64,000 bases of DNA from Bythopirellula sp. Its GTDB lineage: Bacteria; Planctomycetota; Planctomycetia; Pirellulales; Lacipirellulaceae. Location of the stretch: contig OZ244170.1 of NCBI GenBank assembly GCA_965216565.1, positions 4,448,001-4,512,000 on the forward strand, given 5' to 3'. The first letter of the stretch is position 1. Each line of letters starts with the position of its first letter. The notes under the pieces were generated by a model that ran no database searches, had not been told where the DNA came from, and saw only the letters and a list, made by a program, of their open reading frames with translations. Positions 1 through 64,000 of the stretch are shown piece after piece. Both the position numbers and the translations under genes were made by a program.

Positions 1-1
1 G

Positions 2-1327
2 CTATCGCAGACGGCCGCCACGGAAAAGCAGTTCAACGAAATCGCCGTCATCTGCAACACGGCTGAGGGGTTGGGCGCGAAGGGTGACCAGCTGATGTTT
101 GCTTTGCAGCTACACAGTTGGGCGATCAAAGAACGCGATCAGATCCGAGTCAAGCAGCTCGAGTCTCAGCTAATCGCCGAGAAAAACGAGCAACAGCAGC
201 GTGCTTTGGAAGCAGAGCAACAGTTGCGTGCGGAGATGGCCAAGCAGAAACTTCGCGTACAACAAGCCGAGCAGAAAATCGAAGCCGAAGCACTTGCTAA
301 GAAACTGCGGTCTGAGCGAATTTCCCAACAGCGTCAAACCACCTTGGTGCAACAGCGACTCCGCAACGAGATCGCGGAGCAAAAATTGCGTGCCGAGCGT
401 GCCGAGCAAAAACTTGCCCAGCAACGTCTCGAACCAATCGAGCCCGAGCCAGAAGTGATTGACGTCTTCGAGATGCCGATGAACGACACGTTTGCTGAGG
501 CACCGGTAGCACTGGCCCCTGTGGCCGTGGCCGCCAATTCGCAACGGCAAGTCGTCACTCCTACCGAGCCCCGTGGTGGCAACGATTGGCAAGCTTTGCA
601 CGATCGGGCCGTCACTTTTGCCGAGCAAGGCAAATTGGCTGAGGCACTGCGTAGCTTCAATCATGTGATCGAGCTCAATCCGATGTTTGCCAAGGCCTAT
701 AGCAATCGGGCTACGTTGCACGTTCAAGCGGGCAATCTCGATTTAGCTATTCACGATTACAAGAAGGCATGCTCCTTAGACAATCAAATGCTGCATGCTC
801 ATCTTGGTTTGGGTCGAGCCTATCATCAGCTAGGAAAACGCGAAGCGGCACTTAAGAGTTTGAACCAGGCGATCGAACTCGATCCTGAGAATCCTGAACT
901 GTACTGCAGTCGTGGCGATTTGCTGGCCGACATGGGCAGCTATCGCAGTGCCCTCTCGGACTACGCTCAGACGATCGATCTCGACACGGAATTCGCCCAC
1001 GCCTATCGCAACGGTGCCTGGCTATTGGCAACATGCCCCGATCCACGTTTTCGCGATCCGACCAATGCCATTCGGGGTGCCCAACAGGCGCTGGAGTTTG
1101 GTTACGGCCAGCGACACATTGCTCTCGACACTCTGGCAGCGGCATTGGCTAGCGATGGCCAGTACGAAGAGGCAGCCAAGACCATGCGTGAGGTGATTGA
1201 AATTGCACCAAGCGATGCTCGCGCCATGTACGAGTCGCGATTGGCAGGCTACGAGGTCGAAGCTCCGTTCTTCGAGCAAATGCCCGAGGATATCGCCCAA
1301 GCGGCATATGAGGTTTCGGATCAGTAG
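2..1327 (+). CDS. TPR-repeat protein with N-terminal coiled coil (5'-truncated by window edge)
   Basis: The frame is open from base 2 (LSQTAATEKQF...), so the TTG at 71 is probably not the start. It has a Q/E/K/R-rich coiled coil, several TPRs (AYSNRA, AHLGLGRAY, LYCSRGD) and the AWLLATCPD..RD motif common in planctomycete TPR proteins. Confidence 0.85.
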   Translation, partial: LSQTAATEKQFNEIAVICNTAEGLGAKGDQLMFALQLHSWAIKERDQIRVKQLESQLIAEKNEQQQRALEAEQQLRAEMAKQKLRVQQAEQKIEAEALAKKLRSERISQQRQTTLVQQRLRNEIAEQKLRAERAEQKLAQQRLEPIEPEPEVIDVFEMPMNDTFAEAPVALAPVAVAANSQRQVVTPTEPRGGNDWQALHDRAVTFAEQGKLAEALRSFNHVIELNPMFAKAYSNRATLHVQAGNLDLAIHDYKKACSLDNQMLHAHLGLGRAYHQLGKREAALKSLNQAIELDPENPELYCSRGDLLADMGSYRSALSDYAQTIDLDTEFAHAYRNGAWLLATCPDPRFRDPTNAIRGAQQALEFGYGQRHIALDTLAAALASDGQYEEAAKTMREVIEIAPSDARAMYESRLAGYEVEAPFFEQMPEDIAQAAYEVSDQ

Positions 1328-1657
1328 AAGTGATCTCGAATTCGCTTAGGTTCTTCCACAGTTCTCAAGAGTAGACAAAAAAATGTCTACCACAGAGAAA
1401 ACGGTAGGGTGGCGCTGCTAGGCCCACCGATTGGGCAGGCTCTCAATAGGAGAGGATCGATCAGCCGCCGCTCCGCTTTGGCTCACTATGGCATTCATCT
1501 CTCTCTTCGCCTTCCATTCCCGAAGCGACTAACAAGACTTCTTTTCACACTGCAATCCTATCGCTTCCGACTGCCTCTTCGATCGTCGGAGTTGAGAAAA
1601 CCCGGGGTTTGCAACTCGCCTAGGACCATGAAGCCTGAGGTAGTTAGGTCACTGAGA

Positions 1658-1862
1658 TACGCCGAAGGCGTTACATACAGTAGCCCAGGGTTGATCGCGG
1701 AGCGATCTACCCTGGGTCCCAATCGACATCATCTCTACCCTCTACCCTGAAGGGGTTGTACATCTTGTGAAACCCTTTCAGGGTATATTTCTTCGCCTTC
1801 ACATACCCAGGGTAGCGGCTGCGCCGCAACCCTGGGCTACGGTATGTATCCCCTTCGGGGAA
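1658..1862. repeat. Inverted pair of REP-like palindromic units (BIME-like)
   Basis: The left unit (..CCGAAGGCGTTACATACAGTAGCCCAGGGTTG..TACCCTGGGT..TACCCTGAAGGGGTT) matches the reverse complement of the right unit (AACCCTTTCAGGGTA..ACCCAGGGTAG..CAACCCTGGGCTACGGTATGTATCCCCTTCGG). Each unit has an internal hairpin, and the pair lies between convergent genes. Confidence 0.8.
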
Positions 1863-1999
1863 TGCCCAAGGCGTGAGACACTCAGCACAGTTCACGTAAA
1901 TAAAACCAGAAGAGGCACGCAGCGATTCTTCGAGCGAATCGAATCCTGGCCATTGAGGGGTAACCGCTCTATGCAATCGCGCCATAGCGTTCAAACGCA

Positions 2000-2947
2000 T
2001 TACATCAACTGCCAGTTGCCTGTCGCTACCACGTAGATGCCTAGTAGCAGATTCGTCACGGCGTGGGCGATGACGCAGTCCCAGATGTTGCGGGTGCGGA
2101 CCATCAGCCAGGTGACCATGCTGAACCACACAAAGGCGGCTAGCAGCTCGCCGGGATGCATCAGCATAGGGATCGCCGTGCCGAGGATCACCGCCATGCG
2201 GTTCACTTCGCCGAAAGGGACCTTCCACCATTGTGGTTCTACAACGTAACGCATAATGAATCCGCGCAGGAAGAACTCTTCGATCACCGGCACGATCAGT
2301 GCCAACCCAGTGAAGCGAATAGCTAGAAACAGATAAGCCCAAACGGGCGTGGCTGCTAAGTGCTCGAGCGGATTAAAGGCGGGACGTTCGCCGGCGCCGA
2401 TGAGGTTCATGAGTCCGATGCCGGGAGTTTCGTCTTCTTCGAACGTCAGCAACAAGTTGCCAAGAAAGCGGTCCACCGGCCCCAGAATTTTTACTTCGAG
2501 TTGCAGTTGGCACAGCCAAATCCACAATACGACTCCCACAACGCCCACTACGATACTTAGCCATCTAAACTTCCAGGGAAATGCCAGATAACCGCTGCTA
2601 ACGGCCAACATCGCGATCAGTGTGAGCGCGATCTTTGCCGTGTAGACCCAGGGGTAATATTCGTAGGGTATCTCCGGCAGGAATCCTGAGGGCTCCGGCG
2701 GGAAATAGGGCTGCGTAGTTTCCGAGGTTTCAGATTGGGACGCCGCAACGGGCGGGGCGTCCTCTTCCGGAGGCGTTGGTTCGAAACTGCCGACGACCAT
2801 ATAAACGAGCATCGGCAAAAGAAAAGTTGTCCATGGCCAACGCGAAGGGAGGCTTTTCGACTGAGAGGCGGTGGCAGCCGGTGGTTCCCCTGGCAGATTG
2901 GCGATCTCAGGTCTATCTGCTGGGTTGTCTTGAGCGGACTCAGGCAT
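2000..2947 (-). CDS. CAAX prenyl protease-related (CPBP/Abi family) membrane protein, PEP-CTERM/exosortase-associated type
   Basis: Multiple TM segments plus the motifs VPVIEEFFLRG, HPGE and AHAVTNLLLG. Start placed at MPESAQ (2947); the ORF track extends to 3040. Confidence 0.8.
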   Translation of the reverse strand: MPESAQDNPADRPEIANLPGEPPAATASQSKSLPSRWPWTTFLLPMLVYMVVGSFEPTPPEEDAPPVAASQSETSETTQPYFPPEPSGFLPEIPYEYYPWVYTAKIALTLIAMLAVSSGYLAFPWKFRWLSIVVGVVGVVLWIWLCQLQLEVKILGPVDRFLGNLLLTFEEDETPGIGLMNLIGAGERPAFNPLEHLAATPVWAYLFLAIRFTGLALIVPVIEEFFLRGFIMRYVVEPQWWKVPFGEVNRMAVILGTAIPMLMHPGELLAAFVWFSMVTWLMVRTRNIWDCVIAHAVTNLLLGIYVVATGNWQLM

Positions 2948-3234
2948 AGAATTGCCTATCTGATTTTCTGGTAAGCAGTTAACGCGATTCTGAATGGCTC
3001 TCACAAGGCACGATAGCACCGCGCCGACGACCGCCTTCATCCTATATTAGCTCGTCGTGAGTACAATTCAGTAGTGAAATCGCTCTTTGCACTATTGCGG
3101 GCGATCCCTAATCTACTGAAACCCCTAAGACTAGCTACCGTGATATAGGCACTAGATTAGCGTGAAATTGACCATTTGCACTAGAAATCTGATAGTGTAC
3201 AGGAGACAATACAGGGCTGTCCCACCTATGAGGC

Positions 3235-3261
3235 AGGGCGTGAGGAACCGCCCTTTTTCTT
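3235..3261 (+). terminator. Terminator-like hairpin in the fusA upstream region
   Basis: AGGGCG-TGAGGAAC-CGCCCT followed by TTTTCTT, about 140 nt before the fusA ATG. Confidence 0.4.
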
Positions 3262-3402
3262 AGTAAAGCGCTTGGAGCATTTCCGCTTCGAAGTGCCCCC
3301 TGAAGAAATTTTTAGCACATCTGCATTGGTGCGATGTGCGATTTATTAATTTTTGAACCACTAGACGTTTATTAGTTGTTCGTTTGAGGTTGAAGAAACG
3401 AC

Positions 3403-5499
3403 ATGGACCTTCGCAAAGTTCGCAACATTGGTATTTCGGCTCACATCGATTCAGGGAAAACGACCCTCAGTGAGCGCATCCTGTATTACGCTGGCCGCAT
3501 CCACAAAATTGAGGATGTGCGCGGAGGTGGCGATGGTGCAACGATGGACCACATGGAACTGGAGAAGGAGCGTGGCATTACCATCACCAGTGCCGCCACC
3601 AGTTTGGAATGGAACGACCACTCGATCAACTTGATCGATACCCCGGGCCACGTTGACTTTACGGTTGAGGTGGAGCGCAGCCTGCGCGTTCTCGACGGAG
3701 CCGTGCTCGTACTATGCTCGGTTGGTGGTGTGCAATCGCAGTCGATGACGGTCGACCGCCAAATGAAGCGATACAACGTTCCGCGATTGGCGTTCATCAA
3801 TAAGATGGACCGCACAGGTGCCGATCCTGTTTCGGTGACAAATCAAGTCCGCGACAAGCTGCATGCCGATGCCGTGATGATGCAGCTTCCGATTGGTGCC
3901 GAAGAAGACTTTGAAGGCGTGATCGACTTGCTAACCATGAAGGCAATTTACTTTGATGGCGCTAAGGGTGAGACCATCCGCGAAGAAGAGATTCCTGCCG
4001 ATCAACTCGAAGAAGCCAAAGAAGGCCGGCATCACATGCTCGAAGCCTTGTCGATGTACAGCGACGAACTGATGGAGCTACTTCTGAGTGAGGAAGAAGT
4101 GCCGCTGGAGTTGGCCCACAAGATTATCCGCGATGCGGTGATTAACCAAGGTTTTACCCCTGTTTATCTGGGCTCTGCCTATAAGAACAAAGGCGTGCAG
4201 CCGTTGATGGACGCCATCAATCGCTATCTGCCCTGTCCTCTCGACCGAGTCGTGAAAGCCAGCAAGCATGGCAATCCCGAAGAGAAGATCGAGCTGGAGA
4301 ATGTCGCAGACAAGCCGTTCGTTGGTATGGCGTTCAAGATCGTCGACGACGAATTTGGCCAGCTGACGTTTACCCGTATCTATCAGGGAACCGTGAAGAA
4401 GGGCGAAACGTATTACAATCAACGCACCGGCAAGAAAGATCGCTTTAGCCGCGTGATGAAGATGCACAGTGATAAGCGAGAAGAAATCGACGAAGCCACT
4501 GCGGGCGATATTGTGGCGATCATGGGCATCGATTGTGCTAGTGGTGATACTTACAGTTCCGAACACAAATATTGCAACCTAGAGAACATCTTCGTCGCCG
4601 AGCCGGTGATTAAGATGTCGATCAACCCGCTGACCCGCGACGGCACCGACCGTCTGGGGAAAGCCTTGCAACGTTTCCGCAAGGAAGATCCTACGTTCCA
4701 CGTCTTTACCGACGAAGAGACGGGCGAAACCGTGATCGCCGGTATGGGCGAGTTGCATCTGGAAATTTACGTCGAGCGTATTCGTCGCGAGTATCGCGTG
4801 GATGTCGAGGTGGGTGCTCCGAAGGTGAGTTACCGCGAGTCGGCAACCGTCACCTGCAATTTCGATCATAAACGAAAAAAGCAGACGGGTGGTTCTGGTC
4901 AGTATGGTCACATCGTAGGTTCCATGGGCCCGATGGACGACGAAGATCGCGAAGAGGCCGAGGGCGAATTGCTATTCGTCGATAATGTCACCGGCGGTCG
5001 CATTCCTAAGCAGTACATTCCTGCTGTAAAGAAGGGCGTCGAGAAAATGATGGAGAAAGGCCCCGTGGCTGGTTTCCCGGTGGTCGATCTTAAGTTTGTG
5101 CTCGACGATGGTACCTATCACGACGTGGATAGTTCCGACATGGCATTCATGTTGACGGCTCAAGAGCTGATTCGCGAGCAGTTCTCCAAGATGAAACCAG
5201 CACTGCTGGAACCCATCATGCTGGCGGAGATCGAGTGTCCTGAAGAGTTCCAAGGTAGCGTCGTGGGCAACTTGGCCAGCCGACGTGGCATGGTTACCAG
5301 CACGGACGTTTTTGATGGCGTCTGCCGAATCCTTGCTGATCTGCCTCTTGCCGAGACGTTTGGCTACTCGACTGACCTGCGAAGTATGACACAAGGTCAA
5401 GGCACATTCACGATGGAGCTTTCCAAATACAAGCCTGTGCCAAGTAACATTCAGGAAGAGATTGTTGCCGAACGAAAAGCAGAGCTTCAACCTGCGTAG
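3403..5499 (+). CDS. fusA: Elongation factor G (stand-alone copy)
   Basis: G-domain motifs [22 protein letters not shown] and NKMD, plus [18 protein letters not shown] and YHDVDSS; 698 aa. Confidence 0.97.
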
Positions 5500-5588
5500 G
5501 GGATGTGTGAAGTTTGATTGTTGAAGTTTGAAGTTTCAGCTTGAGACTTCTCAACAATTTGTTTTCACATATCTAACTTCTCACACCA

Positions 5589-5634
5589 CTGGCGCAGCCG
5601 TGTTGCCATGCAACACAGGGCTCACGCCAGCTAC
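5589..5634 (-). repeat. GTAG-type REP-like hairpin between convergent fusA and RRM genes
   Basis: The minus strand reads GTAG-CTGGCG..GTGTTGC-ATG-GCAACAC..CGCCAG, a GC-rich stem preceded by GTAG. It may also act as a terminator. Confidence 0.55.
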
Positions 5635-5730
5635 CCGCGCATTCTCGACGACGCATCAGATTTCCCGGTGCGGCCGGAATGACAGACAGGGTGTTCAGCT
5701 TCCACACTTCAACAATCAAACATCAAACTT

Positions 5731-6012
5731 CTACCAGCGTCCTCCCCCACCACCACCGCGAGGTCGTTCGGCTTTGGGGCGGGCTTCGTTGACGGTGATC
5801 GTCCGGCCGTCCACCTCTCGACCGTTCAGACTCTCGATAGCAGAGCGGCCATCATCGGGATTCGACATCGTGACGAATGCGAATCCACGTGGTCGGCCCG
5901 TTTCGCGGTCGGTGATTACGGCGACTTCATCCACCGGACCATGGGCACCAAACTCGGATTGCAAGGTGTCTTGGGTAGTGGAGTACGACAAATTTCCTAC
6001 ATACAACCTCAT
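5731..6012 (-). CDS. RNA-binding protein (RRM domain, Gly-rich tail)
   Basis: RNP2 LYVGNL, RNP1 RGFAFVTM, VNEARP and a GGGGGGRW tail. Start at MRLYVGNL (6012). Confidence 0.93.
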   Translation of the reverse strand: MRLYVGNLSYSTTQDTLQSEFGAHGPVDEVAVITDRETGRPRGFAFVTMSNPDDGRSAIESLNGREVDGRTITVNEARPKAERPRGGGGGGRW

Positions 6013-6615
6013 CGATCCTAAACTCCAATCATCTGGCACCATCGCTTCCGCGACCGCAAAGCCCACGAGGGCAATGGACGCAACGAAAGCAACGTGTCTA
6101 GTCGGCCAACTCAAACCCGTGTGATGAGCCCCAACAACTCATCGGGGAGTTTCTGGTCTGAGTGCCCATTTGGATAATGCTCTCCCCAGCAATGCGACGC
6201 GATCCCCACTGCAGCATTCTTATTGATAGAGCGTCACAAACTTATCGTCGGCTAAGTTTAGCAATTCATGTGCATATTCCAACGCGTTTTTTTGCGTGTG
6301 CTAGAAATATGTTTTTCACAAGAGAGAGGGCGAAAATTCGATTCCCTTGACTTTATAGGAGAAAAGCTTCCTTGGAGGTGGCAATTAACCTGCGGATTTT
6401 ATTTCGATGTTTTTTTCCAAGCCTGGGAGCTTCCCTGCAACAAATCGGTATACCGCTAGCACATCACGACTTTGGCCGAGGGCGTAGATTCTCGTCTTTA
6501 CTCAAATTCCCAAATCGTTTTACACTCTTCGTCCTGCTGAGGAGCCGTTTTAAAAGCGATGCGACCCTCGGCAGTTTGGTAATGGATAGGCCTCTAAGCT
6601 TGAAGGAGCTTTCTG

Positions 6616-7626
6616 ATGATGCGGTTTTCGAAACTGTTGTTGTTAAGCGTGATGAGTATTTGCCTGGTTGTGCCGCCTGTTTCAGGAGCTGGGATTGATA
6701 AATCGGTTCGGCTCGATCCGAATCTTCCTATCTATCATCCGTTGGCCATCGATCAAGTGGCAGGACAACTGAAGCTGGGTGGTTCAAACACCCTCTCGCA
6801 CGTCGCGGCGGTTTGGATTGCAAGCTTCCAGAAGATCTATCCTCAAGCAAAGATCAGCGTCGAGGTGAACGGTTCGCGATCCGCCGTGAAGGATGTAAAA
6901 AGCGGTGACACTCACATCGGACTACTGAGCCGACGTGTTCGTCCCGAGGAGATTGAAGATTTTCACAAGACCTTAGGTCACCCGCCCACCGTGCTCACGC
7001 CTTGCTTAGAACGCACCGCGATCTACGTAAATAAGGACAACCCCATCGAGGGTCTGACGCTGGCACAACTCGACTCGATCTTTTCTAACGAATGCAAACG
7101 TGGTTCCGAGAAATCGTGCGGCTACTGGGGTGGGTTAGGCTTGGAAGGTGAATGGCGCGGCCGCAAGATTGTGGCTAATGGACGCACCAAAGACACCGGC
7201 TCGCAAGTGTTTATGCAAGAAGCTGTGATGCTGGGAGCCACGATGCGTGAAGACTTGGTAACGCACGAATCGAACATCGAGCTGATTCGAGAGATCGCCA
7301 AGAACCCTGGTGCCATTGGTTTCGCTGGGTTGGCGTATGCCACGCCGGAAGTTCGCGCAGTGCCACTTGCAATTCATGACGGCCAGCCCTTTGTAGCGAT
7401 CGATTCGCCTGAAGCAGATCGAGGCGCCTACCCACTCGTGCGTCGTTTGCAATTGGTGGTGAAGCATGATCCCAAGAAAGAGCTACCGCTGATTGAAAAA
7501 GAATTTATCAAATACGTTTTCAGTACTCAGGGTCAGGAAGATGTGGTGAAGGCTGGGTTCCAAGCGATTCCTTCGCGTCCGGCACGCGTCGCTCTCGATG
7601 CGGTTGGTTTGGGACTCTCTCGATAG
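6616..7626 (+). CDS. PstS-family phosphate-binding periplasmic protein
   Basis: Signal peptide and the motifs GSNTL, IYVNKDNPI, GAIGF and YPLVRRL. No pstCAB genes are adjacent. Confidence 0.85.
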   Translation: MMRFSKLLLLSVMSICLVVPPVSGAGIDKSVRLDPNLPIYHPLAIDQVAGQLKLGGSNTLSHVAAVWIASFQKIYPQAKISVEVNGSRSAVKDVKSGDTHIGLLSRRVRPEEIEDFHKTLGHPPTVLTPCLERTAIYVNKDNPIEGLTLAQLDSIFSNECKRGSEKSCGYWGGLGLEGEWRGRKIVANGRTKDTGSQVFMQEAVMLGATMREDLVTHESNIELIREIAKNPGAIGFAGLAYATPEVRAVPLAIHDGQPFVAIDSPEADRGAYPLVRRLQLVVKHDPKKELPLIEKEFIKYVFSTQGQEDVVKAGFQAIPSRPARVALDAVGLGLSR

Positions 7627-7705
7627 CATTCAGTCATCAATCACCTTCCAGCGACGATGCGTTTCATATTGCGACGTCGGGATCAACTGATTAGGAATCA
7701 ATCAC

Positions 7706-9001
7706 ATGAAAATCTTTTCCTCACGAATTCTACCAGCTCTGTTGGCAGTCGTGCTGCTACCCTTCGACACCTCCGCGGTGGAGCCGAACCGCGCGAATAC
7801 CCAAGCGAAGCTGTCGCCCAACGGCGGGTTTAGCTCGGGCAATGCACGTAACAATACCGGATTCAACAATGGCACCTCGTTCACGGCACCAGCTGTGCGC
7901 GATCGGACTAGCCCCGCGCCGAGCCTGTTTCCTTCCAACGGAAACTCTGGTGCAACAGCAGGACTTGATCCTTCGTTGTCTGAGTATTGGGCTCCAATCC
8001 CTGAACAAGTGGCGCAGACCACCGAACGTCAGAAGTGGCGTTTGGGCATCTACCCAGAGAATACTGACACCGGCGTCCGCGTTGGCGAAGTTGTGCGAGG
8101 CTCGGCTGCCGAGCGAGGCGGATTGGAAGTGAACGATCGCATCGTCGGCATCGGAGGGTACCAGGTGGGCTACGTCAACGGCACGCTGTACGACATTGGT
8201 GCGGAGTTCGAGCGACACGCCGATCAAAACGGCTGGGTCCGCGTGTTGGTCCAGAACAATCGTGATGGCAATTTGATTAACATGCCTTTGCAGCTTGATC
8301 CGCGTAACGAAGCGATCACCGGCAGCATTGCCTACCGAGACCGATCGGCACTGCCGCGCGATGCTGTGGCCACGGTGGAATTGCGGGAAGTGCTGCGTTC
8401 CGATCTGCGACCTGTGACCATTGCCCGCCAGACCATTTCTCCGGCAAATCGCATCCCCATTACTTTCGCCATGGAATACGACCCCGCCGAGATCGATTCG
8501 CGTCGGACCTATGTGATCGACGCCAATATTACCTCCGGCGGTCGGCAAATATATGCCATGCGTCAGTCGGCACCGATTTTCAATGGCCGGCCTAGCAAAG
8601 ATGTGCAACTCATCGTCGAGTCGACGTCACGCGGCGGAAACCCGGCGTTTGACCGAAATAGTCAGTTGGAACAAATTGCCAGCTGGTTCCGCGAATATCT
8701 GCGTCGCGAACCACGCTCGCAGGAGCTCTATGTGTGGGAATCACACTTGGCTCGTGGTGGTTCGCTTGAGGACGTGCAACTACAAATCCTCAGCACGCCG
8801 GAATTCTACTATCAGGCGGATGCCAATGATGAAGTGTATATCCGTCGGATGTTCCAGCTAGTGGTGGGCCGTCAGCCCTCGCAACAGGAAGTGTTCGACT
8901 GGAACCGCCGCTTGCAGGATTACAATCGTTTGCGGCCGGAGCTAGCGCGGGAATTCCTGGAAATGGCAGGCGCCCAAGCGGCGAACCCGGTGCGGCGATA
9001 G
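7706..9001 (+). CDS. Secreted PDZ + YbaY/YscW-like domain protein with helical C-terminal repeats
   Basis: Signal peptide; PDZ-like (WRLGI..GVRVGEVVRGSAAERGGLEVNDRI); YbaY-like (ITGSIAYRDRSALP..PITFAMEYDPAEID); C-terminal YLRREP and LVVGRQP repeats. Confidence 0.7.
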   Translation: MKIFSSRILPALLAVVLLPFDTSAVEPNRANTQAKLSPNGGFSSGNARNNTGFNNGTSFTAPAVRDRTSPAPSLFPSNGNSGATAGLDPSLSEYWAPIPEQVAQTTERQKWRLGIYPENTDTGVRVGEVVRGSAAERGGLEVNDRIVGIGGYQVGYVNGTLYDIGAEFERHADQNGWVRVLVQNNRDGNLINMPLQLDPRNEAITGSIAYRDRSALPRDAVATVELREVLRSDLRPVTIARQTISPANRIPITFAMEYDPAEIDSRRTYVIDANITSGGRQIYAMRQSAPIFNGRPSKDVQLIVESTSRGGNPAFDRNSQLEQIASWFREYLRREPRSQELYVWESHLARGGSLEDVQLQILSTPEFYYQADANDEVYIRRMFQLVVGRQPSQQEVFDWNRRLQDYNRLRPELAREFLEMAGAQAANPVRR

Positions 9002-9059
9002 CACATTGTCGCTTGAAATCTCGTGCCTTGGACGTACACGATTCGATCGCTAGTTCCTG

Positions 9060-9106
9060 ATATAGCCGAATCTTAATAGCATTTTTCCGTATGTTTTCGG
9101 CTATAT
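9060..9106. repeat. 11-bp inverted repeat upstream of the DUF5131-TcmP pair
   Basis: ATATAGCCGAA (9060-9070) and TTCGGCTATAT (9096-9106). Confidence 0.6.
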
Positions 9107-9206
9107 ATAGCAAACGAGAACTATTTCATGAAGACTTTCTGGCAACAGGTGGACCGCGCTCTTATATAGTGTACATTAGTTTACATCCCTTGGTTAGATT
9201 ACTATC

Positions 9207-9923
9207 ATGGCAACTACTTCATCAATTGAATGGACGGAAGCTACCTGGAACCCTGTTACAGGTTGTTCCAAGATTAGTTCGGGTTGCGTCAATTGCTATG
9301 CTGAACGAATGGCTAAGCGGCTGGAAGCTATGGGCCAGGATAGATATGCAAATGGCTTTAAGGTCACATTGCAAAGAGACATAGTCGATCTTCCCTTGCG
9401 ATGGAAAAAGCCTAGGCTCGTTTTTGTCAATTCTATGAGCGACCTGTTCCATAAGGATGTTCCTGATGACTATATTTTCGACTGTTTTGAGGTAATGAAC
9501 TCAGCGAGCCAACATACGTTTCAGATTTTGACCAAGCGTCCGGACAGAGTTGTAGAACTAAAAAACCGTTTGTCTTGGGGTCCAAACATATGGATTGGTA
9601 CGAGCATAGAAAACTCTGAGTTTACATGGCGCTCAAGGCTAATCGCAAGAATACCTGCAGCAATTCGATTTCTTTCTGTGGAACCATTATTGGGGCCGAT
9701 ACCTCGGTTGCCATTGAAAAATATAAACTGGGTAATTGTTGGAGGTGAATCTGGACCTGGTGCCAGGCCACTACAAGCTGAGTGGGTCAGAAGTATACGC
9801 GATAGATGTATTTCTTTTTCCGTACCTTTCTTTTTTAAGCAATGGGGAGGTACTAATAAGAAGCGAACTGGCCGAGAATTGGATGGTCGTTTTTGGGATG
9901 AAATGCCAGTAGCCAAAGGTTAA
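9207..9923 (+). CDS. DUF5131 / phage Gp37-Gp68 family protein (radical-SAM-like three-Cys motif)
   Basis: [51 protein letters not shown] and FFFKQWGG. Confidence 0.92.
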
Positions 9924-9928
9924 TTCCC

Positions 9929-10795
9929 GTGGGCAAGAAAACCGACAAGTGGGATGAGTTATGTAAGCTTGTAGGACGAAAAGATGGTTTGCCTGTCCGC
10001 GAGTCTGGTGCTTGGGCGATAGAGAAACTCCACTATTGGAATCGTTACATTGAAATTGTAACTATGGCCATGGTAGGAAATCCAGCCTGGAGAGCGGGTG
10101 TATGCTACGTCGATTTGTTTTCAGGCCCTGGCGTCTGCGAAATTCGAGGGACTGAAGAAAGAATCCCCGGTTCACCACTACTTGCAGCGTATGCTTCAAA
10201 ACCTTTCACAAAAATTCTTCTTTGTGAAAAAGAAGAAAAACTCTTCGATGCATGTGGCCAGCGACTCTCTCTTAGCCCAGCATCAGATTGTTGTGAGCTG
10301 TTTCTAGGTGATTGCAACGTGGAAATCAATAACATTGTTAGATCACTCCCGGGTCGTGCACTTACAGTAGCATTTCTTGATCCTACGGGATTGCATTTAC
10401 ATTTTGAGACGGTGAAAAAGCTTTCGGCTGATCGGCCGGTTGATCTACTAATCTTGTTTCCTGATGCAGTTGATATTTTGCGAAATGCAGATCATCTATA
10501 TTTCGATCAGCCAGAATCGAAGCTAGACCAGGTGTTAGGCCCCAATTCTGATTGGAGAAAACTTAAAGCTGATTCCAACACTACCGATGGCTCAAGCATG
10601 CGCCGCTTGTACTCAGATATATACAAAAGCCAACTAAGTAAGCTAGCAGGATATAGTCACTTTAGGGATGAAGTTATATCCGGGCCATCTGGGCCCCTAT
10701 ATCGGCTGGTCTATGCCACAAAGCATGAGCGCGGGGTCGATTTTTGGGACAAGAGCGTGGCCAAAGATTCGGGGGGCCAAAAGCGTATGTTCTGA
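9929..10795 (+). CDS. tcmP: Three-Cys-motif partner protein (TcmP family, methyltransferase-like fold)
   Basis: G.WAIEKL, YVDLFSGPG, GSPLLA, GDCN, FLDP, LYRLVYATKH and FW motifs; lies directly after a DUF5131 gene, the characteristic pairing. Confidence 0.8.
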   Translation: MGKKTDKWDELCKLVGRKDGLPVRESGAWAIEKLHYWNRYIEIVTMAMVGNPAWRAGVCYVDLFSGPGVCEIRGTEERIPGSPLLAAYASKPFTKILLCEKEEKLFDACGQRLSLSPASDCCELFLGDCNVEINNIVRSLPGRALTVAFLDPTGLHLHFETVKKLSADRPVDLLILFPDAVDILRNADHLYFDQPESKLDQVLGPNSDWRKLKADSNTTDGSSMRRLYSDIYKSQLSKLAGYSHFRDEVISGPSGPLYRLVYATKHERGVDFWDKSVAKDSGGQKRMF

Positions 10796-10839
10796 ATTCG
10801 AGGAATACGAGCGACATGTTAGCTTGAATCTAGCTTCTT

Positions 10840-13086
10840 CTATGGGGTTTCTTTGGCTTTCGCCTTCTCCTCCGCGGCTGCTTTCAGCATCTCCGGGGAG
10901 ATGCCGCCGGCGGCTTGGATGCTTTGTAGGATTCCGCGAATGGCGGGGTCTTGGGGGCGTCGTGCGTACATTTCGTCGAGCGCCTCCAGTGCCCGGGGCC
11001 AATCTTCCTGACGTTGGCAGATCAGCGCGAGTGCCACCCAGTTGTCGTAAACATTTGGCTCCACGCGGCAGGCTTCTTCAAAGGCTTCTCGGGCTTGCGA
11101 AGTTTGGTCCAACAGAACGTGCAGCATGCCCATTTTGTAGTACGGCACCGAATTGCCAGCGAGGAGTTTAGCGTCGCGCTCGAGCAGCTCGATTTCTTCC
11201 TTTCTCAAGGTGCGTACTTCGTTGGGATCGCCGCCGCTGGTCTCCAAAATGCGTGCCAGCTCCAGCCGGACTCCCGAGAGGTACGGTTCGAGGCGAATAG
11301 CGGTGCGAAGCGAATCGCTGGCTTTATCGTTATCACCCAAGTCCTCAGCCAGTTTGCCAAGGTTAATGTGAGCCGCTGCCCGGTCGAGCACTAACTCTTG
11401 CGCCTGGCGATACTCGACGATGGCGTCCTGCAGCGGTTCTTCGAAGCGTGAGTCCATTAGCTCGGATGCTTCGCGGACGAGACGCTGCGCTGCCGCGAAG
11501 CGAACGATGCGAACCGGGTCATGCAACTTTTGGGAAATCTCGGCGACGTAGCGCTTTACGCCACCGCTAGACATCGCTCCCAATGCTGCTGCGCGAACCA
11601 GTGGACTATTGTCGTCGAAGTATTGCAGCGTGGTTTTATCCACGTCCACCGCTCCGTAGTTATCCATGAGTTCAACCGCCGTCGCTCGGGCGATTGCCGG
11701 CGATTCGCGTCGGCGGAGCACTTTTTCTAATTCCTTGAGTCCCGAGGGAACGGAGCGTTCCGCGGCTGCTAGAGCCGTTGCGTAGTGCGGATCGTTGGGA
11801 CGTTTGTCGCCATACCAATCGCGAACAATCTGCGCTGCCCAAGCGGCGTCTTCGCCAGGTTTATTGTGGCAATCGTTGCAGACATTGGGGACGCCCAGTT
11901 TTTCAGTCAGGTCGGGTCGGGGCACACGCATGCTATGGTCCCGCCGATCGTCAATCACCATGTACAGGGACGACGGCATGTGACACGTCACGCATTGCGT
12001 GGCCACCTCGTCCTGGTGACGATGATGGGCAAAGCCATCGTACTTACCCGGCTGATGGCACTGGGTGCAGAGGCGATTGTCCTCGAACTTAAGTTTGAGC
12101 GAATGCGGATCGTGGCAGTCGCTGCAGCGGACGCCTTCGCGATACATGCGACTTTGTAGGAACGAGCCGTACACATACACTTCGTCATGAATCTGCCCGT
12201 CAGCATGATAGAGCCCAGAGCGTAACAAGGCAGGTTCGTAGTAGTCGAGAAAATTTTCGCCCCCATGAAAATCGGCATGGAGCACCGTCCGACGCGAATG
12301 GCACGGGGCACAAGAGTCGATCTGCGGATCGTTCGAAACGCTTTTTAGCTTTGCCAAACCGTAGCCGTGGTTGCGGTCCCAAAACAGCGACTTGCTCTCG
12401 GCCATTTCCACGTGCATGCTCGCCGGACCGTGACACGTTTCGCAACTGACGTCGATTTCTGAATAGGTGGTGTGATAGGAGTTTGTCGCCAGGTCGTAGT
12501 TTTTCTGCAGGTTGGTGGAATGGCACTCGGCGCACATCGTGTTCCAGTTCTGGCCGATGCCAGTCCAGTGGAGCGGGTCGCCCGGTTCGATGCGTTCGTC
12601 AACCACGTCGGTGGGATACACGTAGAACCATTCGCTGTTGCGCGTGTCCCAGGAAATGCGGAGCACCTGCACTCGCCCATCGGGAAACTCCACCATGTAC
12701 TGTTGCATCGGTTCGATGCCGAAGGTGTACTTGATGTGGAAGTCTTGCATCTCTCCGTCAGGACCTTCGGTATGCACAAAGTATTTGCCGTCGCGAGTGA
12801 AAAAACGGCTCTCGACACCGAATCGTTCGAAGGTTGCGTCGTCGAAGTCTCCGACCACGTTCTCCTCGTTTGCCAATTCCATGGCGCGATCGTGGTGCGA
12901 GCCTTGCCAACGGGCTAGCTCAGTTTGATGGCAGCTGGCACACGACTTTCGGCCCACATAGGTGGACACCGCGTCCTTGGGATAGGCGACATACCAATCA
13001 GCCGCGCACCAGGCGGCGACCACGACGAGAATCGCGAGAGGAACGATCAGACGAGTCCCGGAGAACAGTCCTGGGGATTGCTTCAT
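10840..13086 (-). CDS. Multiheme (8 CxxCH) cytochrome c with HEAT and TPR repeats
   Basis: N-terminal membrane anchor; CASCH, CAECH, CETCH, CAPCH, CSDCH, CTQCH, CVTCH and CNDCH; HEAT-like (PLVRAAA, DPVRIVRFAAA) and TPR C-terminus. Confidence 0.9.
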   Translation of the reverse strand: MKQSPGLFSGTRLIVPLAILVVVAAWCAADWYVAYPKDAVSTYVGRKSCASCHQTELARWQGSHHDRAMELANEENVVGDFDDATFERFGVESRFFTRDGKYFVHTEGPDGEMQDFHIKYTFGIEPMQQYMVEFPDGRVQVLRISWDTRNSEWFYVYPTDVVDERIEPGDPLHWTGIGQNWNTMCAECHSTNLQKNYDLATNSYHTTYSEIDVSCETCHGPASMHVEMAESKSLFWDRNHGYGLAKLKSVSNDPQIDSCAPCHSRRTVLHADFHGGENFLDYYEPALLRSGLYHADGQIHDEVYVYGSFLQSRMYREGVRCSDCHDPHSLKLKFEDNRLCTQCHQPGKYDGFAHHRHQDEVATQCVTCHMPSSLYMVIDDRRDHSMRVPRPDLTEKLGVPNVCNDCHNKPGEDAAWAAQIVRDWYGDKRPNDPHYATALAAAERSVPSGLKELEKVLRRRESPAIARATAVELMDNYGAVDVDKTTLQYFDDNSPLVRAAALGAMSSGGVKRYVAEISQKLHDPVRIVRFAAAQRLVREASELMDSRFEEPLQDAIVEYRQAQELVLDRAAAHINLGKLAEDLGDNDKASDSLRTAIRLEPYLSGVRLELARILETSGGDPNEVRTLRKEEIELLERDAKLLAGNSVPYYKMGMLHVLLDQTSQAREAFEEACRVEPNVYDNWVALALICQRQEDWPRALEALDEMYARRPQDPAIRGILQSIQAAGGISPEMLKAAAEEKAKAKETP

Positions 13087-13332
13087 GCTTGGTTAGGAGG
13101 AAAGTGAGTTTCGGTGCCGTGGAACGCGATTAATACCATTGTACTCGCTCCGAAGAGAAACGGCACCTGGGTAGTCGCGACAACACTAAAGGTGGATGAA
13201 CCACGAAGACACAAAGGGCACGAAGAGCTAACAGGTGTATTACACGAACGAATTAACATTCGTTTACGGTTGTTGCTGTCGAAATCGATTGAGTCGAGCT
13301 GAGAAGATAGCCCCGATAGGGCGACAGACGAT

Positions 13333-14982
13333 CTACCCCACCATCACACCTTCTCGCTCATCTTTCGAGCTGAACTCTGTCTTCGTGCTATCGAATATCT
13401 GTTGGAAGGCATCTGGGCGGACAGCCTTTTGGGAATGCCGGCGGAAAGGGTGTTCGGTTTCTAGTCCCGATTGCTCGACGATTTCGCATGCCAGGGTTTC
13501 GAGCTGGGCGACGTTGGCTGCGAATTGGCGGAAGTATTCGCCGCGGGTTCGTTCCTCTAAGAGCCGCGTGTTCATTTCGCGGATGATCGGCATCTCTGAG
13601 ATGTTGACCGTGCCTGTGGCGGGGAGATCAGCGGTGTCGGCGTGCCACTCGCGGAAGAATTCTTGCATGAATTCGTTGAGCTTGCCCAGTTTGGAGAGTC
13701 GCGACAGGTTCCGCAGGTACATGGTCTGTTCGCACATGCGTCCCTGCATGAAAATGAACGCGGTGATCGACCAGTAGACGAGATAGTCCCAAAGAATTTT
13801 CACTGGCATGACGTTGGGATTGCCGAACATGCAGTATTGGTCCTGATAGGCCTTGGCCGTGCCGTAGTAGAAGCGTTTGAAAATTCGATCGTACGAAAAA
13901 GCACGAATGCGGAACTCTTTGCCGGTGAGGTCGCGGCGAATGAGATCGGTGAGGAACGTGTTGGAGAAGGCGATGAAATCGCTACCGGGGGAGTAGAAGG
14001 GATCGTGAAAAAATCCCGCCTCGCCGGTGATGCCCCAGCGATGCCCGGAGAATACCTGTTTGCATTCGACCGAGTAGTGCTTGATGGCACGGAAGTCTTG
14101 GACGTCGTCAATATGGGCTCGGGCGGCGGCGGCGCATTGGGGTTCGTGCTTGTCGAGCCAGGCGAGCGATTTTTCTAGCGAATTGATATCCGAGAGGTCG
14201 TGGTACTCTTCGGCAGCGACAATGCCCATGCTGGTGGAACCCGAGGCAAGTGGAATCAACCACACCCAATAGCCCTGGCCCATGAGGTGATTGGTGCTGA
14301 AGAAGCGAGCCGTTTTGTCGGCGTGCCCCTCGCTCCACTGGGGATCGTTGCACCAGTCGTCGATCTTGATGTGTTTTTTGAACCGGAACCAGGCGGAGTT
14401 GGCAACGTGGGGCGAGTCCTTCGCCAGATCGAGTTCCCTTTTCAAAAAGCAACGTCGGCCACTGGCATCGACTACCCAGCGGGACTCGACCGATTGCGCG
14501 CCCGCGTTGGTGTGAAAATCGACGCGATGCGACGAGCCGAGACGGCCCATATCGATATTTTTGATGTCGGCCTCGTCAATAAAGCGAATGCCACGTGCCA
14601 GGCACTCGTCGGCCAGGTAGTTTTCGAATCGGCCCCGATCGAGTTGGTAGCTGGGACACGGCGCGTAACGTTTGCCGCCGAGTTCTAAGCGATTCTCGAT
14701 TTGAGAGTTATCACCCGAGGGGAAGAAGAACCGTAGACCGAGTTTGGGTAGCTGATCTTTCAAGATGTGATCGCGGAGGCCCAAGATGCGGCCAAAGTAG
14801 TGCGCTGCGACTTCCACGGTCGACTCGCCAACTTTATGGGCCGCCTCGGGCACGGGATGCTCACGCTTCTCCAATACAGTGATGGACGCTTCCCGCAGCG
14901 ACTGTCGTACTTGCAGCGCCAGCGACAGCCCCGCGAGTCCGCCGCCAAGGATGGTGAGATCTTGTTTTTGTTGGTCCATCAC
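13333..14982 (-). CDS. Flavin-dependent halogenase-like enzyme (copy 2)
   Basis: GGGLAG FAD motif, [15 protein letters not shown] Lys, DASGR, YWVWLIP (WxWxIP) and DPFYSPG. Confidence 0.85.
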
Positions 14983-15016
14983 TGGTTTGTCCTAGTTATG
15001 GTTATTCTTGCGCTGT

Positions 15017-15118
15017 GGAATCGAGAAAAAATAACTTCCGTTTTTTATTAGTTCCCCTCACCCTACCCTCTCCCCAAAGGGGCGAGGGACAGGGGAGAAG
15101 TTATTTTTTCTCGATTCC
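15017..15118. repeat. MITE-like element: perfect 22-bp inverted repeats enclosing a CCCTC-type palindrome
   Basis: GGAATCGAGAAAAAATAACTTC (15017-15038) and its exact reverse complement (15097-15118) flank CCCCTCACCCTACCCTCTCCCCAAAGGGGCGAGGG. Confidence 0.75.
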
Positions 15119-15130
15119 CAGGTTGTTGTT

Positions 15131-15211
15131 GTAGGGTGCGTGGAGCAAAGCGCAACGCACCTGGGTTAAGTTTCCACTTCGTGCGTTTCGTTATCACTTC
15201 ACGCACACTAC
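15131..15211. repeat. GTAG-type REP doublet
   Basis: GTAGGGTGCGTGGAG..AACGCACC followed by the inverted copy GTGCGTT..TTCACGCACACTAC. Confidence 0.7.
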
Positions 15212-15216
15212 GATTC

Positions 15217-16863
15217 TCATATATTCAAAACCTCAAACACGCCATCCAAACGGTTCTCGCTTGCGTGCGAGTTGGGGAGTTCGATTTTCAATTCTGGCTG
15301 AGTTTTTTGGATTCGTTCGGTGATTTCCACCATCAAATCGCGGATGATCTGTACGTTGGCTTCAAAGCGTTGCTTCAAGGTGGCGTCGTCCACCGCTTCG
15401 CGCAGTTCGGCATTGAGCCGGGTCATTAATTCGATTTCGCTTTGGTCGACGAATCCCGCATCGGCACTATCAACGGGGTCGGCCTCGTGCCAATTGCGGA
15501 AAAACTCCTGCATGTTTTTGTTCATCTCGCGGATGTCTTCGATGCCTCCCGAGAGCGAGCGAATGAAGCTGATGTCGGTGAGTTTGTCGTTGAAGTACAG
15601 CAATGCTGGAAAGCCCCAGTAAACGGCGTAGTCCCACACAAACTTAAGCGCCATGATCCGCGGATTGCCAAACAGTGGGTATTGGTCCCGATAGGTAAGC
15701 AGGTTGTTGTGGAACAGTGTGAGGAAAATGCTCTGCAGAGTGGGTGCTGAATGCTCGATGGAATGGCCAGCGAGATCGTCATCGATGAGCTTGGTGATCA
15801 TCGTGTTGCCGATGGCAATGAAGTCGCTGCCAGGGGAATAGAACGGATCGAGCAATGCAGCAGCTTCGCCGGTGAGGGCCCAGCGGTCGGCCGAGAAGAC
15901 CTGTCGGGCGCCGCGGGCGATTTTTTTGATTGCAAGAAAGTCTTGCATCTTGTCGCGATGAGCTTCGACTTGCTCAGCACATTCTGGCTCGTGATGGTGC
16001 AGCCACTCGATGGCCTTCTCGAAGCTGTTCATTTCGGAAAGTGGATGAATCCGCGGGTCGGCGACGATGCCGATGCTGGTGGAGCCAGTCGCCAGGGGAA
16101 TAAGCCACACCCAATAGCCGGCGCCCATGAGGTGATTGGTGCTAAGCCAGCGACGAGGCACCTTGCCGGTGAGAGTTTGCCAATCAGGATCGTCACACCA
16201 CTGATCGATCTGGACTTCCGCGTCGAGCCGAAACCAGACGGCATTGATGTCGTGGCCCAGGTCTTCTTCCAGCTCGAGTTTTCGCTTGAGCAAACTGGCT
16301 CGACCGCTGGCGTCGACCAACCAACGAGCGTTGATCCTGTTTTCGTTACCGTCCTGCTCGAACCGCACTTGATGTGCGGAGTGTTCGCCCGGTTCGCTGT
16401 CCGAGTGAATCCCAATTTCTTTCACCTGGGAACCAGAGTAAATGGTGGCTCCCTGTTCCTGCACCGCATTGGCAAGGTAATTCTCCAGCCGGCCCCGATC
16501 GACCTGATAGCTGGGGGCGGAGAAAAATTCGCTGCCGCCCACTTCGGTGCCTTCAGCGAGCGTTTGGTGCGTGTCTTTAAAAAAGAACCGTAGGCCAAAT
16601 TTTGGCAGTTGATGGTCGGTTAGGTGTTTCTTGAGTTGTAGTTGTTCCCCAAAGTAGTGTGCGCCGATTTCCACCGTCGACTCGCCAACTTTGTGAGCCG
16701 CTTCAGGGACGGGGAACGTTTGTTTTTCGATCACCGCGATCCGCGTTTCGGGACGCTTCATCAGTAGTTGCTTGGTCAGCGTCAAACCGGCCAGGCCTCC
16801 ACCGAGGATGGCCACGTCGTATTGAGAGTCTTCCGTCATGTTGTTTCTGCTTGTGTTAGACAC
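15217..16863 (-). CDS. Flavin-dependent halogenase-like enzyme (copy 1)
   Basis: [39 protein letters not shown] and DPFYSPG; clear paralogue of 13333-14982. The start may be MTEDSQ (16839). Confidence 0.85.
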   Translation of the reverse strand: MSNTSRNNMTEDSQYDVAILGGGLAGLTLTKQLLMKRPETRIAVIEKQTFPVPEAAHKVGESTVEIGAHYFGEQLQLKKHLTDHQLPKFGLRFFFKDTHQTLAEGTEVGGSEFFSAPSYQVDRGRLENYLANAVQEQGATIYSGSQVKEIGIHSDSEPGEHSAHQVRFEQDGNENRINARWLVDASGRASLLKRKLELEEDLGHDINAVWFRLDAEVQIDQWCDDPDWQTLTGKVPRRWLSTNHLMGAGYWVWLIPLATGSTSIGIVADPRIHPLSEMNSFEKAIEWLHHHEPECAEQVEAHRDKMQDFLAIKKIARGARQVFSADRWALTGEAAALLDPFYSPGSDFIAIGNTMITKLIDDDLAGHSIEHSAPTLQSIFLTLFHNNLLTYRDQYPLFGNPRIMALKFVWDYAVYWGFPALLYFNDKLTDISFIRSLSGGIEDIREMNKNMQEFFRNWHEADPVDSADAGFVDQSEIELMTRLNAELREAVDDATLKQRFEANVQIIRDLMVEITERIQKTQPELKIELPNSHASENRLDGVFEVLNI

Positions 16864-16872
16864 AGTGAGTTT

Positions 16873-16992
16873 TTAGCCGCAAAACGCGAGAAACCCCTCC
16901 CCTAGCCCCTTCCCCGCAGACGGGGGAGAGGGATTTAGGTGATCACCCTAAAGTTAAGGCTTCGTCAGTCTTTTTGTGCTTTTCGTGGCAAT
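16873..16992. repeat. Composite palindromic element (degenerate outer arms with a CCCTC-type hairpin inside)
   Basis: Outer arms TAGCCGCAAAACGCGAGAAA and TTTTTGTGCTTTTCGTGGCAA. The inner CCCTCCCCTAGCCCCTTCCCCGCAGACGGGGGAGAGGG resembles the 15054-15088 unit. Confidence 0.55.
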
Positions 16993-17024
16993 AATAGCCC
17001 CGGGTGTTGTGGAATCTTTCTTCA

Positions 17025-20000
17025 CTAACTTGGAACCGACTCGGCAACTTCCTGCACGTGGTCGGCGATTTCGGTGATCCAATATCTTTGTTTTTGGAAG
17101 GGATAGTTGGGTAAGGCAATTCGCTGGCGTGCCCAGGGCTTGTCGAGGGCTGGGAAATCGGGGTTGAAGCCTGACTGATACAATTGTCCCAATGCCGCTA
17201 GTAAGGAACTGCTAGCGTGTGTGTCGCTCGACAGGCTGGGGATGAACCGCGAGGCACTGGCAGCGGTTAACTGTTTCGAGAATTCGTTCATCGAATCCTC
17301 GGGCCCGACTCCCAGTACATATTGGGGATTCGTTGAGTGGAGCACTTCAAGTGCGGCATCACTTGGCGATTCAATGCAGTGGCGACGCCAGTAGCTGCCG
17401 CCCAACGACCGATGGACCGGAATCAACTGGGCATCCAAGCTGCACACTAGCGGCAAGTTCGGCGGATAGTAATTGAACGTATCGGCTAATGCCTCGAATC
17501 GATCGAGGGCAGCACGCTGGTCGTCATTCAAATCGGATTCGTCACTGGAAGGTGGAATATCGAATTCGCTTTGCAATCGTAAACGTTCTGCGATTAACAC
17601 CAGCGCGTCGAAGTAGCAAAGCCCCCCGGCAGCACAAGTCGCTGTGTATTGCCCGATTCCCGTGCCGAACACGGCGTCGGGTTCAATTCCCCACGATTGC
17701 CAAAGCTTGGCGATGCCTGCTTGTAAGGCGTAGAGATGCAGGTCGTTGGTTTCTGGGGGTTCGTGGTGATCAGCGGAGAACCAATCTTGTAGTTGCGAAG
17801 GTAATAGATCGCCCCCAGCGAAGTGGTCTGCCAGCCGCTTATCGAATTCGGTGATGAGACTGCGGAACTCAGGTTCTGCACTGTAGAGCTGGCGGCCGGC
17901 GGTGAGGTCGTCCGAAGCAGTGCCCGCGAAGACGCAGGCGACTTTTGCCGTGGAGGAAGCGGTGGGCGTGCCAGATTTCTTGCCATTGCCATTCACACTG
18001 TAGGCACCGTTGACTTCGGCTTGATTGGCCTTTGCTGCCAGGCGTTCGGACTCCTCGGTGAGCAAACGGTCGAGCCCGTTCAGGAGTTGTTCGCGCGACT
18101 CCGCCAGCAGGGCCACGCGGTGCTCGTGATGGCGGCGACCGACCCCGGCGGTATGGCAGATATCGGCGAGATCCGATTCTGGGTTGGTATCAATGAACTG
18201 GCGATAACGCTGGGCTAACTCGATGAGCGCTGCCGGACTGCGGGCACTGAGTGGGAGTAGATTGGCTGGCCGCTGCACTTCGGGGGCAGGCTCTTCGGCT
18301 GCAGTTTCGTCCGACTGCTCTGCAGAACTCAAGATCACATGAGCGTTGGTGCCGACTAGTCCCAAAGCAGTTACCCCGGCAACCCGTTGTTCTGCCTCGG
18401 GCCAAGCGGTTTGGTCGTTAACTACCTGAACGGGCAGACGCGACCACGGAATATGGGTGCTTGGTTTTTCGAAGTGCACCTGCCGTGGGATTACGCCGCT
18501 ATCGAGTGCGAGCACCGTCTTGATCAAACCAGAGATGCCGCCGGCCGCTTCCAGATGGCTGATATTCGCTTTGACCGAACCGACCAATAGCGGCTGGTCG
18601 CGCTTCCGGCCTTTGCCATAGACAGTTGCTGCGGCACCAAGTTCCATGGCATCGCCAAACTCGGTGCCTGTGCCGTGTGCTTCCAAATATTGCACTTCAC
18701 CTGGTGCGACGCCAGCGTCTTTGATTGCCTCACCAATCATACGGGATTGAGAGCGTCCGCTGGGCGAAGTGATACCGCCACTGAAACCATTGTGTACGAT
18801 CGCCCCGCCGCGGATCACGGCAAGCACACGATCGCCTTGGCGCTGGGCGTCGCTGAGTCGCTTGAGCACCACTACGCCGCAACCTTCGCCACGACCAAAA
18901 CCATTGGCCTCGGCTGAGAAAGATTTGCAGCGGCCATCGGGCGCCAGCAGTCCCGCTTTGCTCATCAACAGTGAATTCACCGGAGCGAGAATCGCGTTCA
19001 CCCCACCAGCCAGTGCCATGTTGCAATTGCCATCTTGCAAGCTGCGGACCGCTTGCAGCACAGCCACCAGGGAACTGCTGCTAGCCGTATCGACGGCGAT
19101 ACTGGGACCTTCGAAACCAAAGATGTAACTAATCCGACCGACACCGGCACTATGCGAGAGCCCCGCCCCTTGGAAGGCCTTGATGATTTCCTCGTCGCCA
19201 AGCCGCGGCAGGAACGCATAGTCCTGTCCCATGATGCCCATGAAGACGCCCACATTGGCGTCGGCCAGTGGTTGTGTGGCGATGCCGGCATGTTCCAGGG
19301 CGTGGTAGCTGTTTTCCAAGAGCAACCGATGTTGTGGGTCAATCCAGCAGGCTTCTTGTGCAGAGATATTGAAAAACTCAGGATCGAATTGGCCTATATC
19401 TTCGAGAAACCCTCCTTCGCGGGTTGGCATTTTGCCCGGGGCGCCCTCAGCATCGTAGAAGTGTTCGATATCCCATCGGTCTGCGGGTATCTCATTTACA
19501 GAATCAACGCCCTGCAGCAGGTTGTCCCAAAACTCGTCGAGATTGTGAGCCCCAGGGAAGCGACAACTCATGCCTACGATGGCGATGTCTTCGCGAGCTT
19601 GCGGCGCGATGTGCGGAGCGTCTGTTGCGGATGCCGCGATGGCAGATGGTTCGGCAGATTCTTCTTCTCCCTGCCCGACGATCATTTCCAGTAGATAATC
19701 GGTGATGGCATCGATGGTTGGATGCTCGAAGAACATGGTCGGACCGATGGCAATGTCATCGCCTAGCAAGCGCGCCAGTTCCGTGCCGAACTCAACGGCC
19801 ATCAGCGAGTCGAGGCCCATTTCGATGAGTGGACGATCGGTTTCCGGCGCTTCGCTGCTAGAGAGGATCTCTCCGATGGTGCCCTGGATGGTCGCCAGCA
19901 GGAGTTCGCGCTGGTCTGGACCGCGTAGTTTCTTGAGCTTTGTGACCAGCTCCGAGTCGCCACTTTGACGGCGACGCGTGGCAGGCATCAGTTCTGCGAG

Positions 20001-23000
20001 CACGGGCGGTGCTTGTCCTCCCATGCTGCTGCGCATCCGTTGCCAATCGACATCAATGGCCAAAGATTGAGTGATCTTCGCCTGCTGCACTTTGCCCAAT
20101 GCTTCGTGTGCTTCGCCTGCGGTCATCGGGGTGATTCCCTGCAGGGCCATTCGCTTGAGGATCCGCTCGTCGTCGGCCATGCCTTCGGTCCACGGTCCCC
20201 AATTGACGCTCGTTGCCGGTAGGCCTTGGGCTCGACGGTGCCAGGCGAGGCCGTCGAGGTACGCGTTGGCTGTGGCGTAGTTACTCTGTCCCGGCGAACC
20301 CAATATCGAAGCGGCCGACGAATAGAGTACGAAGAAATCGAGGTCGAGCGACTTGGTGTGTTCGTGGAGTAGCGTGCTGCCGATGATCTTGGGACCGAGG
20401 ACTTTTTGAAAACGATCCCAAGTTTGATTGGCGAGCAAGGCATCGTCCAACACACCTGCAGCATGAATCACACCCGCTAGCGGCTGGAGATCTTTGCCGA
20501 AGCGAGCGAACAACTTCTCGACGTCCGCCTGATTGCTCAGATTGGCGGAGTGGACAACGACCCGACACCCGGAATGCTCGATTTCATCGAGAATTTGTTG
20601 TGTCGATTCGTCGGGAGCACGACGCGACACGAGCACCACTTCCCCCGCACTCTCGTCGGCAAGCCATTTGGCAGCCAGTCGGCCAAGTTTTCCCAGGCCA
20701 CCGGTGATGAGATAACTGGCGTCTGCTTTGATCTCCAAGTTCCCTGCGGAACGATTGGGTCGCGCTTGCTTCATCCGGGGTACGAGCAACTGCGAATCGC
20801 GAATCGCAAACTGGCTGTCGGTGGTCTCAGCCAGCAAGATTTCTACCAGCGAATTCGCCGGGGCCGCTTGCTCGCTCGCCTCGGGTTCAAGATCGACGAG
20901 TCGACAACGTAGTTCGGGTTGCTCAGCCCCAATCACTCGACCCAAGCCCCAGAATTGGGTCTGGTGCGGATCGACTGTGAGATTCGCTGCGGTTCCATGA
21001 ACCGCGGCCTCGACTGCCCCAACGGTAACTAGCTGTAGTCCGCATTCCAAACCGCGGATTTCTTTTTCTTCCAACGTAGCAATTAAGTGCAGTAGGCCGG
21101 CGCAGTCTGATTGGGTTCCGTTCGGTATTTCATCCAGGGCGTCTGAAGTTTTGTCCTGACGGTTCACAAACCAGCAGATGCCCGCCGGGGCCGATTGAGC
21201 GGCTGACTGTTCGAAGAACTCTTTCCAGTTTTCGTGTTGCATTCCGCAGAATGTATAGTGCGATTCGCCTTGCTCAGAAAAAGCGGTATTTGGCGAAAGG
21301 CTGATTCTCGTTACGGAATGCCCTTCTGCTGTTAACTTCTCAATAGTGTTGCGAGCCAGATCCTTAGGATCGTCCTCATGCTCTATTACCCACCATTGTT
21401 TGGAATCTGTGGTGGCAGGCGGCAGACGCGACGGCTCCCAGCGGAGCTCGTATAGCAGACGCTCGGCGCCCGAGCCACTGAGTTTGCGGAACGCAGCGCG
21501 ATCGAACTGTTGGACTTTGAGCCCTTCGATTTCGACCAACACGTTGCCGGAGTTGTCGAATAGGTGCAGGTCGGCGGTGCGAAGGTTGCCTTCGTTTTGC
21601 GTCCAATGGGCGTGGCACCAAACCTCGCCTTCAATAGGTTGCAGGCAACGAACACGACCAATTCCAACGGGCAGAAACAGGTTGCCGTCGTCGTTTTGCA
21701 GCAGTCCCACGGCTAGGCTGTGCAAAGCCCCGTCGAGCAGCATCGGCGGCAGGGTAAAGCCACGTACATCGCTGTTGGTTGTCAGTTGGGCCAGGACATC
21801 GGTCTGGGAATATCGAAGTGACTGAATCGTTTGGAATTCTGGGCCGTACTGCAGTCCCAATTCGAGCATCTTGGCGTAAAAGTCCTCGGGATTGGCGGAA
21901 TGCTCGCAAGCGGCTTCCACTTGGCTGCGATCAATGACTGCCGGCGCGGGGCGGTCTGTTTTGGCAATTTTCGCGGAGAAGTTGCACTGCCAGTTGGCAC
22001 TGCCGGTAGGCTGCGAGTGAGTTTCGATCGTACGGGTTTTGTCCTCAGCGGTACGAACAATGGTCTGGAGTGTCGTCCGCGCGCTTGGTCGCAGGGGCTG
22101 CTGAAAAGCGATGTCTGTTAACTCACCACCCTCGGCGGCAGCCAAGGCAAGTTCCACGAACGCTGCGCCGGGTACTACAACGTGTTCCATCACCTGATGA
22201 TCGGGCAGCCAGGAGGGGCTGTCGGGTTCTAGGAAACTCTCGAAACGCGATTCGTTTGCGGTCCCCGCGAGAGAGACTTTGCTTCCCAACAGCGGATGGG
22301 CGGTATGGTAGTCGGAGTGAAATGCCCCCGGTTTGTCGGGGCCCCAAAAGCGACGGCGCTGAAAGGGATAAGTCGGGAGCAAAATGCGCTGGCAGGACTT
22401 GCCGGCAAACAGTTCGTCGAAGTTGGGCGTGACGCCGTGAACATAAAGCTGGCCGACGGCTTGGAGAATTGACTCGTTGTCGGAGCTCTCTTTTTGGAGG
22501 CAGCTAATGAGGCTGCTGGGGTCTTGTTTCCAATTAGCGGCCGCCATCCGGGAAAGAACTGCCTGTGGTCCGAGCTCAAGAATCGCATCGCAGCCCATAT
22601 CGTTAAGTGTTTCGATTGCCGTCGAGAATCGAACGGGCTGACGAATGTGTTGCGACCAATAACTTGCGTCTAAAACTGTGTCGGCTGCCACGACTTGGCC
22701 GGTCACATTGCACACCAACGGAATTTGGGTGGGCTGAAAATCGATCTGTGCGGCGAACTGCTGGAACGGTTCCAGCACAGGATCCATCAATGCCGAGTGG
22801 AATGCGTGTGAAGTGGTAAGGGACTTCGTGCGGATGTTGAGCTCTGCAAAACGGTTCTCTGCCTGGGCGACTTTTTCTTCTGCGCCGCTGATAACCAAAT
22901 GGGTGCCATTGAGGGCCGCGAGCGAGAGCCCGCTGCTTTCGATTTCATCTTGGACCGCGTCAAGCGGAGTAAATACGGCAAGCATGCGTCCGCCGGCGGG

Positions 23001-25085
23001 CAAGTCGCCGATGAGCCGGCCGCGCTCGCTAATTAAGCGCAAACCTTCGTCCCACGTCATGACCCCAGCGACGCATGCCGCGGCGTATTGGCCAACGCTG
23101 TGCCCCAGCACGACGTCGGGCTTGAGGCCCCAACTTTCCAGCAACTTGGCCAAGCCCATTTGGACGGCAAAGATTGCCGGCTGGGTCCAACTGGTATGGT
23201 CGATGCGGTCGGGGTGTTCCAGCAGAACTTCTAAGAGCGATCCATCGCGCCACTGGCCGAGCAGTTTCTCGCATGCGTCGATGCTGTCGCGGAACACAGC
23301 TTGCGACTCGTACAGTTCCCGAGCCATGCCGACATACTGCGAACCCTGCCCCGTGAATTGCCAGGCCACCTGCGGCGACTTGCGACGTTGGCTTTGGTAA
23401 AGGGAGTCTGCGCTGCCAGCCCGAGCCAGGGTGTTGAGTAGTTCGACCGCCTGGTTGCTATCGCGAGCCACCAGTGCCGCTCGATGTTCGAAGTGGCTGC
23501 GACCTGTGCAACTGGTGTAAGCAGCATTAGCTAGATCGATCGATTTGTTGCGGGCGATTTCCCGGGCGAATTGCTCCGCCTGTTCGAATAATGCTGTCTC
23601 GCTTTTGCCACTGACAACCATCAGCTGAGGTTCTGTCTGATCAGTATCTGGCAAACCGACTGAGCCGAGCGATTTCTGGGAGGTTTTCGATTCCTGTTGA
23701 GGGCTGTCGAGGGCTTCGATCACCACATGGGCGTTCGTGCCGCTCATGCCAAAAGCGCTAACGCCCGCGATGCGGCGGTCGCTGCCATTGGGCCAAGCCG
23801 TTGCTTCGGTCACCACTTTGACAGGGAGCTGGTCCCAGGGAATATGGGGGTTGGGAGTTTCGAAGTTGAGCTGTGCGGGAATCTTGTTGTGCTCGAGGGC
23901 CAGCAACACCTTGATAAGCCCCGCCATGCCGGCGGCCGCTTCGAGGTGACCGATATTGGTTTTCACGGAACCGACCAACAGCGGATTGTCGACAGTCCGT
24001 TCGCTGGCCAGCGCTGCCGCAGCTGCTTGAAGTTCAATCGGATCTCCAAGCTCGGTCCCAGTTCCATGGGCTTCGAGGTAGTCGACCTCGTTGGCATCGA
24101 CCCCTGCCCTTCCTAGTGCCTGGCGAATCACCTTCTGTTGTGCGCGGGGATTGGGGGCGGTTAGCCCGCTGCTGAATCCATTGTGGCCGACGGCCGAACC
24201 TCGGATCACTCCCAGGATCGGATCACCGTCGCGCTGCGCATCACTCAATCGGCGAATTGTCACCACACCGCAACCTTCACCCCGCAGATAACCGTCGGCA
24301 TCAGCATCGAAGGCGCGCGAATGGCCCTGGGGCGACAAGGCCTTAAGTTTGCAGGTGAGGATGTTGGTAGTTGGCGAGACGATAGCATTCACGCCACCCA
24401 CCAGGGCATGATCGCAATCGCGACGCTGGAGACTTTGAATTGCCAGATGCAAAGCCACGAGCGAAGACGAGCAAGCTGTATCGACCGCGACACTAGGTCC
24501 CTCGAGCCCCAGGAAGTAGGCCAACCGCCCGCAGAGAAAGCTGCCCGCGGCACCGGTGGCAATGTAGGGATTGAGATTCAGAAACGAATCGCTGGCTTCG
24601 TTCTGGTAATCGTTGTGCATCCAGCCGACGAAGATGCCAGTATTTGCACCAATCTGTTCCGGCTGCCAACCGGCCCGTTCTAAGGCTTCCCACCCGACTT
24701 CCATTAGCAGGCGTTGCTGTGGGTCGACCCAGGTCGCTTCGCGTGGCGAGATGCCAAAAAACTCCGGGTCCATTTGATCCAGATCGTCCAGGAACACGCC
24801 ATGACGGGCGTACATTTTGCCGGGGACTTCGGGATCCTCGTTGTAGAACGCGGGCAAGTCCCAACGGTCGTCCGGAATTTCGCTGACTTCATCCGTCTGG
24901 TCAACCAGGCATTGCCAAAACTGCTCGGGCGTGCGCGCCCGGCGAGGAAAGCGACAGGCCATCGAGACGATTGCAATCGGCTCGCCTCCGACCTGCTGGG
25001 CATCGGCGAGCTGTTGTTTCAATTCGCGTATGGCAAGCAGTGCCTGCTTGTTAGGCGAAAGTGGGTTGGAGGGTGAGTCGCTCAT
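17025..25085 (-). CDS. Type I modular PKS: KS-AT-DH-KR-ACP-KS(Cys>Ser)-AT(inactive); no TE
   Basis: KS1 DTACSSS/HGTGT/NIGH; AT1 GHSVG + HAFH (malonyl type); DH HPLLG..HQVMEHVVVP; KR GGLGKLG, LDD, NYATAN; ACP GLDSL; KS2 DTASSSS/HGTGT/NISH; AT2 GTGIG. Start placed at MSDSPS (25085). Confidence 0.93.
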   Translation of the reverse strand: MSDSPSNPLSPNKQALLAIRELKQQLADAQQVGGEPIAIVSMACRFPRRARTPEQFWQCLVDQTDEVSEIPDDRWDLPAFYNEDPEVPGKMYARHGVFLDDLDQMDPEFFGISPREATWVDPQQRLLMEVGWEALERAGWQPEQIGANTGIFVGWMHNDYQNEASDSFLNLNPYIATGAAGSFLCGRLAYFLGLEGPSVAVDTACSSSLVALHLAIQSLQRRDCDHALVGGVNAIVSPTTNILTCKLKALSPQGHSRAFDADADGYLRGEGCGVVTIRRLSDAQRDGDPILGVIRGSAVGHNGFSSGLTAPNPRAQQKVIRQALGRAGVDANEVDYLEAHGTGTELGDPIELQAAAAALASERTVDNPLLVGSVKTNIGHLEAAAGMAGLIKVLLALEHNKIPAQLNFETPNPHIPWDQLPVKVVTEATAWPNGSDRRIAGVSAFGMSGTNAHVVIEALDSPQQESKTSQKSLGSVGLPDTDQTEPQLMVVSGKSETALFEQAEQFAREIARNKSIDLANAAYTSCTGRSHFEHRAALVARDSNQAVELLNTLARAGSADSLYQSQRRKSPQVAWQFTGQGSQYVGMARELYESQAVFRDSIDACEKLLGQWRDGSLLEVLLEHPDRIDHTSWTQPAIFAVQMGLAKLLESWGLKPDVVLGHSVGQYAAACVAGVMTWDEGLRLISERGRLIGDLPAGGRMLAVFTPLDAVQDEIESSGLSLAALNGTHLVISGAEEKVAQAENRFAELNIRTKSLTTSHAFHSALMDPVLEPFQQFAAQIDFQPTQIPLVCNVTGQVVAADTVLDASYWSQHIRQPVRFSTAIETLNDMGCDAILELGPQAVLSRMAAANWKQDPSSLISCLQKESSDNESILQAVGQLYVHGVTPNFDELFAGKSCQRILLPTYPFQRRRFWGPDKPGAFHSDYHTAHPLLGSKVSLAGTANESRFESFLEPDSPSWLPDHQVMEHVVVPGAAFVELALAAAEGGELTDIAFQQPLRPSARTTLQTIVRTAEDKTRTIETHSQPTGSANWQCNFSAKIAKTDRPAPAVIDRSQVEAACEHSANPEDFYAKMLELGLQYGPEFQTIQSLRYSQTDVLAQLTTNSDVRGFTLPPMLLDGALHSLAVGLLQNDDGNLFLPVGIGRVRCLQPIEGEVWCHAHWTQNEGNLRTADLHLFDNSGNVLVEIEGLKVQQFDRAAFRKLSGSGAERLLYELRWEPSRLPPATTDSKQWWVIEHEDDPKDLARNTIEKLTAEGHSVTRISLSPNTAFSEQGESHYTFCGMQHENWKEFFEQSAAQSAPAGICWFVNRQDKTSDALDEIPNGTQSDCAGLLHLIATLEEKEIRGLECGLQLVTVGAVEAAVHGTAANLTVDPHQTQFWGLGRVIGAEQPELRCRLVDLEPEASEQAAPANSLVEILLAETTDSQFAIRDSQLLVPRMKQARPNRSAGNLEIKADASYLITGGLGKLGRLAAKWLADESAGEVVLVSRRAPDESTQQILDEIEHSGCRVVVHSANLSNQADVEKLFARFGKDLQPLAGVIHAAGVLDDALLANQTWDRFQKVLGPKIIGSTLLHEHTKSLDLDFFVLYSSAASILGSPGQSNYATANAYLDGLAWHRRAQGLPATSVNWGPWTEGMADDERILKRMALQGITPMTAGEAHEALGKVQQAKITQSLAIDVDWQRMRSSMGGQAPPVLAELMPATRRRQSGDSELVTKLKKLRGPDQRELLLATIQGTIGEILSSSEAPETDRPLIEMGLDSLMAVEFGTELARLLGDDIAIGPTMFFEHPTIDAITDYLLEMIVGQGEEESAEPSAIAASATDAPHIAPQAREDIAIVGMSCRFPGAHNLDEFWDNLLQGVDSVNEIPADRWDIEHFYDAEGAPGKMPTREGGFLEDIGQFDPEFFNISAQEACWIDPQHRLLLENSYHALEHAGIATQPLADANVGVFMGIMGQDYAFLPRLGDEEIIKAFQGAGLSHSAGVGRISYIFGFEGPSIAVDTASSSSLVAVLQAVRSLQDGNCNMALAGGVNAILAPVNSLLMSKAGLLAPDGRCKSFSAEANGFGRGEGCGVVVLKRLSDAQRQGDRVLAVIRGGAIVHNGFSGGITSPSGRSQSRMIGEAIKDAGVAPGEVQYLEAHGTGTEFGDAMELGAAATVYGKGRKRDQPLLVGSVKANISHLEAAGGISGLIKTVLALDSGVIPRQVHFEKPSTHIPWSRLPVQVVNDQTAWPEAEQRVAGVTALGLVGTNAHVILSSAEQSDETAAEEPAPEVQRPANLLPLSARSPAALIELAQRYRQFIDTNPESDLADICHTAGVGRRHHEHRVALLAESREQLLNGLDRLLTEESERLAAKANQAEVNGAYSVNGNGKKSGTPTASSTAKVACVFAGTASDDLTAGRQLYSAEPEFRSLITEFDKRLADHFAGGDLLPSQLQDWFSADHHEPPETNDLHLYALQAGIAKLWQSWGIEPDAVFGTGIGQYTATCAAGGLCYFDALVLIAERLRLQSEFDIPPSSDESDLNDDQRAALDRFEALADTFNYYPPNLPLVCSLDAQLIPVHRSLGGSYWRRHCIESPSDAALEVLHSTNPQYVLGVGPEDSMNEFSKQLTAASASRFIPSLSSDTHASSSLLAALGQLYQSGFNPDFPALDKPWARQRIALPNYPFQKQRYWITEIADHVQEVAESVPS

Positions 25086-25135
25086 GTTTCTCGGTGGTAT
25101 CGTCTGGATCCTTTTGGAATTCACATCTTTTTCTT

Positions 25136-25204
25136 AACAGGAGGAAACGGAGGAAGCAGAGGAATAGATTGGAACTTTTTCTGTTTTCGCTGTTTCCTGC
25201 TGTT
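25136..25204. repeat. Imperfect purine/pyrimidine inverted repeat
   Basis: AACAGGAGGAAACGGAGGAAGCAGA pairs imperfectly with TCTGTTTTCGCTGTTTCCTGCTGTT, between the ligase and PKS genes. Confidence 0.5.
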
Positions 25205-25266
25205 TGAATCAATTCACTGTCGAATTGAGTTTCTGTTGTTGAGTCTCGTTCTATTGAAACGTGAAT

Positions 25267-27282
25267 TTATGCGTTTCCCAACTCGCGCATTAATTCTTGA
25301 TAGGCTTCGTCTTCGGACATGGACTCGACGTCCGCTTGCAGCTGGTTGCCCGGCGGATTGGCATCGCTTGAGGCGGGCACTACGGCTGCGGGGCTGTCGA
25401 CCTTGGGTGCAGGTTCCTTGGTTTGCTTATCTGCTGACAAGGTTTCCACTAGGAACTCCGCCAGATCGACGATGCGGGGATAATCGAAAACCAGGGTGGC
25501 CGGGAGGGGATGGTCGCTCCCCACTTCTGCTTGCAGTTGGTTGCTGACCTCCACGATCATTAGCGAATCGAGCCCAACGTCCAGGAAGCGTGCCTCCGGC
25601 GGAGGCAGTTCTTGCTCGGGAGTGAGCGTCTGGACCATGGTTTGAATGAATGTCGTCGCCTCGCGTTTCCAATTGGCTTTGTGGGTGTGGGCGAGCAGTG
25701 GAGCCAACTGGGGTGCGGGCAGTTGCGACTTGCTCGGCAAAGCATCGCCAGTCATTGCAGTTTCTGCGGATGGACTCGCACTGTGCTGTTCCCTCAGAAC
25801 TTTCTTGAGGACTTTGCCGGAGGGGTTCCGGGGCAGCTTCTCGAGCAGGAACACTCGTCGCGGTGCTTTATAATTTGCCAAATGGTCTTGGCCGAATTGC
25901 TTGATCTCCGAAATAAATTCTTCCTCGTCATTCGCAGTGCCCTCGGCAGGCGCGACGAAAGCAACAACCTGTTCGCCAAAGACTTCATCGGGAAGCCCCA
26001 CTACCGCCACTTCTGCGATACTAGGGTGATCGAGTAGCACACGCTCTACTTCCGCGGGGTAAACTTTCAGCCCTCCCACCGCGATCATGTCTTTCAGTCG
26101 ATCGACGATGTAGAAGAAGCCATCTATGTCTTGTTTGCCGATATCACCCGAGTGGAACCAGCCATCACGAAGCACCTCGGCTGTTTCATCTGGTCGATTC
26201 CAATAACCGAGCATCACGTTAGGGCCGCGAATGGCGATCTCGCCAAGTTCGTCAGCAGGGCAAGGTTCGCCCGTTTCGGAATCGACAATTCGCATTTGCA
26301 CGTTGTCGATCGGCGTTCCAATCGAACCGGCTAAGTACTTGAGGTGATGGTTGTAGCTGGCAAAAGGAGACGTTTCTGTTAAACCATAACCTTCGTTGAT
26401 CGGCATGCCAAATTTATCCAGCCAGCGCTCACTAATCTGGAGCGGTAGCGGGGCGGCAGCGGAGAAACAGTACCGCACGCTCGCTAGATCGCTGGGCACG
26501 CAGCTCTCGTGAAAGAGCTGAAACATAGTGGGCACGCCGTAGAGTTGGGTGACCTGTTCGGTGGCGATCAGTTGCTTGGACTCTAAGAGATCAAAGCTTC
26601 GCTGCAGCACCAACTTCGCACCGACGTTTAACGCGGAATTGAGCAATGCGTTTTGGCCAAAACAGTGAAACAATGGCACGGCTAACAGGATACGATCCTC
26701 CGCACGCATGTCGCAAAGATGATTGAAGGCATGCACATTGCTGCGGACGTTGCTGTGCGACAGGGTCGCGCCTTTGGGGACCCCGGTTGTGCCGGAGGTG
26801 TAGAGTATCAAGGCAGGGTCGTCCGGTTTCGCATCTACCCAAGCTGAGCTGCCAGGTAGATCGGTCGGCAGTGGCTTGCCATCGCATTGGCTGGCATCTT
26901 CGGTTACTTCGAGTACAGCGATGTCGGAAGACTCTAAAGCGGTGGAAACCGCAGCGAGTGCCGTGGAATCGGTAACCAAGGCTCGAGCCCCCGAGTCGGA
27001 GATCACAAAGCTAACTTCGTCGGCTACCGATCGTGTGCTAATCGATAACGCCACACCACCGATGCGTAATGCCGCGTAGTACCAAACCACAAACGAAGGC
27101 ACATTCGGCAGCATGATGGCCACGCGATCGCCGGGCGCGACACCTGCACGACGCAGGAGTTCAGCCGCTTGTATCGTGAGCGCGTCGAGCTGAGCGTAGC
27201 TGTAGCGACGGCTCTCGAAAACGAGTGCTTCCCGATCGGGAACCAGGCGCGCCGGGACGGTCAAATGTTCGCAAATATTCAT
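25267..27282 (-). CDS. Acyl/aryl-AMP ligase fused to ACP (PKS loading module) with C-terminal docking helix
   Basis: YTSGTTGVPKG, EGYGLTE, HSGD and SGKVLK; ACP GLDSL..LPATLVFDYP; tail MSEDEAYQELMREL. Confidence 0.9.
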   Translation of the reverse strand: MNICEHLTVPARLVPDREALVFESRRYSYAQLDALTIQAAELLRRAGVAPGDRVAIMLPNVPSFVVWYYAALRIGGVALSISTRSVADEVSFVISDSGARALVTDSTALAAVSTALESSDIAVLEVTEDASQCDGKPLPTDLPGSSAWVDAKPDDPALILYTSGTTGVPKGATLSHSNVRSNVHAFNHLCDMRAEDRILLAVPLFHCFGQNALLNSALNVGAKLVLQRSFDLLESKQLIATEQVTQLYGVPTMFQLFHESCVPSDLASVRYCFSAAAPLPLQISERWLDKFGMPINEGYGLTETSPFASYNHHLKYLAGSIGTPIDNVQMRIVDSETGEPCPADELGEIAIRGPNVMLGYWNRPDETAEVLRDGWFHSGDIGKQDIDGFFYIVDRLKDMIAVGGLKVYPAEVERVLLDHPSIAEVAVVGLPDEVFGEQVVAFVAPAEGTANDEEEFISEIKQFGQDHLANYKAPRRVFLLEKLPRNPSGKVLKKVLREQHSASPSAETAMTGDALPSKSQLPAPQLAPLLAHTHKANWKREATTFIQTMVQTLTPEQELPPPEARFLDVGLDSLMIVEVSNQLQAEVGSDHPLPATLVFDYPRIVDLAEFLVETLSADKQTKEPAPKVDSPAAVVPASSDANPPGNQLQADVESMSEDEAYQELMRELGNA

Positions 27283-27327
27283 GGTGTTCGGAGGCTGCTA
27301 CGTTTCGCGTAGCCAGAGTAATTGCAG

Positions 27328-29034
27328 CTAACTGTCGCCAAGAAATTGATGGTAAGATTCCAGCACAGGGGAGATCGAATTGACAATTGCTCCGTCACTG
27401 CCAATTTGATCGACCAAGGCTGCAAGATCTTGCTCCAGCCAACGATCCGAGTCATCCATGAGAAAAGGTTGTTTGCCAGTCGGCTCGCAACCCACCGCAA
27501 GCGTTGCCGCCGTATAAAGGGGTTCTAGTGTTTCGCCCAACAGGGCCCGCCCATCGTAATGCCCGCAAAGCATCTTGGCACGTAAGTCGAGTGCCTGGAT
27601 AGAAAACACCAAGGCAACTGCGGAGTAGTGTTGAAATAGTTCGACCGAACGCCAGGCCATGTTTGCCGATCCCCAGCTCAGACCGTTGATATTTTGGTTA
27701 AATTGCTCGGCATGGGTGGGGAAGTGCTCGACGATTGGGTTGCCCAGGTAGGTGAGCATCGGCATGATCGAATTGCCGGTAATCTGCAATCCCTTCAAAC
27801 CCATGTTGTAGGGCAGTCGATCGTTGCCTCGTAGCGAACTTGGCAAGCCGTTGTTAAAAGATGGCGCGACCAGCGACGCGATCTGCACATCGAGATGCTT
27901 GGCAAGTAAGCCGAGAAAGCGACGCAAATCGTCCATCGCCATACCAACATACTGACCCAGGAAATTGCCACTTTGGTAGAACTGCTCCGACTTGGAATCG
28001 ATCAGCGGATTATCGGAGACCGCGTTCATTTCGGTCTCAACCGTCTCAGTGATTCGAGCCATTCCCTCGATGATGGGGCCCATGTATTGAGGCAAGCAGC
28101 GGAGTGAGTAGCGGTCTTGGATGCCCCCCGGCTGGATCTCAGAATTCGCGGCACCGTTGAGCGCGGCCCGATCTTCTTTGAAGAGCCGATGCATCATATT
28201 AGCCGTCCAGACCTGACCAGGATGGGGCTTGCGGGCGTGGACGAAACCCTCAAAGGGTTCGATTTGCACTTGGAGTGCTTCAAGCATCATGGCTTGCGTG
28301 CAGAGCGCAAGTGCCATGAGCCCGGTCGATTCAGCTATGCAGTTCGCGGCAATCGCCGATGAAAACGACGTGCCATTGACGATGGCTAGACCTTCCTTGG
28401 GACGAAGTTCTAATGGCTCCAAGTTTAATGCTTCCAGCGCAGCCGGGCCGGGTATCTCTTTGTCGCCGAACTCAACGTTGACAGAGTTGCTGTGCCCGGT
28501 GATGGCTCGCGCAATAGCGGAAAGTGGGACGAGATCGCCGCTAGCGCCGATCGACCCCAGTTCACGCACCACGGGAGTAGCACCCGAGTTCAAAAAGTGA
28601 ACGAGCCGTTGGATAATTTCTAGACGTGTGCCAGAGTAACCACGGAACAGGACATTGGCTCGTAGAGCCATCGCGGCCCGGACGTGGCGTTTGTCGACTG
28701 GCTGCCCTGCACCAGTGGCTAGGAACGAGAGCAGATTGTTCTGCGATGCGGCCGCAAGATCGCAGGGCACCGGCACGTCGGCCATTCCACCGAAGCCGGT
28801 GGTAACTCCATAGATCGCCCAGCCTTCGTCAACCGCCCGTTCGACCAAGCCAGCAGCAGTGGCGATGCGCTCAATTCTTGTTGGGTCGTCACTGAGAGAA
28901 AGTTGGCAGGTCGCTTTGCCGATCTCGCAGACTTGCCCAATCTCTAGAGGGGAACCGTCGATCACAAGTTGTGGCGATGAGGAGACCCGCTGATCTTCGG
29001 CTATCAACATATTTTCTTCGCTGCTCGAGAGCAT
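27328..29034 (-). CDS. MIO-dependent aromatic amino acid ammonia-lyase, phenylalanine ammonia-lyase type
   Basis: GSIGASGDLVPL (MIO-forming ASG), IYGVTTGFGGMA, QDRYSLRC, HAEQFNQNIN; the specificity segment SFLATGAG carries Phe-Leu. Confidence 0.88.
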   Translation of the reverse strand: MLSSSEENMLIAEDQRVSSSPQLVIDGSPLEIGQVCEIGKATCQLSLSDDPTRIERIATAAGLVERAVDEGWAIYGVTTGFGGMADVPVPCDLAAASQNNLLSFLATGAGQPVDKRHVRAAMALRANVLFRGYSGTRLEIIQRLVHFLNSGATPVVRELGSIGASGDLVPLSAIARAITGHSNSVNVEFGDKEIPGPAALEALNLEPLELRPKEGLAIVNGTSFSSAIAANCIAESTGLMALALCTQAMMLEALQVQIEPFEGFVHARKPHPGQVWTANMMHRLFKEDRAALNGAANSEIQPGGIQDRYSLRCLPQYMGPIIEGMARITETVETEMNAVSDNPLIDSKSEQFYQSGNFLGQYVGMAMDDLRRFLGLLAKHLDVQIASLVAPSFNNGLPSSLRGNDRLPYNMGLKGLQITGNSIMPMLTYLGNPIVEHFPTHAEQFNQNINGLSWGSANMAWRSVELFQHYSAVALVFSIQALDLRAKMLCGHYDGRALLGETLEPLYTAATLAVGCEPTGKQPFLMDDSDRWLEQDLAALVDQIGSDGAIVNSISPVLESYHQFLGDS

Positions 29035-29354
29035 CTTGCCCTTTAATGTGCCTACGCTTTTGCGGTCGGTGCGGTAATCTTTGGGGAACGTCGGGACACG
29101 TTTAGGTAATTTGCGTTAACTGTCGAATTGGCCGGTTATTCTAATAGAATTTCTAGGCGTGAAACAGTTGCTGGAAACCGAACGATCGTCTGCTTCCCTG
29201 AGAATACGACAGATTGGCTTGATTCGTTCAGGGTGGTCGGCACCGAGGATTGGCGCCGACACGGGCTGCTGGGAGTGGGTTTCAGAGATAAGTCCCGGTT
29301 GACTAGGCACTTAAGTCAGATTGCCATTCGCCCCCAGAGCGAGTGGCACCTTGT

Positions 29355-32300
29355 CTAGGCAGAAGATGCACGATCCGAGGGCCAGCTAGAAGGTCCGTGC
29401 AGAATTCGGGATAAGCAGGGCACAAAATAGAGGGCGAGAATCGTAGCCCCGCCAACTCCCCCAGCAACGGTAATGGCCAGCGGAGGCCAAAAACGTCCAC
29501 CGCCCAGAATCAGTGGCGTGAAGCCAACCATGGTTGTGATCGTCGTGGCAATAATGTGACGGGTGCTGCCAACAACCACTTCGACCAGTTCCGACACATT
29601 TCCCCGCCGAGCCTCTGGATTCTCTCGAATCGCCGCGAGGACAACGATCGAATCATTAATGGCAACGCCCACCAAGCCCATCGTGCCGACAATCGCCATG
29701 AAGCCGAAGGGGTAATCGAACAGCCACAAAGCTAATGGCCCCAAAGCCGCGGCAAGTGCGCCGACGACAATTACAATCAATGCGTAGCGAAACGATCGGA
29801 ATGATATCACTAGGGTGAGGATCATCATTGCGAATAGCACCACGGCATTGGCAATGAGACTTTCGACCGCGGCAGTGCGCTCGGCATTCTCCCCTTTGAA
29901 CGTCATTTCATATCCGGGGGGAAGAGAAAAATCTGATTCTGCCAAGCGACGTTTGAAATCCGCCACCACGGTCGAGGGCAGCACGCCTGCGGTAATGTAA
30001 GCCTTCACTTCGTTAGTACGTTGGCCATTGATGCGGACAATCGCGGCGACGTTGGAACCGAGTTCCAAGCTAGCCAAGGCGGCAAGGGGAACGGTTCGCG
30101 GCGGAGGGGGGCCTGTGTTGGGAGATGCCGACGTGGGGGGATTGGTCATTGGGGGACCACCTGGCAGGTTTTGCGTGGCAATAGGTAGTTGGAGTGCGGC
30201 GAGCCGATCGATTTGGTTGGAACCGGTTTCCGCCATCTTGATCCGCACCGGGAGTTCCTCGTCGCCGTCCAAAATCTTGCCAGCAGGAGCTCCGTCGAGC
30301 ATCGTGTATAGCTGCTGGGCGACTTCCATTTCACTCAATCCGGCGCGAGCGAGCTTCTCGGAGTCGACCTGCACCACGAGCTTAGGAATCGTCTCTTCGG
30401 AGTCGCTGCGGGTGTGAATAACGCTCGAGGTTTGACTTAGCAACACGCGTAGCTCGCCTCCCAACTGCTGCAGTCGCGACAAATCGGGGCCGGCAAGGCG
30501 GATTTCAATCGGCGCATCAAAGGGGGGACCCTGCTCTAGTTGCCTGACGATAACACGGCATTGAGCGAACTCTTGGTCGAGCTGCGCCTGCATGCGCAGC
30601 ACGGTATCGCCAAAATCGGCGTCCGCGGCCAAGTCTAATATGGCTTGGGCATAGAAAGGCGTGCCACGCCGTCGGGGTACCACGTTGTAATAGAACGTTG
30701 GTGCGCTGCGGCCGACGAACCAGTGCGACCTCTCCACTTCGCTAAAGGTATCGACAGTCTGCTCAATCGATCGGACCGTTGCTAACGTTTGCTCGATCGG
30801 CTCGCGGGCAGGTAGTTCCACTTCGATTTGGATTTGGTTCCGATCCGAAGCGGGGAAAAACTGCTCGGGCAAATCTCGGGCGACGTAGAATCCCAAGGCA
30901 GGTAGCGCCATGCCTAAGAGAATTCCCAACACCGGGAAGCGAAACACAATCTGCAACGTCCAGCGGTAGATGCCTGTGAGCAGTCGGCTCGAAAAACCAT
31001 AATCCACCAAGCTACGACTTCCAGAATCAATACGTAACAAGGCCAGCAGCGCTGGCACTACCGTCATGGCGAGTAGAAAGGACGAAGCGATGGCCAGGAT
31101 GACACTCATGGCAATCGTGCCCACAAACTCGCCAGGCGGACCGGGCAGTGTGGCGATTGGCATGAAGGCGAGCGCTGTGGTCATCGAAGAACCAAACAAC
31201 GGCATCGCCAGATGACGAATGCCTAGCGAGATGGCGCGGGCTGGCGACTTACCTGCGATAATGCGGCTGCGAACGTCTTCGACCATGACAATCGCGTTAT
31301 CAATGAGCAGACCCAGAGCGACGATCAATCCGGTGATCGACATCTGGTGCAAGGGGATCTCGAGAATTCGCATACCAGCCAATACCATCAGCGAAGCTAA
31401 CGGTAACGTCACCCCCACGACCAACATGCTCCGCCAGCCCATGAGGAGCAGCACCACCGCAGTGACAGCCCCGGCCCCAAGGAGCAGATTTTTTAGCAAC
31501 AGATGGAGACGCGACTCGATGTAATCGCTTTGAGAAAAAATGATTTCCACGACGAGATCGGCACTGTATTTGTCTTGAAATCTCGAGATCGCCGAGTCTA
31601 ACGACTTAGCCCAGCGGTCGACCCGCATTTGGTTGTCGACTAGCGCCCCTAGCACGATTGCGGGCTGTCCATCGACAAGAGCCCATTCACCGGGCGGTTG
31701 CGTCAACCGCTTCTTGACTGTAGCCAGGTCCGATAGCTTCCGCGGCGCGCTGCCAGCGCCGATTTGGACAAGGGTATCTGCCAATTGCTGGCGGGTGGAA
31801 ACGTTATTCTCCACGTCGACCGACATTCCGGAACCAACTCCCTGCATTGAGCCAGCAGGCTGAGTCACATTGCTGTCAGCAACCTGACGGGCGATCGCAC
31901 CGATGGGAACTCCCAAACCGGCAAAAACGGTTGGTTCGATTTCTGCAACGAATTCTTCGCCCGGATCGCCAAAGATTGCTACCGATTCGGTGCCACGAAT
32001 GTTGCCAATGCTCAAGCGAAGCTGACCGGCAAGCTTTCGGAGAATCGAGTTGATGGGAGCTTGTGGGTTGCGAGGCTTGATCGCAATGATTGCTGCGTAG
32101 GCTTTCAACGGGAAGATTTCAAAGGCAGGCTCTCGACATCCTGCCGGCATTCTGGCTTTCGCATCTTCCACGCGGCCACGAACCAACGACCAAACTGCAT
32201 CGACGTCTTGGGCGTCGTCGGTAAGTTCCAATACGATGTTGGAGATTCCCGCTCGGCTGTTGGAACGCACCTCATCGATTTCGGTGATGCCCTGCAGTTG

Positions 32301-32504
32301 TTCTTCAAGCGGAATGGTGACCAACGATTCAACCCGTCGCGCGTCGGCACCAGGGAAGACTGTGCTAATCACCGCGACCCGTTTACCGAGAATGGGGTCT
32401 TCTAGCCGAGGGATTACGAAGAACGACGACAAGCCCGCTACCACAATCACCAGGATTATCAGCAGCAAGATGCGAGGATTTCTGTAAAGAAATTGGGCAA
32501 TCAT
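29355..32504 (-). CDS. RND efflux transporter permease (AcrB/AcrD/AcrF family)
   Basis: 1049 aa with two TM bundles; ALGLLIDNAIV, GVAINDSIV and PLAITVAGG. Confidence 0.93.
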   Translation of the reverse strand: MIAQFLYRNPRILLLIILVIVVAGLSSFFVIPRLEDPILGKRVAVISTVFPGADARRVESLVTIPLEEQLQGITEIDEVRSNSRAGISNIVLELTDDAQDVDAVWSLVRGRVEDAKARMPAGCREPAFEIFPLKAYAAIIAIKPRNPQAPINSILRKLAGQLRLSIGNIRGTESVAIFGDPGEEFVAEIEPTVFAGLGVPIGAIARQVADSNVTQPAGSMQGVGSGMSVDVENNVSTRQQLADTLVQIGAGSAPRKLSDLATVKKRLTQPPGEWALVDGQPAIVLGALVDNQMRVDRWAKSLDSAISRFQDKYSADLVVEIIFSQSDYIESRLHLLLKNLLLGAGAVTAVVLLLMGWRSMLVVGVTLPLASLMVLAGMRILEIPLHQMSITGLIVALGLLIDNAIVMVEDVRSRIIAGKSPARAISLGIRHLAMPLFGSSMTTALAFMPIATLPGPPGEFVGTIAMSVILAIASSFLLAMTVVPALLALLRIDSGSRSLVDYGFSSRLLTGIYRWTLQIVFRFPVLGILLGMALPALGFYVARDLPEQFFPASDRNQIQIEVELPAREPIEQTLATVRSIEQTVDTFSEVERSHWFVGRSAPTFYYNVVPRRRGTPFYAQAILDLAADADFGDTVLRMQAQLDQEFAQCRVIVRQLEQGPPFDAPIEIRLAGPDLSRLQQLGGELRVLLSQTSSVIHTRSDSEETIPKLVVQVDSEKLARAGLSEMEVAQQLYTMLDGAPAGKILDGDEELPVRIKMAETGSNQIDRLAALQLPIATQNLPGGPPMTNPPTSASPNTGPPPPRTVPLAALASLELGSNVAAIVRINGQRTNEVKAYITAGVLPSTVVADFKRRLAESDFSLPPGYEMTFKGENAERTAAVESLIANAVVLFAMMILTLVISFRSFRYALIVIVVGALAAALGPLALWLFDYPFGFMAIVGTMGLVGVAINDSIVVLAAIRENPEARRGNVSELVEVVVGSTRHIIATTITTMVGFTPLILGGGRFWPPLAITVAGGVGGATILALYFVPCLSRILHGPSSWPSDRASSA

Positions 32505-33616
32505 TCACTCAGCCTGGGCCCAGGTTGCTCGAATGAATAGGCCAAGGTGCTGGCAGCCACGCGCTGGCCCGGCACCACGCGATTCGATCCGTTGACGATC
32601 ACCAAGTCGCCATTCTCGAGTGATCCTTGGACCAGTGCATGATCGTCGGCAAGTTGCAGGAGTTCTAGGACGCGCCGCCTTACTAGCTGACGATCGTCGT
32701 CTTGCTCCACAACCAGGGCCGACCAAAGTCCATCGGCTTCCCGCTGAAGTGCCGAGAGTGGCAGCCAAAAACCCGTGGCATTGGAGTTGGTGCGAAACTG
32801 AGCCTCGACCGTGCTGCCAAACACCCAGTCTACATTGGGATCGGTATCGGAAATTTCAAGCGTGATTAACTGGGTGTGCGACGAAGGGGATAGCTCTGGC
32901 GATTTGCTGCTCACTGTTGCGGCGATCGCCCGATCTTGGTGTTCGACGCTGAGCAATTCGCCTACTTCAATTTGCTCCGCAACGCGCGAGGCGACTTGGA
33001 GTTCGACAATGGGAGCATCGCCCGCGACAATTTTCAAGATGGGGTTGCCACGGGGAACCTGATTGCCCACGTTGGCTTTCCGCTCAGCAATTATGCCGTC
33101 GTAAGGGGCCAAGATCGTGCGACTGTCGATCTCGCGATCGATTTCTTGCCGCTTCTGGTTGAGGGAATCGACCTCCTGTCGCAAGCGGCTGATCTCGCGC
33201 TGCACGTTGGATGATCGGTTGTTGGGATTGAGCCTTTCGAGTCGTTCCTCAGCCGAAGCGATGGCCTCGTCGAGTTCTGTTTGCTGGTCGAGTAGATCTT
33301 GCTGTTGAAGAATGGCAAGTTTTTCGTTGGCTTCAACTCGGTTTCCAACGTCCTTGAAGATCTCCGCGATCTGGCCGCCCCGTGCGAAGGCGAGATAGCT
33401 CGATCGTTTTGGTTTGACCGTCCCAAAGCAAGTATGAGTATCGAAGACTTCTTCGCTGAGCGCCACTTCAATGACATTCACAGTAAGTGGTGTAGGATTC
33501 GAGTCGACTGCCGTCTCGGAAACTCTCGCCGGATCCTGCGGGCCGATACAGCCTAAGGAGGTTGCAAGAGCGCTGGTTAACAACCCAATTGAAAGAAGTG
33601 TGCGATCGATAGCCAT
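32501..33616 (-). CDS. RND periplasmic adaptor (membrane fusion protein), probable lipoprotein
   Basis: Lipobox-like SLGC, a coiled-coil hairpin, ILAPYDGII and RVVPGQRV; 4-bp overlap with the permease gene. Confidence 0.9.
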   Translation of the reverse strand: MAIDRTLLSIGLLTSALATSLGCIGPQDPARVSETAVDSNPTPLTVNVIEVALSEEVFDTHTCFGTVKPKRSSYLAFARGGQIAEIFKDVGNRVEANEKLAILQQQDLLDQQTELDEAIASAEERLERLNPNNRSSNVQREISRLRQEVDSLNQKRQEIDREIDSRTILAPYDGIIAERKANVGNQVPRGNPILKIVAGDAPIVELQVASRVAEQIEVGELLSVEHQDRAIAATVSSKSPELSPSSHTQLITLEISDTDPNVDWVFGSTVEAQFRTNSNATGFWLPLSALQREADGLWSALVVEQDDDRQLVRRRVLELLQLADDHALVQGSLENGDLVIVNGSNRVVPGQRVAASTLAYSFEQPGPRLSE

Positions 33617-33868
33617 AACGGTGTAAGCGCGGAGTCACTGAGCGTCTAGGAATTCCACAGCAGTCCGTGCCGTTGAGATTTTGCTTACACTTAATCTACC
33701 GCTGAATGCTGCCGGATGACAATGGGCCGGATGGCAATGGTTGCCGGCAAGATCGGGCAGCACCAGAACGATTCTGGACACTGCGGAGGAATCTAACCCA
33801 GTAGCAAGAGAGACTACACCGATTGCGTGAACCTTGCGGCTGGGCGAACTGCCACTTGATTCGATCGA

Positions 33869-35374
33869 TCAAGCGATCGTCCTAAGTCGGGTGGCCTTGC
33901 GAACTCCGCCCAAGATGCCAAGGAAGGTGAGAATCAAGGTGCTCGGTTCTGGGACACGTGTGAATACGACCTCGAATATGCGGTCTGACGCACCCGATAG
34001 GGCAAACGGATCTCTGCGGACGTGCGGTGCATTCGCTACGATTCCTCCGTAGACATAACCGAGCACCGTTTGGTCAGCCAGTTCGTCCATCTTGATGACG
34101 CCATTTCCATAAGTTGCAATATTCTCAGCAAGAAAGAACTCCGCATTGGTGCCGAAACGGAGTTCGTTGTCTTCGTCATCATTTAGCTCAGGGAACAATC
34201 CCGCGTAGTGTTGTTGATAAGTTCCATTCGGATCGATCGCGATAGCGGCAAGTTGATTGGTGAAAGGAATTCGCGAATCTTCCGATACGGCGTCTGCCGA
34301 CTCGTCGTAGGACTGAATGGTGAGCCCCCCCAAGAGCAATTGGTGCATCTCCTCAGTGGATTCCGAGAACATGCCAAACTTGGACGAGTGGTATACATTC
34401 ATTCCTTGCTTGAACGTGGTGACTTCGGTTGTGTTGCCCGACCCATCAATTTCCACAGGATGCGTCCAGATACCGAAGCTCTCAGTAAACACGCCAGAGA
34501 GAACTGTGATCCCCTGCTCTGTTCCGCCAAGTCCGTTGGAGGAGACGACTGGGAATACATTCAGATCGCGTCTGCGGTAATTTGGGTTGGTGTTCGGATC
34601 GCCCGACGAATCGTAGTTCTGAATTGAGAGCGAGTTTCCGTCATCGACGATTTCGAAGTTGCGGATTTGATGGGTGTATTCCCCGTCGACTCCCGGAGAG
34701 TAGTTGACGCCATAGTCTTGTCCGAAAGTGAGGAAGCTTCTTCCGTTCATTTCGACCATGGCTCCACCGGTCACGCGCAGACGTTCGTCTTCGAGTTGGC
34801 GAATATGATCGATCGCTTGTCCGGTGTTGTTCTGAGTCCAATCGATGATTCCAGGCAGATCAATTGCAGAGAGCGTGTTAAATGTGCTATTGAGTGGATT
34901 GCCGTTGGGATCGTCGGCGGAGTATCCATAGCCACCGTTCATGTAGAGAACTTCGCCCCGCTGGTAGAACTGGTTGTTGGCAGTCGTGAGCGAATTGAGT
35001 TGGTGAGAATTCAGGCCTCCCGTGGGCCCGGTGAGATTGCGACTCCAGGACATCTTGCTAACGGGGTCGATGACCCACACTTCTTGATTCTGAAATTCCG
35101 GTGGGAAGTTCGCAAAAGGATTGGCATCGAATGCATGCAATCCGTTGGTTCTGCCGGCGAACACTACCCATTTGCCATCGTGCTGACCGGCGGCGAACGA
35201 GTGGAGCGTTGGCAGTTCCTCCACGCCGAAGTCGTACTCCTGAAGTGTGATTTTATAGGGGAGGCCGTCAGCAGCGAGTACAGGAGAAAAATCGGGTGTC
35301 TGGTTCGCGGCATGCGATTGACTGAGGAGGCTAGCCAATGTGATCCAAGTAAGTGAGTAAACCCAGCGGCTCAT
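33869..35374 (-). CDS. PEP-CTERM surface protein, beta-propeller-like body
   Basis: Signal peptide; C-terminal VPEPSTLILTFLGILGG followed by a basic tail. Confidence 0.85.
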   Translation of the reverse strand: MSRWVYSLTWITLASLLSQSHAANQTPDFSPVLAADGLPYKITLQEYDFGVEELPTLHSFAAGQHDGKWVVFAGRTNGLHAFDANPFANFPPEFQNQEVWVIDPVSKMSWSRNLTGPTGGLNSHQLNSLTTANNQFYQRGEVLYMNGGYGYSADDPNGNPLNSTFNTLSAIDLPGIIDWTQNNTGQAIDHIRQLEDERLRVTGGAMVEMNGRSFLTFGQDYGVNYSPGVDGEYTHQIRNFEIVDDGNSLSIQNYDSSGDPNTNPNYRRRDLNVFPVVSSNGLGGTEQGITVLSGVFTESFGIWTHPVEIDGSGNTTEVTTFKQGMNVYHSSKFGMFSESTEEMHQLLLGGLTIQSYDESADAVSEDSRIPFTNQLAAIAIDPNGTYQQHYAGLFPELNDDEDNELRFGTNAEFFLAENIATYGNGVIKMDELADQTVLGYVYGGIVANAPHVRRDPFALSGASDRIFEVVFTRVPEPSTLILTFLGILGGVRKATRLRTIA

Positions 35375-35572
35375 AGTTGTCGTTCTCTTTGTATGGTTTC
35401 TACGTTATTGGGAAATGCGGTAACGCTCAGCGAGAGCGGGATCGTCAATCTATCTCTGGCTATCTATCTCTGGTTGGAAACTAAAGGTCGCTTCGTCAGA
35501 CCAATGAGCGATCGCTATAGCTGAAGACAGAAATTCTTTGAGTGGAATTCAAAGATGGCCGTGGAGAAAATG

Positions 35573-35588
35573 TGTGATAAGAATCACA
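35573..35588. promoter_or_regulatory. CRP/FNR-family-like palindromic site
   Basis: TGTGA-TAAGAA-TCACA matches the TGTGA-N6-TCACA consensus, about 200 nt upstream of the PEP-CTERM gene start. Confidence 0.5.
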
Positions 35589-35864
35589 CGGTACACGGCT
35601 AGAGAATCTGCATTAGGACAGTATTGCAATGTGGTGAAGCGTAAGTCGCGAGGGGGTGCCACGGAGCTCTTATTGTAAGGACATATAAATCCCGGTGCAA
35701 ATAGACTGGGCCTAAATCTTGGAAATTGAAACTCTTCGTCGTCGCCTAGGTACGCAGATTTGCCCGAATAGAGCGTTCCAAAGTGCCAATCAAGCTGCGC
35801 TGCCGTCAGTCATCATCTATATTCAACGGCCCAAGTTGAGAAACGAGTAAAGCATCGAGCGTAG

Positions 35865-36989
35865 TCAATCCTCGAATGTAATCTTGACGAACCGAGGATA
35901 GTAGATCGTTTCGTTGTTCACAACTTCTGCAAGTGATCGCAGGTTGCAGCAATAAGTGGTGGCAAGGCCGTCGGCTATCAATTCTGGATGAGCTTTACCA
36001 GAGTAGAAGAAAATGCCAGGGGGAAGATCACCACGCGTGCGAGGATCGTAAACGTATTGCATTGCTGACCACGGACCCTCCCATCGCGAAGAATATCGTA
36101 CACCAACCTGTGCCGCTAAATAGGGAGAACACTGTACCTGCAATAGAATGTCTCGCGATTGGCAGCGGTGGACTGTGAACTCGGTTTGAGCCCGTGGCAG
36201 TGTCTCCTTCGGCAACGCTTCGAGGGTTTCGTGTGCTACCCATTGTGAGCCGTCATGCCATTCCGGATTAGTTAGGTCTCCTTCCCGTACGTCCGTCAGA
36301 TTCCATCTCATCAAATAGCCATTGTGGCCTTTAGAGACGACAGGAGAAATGGCATGCAAATAGTCTCCCTCGATGGCCATTCCGCCAGTTCCGTAAAGAA
36401 CCTTGAAGCGATATTCAGGTAGCCTCACAGGATCCATCTGCCATTTATCTGGCGAATCTTGCGGGTTCCGGACGAGGTATCCACCATTGCCCACTACTCG
36501 AAATCCCATGCCTTCGTCAGCACGCTCGATTCGCATAAGGAGAATCAAGAGCTTGTCATTCAGTACCACTCCCGAGGCAGGCCAATACCAGGTGCTATCA
36601 GCAGTTTCGAAATAGGCCTCGGGTTGCGCTTGCTTCTCGTTCCAATAGCACTTGAAAGTAGCGGTTGTGGGATTCAAGCCACGCTGGATGCCCAACGAGT
36701 TGTTGACCAACCTGGTATCTCTTCTATGACTAGCGGGTTGATTGCTGACGAAGCTATCGCCGAAGAGCCAAAGCACACGCTCGTTTCCTAAGTCGACCGA
36801 ACTGGCTCCATCTCCACCCCGCCAGCGCGCATCCCGGTGAAACAATTGGTCGGCCTCAGTCCATGGCTTAGCAACAGCCTTGGGCCAGGGTGCAAAAGGC
36901 TCGGACGCGAGACAACTCTGGAAGGCTAGAGAAAGAAAAACTATGGCCACGCCAAAACCGATGCATCGACCTCGCGGCTCGCGATTCAT
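35865..36989 (-). CDS. DUF4185/DUF5005-like secreted beta-propeller glycoside hydrolase
   Basis: Signal peptide; GGDGASSVDLG..VLWLFGDSF, WYWP, WEGPWS, YSGKAHPEL and YYPRF. Confidence 0.7.
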   Translation of the reverse strand: MNREPRGRCIGFGVAIVFLSLAFQSCLASEPFAPWPKAVAKPWTEADQLFHRDARWRGGDGASSVDLGNERVLWLFGDSFVSNQPASHRRDTRLVNNSLGIQRGLNPTTATFKCYWNEKQAQPEAYFETADSTWYWPASGVVLNDKLLILLMRIERADEGMGFRVVGNGGYLVRNPQDSPDKWQMDPVRLPEYRFKVLYGTGGMAIEGDYLHAISPVVSKGHNGYLMRWNLTDVREGDLTNPEWHDGSQWVAHETLEALPKETLPRAQTEFTVHRCQSRDILLQVQCSPYLAAQVGVRYSSRWEGPWSAMQYVYDPRTRGDLPPGIFFYSGKAHPELIADGLATTYCCNLRSLAEVVNNETIYYPRFVKITFED

Positions 36990-38665
36990 TCCGCGCCTCT
37001 ACTATGCGAAGGATTCTCCGCCGTAGTCGATAACGCTTCTTCCACATAGGAAGCCACTCTTTCTGCCCACATCTGGCCGTGCGCCTTGAGACCTTTGGGA
37101 CTGAGGTGGATCCCCTGCCCATCTAGGTCGCGGTGGTCGCCGGTGAGAACATCCGTGTCTGGTCCCAGCAGAGCAATGCCTTCGTCGCAGAGTTTCTGCT
37201 GGGCTGAGCGTACGCTTTCAAAACGAGGCTGTTCGGCGTTGTGATAAGAGGCAATCGCAACGAACCAGGGAAATTCCCAACCGGCGTTTTGCTTGGAGGC
37301 TGTGATCGTATTTTTGAGTTTTTGGAAATACTCTTCCGCTGGCATATTGACATCCGATTCCCCCTGATGCCAGAGCACCGCCCGAAACCCGCGGGGACCC
37401 AATTGATGAATGCGGGCCATCATCCAACGTTGAAACAGATCGCCGTCGGGCTGCCATTGATTGACGCTGGTGCCTCCATAGCCGGTTGTGGCTACGCCAA
37501 TTGGCACTTTGAACTTTGCATACATGGCATCGCCAAACGCAGGCCAAAAACTTCCCCCTTGCGTCCTATCGGCTACCCCAGGCTGAGGATCATCGGCTAT
37601 CTGCCAGTGGCTGCCACTGAACGAAGATACCATGCCCGAACTCTGTTGGATCTTGAATTGGCCGGAATTGGTCGAGTTCGATTGGCCCGCGCCGACGAAC
37701 ACTTCACCAATGCCGAACTGCTGAACCTTAGCTTCGGCTACGGCCTCCCCTTTGTTTAAAGCCCGGGATTCCAGGCCATGCCAGCCGCCCGCGGGTAGAT
37801 CGATCCAGGTGTGAAAGCTGCGAGTGCTCGAGATCAGCGGTATCGATTGCCATTGTTGGTGTTCTTCGCCAAGCTGCTCACCCACAAAGCGTATCTCTAC
37901 CGTGTCGGCGTCCGTACGTGTGCGACCCGATACTAGCACGCGACCCATGTCTCGGTTGCTTCTTTGAATCACCTGGAGTTCGCGTGGAGAATTTATCATC
38001 AGGGGCTCTGGATCTGGCAGGACAAAAAGTTGTAAGGCTTTGAGTATTTCTTCCTCGGTTGCTTCGCCTGGTTGGAATGTGAGAGTTCGTTCTTCGCCCG
38101 CCTTGAGCGTTGTCTGCACCACTTGGTGCGGTCCTTGCCAGGGGCCCCAGAGTTTGTCGAAACCCTCGATGCTGAGTTTGCTCTTGCCAAGAAAAAACGT
38201 GGCCTGGGTATAGTCGCCAACCAAAGCAGTTTTTTCAATGTCCTGATCTCCCACTCTAGCTGCCCCCACATATCCGTTGAACACAATGAAAAAAACAAGT
38301 TGCTGCTCTGTCTTGTTAGTGAGATGCCAGGAGCATTCCGCCTCATCAAACTGATAAGTAATAGACGCCTTATCGCCGTGTGCTTCGACGGTGTTTCCAT
38401 CGTGGCTGCTCACCTCCGGCAAGGCTAACGGCCCCTCCAAATAGAAGTAAGAACCGCGAGAGATGCCGACGCCTGGCGCAAGAAACTGCAGACCGCCTAC
38501 GGAGAAGTTCGTCAAACAGCCGTCCGGTTCCACACGGGCACTGTAGTGTGGGGTCTCGATCGAAACGGGTTGGGCCTCTGCTTCGACTGTAATTTGTGCG
38601 TGAAGAACCTTAGCCGTCGGCAAAAGAACTAGTGCACATAGAAGAGTATGCCAGAAAGTCCGCAA
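36986..38665 (-). CDS. Sialate O-acetylesterase-like (SASA/SGNH) carbohydrate esterase
   Basis: GEVFVGAGQSNS, VLWHQGESD and DGQGIHLS. The start is uncertain: the ORF-track start at 38728 overlaps the upstream gene. Confidence 0.8.
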   Translation of the reverse strand: MRTFWHTLLCALVLLPTAKVLHAQITVEAEAQPVSIETPHYSARVEPDGCLTNFSVGGLQFLAPGVGISRGSYFYLEGPLALPEVSSHDGNTVEAHGDKASITYQFDEAECSWHLTNKTEQQLVFFIVFNGYVGAARVGDQDIEKTALVGDYTQATFFLGKSKLSIEGFDKLWGPWQGPHQVVQTTLKAGEERTLTFQPGEATEEEILKALQLFVLPDPEPLMINSPRELQVIQRSNRDMGRVLVSGRTRTDADTVEIRFVGEQLGEEHQQWQSIPLISSTRSFHTWIDLPAGGWHGLESRALNKGEAVAEAKVQQFGIGEVFVGAGQSNSTNSGQFKIQQSSGMVSSFSGSHWQIADDPQPGVADRTQGGSFWPAFGDAMYAKFKVPIGVATTGYGGTSVNQWQPDGDLFQRWMMARIHQLGPRGFRAVLWHQGESDVNMPAEEYFQKLKNTITASKQNAGWEFPWFVAIASYHNAEQPRFESVRSAQQKLCDEGIALLGPDTDVLTGDHRDLDGQGIHLSPKGLKAHGQMWAERVASYVEEALSTTAENPSHSRGAE

Positions 38666-38687
38666 GACTCCGATGGGGAGATGATAG

Positions 38688-40157
38688 TTACGATAAGATG
38701 TCGTTAACAACATGAGCTTCTTCCACACCAGTTAATCGTTGATCGAGGCCTTGATAGGGGAATACGAATCGTTCGTGGTCGATGCCCATGAGATGCAGAA
38801 TTGTTGCGTTTAAATCGCGAATATGCATCGGATCCTTCACGATGTTGTAGCAATAGTCGTCGGTCTCTCCATATTCGAACCCGCGCTTGATACCGCCCCC
38901 CGCCATCCACACGGTGTAACAGCGACCGTGATGATCGCGACCATGGTTGGTTTCGGTGAGGGTCCCTTGGGAGTAGATTGTTCTGCCGAATTCCCCACCC
39001 CAGATAATAAGGGTGTCGTCGAACATGCCGCGCTGCTTCAAGTCGGCAATCAGCGCTGCAGAGGCTTGATCGGTGTCGGCTGCTTGCTGGCGTATTTCCT
39101 CCGGTAGATTGAAATGCTGGTCCCAACCGCGGTGGAATAACTGGATGAACCGCACCCCCCGTTCCGCCATGCGACGGGCAAGAAGGCAATTTGCTGCAAA
39201 CGAACCTGGCCGATGCACGTCGTCGCCATACAAGTCGAGCGTGGCTTTGCTCTCGTCGGCAAAATCAACGACCTCCGGTACAGAAGTCTGCATGCGGTAG
39301 GCCATTTCGTACTGCGAGATGCGGGTGCCTATTTCTGGATCGCGCATCTCTTTCTCGTGGATCCGATTCAAAGCGGCAATGCCATCGAGAAGACTGCGTC
39401 GACGATCCGACGATACGCCGGGGGGATTGTTCAGGAACAGAACCGGATCTTTGCCGGCGCGAAAGCGAACGCCTTGATGAGACGACGGCAAGAATCCACT
39501 TCCCCACAGCCGGGCGAAGAGTGGTTGCATGGCTTGCCTCTTGCCGCGGGAGACTAGGACGATGTAGGCAGGCAAGTCCTCCGTCTCGCACCCCAAGCCA
39601 TAGCTCAGCCAGGCCCCAAGACTTGGCTTGCCCAATTGTTGCGTGCCGGTGTTGATAAAAGTGATTGCCGGGTCGTGATTGATCGCTTCGGTATACAGCG
39701 ATTTGATGATCGTGATGTCGTCCACAATCTTGGCAGTGTGGGGCAGCAATTCGCTTACCCAAGTGCCGTGTTCTCCGAATCGCTGGAAGTCGAACATTGG
39801 TGCCACTACCGGAAACGAGGTTTGGCCACTCGTCATCCCAGTAACACGCTGCCCTTGTCTGACGGAGTCGGGGAGTTCGGTTCCGTGCAACTCGCGAATC
39901 TTGGGGTGGTAGTCGAACAGGTCCATATGCGAGGGCCCACCCGATTGGAATAGATAAATGATTCGCTTCGCCTTAGGGGCAAAGTGAGGCAAAGAATTGA
40001 GCCCAACGGGGGAATTCGACGCCCCGAACGCTTTGCTATTTCCTAATAGCGTTCCCAACGCTGCCGCCCCCAGGCATCCCGCGGTTCGCCCGAGCAGATG
40101 GCGGCGAGTCATCTTGCGAGAGATTTCTTCCAGCAGGTGGCGTTCAGACTGAGACAT
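38688..40157 (-). CDS. DUF1501 family protein (Tat-exported, alkaline phosphatase/sulfatase-like)
   Basis: TRRHLL Tat motif; [33 protein letters not shown] and GRDHH. Start at MSQSER. Confidence 0.92.
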
Positions 40158-40165
40158 AGCAGGAC

Positions 40166-43100
40166 TTATTCCTTCGTGATCGTTTCGTCTAGGTTGAGAA
40201 GCATCGAAGCAACACAAGTCCACGCGGCGTGCTGCGCCGAATCTATATTCTCTTCAATTGGAGACTCTCCCACATTCAGCAACTTCTCCGCCGCTTCCGG
40301 ATCGGCCTGGTACTCTGCTAAGCGTTGCTCGTAGTTTTTCAACAGGATGCTGAGCTCCCGGTCTGTCGGTTCTCGCGATATCGTCAGAAAGAATCCGTGC
40401 TTTGCTTGTTCTTCGGGAGAATTTGGGGCTTCATGAATCATCCGTTGTGCCAATTGCCGCGAGGCTTCGACAAATGTGGGATCGTTTAACAGCACCAGCG
40501 CTTGTAGAGGCGTGTTGGTGGTCTCTCGCCGCACAGTACATGTTTCGCGAGTCGGAGCGTCGAAAGCGACCAGCGTTGGTGGGGGGACAGACCGCTTCCA
40601 GAAAGTGTAGAGACTACGACGGTAAAGAGCATCGCCTGTACTCTGCTCGTAAATCTGTGCGGTAAACTTGCTGTTGTCTTTTTGGTGGGCAAGTTCACGC
40701 CACATACCTGGTGGCTGATAGGTCTTCACGCTGGGGCCGCCAATCGCGGGATTTAGCAGTCCACTAACTTTCAGTGCCACGTCGCGGACAAATTCGGCTT
40801 GGAGCCGGAATCGTGGGCCATGGGAAAGCAGGCGGTTGTACGGATCGCGGTCAAGTTTTTCAGGGGTCGAAGCGGAGGCCTGCTGATAGGTTTTGGACAT
40901 GACCATGAGCCGCAGCATGTGCTTCACGTCCCAGCCACTTTCAATAAATTCCACACCGAGCCAGTCCAGCAGATCAGGATGTGTCGGCCATTCACCCTGA
41001 GTGCCTAAGTCTTCTGTGGTGCTGACGATTCCAGTTCCAAACAGCATTTGCCACAGGCGGTTCACGGCAACACGCGCTGTTAGTGGATGCGACGCATCGG
41101 TGAGCCATTCAGCCAGCACCAGCCGATTCCTGGGGCCTTCTGAGGGTAAGGCGGGGAGCATCGAGGGCGTAGTCGCGGTGACTTCTTCTTGCGGGCTGTT
41201 ATATTGCCCCCGGTCTAGCCGAAAGGTAGATCGAGGTTGACTCATCTCCCGCATAACCATGGTTGTAGGAATCTGCGAGTTCAGCACATCTAGGCGACGT
41301 TTGTCATCGGCAAGCTGGTTTCGTAGTTTGTGATACGCCGAGTCCGTGACGATGTTTTCGCGATAGAAGGCTTGCAGTTTGTCCTTTTGATCGACTTCCC
41401 GATCCGTACGAGGAATCGCGAGAATCTCAGTGATAGATGCAGGAAGCTGTTTTGCTACGCCTCGCATCGCAAAATAGAATTGACATTCCCAGCTAATGTT
41501 CACCACCTTGGCAAAGAAATGGTTCTCGCCCGGTGTTAGTTCCAAAGTAAACTCTTGCTGGCGTGTCGGACGAGGCATAGCCGCATCGCGGTCGACGAGC
41601 TTTCTACCATTGAACCACAGTTTCAAGCCATCGGTGCATCCTACAGAGATCGTAACCGTCTGTGGCTCGTCGACGGATATTGTTCGCGTGAGATAATTGG
41701 CGGAGCGTTCGAAGATGAAGTTGTGCGGATGACCATCGACCATCGACGTCATGGCGACCCACTCGCGTGGCTTGCCGTTGATTTCGAGCTTCTCATCGAT
41801 GTCAATCGAGTGGCCACCCGTTACATGATCTGCTGCTAAGACTTCGGCCACGGTTTCTTCGATGATTGGTGGCAGCCCATACCACAACGAGTCTTTGTAA
41901 CCTGCTGGCTTCTGGGCATGATCCAATTCGCCGGCCTGCAACTCCCATTGTTCTTGTTCAGACTCGAGCCGCTTGTTCCAGTCCGAGAGTTGTTTTTCCA
42001 GGCTGTCAATCGAATTTATCAATTGCTTCTGCTCAGATTCCTGCTGCTTATTAGGAAGCTGAAGTTTCGGCTCTGCATTTCCTCGTTCGCCGTCGAGCCC
42101 TTTTTCGTCGATTGTGTTGAAGAAGGCGAACATCTCAAAGTATTCTTTTTGGCTGATCGCATCGTACTTGTGATCGTGGCACCTCGCACATCCCAGGGTC
42201 ATGCCCAACCACACGGTACCGGTTGTGTTGACGCGATCTACGACGTATTCCACAAGATATTCCTCGGGAATCGCTCCCCCCTCGAAATTGATTCCATGGT
42301 TGCGATTGAATCCGGAGGCAATGAGTTGCTCGGTCGTGGCATCGGGCAACAGGTCGCCGGCGAGTTGCCAGATGGTGAACTCGTCGAAACTCATGTTTTC
42401 GTTGAACGCTTGGATCACCCAATCGCGCCAGGCCCACATGTCTCGGTGGCTATCAATATGATAGCCGTGCGTGTCGGCATACCTGGCAAAGTCGAGCCAC
42501 GAAACCGCCATGCGTTCTCCGAAATGGGGCGACGCAAGCAACCGATCGACGAGCCGCTGGTAAGCATCGGGGCGCTCGTCACTAACAAATGCCCGAACTT
42601 CCGCGGGGCTGGGAGGCAAACCCGTCAAGTCTAGCGACAGCCTGCGAATGAGCGTGTGTCGGTCGGCACGGCGGGCCGGCTTCAAGCCCTCTTGCTCTAG
42701 GCGACTGAGAACGAAGGCATCAATGGGGGAAAGATCGCCCTCCGGTGATTCTACCTGTGGAGGAGCCGTTTTTTGCGGAGGAGTAAGCGACCAATGCTGT
42801 TCGTACGGTGCACCTTGCTCGATCCAGCGGATAAGTAATTCGATCTCTTCCGGCGCGAGCGACTTGTGACTTTCCGGCGGAGGCATGATCGACTCGTCGT
42901 CGCTCGTGATTCTTGCGACGAATTCGCTCTCTTCAGGATTGCCAGGAACGATTGCGATAGTTCCCGAATCTAACTCTGCAACGGCTGCCTCGCGAAGGTC
43001 GAGTCGGAGCCCTGCTTCGCGGCTTTCCTCATCGAGTCCATGGCAGACAAAGCAATTCTTGTTCAGTAGCGGGCGCACATCGCGGTTGTACACCACTGTC

Positions 43101-43174
43101 GATTCGGCAGCTTCGAGGCCAGAAGCTAGGCCAAATACTGACAGACAAACAATGATTGCAATCGTTCGAATCAT
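40166..43174 (-). CDS. Planctomycete cytochrome c + DUF1549 + DUF1553 (PSD1) protein
   Basis: [46 protein letters not shown] and [11 protein letters not shown]. Confidence 0.92.
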
Positions 43175-43179
43175 AAAGC

Positions 43180-44292
43180 CTAGTATCCCTGCTGCATGTT
43201 GACGCTTACCAACCGCGATGTGACCCTGGCGAGTTCGGCATCGTCCTTGTCATAGGCAATGGCGCGTACATGGTATCTGCCGGGAATCGCGTCTTCACAA
43301 GGCCAGCTGGCGATGAGTCTCACGAAGTTCCCTTGCTCTTCAATCACTTCGCGTTGATCGGCTTCGTAGCTTCCAGTGACTTGATCGTAGAGATCGACTG
43401 TTTGGAAAACTACTTTGCTCACATCATCAGCGTGTGAGGGAGGGAGCGCTACCATGGCACGCACACGTGGTCGAGTTTCTTGCGACCAGGGGACATCGAC
43501 TCGGACGGGCATCATCACGGGCCCGCACGATTTCCAGTGTTTCTTCTGAAAATCTTCGACTAATTGAACTTGAGCAAGATTAGCCGGCTGCTGCACACTA
43601 AGCGGACTTCCAAATACGAAGCTGCGGGCCGACCTGGGACCGCCGTCGCTGTAGGAAAGTTCTGCATCGATGCCGATGATTTCTCCCGCGCTGGCAGCGA
43701 AATCAGGGAAGTTTGCCCAAGGCAATTTGAATTCGGCTTCGATCCCGTAGTCGGTCTTTCTTGCTTTCACTTCGATGCCGAGCTCCGGAATGGCGTCCTC
43801 GTACCCTGGGCGTAGGCAGAATCGAGGCTCCAGCTTATCAAGATGCATTGGAGTGAAAAAACAATGCACAGATCCCCTGCCCCATTCGCGGTTGAGAAAC
43901 GTCGCGTCGCGGCGGGTGTCGAAATACCACTCGACAGCATCGCCCTCCCAAAGCGGGTGCTCGGGGGAGAAACGTTTTTCGTCTAAAGTGCGGAGGCCAA
44001 CATAGAAGGCTTCATCGTCCCAGAGGAAAAAAAATTGGCCGGCACGGTTTTTCAGGTCTGGGTGGAAGTACTCGACTGGCGCACTGAATGCCGAATCGTA
44101 TTCCCGCAATTCACCGTCGATCTTGATGGGTTGATGGGCACGTGGCACCACCGCTCGAACCGAATCGGAATCGGAGCTCTCTGCGGAGACGCCACCAGCC
44201 AACGAGAGCAGGAGCCAAATCGTTGCGGAGAAGACACATCCAAGCTGGCCTGGGCGCGGTAATAAAACGTTGAATTCGTACACGCGGGCCAT
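43180..44292 (-). CDS. CBM9-like sugar-binding domain protein
   Basis: PIKIDGEL.EY, WDDEAFY, WEGDAVEWYFD and EFKLPW. The start is uncertain (ORF track gives 44361). Confidence 0.65.
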   Translation of the reverse strand: MARVYEFNVLLPRPGQLGCVFSATIWLLLSLAGGVSAESSDSDSVRAVVPRAHQPIKIDGELREYDSAFSAPVEYFHPDLKNRAGQFFFLWDDEAFYVGLRTLDEKRFSPEHPLWEGDAVEWYFDTRRDATFLNREWGRGSVHCFFTPMHLDKLEPRFCLRPGYEDAIPELGIEVKARKTDYGIEAEFKLPWANFPDFAASAGEIIGIDAELSYSDGGPRSARSFVFGSPLSVQQPANLAQVQLVEDFQKKHWKSCGPVMMPVRVDVPWSQETRPRVRAMVALPPSHADDVSKVVFQTVDLYDQVTGSYEADQREVIEEQGNFVRLIASWPCEDAIPGRYHVRAIAYDKDDAELARVTSRLVSVNMQQGY

Positions 44293-44323
44293 GCTCCACA
44301 TAGATATTGCGATCCCAACAGCT

Positions 44324-45529
44324 TTAACGTGCGGCTTTTGCTTTTTTGCCGTTCGATTCACTAAGCTGCGTCGATTCGCGGATGATTAGATTGCCATCAA
44401 TAATGATTTGTTGTTGCCGCTGTTCGCGTTTTTTCACGCGTCGCACGATCGCCTCGTAGGCTGCTGACGCAAAAGATTCGATGGGCAGGCAAACTGTTGT
44501 CAGAGGAACATCCAAGAGCTCAGAAATCGGATCGTTATCGAAACCAGCGAGCTTAATGTCGGAGCCAACTTTGATGTTCAGTGAGTTAAGGTGCCGTCCC
44601 AGAATCGCAGCGAAGCGGTCGCTCTTGGCGATAATGGCATCTGGCTTCGCCTCCTGTACCAATTTCTTGCAGAATTCCTCGTCGAGTTCTTCCTCGTGAA
44701 CTGAGCAAACCAATTCCGGGGCCATGTTCAGCCCGTGTATTTGATGGGCTTCGAAGTAACCCATCAGTCGATCGGTGACTGCCGTCGATACCTCAGGAAT
44801 ACCAACAAAGGCAATTCTCTTGCATCCGGTTTCGATTAAATGGATCGTTAGCGCCGTACTACTTCTCCGATTGTCGTAGCCGACCCGCATAAACTCGCTA
44901 CGCTCGGGATAGGGGGCTAAGTCTCGATCGATCAGGACGACTTCGACTTTTGCTTCGGTAAGTCGATCGACAACTTCCCGATTTAAATCGACATCGCCCT
45001 CAGGAAGCTCGGCCGGATAATAGAGTACGCCGTCGACTTTGTCGTTGATGACCCTCTGCGCCGCCTGCAGCATGCCCGTCCGCAAGTCGCCAGAGGAAGA
45101 ATTGAAACCATGTAGTGAAAGCAGGTTTCCACCTTCGCTAGCAAGCCGCGATACTCGCTGGTAAATCAGTCCTTCGACATAGGGGAGCCGTTCGTCGGAC
45201 TCAACCCAAGGTACAAAAAACGAGAGTCGAATAACTTGATTCTCTTTCGACCTTTCATTGACATAGGTGCCATAACCCCGACAACGACTAACGAATCCCG
45301 CTTGCTCCAAGTCGCGCATCGCCCGAGAGACGGTCGTCCTTGAGACACCGTAGTGCCTCATCAACGCGGCTTCGGTGGGGACCATTCGCCCAGGCTCAAA
45401 GAACCCTTCGAGAATTTGAAGCCGAAGCGACTCGAAGATTTGACGGTACCTGGGCAACTCAGGGTTTGATTTACCCTGGCCAGATTTGGGGGCATTATGA
45501 CCATTCGAGGAAGATGGCAATTCCGCCAT
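44324..45529 (-). CDS. GntR-HTH / LacI-type sugar-binding transcriptional regulator (AraR-like architecture)
   Basis: PRYRQIFESL..PTEAALMRHYGVSRTTVSRAM..GYGTYV; C-terminal VVLIDR, LAGFDN, PLTTV and LIIREST. Start at MAELPS. Confidence 0.9.
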   Translation of the reverse strand: MAELPSSSNGHNAPKSGQGKSNPELPRYRQIFESLRLQILEGFFEPGRMVPTEAALMRHYGVSRTTVSRAMRDLEQAGFVSRCRGYGTYVNERSKENQVIRLSFFVPWVESDERLPYVEGLIYQRVSRLASEGGNLLSLHGFNSSSGDLRTGMLQAAQRVINDKVDGVLYYPAELPEGDVDLNREVVDRLTEAKVEVVLIDRDLAPYPERSEFMRVGYDNRRSSTALTIHLIETGCKRIAFVGIPEVSTAVTDRLMGYFEAHQIHGLNMAPELVCSVHEEELDEEFCKKLVQEAKPDAIIAKSDRFAAILGRHLNSLNIKVGSDIKLAGFDNDPISELLDVPLTTVCLPIESFASAAYEAIVRRVKKREQRQQQIIIDGNLIIRESTQLSESNGKKAKAAR

Positions 45530-45661
45530 GGCTAGACACATCGAAAATGGTTGTTTGAAAAGAAAGCAGCAAAATAGCTGGCTCACAGTAGTAGAGATTT
45601 GCATCTCGCCCACTGATTGATTATTAATCCATTTGATAAGCATTAGCAATGCATTTCTGAT

Positions 45662-45683
45662 TTTAAATGATATGTCATTTCAA
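45662..45683. promoter_or_regulatory. Candidate operator in the divergent regulator/GH92 promoter region
   Basis: Palindrome TTtAAATGA-TATG-TCATTTcAA in an AT-rich divergent intergenic gap. Confidence 0.4.
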
Positions 45684-45818
45684 GCTGTTCTCTGCCTAAG
45701 TCCCGTGGGAAACTCGCATTATGGCTAGCCGGTCGAACTGGCCCTAGCTGTGACAGGTCCAGTGTTTCTCTTCTGAAATCCGCCCTAGTTCCCAAAACCC
45801 TCATCCCTGAGATTCCGC

Positions 45819-48089
45819 ATGCCCGCTCCTCGAACGAAGTTGTTTTGCAGTCTTTGTTGTGCATTTGCCTTTCTCTTTGGAAGCGAATCTCGGGGAGATG
45901 ACCCCGCCGATGTGGACTCTATCGATCCTATGATTGGGACGATTACGGTACGCAGCCCCGATGACTTTTACGGTCTGGGGAAAACTTACCCTGGAGTAGC
46001 GACGCCGTTTGGCATGGTGCAAATTAGCCCAGACACAATCACAGGCGGAGACAATGCCTCGGGCTACAACTACCTCACCGATTCGATTGAAGGATTTAGC
46101 CTCTGCCATTTGAGCGGCACGGGCTGGTACGGCGAGATGGGCAATTTTCAAGTGATGCCAACCCTTGGCCCCATCAACACAGACCGAGATGAAAACAGAT
46201 CGAAATTCGACCACGAGAACGAAGAGGCGGTGGCGGGCTATTACGCAGTGGATCTCGATCGGTCCAAAATTCGAGTCGAACTCACAGCCTCGCGTCATGC
46301 TGGTTTATATCGTTTCACGTTTCCAAAGTCGGATGTTGCCCGGATCCAAGTTGACCTGGCCCGACGAATTGGGATGAAGAAGCGTTGGCTGGAACATAGT
46401 CGCCAACACATCGAAGTTATCGACGCCCAGACGATTCAAGGTTGGATGGACTGCCCGAACACCGATGGAGGTTGGGGCCAAGGGGCGGGCGGCGTCTCTT
46501 ATCGGCTTCACTTTCACGCTCAGATTAGCAAGCCATTTGAAAATTGGGGTGCATGGGACAAGCACGCGATATCGAAAGGGGTTCGGGAATTTGAAGGCAC
46601 CAACTCGGGCTTTTATGGCGAATTTGCTACGGAAAAAGATGAGCAAGTCATGATGAAGGTTGGTATTTCGCTCGTCGACGTCGCCGGAGCGAAAAGGAAT
46701 CTCGAACAAGAGATGCCTGATTGGAACTTTGAAGGGATACGCGATGCGTGTCGCAAATCGTGGTCAGACGTTTTAGGTCTCGTGCAGTTCAAAGGAGGGA
46801 CGGAAACGGACCGCACGATTATGGCGACTGCTTTGTACCATAGCTTTCTCGAACCGCGGAGCATTGTTGATGCCGATGGTCGATATCGATCCCCCAGCGG
46901 GGAGATTCGAACTCAGAAGGACTTCCAGTTTCGCACAGTTTTCAGTGGTTGGGACGCGTTTCGTAGCCACTTCCCTCTGCTGACGATCATTCGTCCCGAT
47001 GTGATCCACGACGAAATCAACTCTTGGATTGAATTGGCTGCTGATACCGGGAAAGACTACTTGCCACGTTGGGAGATGCTTCACTCCTACTCAGGCTGCA
47101 TGCTAGGGAACCCTGCCGTCTCGGTGGTTCTCGATGCTTACCAAAAAGGGATTCGCGGCTACGATGTGGAGCGCGCTTACGAGTTGTGCGTCAACAGCGT
47201 CGAGAAATTCGGCAACGAGCCGCATGGGTACACGCCCAACAGTCTCTCGCACACGGTGGAGTATGCCTACACCGACTGGTGCGTGGGCAGACTGGCTGAG
47301 ATGCTTGGTAAGAGTGAGGATAGTGAGAAGTACTATCGTCGATCCTTGGCTTATAAGAATATTTGGGATCCTGAAGTCCGGTGGATGCGAGCCAAAGATG
47401 AAGACGGCAAATGGATGGAGTGGAGCGAAAAAACTACCTACGGCCAGGGATGCATCGAAAGCAATCCGTTTCAACAGGCGTGGTTTGTGCCTCACGATAT
47501 TCAAGGTCTGATGGAGTTGATGGGGGAAGAGTATTTCGCCACAGAGCTAGAAGTCTTCTTTGACAAAGCGCCCCAGGATTTGCAATGGAATGAATACTAC
47601 AACCATCCCAACGAACCGTGCCATCATGTTGCATATCTGTTCAACTACATTAAGAAGCCCTGGTTAACGCAGAAGTGGAGCCGCGCTGTTTGCGACATTG
47701 CCTACGGTACTGGGCCTTACGGACTAGGCGGGAACGAAGACGTCGGACAGCTTTCGGCTTGGTACATTTTGGCGGCCATGGGATTCCATCCGGTGTGCCC
47801 CGGCGACGGTATCTATTTGCTCGGCAGCCCCAAATTCGATGAGGTAACCATTCAGCTGGACCCGAAGTTCTACTCGGGCAAAACATTCAAGATCATTGCG
47901 CACAACAATTCAAAGGAAAACGTCTACGTCCAATCTGCACAGCTCAATGGCAAGGCATTGAAGCGATCTTGGATAACTCACACGGAAATTGTTTCCGGCG
48001 GCCAACTGGAGTTTGAGTTAGGTCCGGAACCCAATCGTGAATGGGGTGAGCCACCAGCCACGTCGAATTTGCCTGAAGGTATTCGGTAA
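45819..48089 (+). CDS. GH92 alpha-mannosidase
   Basis: TYPGVATPFGMVQISPD, FSLCHLSGTG, WDAFRS, ESNPFQ, NEPCHH and GNEDVGQLSAWY. Confidence 0.93.
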   Translation: MPAPRTKLFCSLCCAFAFLFGSESRGDDPADVDSIDPMIGTITVRSPDDFYGLGKTYPGVATPFGMVQISPDTITGGDNASGYNYLTDSIEGFSLCHLSGTGWYGEMGNFQVMPTLGPINTDRDENRSKFDHENEEAVAGYYAVDLDRSKIRVELTASRHAGLYRFTFPKSDVARIQVDLARRIGMKKRWLEHSRQHIEVIDAQTIQGWMDCPNTDGGWGQGAGGVSYRLHFHAQISKPFENWGAWDKHAISKGVREFEGTNSGFYGEFATEKDEQVMMKVGISLVDVAGAKRNLEQEMPDWNFEGIRDACRKSWSDVLGLVQFKGGTETDRTIMATALYHSFLEPRSIVDADGRYRSPSGEIRTQKDFQFRTVFSGWDAFRSHFPLLTIIRPDVIHDEINSWIELAADTGKDYLPRWEMLHSYSGCMLGNPAVSVVLDAYQKGIRGYDVERAYELCVNSVEKFGNEPHGYTPNSLSHTVEYAYTDWCVGRLAEMLGKSEDSEKYYRRSLAYKNIWDPEVRWMRAKDEDGKWMEWSEKTTYGQGCIESNPFQQAWFVPHDIQGLMELMGEEYFATELEVFFDKAPQDLQWNEYYNHPNEPCHHVAYLFNYIKKPWLTQKWSRAVCDIAYGTGPYGLGGNEDVGQLSAWYILAAMGFHPVCPGDGIYLLGSPKFDEVTIQLDPKFYSGKTFKIIAHNNSKENVYVQSAQLNGKALKRSWITHTEIVSGGQLEFELGPEPNREWGEPPATSNLPEGIR

Positions 48090-48276
48090 GTAGCGAATGT
48101 GAGCCGGTGTCTACTTTGCAGTCCGGCAGCCAAGTTGGATTAAATCTCGAAATGCTGTATCAACCCAGCCTATATTCGGGATTGGAAACTTGTTGGCGCG
48201 CCAAAGTCCTATGTGTCACAATTGAAAGAGTAAGCTCTTTCATGTGCCTTTTCTTGATAACTGCTGGTGTTTTGCG

Positions 48277-51200
48277 ATGAAGACCGCTCTGTTTGTTGCC
48301 GCAGCTTCGACGTGGTTGGCTCTCAACGCCAGGGCGGTTGATTATTCGGCATCAGTTCGTCCGATCCTGACGGACCATTGCTTTCAGTGCCATGGACCCG
48401 ATGAGGGAACTCTGGAAGCCGAGCTGCGACTCGATACGGAAGAAGGCATCGAGTATGCATTTGCCGGAGGCATGCTGGACGAGAGCGAGGCTTGGCGAAG
48501 GATTGTATCGGACGATCCAGACGAACAAATGCCTCCGCCAGACTATGATAAGCCCCTTACCCCGGAGCAGATCGATATTCTGAAAGAATGGATGTCGCAG
48601 GGAGCCGCATGGTCGGAGCACTGGGCATTCATAAAACCTGGGAAGGAAGTGCCCCCGGAGGCAATCGAAGAGGATCATCCTATTGATAAGTTTGTGCGCG
48701 CCAGATTGCGCCGGGCAGGCTTGGAGCACTCCCCGTCGGCATCCCGTGAAACTCTGATTCGCAGATTGAAATTCGACCTACTGGGCCTTCCACCGACTAC
48801 TGAGGAAATTGATCACTTTCTCAGCGATACATCTCACGATGCCTACGAGCGCCTTGTCGATCGGTTCCTGGAGTCACCCCACTTTGGCGAGCACATGGCT
48901 GTGCAGTGGCTCGATGGTGCCCGGTATGCGGATACGAATGGCTATCAAAACGATTTCAAACGATCGATGTGGCCTTGGCGGGACTGGGTGATCGATGCCT
49001 TCAACGCAAATATGCCCTACGACCAATTTGTGATTGAGCAAATTGCCGGAGATCTGCTCCCCGATCCTACTTTGCAGCAACGCATCGCGACGGGATTCAA
49101 TCGAAACAATCGGACGGTTACCGAGTTTGGTTCCATCGAGCAAGAGTGGCTCGTAGAGAATGTTGTCGATCGGGTTGAAACCACTTCGGCAGTGTTTCTA
49201 GGCCTGACGCTTGGCTGTGCACGCTGCCACGACCATAAGTACGACCCTGTGAGCCAGCGCGAGTTCTATGAGTTCTTTTCATTTTTCTACAACGTGAAAG
49301 AGAAAGGCGTCTTCCAGGAAGCGCGCGGCAATACCGATCCACTGGTACCAGTCTTGCCGGCAGAAGAACTGTCGCGTCTTGACGATCTAAAAGCCACCGA
49401 GGCTGAGGCGGAAACTTCGTTCAAGGAGCTTCGTAAACAGTTGAACGAACAAGCTACCCAGTGGCGCCCCCCCATGCCCGAGGCGACCCAAGAAGATGCG
49501 CTTCCAGACAGCCCATTCCGTCTCCCGCTCGAGGGGACGACTGATGCCCAGCTTGCCGATGGAAATGTGTTGCTCCCCACCACAGAGACCGGCAACGTAG
49601 TGTGGAATGATGAAATCTTCGGCAAAGCGGCAAAGTTTTCCGGACTCCACACCCTGGAGTATGCGGATGCGGTTGCGCCAGATTTCGACAAGCCTTTTAC
49701 ATTCGTGTTTTGGATCAAGCCGGAAAAGATGGGGGCGGTGCTTGATAAGATCGATCTGAAACAACTATCGAGAGGCTTCGATATCTATTGGAAGCAGCCA
49801 GGTAAGCTTGAGATGCATATCATTAGTAGCTGGCCTGACGATGCTATGAAGGTTTCGACTGAGAAGGAAGGCGTGGTGCCGGCCAATACATGGTCGCATA
49901 TCGCAATTAGCTACGACGGAAGTGGCAAGGCCGCGGGCGTGACGCTCTGGGTGAACGGACTTGAGGTGGCTCTCAAGGTGGAGGTCGACCAACTGAAAAG
50001 TGCATTTGCTGTCGATCAACCCCTGCGACTGGCGGGCACTTCTAGAGGGTTTACTTTCTTCGGCACTGTCAACGACTTGCGGTACTACGAGGCTGTTCTC
50101 GATCGAGCTCAAGTGCAAACGGCAATCGAGCAAGGGCTTGCCAAGATGCCTGACTTAAGCGGCAAGCAGTTGTCGAGCAATCAGCATAAAGAACTGGGAG
50201 AACTATTCGGAAACTTCTCACGAAATGAGTTCGCCAAAAAATATCGAGAGGCCCGAGATTTCGTAGCTGCCACACAGGCGAAAATTACTGAGCTGATTGA
50301 ATCGTATCCAACTGCGATGGTGATGGAGGAACTCGCAGCCCCCCGCCAAGCGTATGTTCTGACGCGTGGTGAGTACGATAAGCCTGATAAGTCGCAGCCT
50401 GTATCTGCCGATGTGCCCGACTTCCTGGGCGAGTTGCCATCTGAAATGGAACCGAGTCGACTCGCGCTGGCAAACTGGATGGTTTCTCCCGAGAATCCAT
50501 TAACCGCGCGGGTGCGAGTCAATCGTATTTGGGAATTGCTCTTTGGGACCGGGATCGTAAAGACCTCAGAAAACTTCGGTGTCCAGGCGGAGCCCCCTTC
50601 TCACCCTGAGCTACTGAATTGGTTAACCAATGAGTTCATCGCATCGGGTTGGGATACGAAGGGGCTTATAAGGTTGATTGTGACTAGCAAGACTTATAGG
50701 CAAAGCTCTGTGATTTCTGATCAGCATTCGCAGCGTGACCCCGCGAATCGGCTCTTGGCGCGAGGGCCTAGGTTCCGACTTTCGGCAGAGATGGTACGAG
50801 ACAATGCTTTGGCCGTCAGCGGATTACTCACGACGCACGTCGGCGGTGAATCGATCAAACCGTACCAGCCTGAGGGCCTGTGGGATGAGTTGGCGGGCGG
50901 AGCTAGCGAGGGTCCCTATGTGCAGAGCCATGGCGAAGATCTCTATCGACGTAGTCTTTATATCTATCGGAAGCGAACAGTTCCGCACCCGGTGACCAAT
51001 ACTTTCGATGCGCCCAGTTTTGAAATTTGCCAGGTCGCGAGAACTCGAACCAATACCCCGCTGCAGGCCTTGGCGTTGCTCAACGACGTCACTTATCTGG
51101 AGGCGGCCCGCAAACTGGGCGAGCGAATGCTCGTCGAAGGGGGGGACAGCGATCGCGAAAAACTAACCTACGGATTCCGGCTTGCCACGGGCAGACGACC

Positions 51201-51402
51201 CAATAGTCGAGAATTGGAAATACTTGCTCAGGGCTGTGAGCGAAAGCGGGTCATGTTTGCTGGCGATGTGGAACGTGCCAAGACGTACGTCAGCCATGGC
51301 GAAGCGGATTCGGATAGCCAAATTCCTGTCACCGAGCTTGCGACATACACTGCGATGGGTAGCGTACTGTTGAATCTTGACGAGACCATCACGAAGGAGT
51401 GA
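48277..51402 (+). CDS. Planctomycete cytochrome c + DUF1549 + LamG-like + DUF1553 protein
   Basis: [18 protein letters not shown], LamG-like insert (FTFVFWIKP..WSHIAISYDGS..LWVNG), NPLTARV and [11 protein letters not shown]. Start at MKTALF. Confidence 0.92.
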   Translation: MKTALFVAAASTWLALNARAVDYSASVRPILTDHCFQCHGPDEGTLEAELRLDTEEGIEYAFAGGMLDESEAWRRIVSDDPDEQMPPPDYDKPLTPEQIDILKEWMSQGAAWSEHWAFIKPGKEVPPEAIEEDHPIDKFVRARLRRAGLEHSPSASRETLIRRLKFDLLGLPPTTEEIDHFLSDTSHDAYERLVDRFLESPHFGEHMAVQWLDGARYADTNGYQNDFKRSMWPWRDWVIDAFNANMPYDQFVIEQIAGDLLPDPTLQQRIATGFNRNNRTVTEFGSIEQEWLVENVVDRVETTSAVFLGLTLGCARCHDHKYDPVSQREFYEFFSFFYNVKEKGVFQEARGNTDPLVPVLPAEELSRLDDLKATEAEAETSFKELRKQLNEQATQWRPPMPEATQEDALPDSPFRLPLEGTTDAQLADGNVLLPTTETGNVVWNDEIFGKAAKFSGLHTLEYADAVAPDFDKPFTFVFWIKPEKMGAVLDKIDLKQLSRGFDIYWKQPGKLEMHIISSWPDDAMKVSTEKEGVVPANTWSHIAISYDGSGKAAGVTLWVNGLEVALKVEVDQLKSAFAVDQPLRLAGTSRGFTFFGTVNDLRYYEAVLDRAQVQTAIEQGLAKMPDLSGKQLSSNQHKELGELFGNFSRNEFAKKYREARDFVAATQAKITELIESYPTAMVMEELAAPRQAYVLTRGEYDKPDKSQPVSADVPDFLGELPSEMEPSRLALANWMVSPENPLTARVRVNRIWELLFGTGIVKTSENFGVQAEPPSHPELLNWLTNEFIASGWDTKGLIRLIVTSKTYRQSSVISDQHSQRDPANRLLARGPRFRLSAEMVRDNALAVSGLLTTHVGGESIKPYQPEGLWDELAGGASEGPYVQSHGEDLYRRSLYIYRKRTVPHPVTNTFDAPSFEICQVARTRTNTPLQALALLNDVTYLEAARKLGERMLVEGGDSDREKLTYGFRLATGRRPNSRELEILAQGCERKRVMFAGDVERAKTYVSHGEADSDSQIPVTELATYTAMGSVLLNLDETITKE

Positions 51403-51408
51403 TTCCCT

Positions 51409-52866
51409 ATGGGCAAGCCAGAGACATTGACCTATGCCCAAGAATTAAACAGGCGGCACTTTCTGTCTCGTGCTGGGACGGCGATTGGGGCCACGGCTCT
51501 CAATTCGCTATTCTTTGGAGATCAACTTCACGCTGTTTCGAACGCTCCCCAGCCGAACTCAGTGGCAGGCTTAGCCGCCAAAGCTAAACGCGTTATCTAC
51601 TTGTTCCAGTCGGGAGCGCCGTCTCAATTCGAGTCATTCGACTATAAGCCGAAGCTCGCGGAGATCAGCGGCCAAGAGCTTCCCGACTCAATCCGTCAAG
51701 GACAACGGCTTACGACCATGACATCTGGTCAAGATTCGTTTCCCATCGCTCATTCGATCTTTAAGTTTGCCCAACATGGAAACAGTGGTGCTTGGATTAG
51801 CGAATTGTTCCCCCACACCGCCGGTGTGGCCGACGACCTTTGCTTTGTGAAGTCGCTCAAGACAGAAGCCATCAATCACGACCCAGCGATCACCTTCTGC
51901 CAAACCGGTTTTCAACTGGCTGGCCGGCCGAGTCTGGGGGCTTGGGTTGCCTATGGCCTGGGGGCTATGAACCAAGAGTTGCCGGCCTACATAGTTATGG
52001 TTTCTCGCGGTACAGGTCGTAAGGCGGGGCAGCCTCTCTACGATCGTCTGTGGGGTTCGGGGTTCTTGCCAGGCAAATACCAGGGAGTGAAGCTCCGCGC
52101 CGGCGACGATCCTGTGCTCTACCTGGTCGATCCAGCCGGTTGCACGACTCGACTGCGGCGTGACATGCTCGATGACCTAAATGCACTGAACCGCGAAAAA
52201 TACGAAAGCGCCAAGGATCAAGAGATTCTTACGCGGGTGTCGCAGTACGAAATGGCATTCCGCATGCAGACCTCCGTTCCGGATCTCACCGATATCTCGC
52301 AGGAGCCGAAGCATGTGTTGGATATGTACGGACCCGATGTTCACAAGCCAGGTACGTATGCGAGAAACTGTTTGCTAGCGCGGCGACTTGCTGAGCGTGA
52401 TGTTCGATTTATCCAGCTCTATCACATGGGCTGGGATCAGCACAACGATCTGCCCGACCATATGAGCAAGCAATGCAAAGATACCGATCAACCGTCCGCC
52501 GCACTGGTAGCCGACCTGAAACAACGGGGACTGCTGGACGATACTTTGATTATTTGGGGAGGTGAATTCGGCAGGACTGTTTACTGCCAAGGCGAACTGA
52601 CAGCTACGAATTACGGTCGTGATCATCATCCGCGTTGCTTCACGATGTGGCTCGCAGGGGGTGGAGTCAAAGGGGGAACCACTTACGGTGCCACGGACGA
52701 CTTCTCGTACAACATCGTCGAGAATCCCGCAGAAATCTACGATCTCAACGCCACGATTCTGCATCTCATGGGAATGAAGCACACCAAGCTAACCTACCGA
52801 TATCAAGGTCGCGACTATCGGCTCACCGACGTGCATGGCAAAGTTCTGAAAGACATCCTGGCTTAG
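51409..52866 (+). CDS. DUF1501 family protein (Tat-exported)
   Basis: NRRHFL, KAKRVIYLFQSGAPSQ, GWDQH, GGEFGRT and GRDHH. Confidence 0.92.
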   Translation: MGKPETLTYAQELNRRHFLSRAGTAIGATALNSLFFGDQLHAVSNAPQPNSVAGLAAKAKRVIYLFQSGAPSQFESFDYKPKLAEISGQELPDSIRQGQRLTTMTSGQDSFPIAHSIFKFAQHGNSGAWISELFPHTAGVADDLCFVKSLKTEAINHDPAITFCQTGFQLAGRPSLGAWVAYGLGAMNQELPAYIVMVSRGTGRKAGQPLYDRLWGSGFLPGKYQGVKLRAGDDPVLYLVDPAGCTTRLRRDMLDDLNALNREKYESAKDQEILTRVSQYEMAFRMQTSVPDLTDISQEPKHVLDMYGPDVHKPGTYARNCLLARRLAERDVRFIQLYHMGWDQHNDLPDHMSKQCKDTDQPSAALVADLKQRGLLDDTLIIWGGEFGRTVYCQGELTATNYGRDHHPRCFTMWLAGGGVKGGTTYGATDDFSYNIVENPAEIYDLNATILHLMGMKHTKLTYRYQGRDYRLTDVHGKVLKDILA

Positions 52867-53555
52867 TTGGCATTGCCCTGCTGAATTTTCTCTAGTCGCA
52901 TTGCTTCGTAACGATGCTTGTAGGCCTCTTCCAACTGGCCCGACTTTTTCAGGGCGACCGCCAGATTGTTGTGGGCCCGCGAATGCTCGGGCCGGAGGGT
53001 GATAACTTTCCGATATTGCACCATGGCGTCTTCGATTCTGTCGTTCGCGAACAGAGCATTCCCCAGATTGAACGAGGCTTCGATGTTCTCGGGATCAAGC
53101 GATAGGGCCCGCTGGAAGTGCTCAATGGCTAAATCGAACTTCTTCTGCATGGCAAATGCTGCGGCGAGATTGTTATGGTACCGAGCGTCAGAATCGTTCT
53201 CAGCGATGGCGGCCTGATAGGCTGCGATTGCATCGTCCAGACGGCCTCGCGATTGTAGACTGAGCCCCAGGTTGTATTGGGCCTGGTCGTTGTGTGGGTC
53301 GCGGGCCACGATATCGCGGAAGGCGTTTTCACTGCTATTGGCCAGACTTGCTGCTTCGTCGAGATCTCCCTCGTCCAGCCAGACTGCCTTGTAAAAAAAT
53401 GCCGTTCCAGCGAGCAGGAGCAAAGAAAGCAAAGCCCAACCTCGCCATCCTTGGGAAACAGTCCGATTCGCTGGTGCCGTTTTTTGATTGGAACGCTTCC
53501 CTCGGCTTGAGGGTTCGTTCGGTTTTTTGGCCTTAGACCGCTTGCGCCGCGACAT
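52863..53555 (-). CDS. Membrane-anchored TPR protein
   Basis: Basic N-terminus, one TM segment and TPRs (AQYNLG, YHNNLA, ASFNLG, AHNNLA). Start at MSRRKR. Confidence 0.85.
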   Translation of the reverse strand: MSRRKRSKAKKPNEPSSRGKRSNQKTAPANRTVSQGWRGWALLSLLLLAGTAFFYKAVWLDEGDLDEAASLANSSENAFRDIVARDPHNDQAQYNLGLSLQSRGRLDDAIAAYQAAIAENDSDARYHNNLAAAFAMQKKFDLAIEHFQRALSLDPENIEASFNLGNALFANDRIEDAMVQYRKVITLRPEHSRAHNNLAVALKKSGQLEEAYKHRYEAMRLEKIQQGNAN

Positions 53556-53586
53556 GGAAGGTCGATATTCGAGATGACATTGGGGC

Positions 53587-53624
53587 AAAAAAACAGCACG
53601 ACCAACTCTCGTTGATCGTGCTGT
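53587..53624 (-). terminator. Intrinsic terminator after the PEP-CTERM gene
   Basis: Minus strand ACAGCACGATCAAC-GAGA-GTTGGTCGTGCTGT followed by a T run. Confidence 0.75.
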
Positions 53625-53652
53625 AGAGTCTATCAGAAACAGGATTACCTAG

Positions 53653-54336
53653 TTAGGTGCACCTCTTCATGCTCATTCTGCGGCGTCGACTGACGAACGC
53701 ATAAGTACCCATGGCCAACAGAGCGATACTGGTTGGCTCTGGTACTTGGACTCCCCGGAAGCGGACTTCAGACAATCCAGCAGTTCCGTCATCGACCCCG
53801 CCTTGTACGGAGTTGATAGTGAGCCTGATTCGTCTCACATCATCAGCACCAGCACCAAGCGCGAAAACCTGTGCCGGTTCATTGAATCCACCAACGTTGG
53901 GATCCTGGGCAGGTGCCATGTTGATGGTGCCGATCGATACCAATGGCGATACAAGGTCTGAGGCTACAGAGATCTCGACTTCGTCAAGTTCGCGATCGGG
54001 CTCGGCAATGCCAAAGCCATTCAAACCGTTGTACTGCCAGAGAATGGCTTCACTTAGATCGTACCTAGCCTGGAGATCAAATTCGACCCATTCACCGATC
54101 GAAGTGCCTGTACCCAGGTTGAAACTTTGCCACATGTTGTTTTCATTGTTGTCGTGCAGTTGGTCTTCAACAAGTCCGACTCCCGAGAGTCCTGACCCAT
54201 TGACCAAGTTGTCGGCATCTGCGAACTCACTTGAGTTTGCTACCGGCAATGCAGGCGTCACGACATCCGCCTGTGCCTGTACGGTTGCCAGCGCCACGAT
54301 GAGCGTGCAACCTAAAACTAGTTTAATCCTGTCCAT
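53653..54336 (-). CDS. PEP-CTERM protein with discoidin/F5-8-like domain
   Basis: Signal peptide; WVEFDL..YDL..ILWQYN, VRRIRLTINS and GLSEVRF; VPEPTSIALL + RRRR tail. Confidence 0.85.
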   Translation of the reverse strand: MDRIKLVLGCTLIVALATVQAQADVVTPALPVANSSEFADADNLVNGSGLSGVGLVEDQLHDNNENNMWQSFNLGTGTSIGEWVEFDLQARYDLSEAILWQYNGLNGFGIAEPDRELDEVEISVASDLVSPLVSIGTINMAPAQDPNVGGFNEPAQVFALGAGADDVRRIRLTINSVQGGVDDGTAGLSEVRFRGVQVPEPTSIALLAMGTYAFVSRRRRMSMKRCT

Positions 54337-54604
54337 TAGCTACCTCCCGATATCAAGAAGAAAAGTAAATGCGAAATCTCTTCGGTCGCGAATTGCCTTG
54401 AAACAACCAGCGACCTGGAAAGCCGACGCGAAGACCCCGACTTGTTAGCCTTCAGAATAGTTGAGGGCCCGGTTTTAGTCAATTTTCTAAGGGTCTTAGG
54501 ACCCTCCGATTGGATCGGTCATTTGGGCTACTCTTGCCCCTTTTAGTAGGGTTTGGCTGGGCGTAACTCGTTTGGCTGCATGATTCAAAAGCAAATGAGC
54601 GGAT

Positions 54605-56521
54605 CTATCTGGACCGGCTTCTGCAGCTTCCAGCCAGCCCAGCCATTGCCAGCATCGACAACGCCAGGGAACTTGGCTCGGGAACTGAAGTGACAGTCGC
54701 AACCAATCCGAAGACCGATTGGTCACTGCCAGATTGTTCTTGCCAGATAAGTAGATCAAGTCCATTGGTCAGGCCATCGTTATTGGCATCGCCTTGCTCG
54801 TCCGTGCCATAGGCAAGTTCCCAAATGGCGAGGTCAAACCGATCTACCAATCCATCCGCATTGAAATCCGCCGCAAAACCATCAGGCGAAAGTTGAGGCA
54901 GAGTTGCCAGGTCCAACCGATACGCAACCTGATTGTATTCGTAGTTGGGCGTCGAGGGTGCCGAGCCGAAAAAGCCCGACGAGTAGGTGCCGTGGAAATG
55001 AACAAACTGGCCGTCGCCTTCATCAAAGAAAGGAAGCTGCGTTGGGTTGTAAAAGGAATAGGAGCCCCCCAAATCGCCGGTCGGGTCTCCGTGCGTCGCG
55101 ATCTTGATCGCATTTTTCCAAGGGCCTTCGGGAGTCGGTGCCTCGGCGTACCATACCTCGCCTAAGAAGCTTCCATTGCCTGCTGATTCGTTGCCAATCA
55201 TGATCCACTTCTGGCGATACTCATTCCAATTGACCGACGAGCGATGCAGTTTGACATCTTGGCCCGTTTCAAAATCGACTAAGCCGACCGGGGCCTCGGA
55301 ACGCGTGAGGTGGCCGTTGGTCACCATTTCCTCAAAGATCTCCGTGCCCAGGGGGTCGGTATTCTTTTTCCAGCCGTATATTGGGTTGCCGAAGCCGTCT
55401 AAGTCGAGTGGTGGGTTAGATGCGTCATAGCGAAAGTTTTCCTTCAAGGGAGTGAAGGCTTCCCACTGGGTGATGTCGTTGACTGCTGCCCAATCGTCAC
55501 GAACTCGGATATTTGGGTAGTTCTCGCCAAAGTAGATGTAGTCTTCCCCGCCGGTACTATGGCGGAAGGAATGGCCCGCCGGCACGATAGGTGGACCGGT
55601 GCCCCACTCTTGCTGTGGTGCTACCCCGTAGTCGTGGACTTTTGTAAAAGTTCCCGCGGAATGGTCGAACTGAGCCAACCCCTGTTCCAGAAGCACGAAC
55701 ACGGGAAAGAGCGACTGAACATTCACGAAGTGCGCCATGAGTTGCTCGGTGCCGTTGGGGTCTTCGACGGTAAAAACACCATCTACCCAAACGGGCTTAC
55801 CCGTCGACTGGTACTGAGGAAAAGCGGGCTTCGTTTGTCCCAGTCCATCTTCGTAGTAGGTGTAGTCGATGCCAGTACTTGGATTGAGCCCGCCACTAGT
55901 GGGCAATTCTGAGGTAGCTGCCGAAGTGAAGTAATTTCCGCCCAGCCCTCCGCCATTCTCGTACAACGAGTCGCCCCAGAACCAATGGATTTTTCCCCGC
56001 GAAACAACTGGCTGTACCGAATCTTGCCCAAGAACGTTGCCATTACTAATCGGTTCGTTGATTGGTACGTCCAGCCCAAGCTCAACGCTATCCTTGTAAA
56101 TATTGGGACCAGTGGCGCGATACAGTCTCTCGGCTCGATTATGACGGACAACAGAAATCTGACTCAGCGAGCCAGTGGTAGTCGATAACGTGTCGGACTT
56201 GCTCGCGTAGCCATAGCTGGCAAAGTCGAACTGCAGGTTCTGGTTGATCACACCTGCGTGATCGATCGCAATCATGCCCTGGCTGTCGGTGAAATAGGTC
56301 TGACCGCCGACCTTGGCTTGGACCATCGGTACGCCACGCCCGGAGACCGAGTCCACGATCTCCACGGTAAAATAGTTGGGATGCTGGGCTACTACAGAGT
56401 TAGCATTACCAACTAAATAGAGCACCCCAACAATTACGAGAGAGGCAGTCAATTGCTGAGGCAATAGCCGATTGGTGTCCACGACAAGATTGTCCCTCAC
56501 GAACCAGAAGACTTTCAACAC
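54605..56521 (-). CDS. PEP-CTERM protein with DUF4185-like propeller and dockerin-like Ca-binding motifs
   Basis: VLGQDS..IHWFWGDS, WNEYRQKWIMI, APTPEGPW and YSFYNP; ADFNADGLVD and GDANNDG; VPEPSSL. The start is uncertain. Confidence 0.75.
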   Translation of the reverse strand: MLKVFWFVRDNLVVDTNRLLPQQLTASLVIVGVLYLVGNANSVVAQHPNYFTVEIVDSVSGRGVPMVQAKVGGQTYFTDSQGMIAIDHAGVINQNLQFDFASYGYASKSDTLSTTTGSLSQISVVRHNRAERLYRATGPNIYKDSVELGLDVPINEPISNGNVLGQDSVQPVVSRGKIHWFWGDSLYENGGGLGGNYFTSAATSELPTSGGLNPSTGIDYTYYEDGLGQTKPAFPQYQSTGKPVWVDGVFTVEDPNGTEQLMAHFVNVQSLFPVFVLLEQGLAQFDHSAGTFTKVHDYGVAPQQEWGTGPPIVPAGHSFRHSTGGEDYIYFGENYPNIRVRDDWAAVNDITQWEAFTPLKENFRYDASNPPLDLDGFGNPIYGWKKNTDPLGTEIFEEMVTNGHLTRSEAPVGLVDFETGQDVKLHRSSVNWNEYRQKWIMIGNESAGNGSFLGEVWYAEAPTPEGPWKNAIKIATHGDPTGDLGGSYSFYNPTQLPFFDEGDGQFVHFHGTYSSGFFGSAPSTPNYEYNQVAYRLDLATLPQLSPDGFAADFNADGLVDRFDLAIWELAYGTDEQGDANNDGLTNGLDLLIWQEQSGSDQSVFGLVATVTSVPEPSSLALSMLAMAGLAGSCRSRSR

Positions 56522-56548
56522 AGTGACGGACGCTGTTGGAGAACCGCC

Positions 56549-56595
56549 AAAGAAATAACGCGGTACTCGCCTAGCAAACTAAACGAATACCGCGT
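56549..56595 (-). terminator. Intrinsic terminator after the TPR gene
   Basis: Minus strand ACGCGGTATTCGTTTAG-TTTG-CTAGGCGAGTACCGCGT then TATTTCTTT. Confidence 0.65.
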
Positions 56596-56640
56596 GCCGC
56601 CCCATTGCTTTCTCTAAGCTGTTCTCTAGGCGAATTGAGT

Positions 56641-57729
56641 TTACTGGTCTCCACGGGGAAAATTCATTTTCTTTTCCAATTGGGCAAACCGCGGATCATT
56701 CCGGATACTGTCGAACCAGGGTTCCACTTGCAGGAAGACCAACTCCCAAGAGTGCTGCTCGTAGGCCTTTTCAAGCATTTCGAAGCCTTCGTCGGTTTCG
56801 CCCAATCCAAAATGCACATAGGCAATTTGCACTGGCGGAACGTAGTGCTGCGCTTCCCATTGCTTGAGCTGTCTGAGGATCCCCTGCGCTTTGACTTTTT
56901 CACCGGCTAGTGCGTAAGCATGCCCCAGCCCAGCCACGATTTCTGCTAGTCCGCCGGATAGTGAGACGGCCTTTTCGTAGGTTTCCAAAGCCTTGGGGAA
57001 TTTTTTCTGCTGCACATAGGCCATGCCGAGCCAATCGTAGGCCGGGGCGAAATCGGAATCTTGTTTGATGGCTATGGGGAGCTCTTTAACCATCCGCTCC
57101 CAATCCCGACCAAAGTACAGCACAGCTCCCATGCCGGTAATCATGCCTGGCGAATCGTCTATCTGGATGGCCCGTTGCGAGTGCTGCAAGGCCTCTTCGT
57201 GTCTGCCCCGCGATGCCAAAAAGAGAGCGTACCAATGAAGCGATTCTGCCTTCTTGGGATCAATCTGAACTGCCTCGGCAAAATGCTTTTCTGCGGCTTC
57301 CCATTCCCACTGAATAAGCTTAGCAATGCCCATGGATGTTTGGGCCCCGGCATCTTTTGGATCGAGCTCAATCGCCTGATTAGCTTGCGAGGTGAGCTTA
57401 GAGAGAATCTCGTCGCGGGGAACGAATCCAAAGCACCACAGCATCGAGTAAGCTTCGACTAGCTTAGCCCGATGTTCTGCCGATCTGGGGACGGAAACGG
57501 TCGCATACTCATACCGCTGGACCATTTCCTCGACACCCTCGCGGAAGGATTCCCCGGGATACTCCACGACAGACATCGAAATTTGTGTGCCTGTATCTTC
57601 AGCGCACAGCTTCGCGTTGGGGCAGAGCACAAAAGTGCAGCAAGTGAGACAGATTAGACGAATAGGAAGCGAGAATTGAATGTGCCTGACAAGAACAGCG
57701 TTGGCTGTAGCGGGTAGCAGCATGTTCAA
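56641..57729 (-). CDS. TPR-repeat protein
   Basis: AIELDP, LHWYALFLASRGRHEEA, AYDWLGMAY and C-terminal EPWFDSIRNDPRF. Confidence 0.85.
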   Translation of the reverse strand: MNMLLPATANAVLVRHIQFSLPIRLICLTCCTFVLCPNAKLCAEDTGTQISMSVVEYPGESFREGVEEMVQRYEYATVSVPRSAEHRAKLVEAYSMLWCFGFVPRDEILSKLTSQANQAIELDPKDAGAQTSMGIAKLIQWEWEAAEKHFAEAVQIDPKKAESLHWYALFLASRGRHEEALQHSQRAIQIDDSPGMITGMGAVLYFGRDWERMVKELPIAIKQDSDFAPAYDWLGMAYVQQKKFPKALETYEKAVSLSGGLAEIVAGLGHAYALAGEKVKAQGILRQLKQWEAQHYVPPVQIAYVHFGLGETDEGFEMLEKAYEQHSWELVFLQVEPWFDSIRNDPRFAQLEKKMNFPRGDQ

Positions 57730-57820
57730 CCTGATTTACACTCCCTTCAAAATCTTGCGATCGCACACGATCGATGCGCATTCATCGTCCAACACATGTC
57801 TCGTATTAGTGCGGCAACTG

Positions 57821-58897
57821 CTATCTGTGCCTATGCTTTCGACGCCTACCTAGCAGCAGGCTACCCGCAAATGCACCGATTCCCAGGGCGATGGTACCCG
57901 GTTCGGGCACGCTGGCAATGTTGGCACCGAGCGATGTCTGCCCATATTCGCCTTCCCAGATAGCTAGATCATTGCTTGTGATCACATTGTTGTTGTCGAA
58001 GTCACCCTCACTCTTGGTGGCCGTTAGAGTCGAATTGAAGGTAGTATCAACTTCGCCGAGAGCCTGGATGATGCTTGTGGTAGGAACTTGAACTAGTCGG
58101 CTCACCTGCCAGGCTAGGAAGTCGAGGCCCGTAGTCATCCCGTCCGCATCCGCATCTGCAGCCAAGTCGAGATCGACAAGCGTGCCTTCAAAGCGGACTT
58201 CTGCAAGACCAACATATGGCTCGGGATTGTTCGGATCACTGCCGGGAGCATTCGGATCAAAATGGTTGGAATTGATGATCAGTCGCACGCGACGAATCCC
58301 TTTCACACTATTGGGATCAAACGAAACTACCTGAGCATTATTTAAATCTAGGCCAGTGTCGGCGTTCAGATTGAATGTGGTACCAACCGCGGTAAAGGTA
58401 TTGCCAGTGCGGTCGGGGCTGACCTGAATCTCATATTCATCGAGCCCGCGCGTGTCTGCGGATCCGTCCTCGTTGGCATTCCAGATATGCATGTCGGTGA
58501 GATCGTAGGAGCCATCGAATTCGAACTCTACAATTTGACCGTCTGGAGGATTGACGGCAAAGGGGTCGCTACAATTGCCGTTTGGATCTTCCAGCGAACC
58601 GCCATCAATCCCGCCGTCGAAGCAACCTGTAATCCACCCAGTGGGAGGTGCTCCACTAAATCCACCGTAGACGTCATGATCGTCGTCCAGGATGCCAGGG
58701 CCTCCTGCCGAGATTAGGCCAAAGCTTGTGAGCCCCACAGCGGGCCCTTGGTCGCCGTTCACTAAGTTTTCGAGGTTACTTCCAACGCCAAATTGGCTCG
58801 TGCCTCTCACATCAGAGGGCTTGATGACATCGGCGTGTACTGTGCCGACGGCAAGCAGGGCGACTAGCAGGCTGGCTGTTGTTAGTTTCATGATCAT
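57821..58897 (-). CDS. PEP-CTERM protein with discoidin/F5-8-like domain and dockerin-like motifs
   Basis: Signal peptide; IVEFEF..YDLTDMHIWN, IRRVRLIINS and GLAEVRF; DADADG and GDFDNNN; VPEPGTIAL + RRRK tail. Confidence 0.85.
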   Translation of the reverse strand: MIMKLTTASLLVALLAVGTVHADVIKPSDVRGTSQFGVGSNLENLVNGDQGPAVGLTSFGLISAGGPGILDDDHDVYGGFSGAPPTGWITGCFDGGIDGGSLEDPNGNCSDPFAVNPPDGQIVEFEFDGSYDLTDMHIWNANEDGSADTRGLDEYEIQVSPDRTGNTFTAVGTTFNLNADTGLDLNNAQVVSFDPNSVKGIRRVRLIINSNHFDPNAPGSDPNNPEPYVGLAEVRFEGTLVDLDLAADADADGMTTGLDFLAWQVSRLVQVPTTSIIQALGEVDTTFNSTLTATKSEGDFDNNNVITSNDLAIWEGEYGQTSLGANIASVPEPGTIALGIGAFAGSLLLGRRRKHRHR

Positions 58898-59017
58898 TCC
58901 TCAAAAAGAAAGCTGGAGTCGCGAATTGCCGCTGATGTCAATTTTCAATTGGTAAGTGACTCAACGGAAGCTGTTCCAAGCGGCAGTGAATTAAGCAGAG
59001 TTTTAGTTAGTGAGCTG

Positions 59018-59047
59018 CTCAGTCGGAATCAACTCAGTCGGAATCAA
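59018..59047. repeat. Perfect 15-bp tandem duplication
   Basis: CTCAGTCGGAATCAA twice, in the divergent intergenic region. Confidence 0.8.
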
Positions 59048-59455
59048 CGAAATAAGAGAAGAGTAATGCTTATTTGGGGGGCTCTTGGTAGACGCTCGCC
59101 TACCCGAATCCCTGGTCTCAGTATCGCACGTCATTGTGGGAGTTTCAACTAATATGAGCATCGATCGCGTGAAAACGGAGCAGAAATCTAGCCAATTTGC
59201 TATAGCTTTTCTGGCTTAGGCTGCAAACTCAATTTCGAGAGAACTCTGGATCTCTCCAGGCTTAGTTTGGGCTTCTACGCCTAAATAGTGATGGTGAAAG
59301 GACTCAATCGAACATGTTATCATTGAGGGGTCGAAAGGATCACCGAAAGCGAAAGTAACACCGAAAGCAACGACGATTATCATCTACCACGAATCGGCGA
59401 TCAGCCGAAGTCTAAGACATCGTAGTGCTCTCCAATTTGAACTGAACTGGCAGCC

Positions 59456-62400
59456 ATGGCGCGACGAGGAAAAAAGAAGAAGAAGAGAAAAGCTCCTCGG
59501 AACGTGACGCCGGAGGCGGTGACGTCCGAAACCACGCAAGTGCCTTCGGACCCTCCTGCGAATCGCGTCCCCTGGAGTGCGCTAGGATTGATAGCAGTAG
59601 CCTTGGGCATTGGGCTCGCGATCTACTACCGGGCAGAGCCCCAGAATTCTCAAGACGAAAACAGAGCCGAGAATACGCAGAAGCCGTTCGTGGTGGAAGC
59701 AGATTTGAAGCCAGAGGATCTCGACTCCAAGCTCAATAACGCTACGGAGGTAAGCCTGCAACAGCAAGCAGACAGGCACCTCGACCCCAGCCTCGATGGT
59801 TGGGATACCGAAGTGATTGCCGAGCAGGCTAAGGTTCAACTCAAGCACCTCACGAAGAGATTGTCCGGCGCCGATTTGCCACGTTCCACCTGGGACGAAA
59901 TATCACCGCAGGTAGTCAGCGGGGCCCTTCGTCCCCAGTCGTTGAAAGAAGTGTTCCAAAATGGTGACTCCGGGAGCGCTATCAGGGTTAGGCGTCCGAC
60001 AGGGAACGAACCGCAGCCAGAGGTTCAAGGGCACTCAGAACTGCTCCGTGTTCTGGATGAATTGGCCGAGCCCTTTGGCTCCCAGGACGATATTCACACC
60101 AAGATAAAGGTGATACGGGTAACTGCCACGGCTGACACGGCAGAAACGACAGCGTACTACGAAGCTGATTGCCCTGTGGGGAACGGAAAGCTGCAACAGA
60201 GGGCCACTTGGCATTGCCAGTGGAAACAGACGCCGAGCGGATCTCTGCTATTGACCTCTATCAGAGCTGAGGATTTCGAAGAAGTGCTTACTGAAAGTCC
60301 CTGGTTCGTGGATTGCACGACCGCTGCACTCGGTAAGAACAAATCATTCCACGAGCAGCTCGTCTACGGGCTCAATCATTGGCTTCCTCGGCTGGGACGG
60401 GTGAAAGGTATGTTCGTTTACACTCGCAACGGGTTGAGTGTGGGAGACGTCAATGGCGATGGATTAGACGACTTGTACGTCTGTCAGCCAGGCGGACTTC
60501 CCAATCGGCTCTACATCCAGCAGCCCGATGGTACTTTGGTCGATCGCTCCCGTGAGGCGGGAGTCGACTGGCTAGACAAGACGACAAGCAGTTTGCTAAT
60601 CGACCTGGACAACGATGGCGATCAAGATCTTGCGGCGGCGACTATTTCTGGTTTGCTGATCATGGAGAACGATGGATCTGGCAAATTCAAATTGAAGAAC
60701 ACATTGGCTAGTAACGACATCGATACGCAATCAGTCTCCGCGGCCGATTACGATAACGATGGCGATCTCGACCTGTTTCTTTGCATCGAATTTGCCAGGA
60801 AGTCGACTCTAGGCCGTCAGTCGGATGTGAGGTTCGTCTATCACAATGCGAATGACGGAGCGGCGAATATCTTGTATCGCAACGATATTGCGAATAAGTC
60901 TTGGAAGTTCACCAACGTGACGAAGCAGACTGGGTTGGACGAGAACAATCGTCGTCATAGTCTGGCTTGTGCCTGGGAGGACTTCGACAACGACGGCGAC
61001 CAGGACCTCTATGTGGCGAACGACTACGGCCACAATTGCCTTTATCGAAACACCGACGGAAAGTTCGAGGACATTGCCGACGAGGTCAACGCACTCGACA
61101 CGGCCTCGGGAATGTCTGCCAGTTGGGGAGATTTCGACCACGATGGCTGGATGGACTTATACGTTGCCAACATGTTCTCCTCGGCAGGAAATCGGATCAC
61201 TCGGCAGGAGCAATTCAACTCGGGCAAGGATTCGCTGCAGGGAGTCTACTCGCGTTTTGCCAAGGGCAACACGCTGCTTCGCAATGTCAATGCCGAGCAG
61301 TTCAGCGACGTGGGGGCTGCCGCAAATGTTGAGATGGGACGCTGGGCTTGGAGCAGTGTGTTCTCCGATCTGAACAACGATTCCTGGGACGACTTGCTTG
61401 TTGCTAATGGATACATCTCGACCGAAGACTCGGGTGATTTGTGAAGTTTCTTCTGGCGGCAGGTCGTGTCGCAGGGTGGGAGTCCTACTAGCAGTGCTTC
61501 TGGCAACAGCGCTTCTGACGATCACGGTGCGCCGATGGGAGCCACGTTGCACACGTTAGTTCGTCAGGGTCGCGCCTTTAGCGGTAATGAGAAGAATTGT
61601 AGTTTTCTGAATTTGGGAGACGGAAACTTTGCCGACATCTCGGCTGTCTGCGGCTTTGATTTCCCCGACGACGGACGGGCGATCGCCCAGTGCGACTGGG
61701 ATGCTGACGGCGATGTCGATCTTTGGGTGGCAAACCGAAATGGACCTCAGGTGCGTTTCTTGAGAAACGACCTACAGTCTGGCAATCACTTCTTGTCCCT
61801 GCGTTTGGAAGGCAAAGACTGCAATCGCGATGCGATCGGAGCGCGTGTCGAGGTTGTTCTACAAGACGAATCAAACAGTCGGTTGATTAAGACTCTCAGG
61901 GCAGGAGAAGGTTTCTTGGCCCAATCGAGTAAGTGGGTTCATTTTGGGTTGGGATCGTCCGGCACGGAGGTTGATGTCAGTGTGACTTGGCCGGGCGGGG
62001 AGAAGGAGTCTTTCGGCTTGGTGGCGGCAGACGGTCGCTACTTGCTCGTCCAACACGCAGGACAAGCTCAGCCTGTATCGTCCCCAGCGCAAGGACAGGA
62101 TTTAAAACCTGAAACACTAAGAAAGCGCAAGACGGAGTCTGTGGCGCGAATACACTCCGCGGCAAAGATGCCTATGCCCGCTGTCAAATACGAAACGTTT
62201 GAGGGGCAGAAACGTCTTCTTGACTTTCACAACAGTGGGAAGCCAATTTTAATCAATCTCTGGGCGAGTTGGTGTCGAGCGTGTTTGGTCGAGTTGAAAG
62301 AGTTTGCTGAGCACTCGCAAGAGATAGAGGACTCGGGCCTGGAGATGTGGGCGCTATCGGTCGACAGACTTGATCTTGAAAAAGGCGACGAGTCTAACGT

Positions 62401-63193
62401 AGCCCCTGGGCAGTTGCAGGGCCTAGGCTTCGCGGGAAAAGCGGGTTGGGCCACTGAGAATACAACCGAAATTCTGCGTCTCATCAGGGAGCATCTGTTT
62501 GATACTCACCAGCCGATGCCGCTTCCCACAAGCATGTTGATCGATGCAAAAGGCCGCGTTTCCACAATTTATTATGGGCCCGTGCGTGTCGAGCAACTTT
62601 TAGAAGACGTAGCTTTGCTAGAAGAGTCGCTGCGAGCAGAGACGATGCCATTCCCAGGTCGGTGGCGAACTACTCCCCGCGGGATGAGTCCACTCGATCT
62701 TGTGTGGCAGATGGTTGAATCCGGCTATCAAGCACAAGCGATCGACTACGTCCAGCACCATCGGCCCTTAATCGAAAACCAGTACAAGGCTCCTAAGCTG
62801 TTTGTTCTTATCGGCAACAATGAGTTGAGCCGAGGGAATGCGGAGAATGCAGTCCGCTATTACAAAGACGCACTCGCGCTCGACGTGGATTATGACGAGG
62901 CCCTGAATAATCTCGCTTGGGTCTTAGCGACCAATCCAGATGAGAAATTGCGGGACGGCAAAGAAGCCGTGCGACTAGCGAGTGCGGCTGTGAGCCAGAA
63001 ACGGGGAAATACAATTTCTATGTTAGCCACCCTCTCTGTGGCCTATGCCGAGGATGGACAATTCGAGCAGGCGGTGCAAGTCGCGGAAGAGGCACAGGAA
63101 CTTGCTCGGGCCCAAGGCCATCAAGCGTTGGTCAAAGAATTGGAAAAACGTATTCGGGGCTTCAAAGAAGGCAGGCCTCATCGTTCCCCCTAA
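59456..63193 (+). CDS. FG-GAP / ASPIC-UnbV (CRTAC1-like) + thioredoxin-like + TPR protein with one in-frame TGA (candidate selenoprotein, 1245 aa)
   Basis: ORFs 59456-61444 and 61466-63193 share a frame and are separated only by TGA at 61442-61444 (..DSGDL*SFFWRQVVSQ..). FG-GAP repeats occur on both sides of the stop, followed by ASPIC/UnbV (NRDAIGARV, VHFGLG, WPGG), WASWCRAC and TPRs. Confidence 0.75.
61453..61474 (+). promoter_or_regulatory. Bacterial SECIS-like stem-loop directly 3' of the in-frame TGA
   Basis: CUG-(G bulge)-CGGCA / loop GGUCG / UGUCG-CAG. The loop starts with G at the 18th base after UGA. Confidence 0.6.
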
Positions 63194-63254
63194 TGCACCA
63201 TGAACTTGATGCACCCTGAACTGTTTTGAAACGAAGAAGCCCGAAGGCAACGCA

Positions 63255-64000
63255 ATGTACAGACGCCGATTTCTTAAAAATCTTGCCACCAGCGGGTGCG
63301 GATTGTCACTCATTACATTGTTCGATCAGGATTGTGCCTTAGGAAAAGAGACCGCGGAAGGTTCGCTGTGCCAATCGGTTCGCAACCTGGGACCCCAGTT
63401 TCTCGAGAATCCATTGCGGATCACTGGCCAAGACGGGGCGACCTCTTGTCTCTTGCCTAGCGGAGATAGCCTTTGGCTTTTTGGCGATACCATGGAGGGC
63501 CCGTTCGAGTCGATCCGACATCACGATTTGACCCATGTCTTATCAAGTACTGCAGCGATTGTGTCCGCCCAGGACTACTCGCAGGGGATCAAGAGCTTCG
63601 AGTACCTCAAGGACTCCGATGGAAAGCGTGCACGACAGATTGTGAAGTTCGCCGAGGATGAAGACAAATCGCAACATCGTCTCTGGCCGATCCATAGCAC
63701 TTGCGTCGCGGACAACGTTTATGCGTTCTATCACAAGATCACCATGGACCCGCAGCGGGATGTGTTCGAAACCTTTGAGCTCAACGGAATGGGTATCGCC
63801 CGTGCCAAGATTGGCGAATTTCAGTTCGAGAGACTCGATGCACCAGACGGCTCCAAAGAATTCTGGAAAGGCGACCAGCCAGGATTTGGCGTTTTCACCG
63901 AGCAACTTCCCGATGGCTATCTCTACCTTTGGGGGAGTTATTGGACCGGCATGTTCCTGGCCCGTACGCGGGCGGAACAAATTGAAAAGTTGGAGAGTTA
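63255..64000 (+). CDS. Tat-exported DUF4185-like glycoside hydrolase (3'-truncated; absent from the ORF track)
   Basis: Manual translation gives MYRRRFLKNL...ITGQDGATS..SLWLFGDT..RLWP..DGYLYLWG, open to the window end. Confidence 0.75.
   Translation, partial: MYRRRFLKNLATSGCGLSLITLFDQDCALGKETAEGSLCQSVRNLGPQFLENPLRITGQDGATSCLLPSGDSLWLFGDTMEGPFESIRHHDLTHVLSSTAAIVSAQDYSQGIKSFEYLKDSDGKRARQIVKFAEDEDKSQHRLWPIHSTCVADNVYAFYHKITMDPQRDVFETFELNGMGIARAKIGEFQFERLDAPDGSKEFWKGDQPGFGVFTEQLPDGYLYLWGSYWTGMFLARTRAEQIEKLES

Follow-up and report, generated by a model that had tools for sequence, protein, structure and literature searches.

What compound do the seven co-oriented genes at positions 13333-33616 of a 64,000-nucleotide window from a Bythopirellula sp. 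genome (the whole stretch of DNA analyzed here) produce, and does the efflux pump at their upstream end belong to the same pathway? From gene content and motifs, we consider it on balance probable that they form a self-contained biosynthetic and export cassette leading from phenylalanine to a halogenated phenyl-polyene-type polyketide. The original prediction had read the genes as MFP, RND, ammonia-lyase, ligase-ACP, type I PKS and two halogenase-like enzymes. Coordinates and profiles agreed with this reading: an ORF check of the window placed all seven genes on the minus strand, and every assignment was borne out by Pfam and NCBIfam profiles.

32501..33616, minus strand: MFP, periplasmic adaptor (membrane fusion protein) of an RND pump, 371 aa
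29355..32504, minus strand: RND inner-membrane permease, 1049 aa
27328..29034, minus strand: MIO-dependent phenylalanine ammonia-lyase (PAL) of the short bacterial kind (PbPAL/AvPAL), 568 aa
25267..27282, minus strand: A-ACP loading didomain (acyl-AMP ligase and carrier protein in one chain), 671 aa
17025..25124, minus strand: type I PKS, 2699 aa (longest ORF)
15217..16863, minus strand: flavin-dependent halogenase 1 (HAL1), 548 aa
13333..14982, minus strand: flavin-dependent halogenase 2 (HAL2), 549 aa

The source's own gene call for the PKS is 2686 aa (P0006), compared with 2699 aa for the longest ORF. The source genome also contains two PPTase genes. The gene set had initially not been recognized as a known cluster, and our literature searches likewise found no described cluster with such a set.

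Conservation of the cluster and its pump

Of 40 related genomes, 5 carried the same genes in synteny, as did about 14 additional MAG loci from planctomycetes and one genus of another order (G110), indicating that their arrangement is not due to chance. The complete seven-gene set was present in G018 and G004, while G016 and G003 held partial sets limited by their contigs and G027 carried the RND gene on the opposite strand. Cluster genes overlap or abut in G027 and in locus L023, which fits an operon. The PKS belongs to a family of more than 100 sequence clusters in metagenomes, and the cluster is a member of a family rather than a one-off.

The RND system comprises a full-length AcrB-family permease and a periplasmic adaptor. 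The adaptor matched HlyD_D23 and HlyD_3 in Pfam as well as TIGR01730 (RND_mfp; 122.2 bits against a cut-off of 94.9), and there is a 4-nt overlap between its stop and the start of RND. Residues 3-1035 of the permease covered profile positions 2-1020 of 1021 in PF00873 (ACR_tran, E 2.4e-131), with 63-67% identity to its counterparts in G018, G016 and G004. Its scores fell under every NCBIfam subfamily cut-off, marking it as a divergent RND protein. These low scores, the 320-nt gap between RND and PAL and the lack of an outer-membrane factor gene within the cluster would also suit a general efflux pump located beside the pathway genes by coincidence. Such a coincidence is improbable, however, given that the pump pair and the biosynthetic genes occur together in at least four arrangements across orders while all other neighbors change. 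The gene order in G110 is PAL-LIG-PKS-HAL1-HAL2-MFP-RND, placing the pump pair at the other end of the cluster; in loci L038 and L036 the pump genes follow the halogenases; and MFP orthologues adjoin the cluster in G018, G016, G004, G110 and L038. A search of 78 related sequences at E <= 1e-5 gave no homologue of either gene flanking the cluster in the window. The relocated pump pair and the differing flanks in relatives fix the cluster boundaries and tie the pump to the pathway. The RND-MFP pair therefore belongs to the cluster, as anticipated when it was described as the pathway's own exporter.

Starter supply and the polyketide synthase

PAL matched PF00221 (Lyase_aromatic, E 2.6e-131), and its best solved relative was 9eq5, the structure of PbPAL from Planctomyces brasiliensis (E 2.5e-192, 643.8 bits), followed by AvPAL and NpPAL, with E values between 2.5e-192 and 1e-155 across these enzymes. 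The family carries MIO, a self-made prosthetic group, and the MIO-forming Ala-Ser-Gly triad was present (GSIGASGDLVPL; GSIGASGD) in alignment with PbPAL. The selectivity pair was Phe-Leu rather than His-Leu, with NNLLSFLATG lying opposite DNLLAFLSTS of PbPAL. PAL scored under the cut-off of the NCBIfam equivalog TIGR01226 (369.7 vs 519.15 bits), a 680-position model of which the match spans the first 502 positions only, so its kinship rests instead on the match to the short bacterial PALs. It shares their length class, triad and F-L pair, and no difference from PbPAL, AvPAL or NpPAL was detected at the sequence level. The enzyme is thus predicted to be of the Phe-specific type, in line with the earlier proposal that it makes cinnamate. 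PMC5651878 describes biochemically shown PAL activity of PbPAL, cites the F-L selectivity rule and notes that such PALs can lie in polyketide or fatty-acid operons.

The ligase-ACP contains AMP-binding and AMP-binding_C domains and a PP-binding domain at residues 546-611 with an LDSL serine. Its best solved relatives were feruloyl-CoA synthetase 8wev (E 1.7e-91), FadD13 and 4-coumarate-CoA ligase 2; its top NCBIfam match was a fatty-acid ligase subfamily, with a score under the cut-off. In one relative (P0026, 3354 aa, with AMP-binding domains), the ligase appears to be fused to the PKS. This kinship speaks for the suggestion that an adenylation-ACP didomain loads an aryl starter, for which cinnamate would be the probable substrate.

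The PKS has the domain order KS1-AT1-DH-KR-ACP-KS2(Ser)-AT2(dead):

23715..24983, minus strand: KS1 (aa 48-470), catalytic Cys218 in DTACSSS and both His
22425..23369, minus strand: AT1 (aa 586-900), GHS676VGQ and HAFH
21480..22298, minus strand: DH (aa 943-1215), catalytic His in HQVMEHVVVP
20175..20720, minus strand: KR (aa 1469-1650), LDD motif and catalytic Tyr in SNYATANAY
19692..19892, minus strand: ACP (aa 1745-1811), GLDSL serine
18315..19592, minus strand: KS2 (aa 1845-2270), Ser2015 (DTASSSS) in place of the active-site Cys
17028..17924, minus strand: AT2 remnant (aa about 2401-2699), GHSxG decayed to GTGIG, nucleophile Ser and His lost

The catalytic set of the first module (KS Cys-His-His, AT GHSxG, DH His, KR Tyr, ACP Ser) was complete and conserved in orthologues, and KS1 had a mean identity of 0.82 across 109 family sequences. 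AT1 is predicted to be of the malonyl type, on the assumption that GHSxG together with HAFH denotes malonyl specificity, and the LDD motif of the KR presumably marks a B-type domain giving E-alkenes after dehydration. At the Gly position of its motif, the DH carries Glu, where four of five aligned orthologues have Gly and G003 has Asp. Neither Pfam nor the sequence revealed an ER in the PKS, and Pfam gave no thioesterase, condensation or reductase domain match in the PKS or in any of the seven genes. KS1 nested among ordinary multi-KS PKS proteins in a small tree that included no known iterative reference. The motifs and the lack of an ER uphold the malonyl KS-AT-DH-KR module of the original prediction, which missed the second KS-AT didomain at residues about 1845-2699.

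In this C-terminal didomain, the Ser of KS2 was present in every one of the 110 family sequences evaluated. KS2 retained both His (EAHGTGT and NISHLE) in 111 of 111 and showed a mean identity of 0.78, close to that of KS1. AT2 had Gly in place of the nucleophile Ser in 107 of 111 sequences (the other four gave no regex match), and its mean identity was 0.41 vs 0.61 for AT1. The invariant residues and the high identity of KS2 relative to AT2 indicate that KS2 is under selection. KS2 formed the sister clade of KS1 (support 96/95). An additional KS(Ser)-AT(dead) didomain in the absence of a thioesterase implies that release and chain-length control do not follow the textbook. Cys-less duplicated KSs that are highly conserved beside an active KS also occur in type II KS-alpha/KS-beta (CLF) pairs and in the KS-CLF didomains of PUFA synthases. 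However, CLFs carry Gln where KS2 carries Ser, whereas KS2 keeps both His, has a dead AT attached and follows the ACP in a type I chain.

Two halogenases with aryl-polyene relatives

HAL1 and HAL2, which are 43% identical in alignment, both matched Trp_halogenase (PF04820) and FAD_binding_3 in Pfam. HAL1 orthologues begin at about Met9. PF04820 scores were low (44.8 and 52.3 bits), as were those of the CmlS model (60.5 and 71.5 bits against a cut-off of 900). Together with weak NCBIfam matches to geranylgeranyl reductase, LodB/QhpG and UbiH models, these scores could suggest that the two flavoenzymes instead hydroxylate or reduce the polyene or aryl group. We regard this as very improbable, because halogenase motifs and a conserved Lys are invariant in both and proven halogenases dominate the sequence and fold matches. 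The FAD-binding GxGxxG (GGGLAGL) and the WxWxIP motif (GYWVW(L/M)IPL), the signature setting halogenases apart from monooxygenases, were present in 8 of 8 HAL1/HAL2 sequences. The same held for the FxxPxxSxG-like motif ((L/F)(L/H)DPFYSPG), which starts with F in HAL2 and with L in HAL1. The invariant K88 in LPKFGLRF, a candidate for the Lys that bears the chloramine or hypohalite in catalysis, resembles PltA FPKKFGAAW; HMMER aligns the PltA Lys pair with a different, non-conserved position, and the model has a pLDDT below 50 around K88.

The HAL1 model was of moderate confidence (mean pLDDT 72.5), with values below 50 in the presumed catalytic Lys region. Nearly all of its top 45 Foldseek matches were halogenases (PltM, PltA, CtcP, FasV, RadH, ChlB4, CndH, Mpy16, CmlS, MalA and Bmp2), with TM-scores by target of 0.45-0.71. 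Solved relatives of HAL1 were PltA, Mpy16, CtcP, Bmp2, ChlB4, CndH and CmlS, and the nearest solved halogenases mostly take substrates attached to a carrier. The cluster enzyme shares fold and FAD/halogenase motifs with the carrier-dependent 'variant B' halogenases PltA, Mpy16, Bmp2, ChlB4, CndH and CmlS. It differs in its low identity to them (15-20% in structural alignments), in a longer C-terminal helical region of about 190 aa without a Pfam match and in a probable substrate that would be neither pyrrole nor phenol.

Phylogenetic analysis placed the HAL1 clade as sister to 14 halogenases from aryl-polyene (APE) clusters (support 0.914). HAL2 fell into its own clade of 17 planctomycete sequences, which grouped with two aryl-polyene-context and two short-contig halogenases (support 0.977). 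Among the 69 related loci, 16 carried a CLF-like aryl-polyene marker and two more had other aryl-polyene markers; L059 from Alteromonas held a full xanthomonadin-type set including an FkbO/XanB2-like chorismatase. Flavin halogenases normally require electron-rich substrates, which plain cinnamate does not offer. Combined with the lack of a hydroxylase among the cluster genes, this makes the halogenation target uncertain; a polyene or enol carbon is likelier than the unactivated phenyl ring.

Proposed pathway and product

We propose that PAL deaminates L-Phe to cinnamate, which the ligase-ACP would adenylate and load onto its own carrier domain. KS1 would accept the cinnamoyl starter, and the single AT(malonyl)-KR(B-type)-DH-ACP set would add malonyl units, each becoming an E-double bond, probably over several rounds to give a phenyl-polyenoyl-S-ACP. 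The two paralogous halogenases, descended from xanthomonadin/aryl-polyene cluster lineages, would add one or two halogens, probably on the carrier-bound chain and likely at a polyene or enol carbon. The role of the absent thioesterase and/or of a chain-length factor may fall to the KS(Ser)-AT(dead) didomain at the C-terminus, and the MFP-RND pair would take the product out of the cytoplasmic membrane.

Among the closest parallels are the type II xanthomonadin/APE clusters of Proteobacteria such as Xanthomonas and Lysobacter (PMC3691225). They likewise place a ligase-activated aryl acid on a carrier, extend it with malonyl units using KR and DH without ER to a polyene, carry halogenases of the same lineages (41-48% identity) and include an RND-superfamily exporter in the membrane. 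According to PMC3691225, a halogenase is part of xanthomonadin clusters, and the pigments bear 0-2 Br. The discrete KS/CLF, ApeI/ApeP dehydratases, GT2, LpxL-like acyltransferases and chorismatase-derived hydroxybenzoate starter of these systems are absent here; the megasynthase is instead of type I, with a non-phenolic starter that PAL would supply. When the L059 set was searched by tblastn against the planctomycete loci, the KS alone gave matches, which were weak (24-32%), and there was none for CLF-like, ApeI, ApeP, LpxL or GT2; Pfam found no APE-type CLF-like, ApeI/ApeP, GT2 or LpxL-like genes in the window. In the celluxanthene pathway of Clostridium thermocellum (PMC12144888), likened here by its published description, the iterative type I PKS CexF is likewise proposed to assemble an aryl-polyene, together with carrier proteins and an AMP-dependent synthetase. 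That pathway differs in having no PAL, halogenases or RND pump and in its release by KASIII-type head-to-head fusion into a tetronate. An uncharacterized cluster from a Xanthobacteraceae MAG (L045) has, in the same order as here, a PAL fragment, a ligase-ACP, a 1794-aa KS-AT-DH-KR-ACP protein and a halogenase from the broader family. However, it lacks the KS(Ser)-AT didomain; an NRPS module (C-A-T-TE), a patatin and a glycosyltransferase come next, and the KS of L045 is not closely related in the tree.

Iteration of the module is plausible, given the lack of an ER and of a downstream module, the L045 parallel and documented bacterial iterative type I PKSs making (aryl)polyenes (including PMC12144888). 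A single extension round is equally compatible with the PKS domains and would give 5-phenylpenta-2,4-dienoic acid in halogenated form, or a simple derivative of it, absorbing in the UV but not a pigment. In Photorhabdus, 5-phenyl-2,4-pentadienoyl occurs as an intermediate of stilbene biosynthesis, and one complete module with one ACP, as well as the grouping of KS1 with KSs of multi-module proteins, would suit a single round. Stand-alone KS-AT-DH-KR-ACP modules without a partner module nevertheless usually iterate, as in PTM synthases. A single round would also suit the lack of pigment in cultured members of the genus: PMC13315336 describes Bythopirellula and Aeoliella species as white to cream, a color that would not fit a long colored polyene if those strains carry and express the cluster. 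We still judge a single round rather unlikely, because a conserved, catalytically equipped second KS would have no obvious job in it and both halogenase lineages otherwise occur in polyene-making clusters. Since both halogenases group with xanthomonadin/aryl-polyene ones, the iterative halogenated phenyl-polyene, initially the secondary option, is favored over the 5-phenylpentadienoyl scaffold that had been put first.

Halogenation might instead be cryptic or directed at the chain, falling on beta-keto/enol or polyene carbons of the ACP-bound intermediate, with the halide serving elimination, cyclization or release, possibly involving KS(Ser); the final product may then hold no halogen or a vinyl halide. 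The unactivated starter ring in a cluster without a hydroxylase agrees with this idea, as do nearest solved relatives that include the alkyl halogenase CmlS and carrier-dependent PltA, Mpy16, Bmp2 and ChlB4. Xanthomonadin I carries one Br on its polyene, which supports a chain-directed reaction. On the other side, the clade offers no halogenase with an established substrate, and neither a dehalogenating nor a cyclizing enzyme is visible in the cluster, which speaks against cryptic use of the halide. We therefore see it as a possibility that falls well short of probable.

Returning to the iterative halogenated phenyl-polyene, we tentatively suggest that KS(Ser)-AT(dead), as an internal duplicate of KS1-AT1, could be a new type I PKS device acting as a chain-length factor or as a serine-based off-loader replacing a thioesterase, with the halogenases working on polyene or enol carbons of a carrier-bound phenyl-polyene; this combination is possible rather than likely. 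If true, the carrier-bound phenyl-polyene would be a substrate class beyond those shown for this halogenase family, and the product would be the PAL-primed, type I equivalent of the xanthomonadins, which are brominated pigments.

Genes, boundaries and distribution of the cassette

Seven long open reading frames, all on the minus strand, lie at 13333-33616, exactly at the coordinates implied by the original prediction, which had proposed a halogenated cinnamoyl-polyketide cluster with its own RND exporter. The window spans G000:C1:4448001-4512000 of a genome assembled as one 5.21-Mb contig.

Genes of the cassette, in window positions, with the matches that identify them
32501-33616, minus: periplasmic adaptor (MFP), TIGR01730 above cut-off
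29355-32504, minus: AcrB-family RND permease, full-length PF00873
27328-29034, minus: aromatic amino-acid lyase (PAL), Pfam/NCBIfam
25267-27282, minus: AMP-binding enzyme with a C-terminal carrier domain (LIG), Pfam/NCBIfam
17025-25124, minus: type I PKS of 2699 aa, Pfam/NCBIfam
15217-16863, minus: HAL1, ~548 aa, Trp_halogenase and FAD_binding_3 matches
13333-14982, minus: HAL2, ~548 aa, Trp_halogenase and FAD_binding_3 matches

The MFP and RND genes share 4 nt at the MFP stop and RND start, and the remaining gaps measure 320, 45, 142, 161 and 234 nt; the RND-PAL gap contained no noteworthy small ORF on inspection. Between 12800 and 32700, promoter-like sites (5 vs. 8.7 ± 3.4 in shuffles) and terminator-like sites (26 vs. 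22 ± 5) were uninformative on transcription units. An Rfam scan of 12500-36000 gave zero matches, and a scan of the whole window gave zero tRNAs. Cassette genes overlap or abut in an operon-like manner in the related genome G027 and at the halogenase-bearing locus L023.

The best solved relative of the PAL was 9eq5 (PbPAL; E 2.5e-192), followed by the Anabaena and Nostoc PALs; PMC5651878 describes PbPAL as a genuine PAL by assay. The MIO-forming ASG triad and the Phe-Leu selectivity pair are both kept in the alignment and, together with the solved relatives, bear out the predicted PAL as an enzyme of the Phe type. It did not reach the NCBIfam eukaryote-length PAL equivalog (369.7 vs. 519.15 bits), which we attribute to the 680-position length of that model. 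The nearest solved relatives of LIG were feruloyl-CoA synthetase (8wev, 1.7e-91), FadD13 and plant 4-coumarate-CoA ligases, a set compatible with cinnamate activation. Its carrier domain retains the LDSL serine, and holo-carrier formation is possible because the genome has two PPTase genes.

We analyzed the conservation of the cassette across related genomes. Full-length LIG orthologues (58-61% identity) occurred in 5 of 40, comprising 4 of 24 from the same genus and 1 of 16 from other families of the order; with the window's own genome counted, 5 of 25 sampled genomes of the genus carry the cassette. Using tblastn with all seven proteins, we recovered all seven genes, in unchanged order, in two genomes (G018 and G004), a set continuing up to contig ends in two more (G016 and G003), and the five biosynthetic genes in G027, where an RND gene lies on the opposite strand. 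Among 400 genomes drawn evenly from the phylum, two (G110 and G135, of one genus outside the window's order) carried a HAL1 orthologue of 61% identity with an adjoining second halogenase gene, and seven more carried relatives of 37-48% identity. The order in G110 is PAL-LIG-PKS-HAL1-HAL2-MFP-RND, with the pump pair at the other end.

A scan of genome contigs with a halogenase alignment gave at least 69 loci; of its first 631 pattern matches, 618 were confirmed as relatives. Among the matches listed, a PKS with 53-64% identity stands directly before HAL1-HAL2 at all 12 planctomycete loci with enough upstream sequence, and a ligase precedes the PKS at 10 of the 12 that could be judged. MFP/RND genes follow the halogenases at L038 and L036, and both halogenases are paired with MFP-RND at L032. 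The cassette recurs in many planctomycete metagenome bins, marine and other, and the genes after HAL2 vary by genome (LarA, DUF2141, DUF4380 or a VKGC-like gene). Since the set recurs, the pump pair stays and the flanks differ, we consider the seven genes a conserved unit that includes the pump. The attribution of the RND pump to the cluster itself thus holds, as MFP-RND remains with the biosynthetic genes even where relocated (G110, L038 and L036).

The flanking ORFs at 33869-35374 and 10840-13086 had no homologue (E ≤ 1e-5) in the 78 related sequences searched, and both were rejected as cluster members because no related locus holds a homologue. The former, on the minus strand, encodes 501 aa with no Pfam family and a sub-threshold PEP-CTERM-like C-terminus (E 7.6e-4). 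The latter, also on the minus strand and directly downstream of HAL2, encodes a 748-aa protein with multihaem cytochrome c motifs, HEAT and TPR repeats. Just outside the cluster, at 9207-10795 on the plus strand, a DUF5131 (phage Gp37/Gp68-like) gene is directly followed by a TcmP "three-Cys-motif partner" gene (TIGR04474, 133 bits), forming a two-gene module.

The L032 locus, from a MAG, is a 13.5-kb contig with divergent halogenases followed by MFP-RND; the 6 kb upstream hold an aminotransferase and a sulfatase and no PKS, and this genome may carry the pathway in separate parts. Within 18001-26000, G+C is 0.567-0.586 over most of the PKS, compared with about 0.51-0.55 in the flanks. This rise, taken with the patchy distribution, may reflect horizontal acquisition of the cassette.

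The PKS and its terminal KS(Ser)-AT didomain

The original prediction read the PKS as a single KS-AT-DH-KR module. All motifs of this module are present: DTAC218SSS and both His residues in KS1, GHS676VGQ and HAFH in AT1, the catalytic His of the DH, LDD and Tyr in the KR, and GLDSL in the ACP. An ER domain is absent. By motif rules, module 1 would be malonyl-specific, with a B-type KR and E-enoyl products. The prediction overlooked, however, a second KS-AT didomain that follows the ACP (residues about 1845-2699), after which the protein ends. In KS2 the active-site Cys is replaced by Ser (DTAS2015SSS) and both catalytic His residues are kept; in AT2, GHSxG has decayed to GTGIG. Pfam found no thioesterase, condensation or reductase domain in any of the seven genes.

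To assess how far this architecture is conserved, we searched with residues 1840-2699 and took the 111 family-length sequences from the best 120 of 7998 scored proteins (the window's protein is counted twice, and one ligase-fused form is included). Within this set, two KS motifs were present in 110 of 111, the exception being P0119 with a single motif, and all 110 combined a Cys in KS1 with a Ser in KS2. The EAHGTGT of KS2 was kept in 111/111, and the AT2 serine position was Gly in 107 (the other four had no regex match). Across 109 family sequences, identity to the window's protein averaged 0.82 in KS1, 0.78 in KS2 and 0.61 in AT1, and fell to 0.41 in AT2. A maximum-likelihood tree of 42 KS domains placed the family's KS1 and KS2 clades as sisters (96/95); the outgroups were the best matches to the KS2-AT2 region, without reference iterative KSs, yet this grouping held.

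From these sequence comparisons, we conclude that KS2-AT2 is an old internal duplicate, in which KS2 is under selection comparable to that on an active KS and AT2 is a degenerate scaffold. We rejected the alternative that the didomain is a recently decayed leftover of a second module, since the family never varies at the Ser or at either His and conserves KS2 as strongly as KS1. Literature searches, with subscription journals outside their coverage, turned up no earlier case of a KS(Ser)-AT didomain at the end of a PKS and nothing relevant on KS domains with a Cys-to-Ser change. In the source records, members of the PKS family bear generic names ("SDR family NAD(P)-dependent oxidoreductase", "acyl transferase domain-containing protein"). 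Ser-ketosynthases are also seen at other positions, as in P0104 (3077 aa), where DTASSSS lies in an N-terminal ketosynthase (residue 140). P0026 (3354 aa) is an apparent natural fusion of ligase-ACP to PKS.

Halogenases and their aryl-polyene kin

HAL1, HAL2 and their orthologues keep GGGLAGL, the Lys in LPKFGLRF, GYWVW(L/M)IPL and DPFYSPG in 8/8 aligned sequences. The invariant Lys in LPKFGLRF is a candidate for the catalytic residue, although HMMER aligns this stretch differently and the AlphaFold model is poor there. Solved-structure sequence matches were PltA, an unassigned Cytophaga flavoprotein (3nix), Mpy16, CtcP, Bmp2, ChlB4, CndH, MalA and CmlS, and the top 45 Foldseek matches to the predicted HAL1 model (mean pLDDT 72.5) were almost only halogenases. 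Motifs, sequence matches and the modelled fold of HAL1 agree with the prediction of two halogenase-like enzymes.

Among the 69 loci listed, 16 hold a CLF-like homologue marking aryl-polyene (APE) pathways and two more hold other APE genes; some 16 represent the planctomycete cassette, whole or in fragments, and 10 hold another single KS-AT-DH-KR-ACP PKS (Actinobacteria, Chloroflexi and one Xanthobacteraceae MAG). At the Alteromonas locus L059, a full xanthomonadin-type set surrounds the halogenase: a KS, a CLF-like protein, ApeI- and ApeP-like dehydratases, GT2, an LpxL-like acyltransferase, an AMP ligase and an FkbO/XanB2-like chorismatase. Xanthomonadin clusters include a halogenase and the pigments bear 0-2 bromines, according to PMC3691225.

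In a FastTree phylogeny of 102 halogenases (SH-like support), the HAL1 clade (14 sequences) was sister to 14 APE-context halogenases (0.914), and the HAL2 clade (17) grouped with two APE-context and two short-contig sequences (0.977). Halogenases linked to type I PKSs in Actinobacteria and Chloroflexi formed a separate clade of 20. On this tree, HAL1 and HAL2 are thus two old lineages, both with APE kin, and a recent tandem duplication is ruled out.

Six actinobacterial loci (L069, from Streptomyces sp., L073, L079, L081, L082 and L086) combine two to three wider-family halogenases, a type II thioesterase and a ~1900-aa KS-AT-DH-KR-ACP PKS with BTAD regulators and a pair of DUF1702 genes; in the trees, the halogenases and KSs of these loci fall in clades apart from the planctomycete ones. 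Literature searches on DUF1702 and polyketides returned genome surveys only. We know of no product for such loci.

A proposed pathway and its significance

We propose that Phe would be deaminated to cinnamate, which the ligase protein would then carry as cinnamoyl-S-ACP. Repeated extension with malonyl units by KS1 and the one reducing module would give an all-E phenyl-polyenoyl-S-ACP, to which the two halogenases would add one or two halogens. KS2(Ser) might measure the chain, accept it as an oxyester that is then hydrolysed or transferred, or do both, and the MFP-RND pair would export the product. The PAL is of the Phe type, and the conserved unit, by the seven genes and the flank comparison, is without a hydroxylase. 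Because the starter would therefore be plain cinnamate, halogens are likelier to be placed on a polyene or enol carbon. There are documented precedents for polyenes or aryl-polyenes made by iterative type I PKSs of bacteria, including RerA (PMC11563203) and CexF (PMC12144888). Cultured Bythopirellula and Aeoliella species are described in PMC13315336 as white to cream, with unassigned type I PKS clusters; if such strains carry the cassette, either its product is a long coloured polyene that they do not make in culture, or the chain is short.

The cassette works like xanthomonadin/APE pathways and has halogenase lineages in common with them, but it lacks their defining features (discrete KS/CLF, ApeI/ApeP and lipid-anchoring transferases). 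This makes it a PAL-primed counterpart of the type I kind and not an APE member. The Rhodococcus polyene iPKS RerA, with an enediyne/PUFA-like KS-AT-ACP-ACP-KR-DH layout, is a precedent for iterative polyene formation only and no relative. The relative L045, from a Xanthobacteraceae MAG, has the same PAL-ligaseACP-KS-AT-DH-KR-ACP front end and release by NRPS C-A-T-TE instead. Its 93-20239 region encodes a PAL fragment, ligase-ACP, KS-AT-DH-KR-ACP, halogenase, NRPS C-A-T-TE, patatin, glycosyltransferase and ABC1 kinase, and looks like a cinnamate-primed polyketide-amino-acid hybrid with conventional release. This comparison suggests that the KS(Ser)-AT didomain sits where a release device would otherwise be.

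In line with the original prediction, which had not recognised the gene set as a known cluster, the seven-gene set is undescribed in the literature searched, with most subscription journals outside coverage, and a review of planctomycete secondary metabolism (PMC12078418) contained none of the terms sought. The cassette is clean and widely recurring, and not a categorically new system; it would be of modest interest if its product were only a small halogenated phenylpentadienoate. It poses two enzymological questions, one about the Ser-ketosynthase didomain and one about the halogenation target. To our knowledge, hardly any planctomycete natural product has been tied to its genes, and these seven genes in about 20 kb offer a compact, well-bounded target for heterologous expression. 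The cassette raises the questions of how a type I PKS without a thioesterase ends or measures its chain with an invariant Ser-His-His ketosynthase, what the true target of xanthomonadin-lineage halogenases is, Xanthomonas included, and whether APE-type envelope lipids had a second origin on a type I scaffold.
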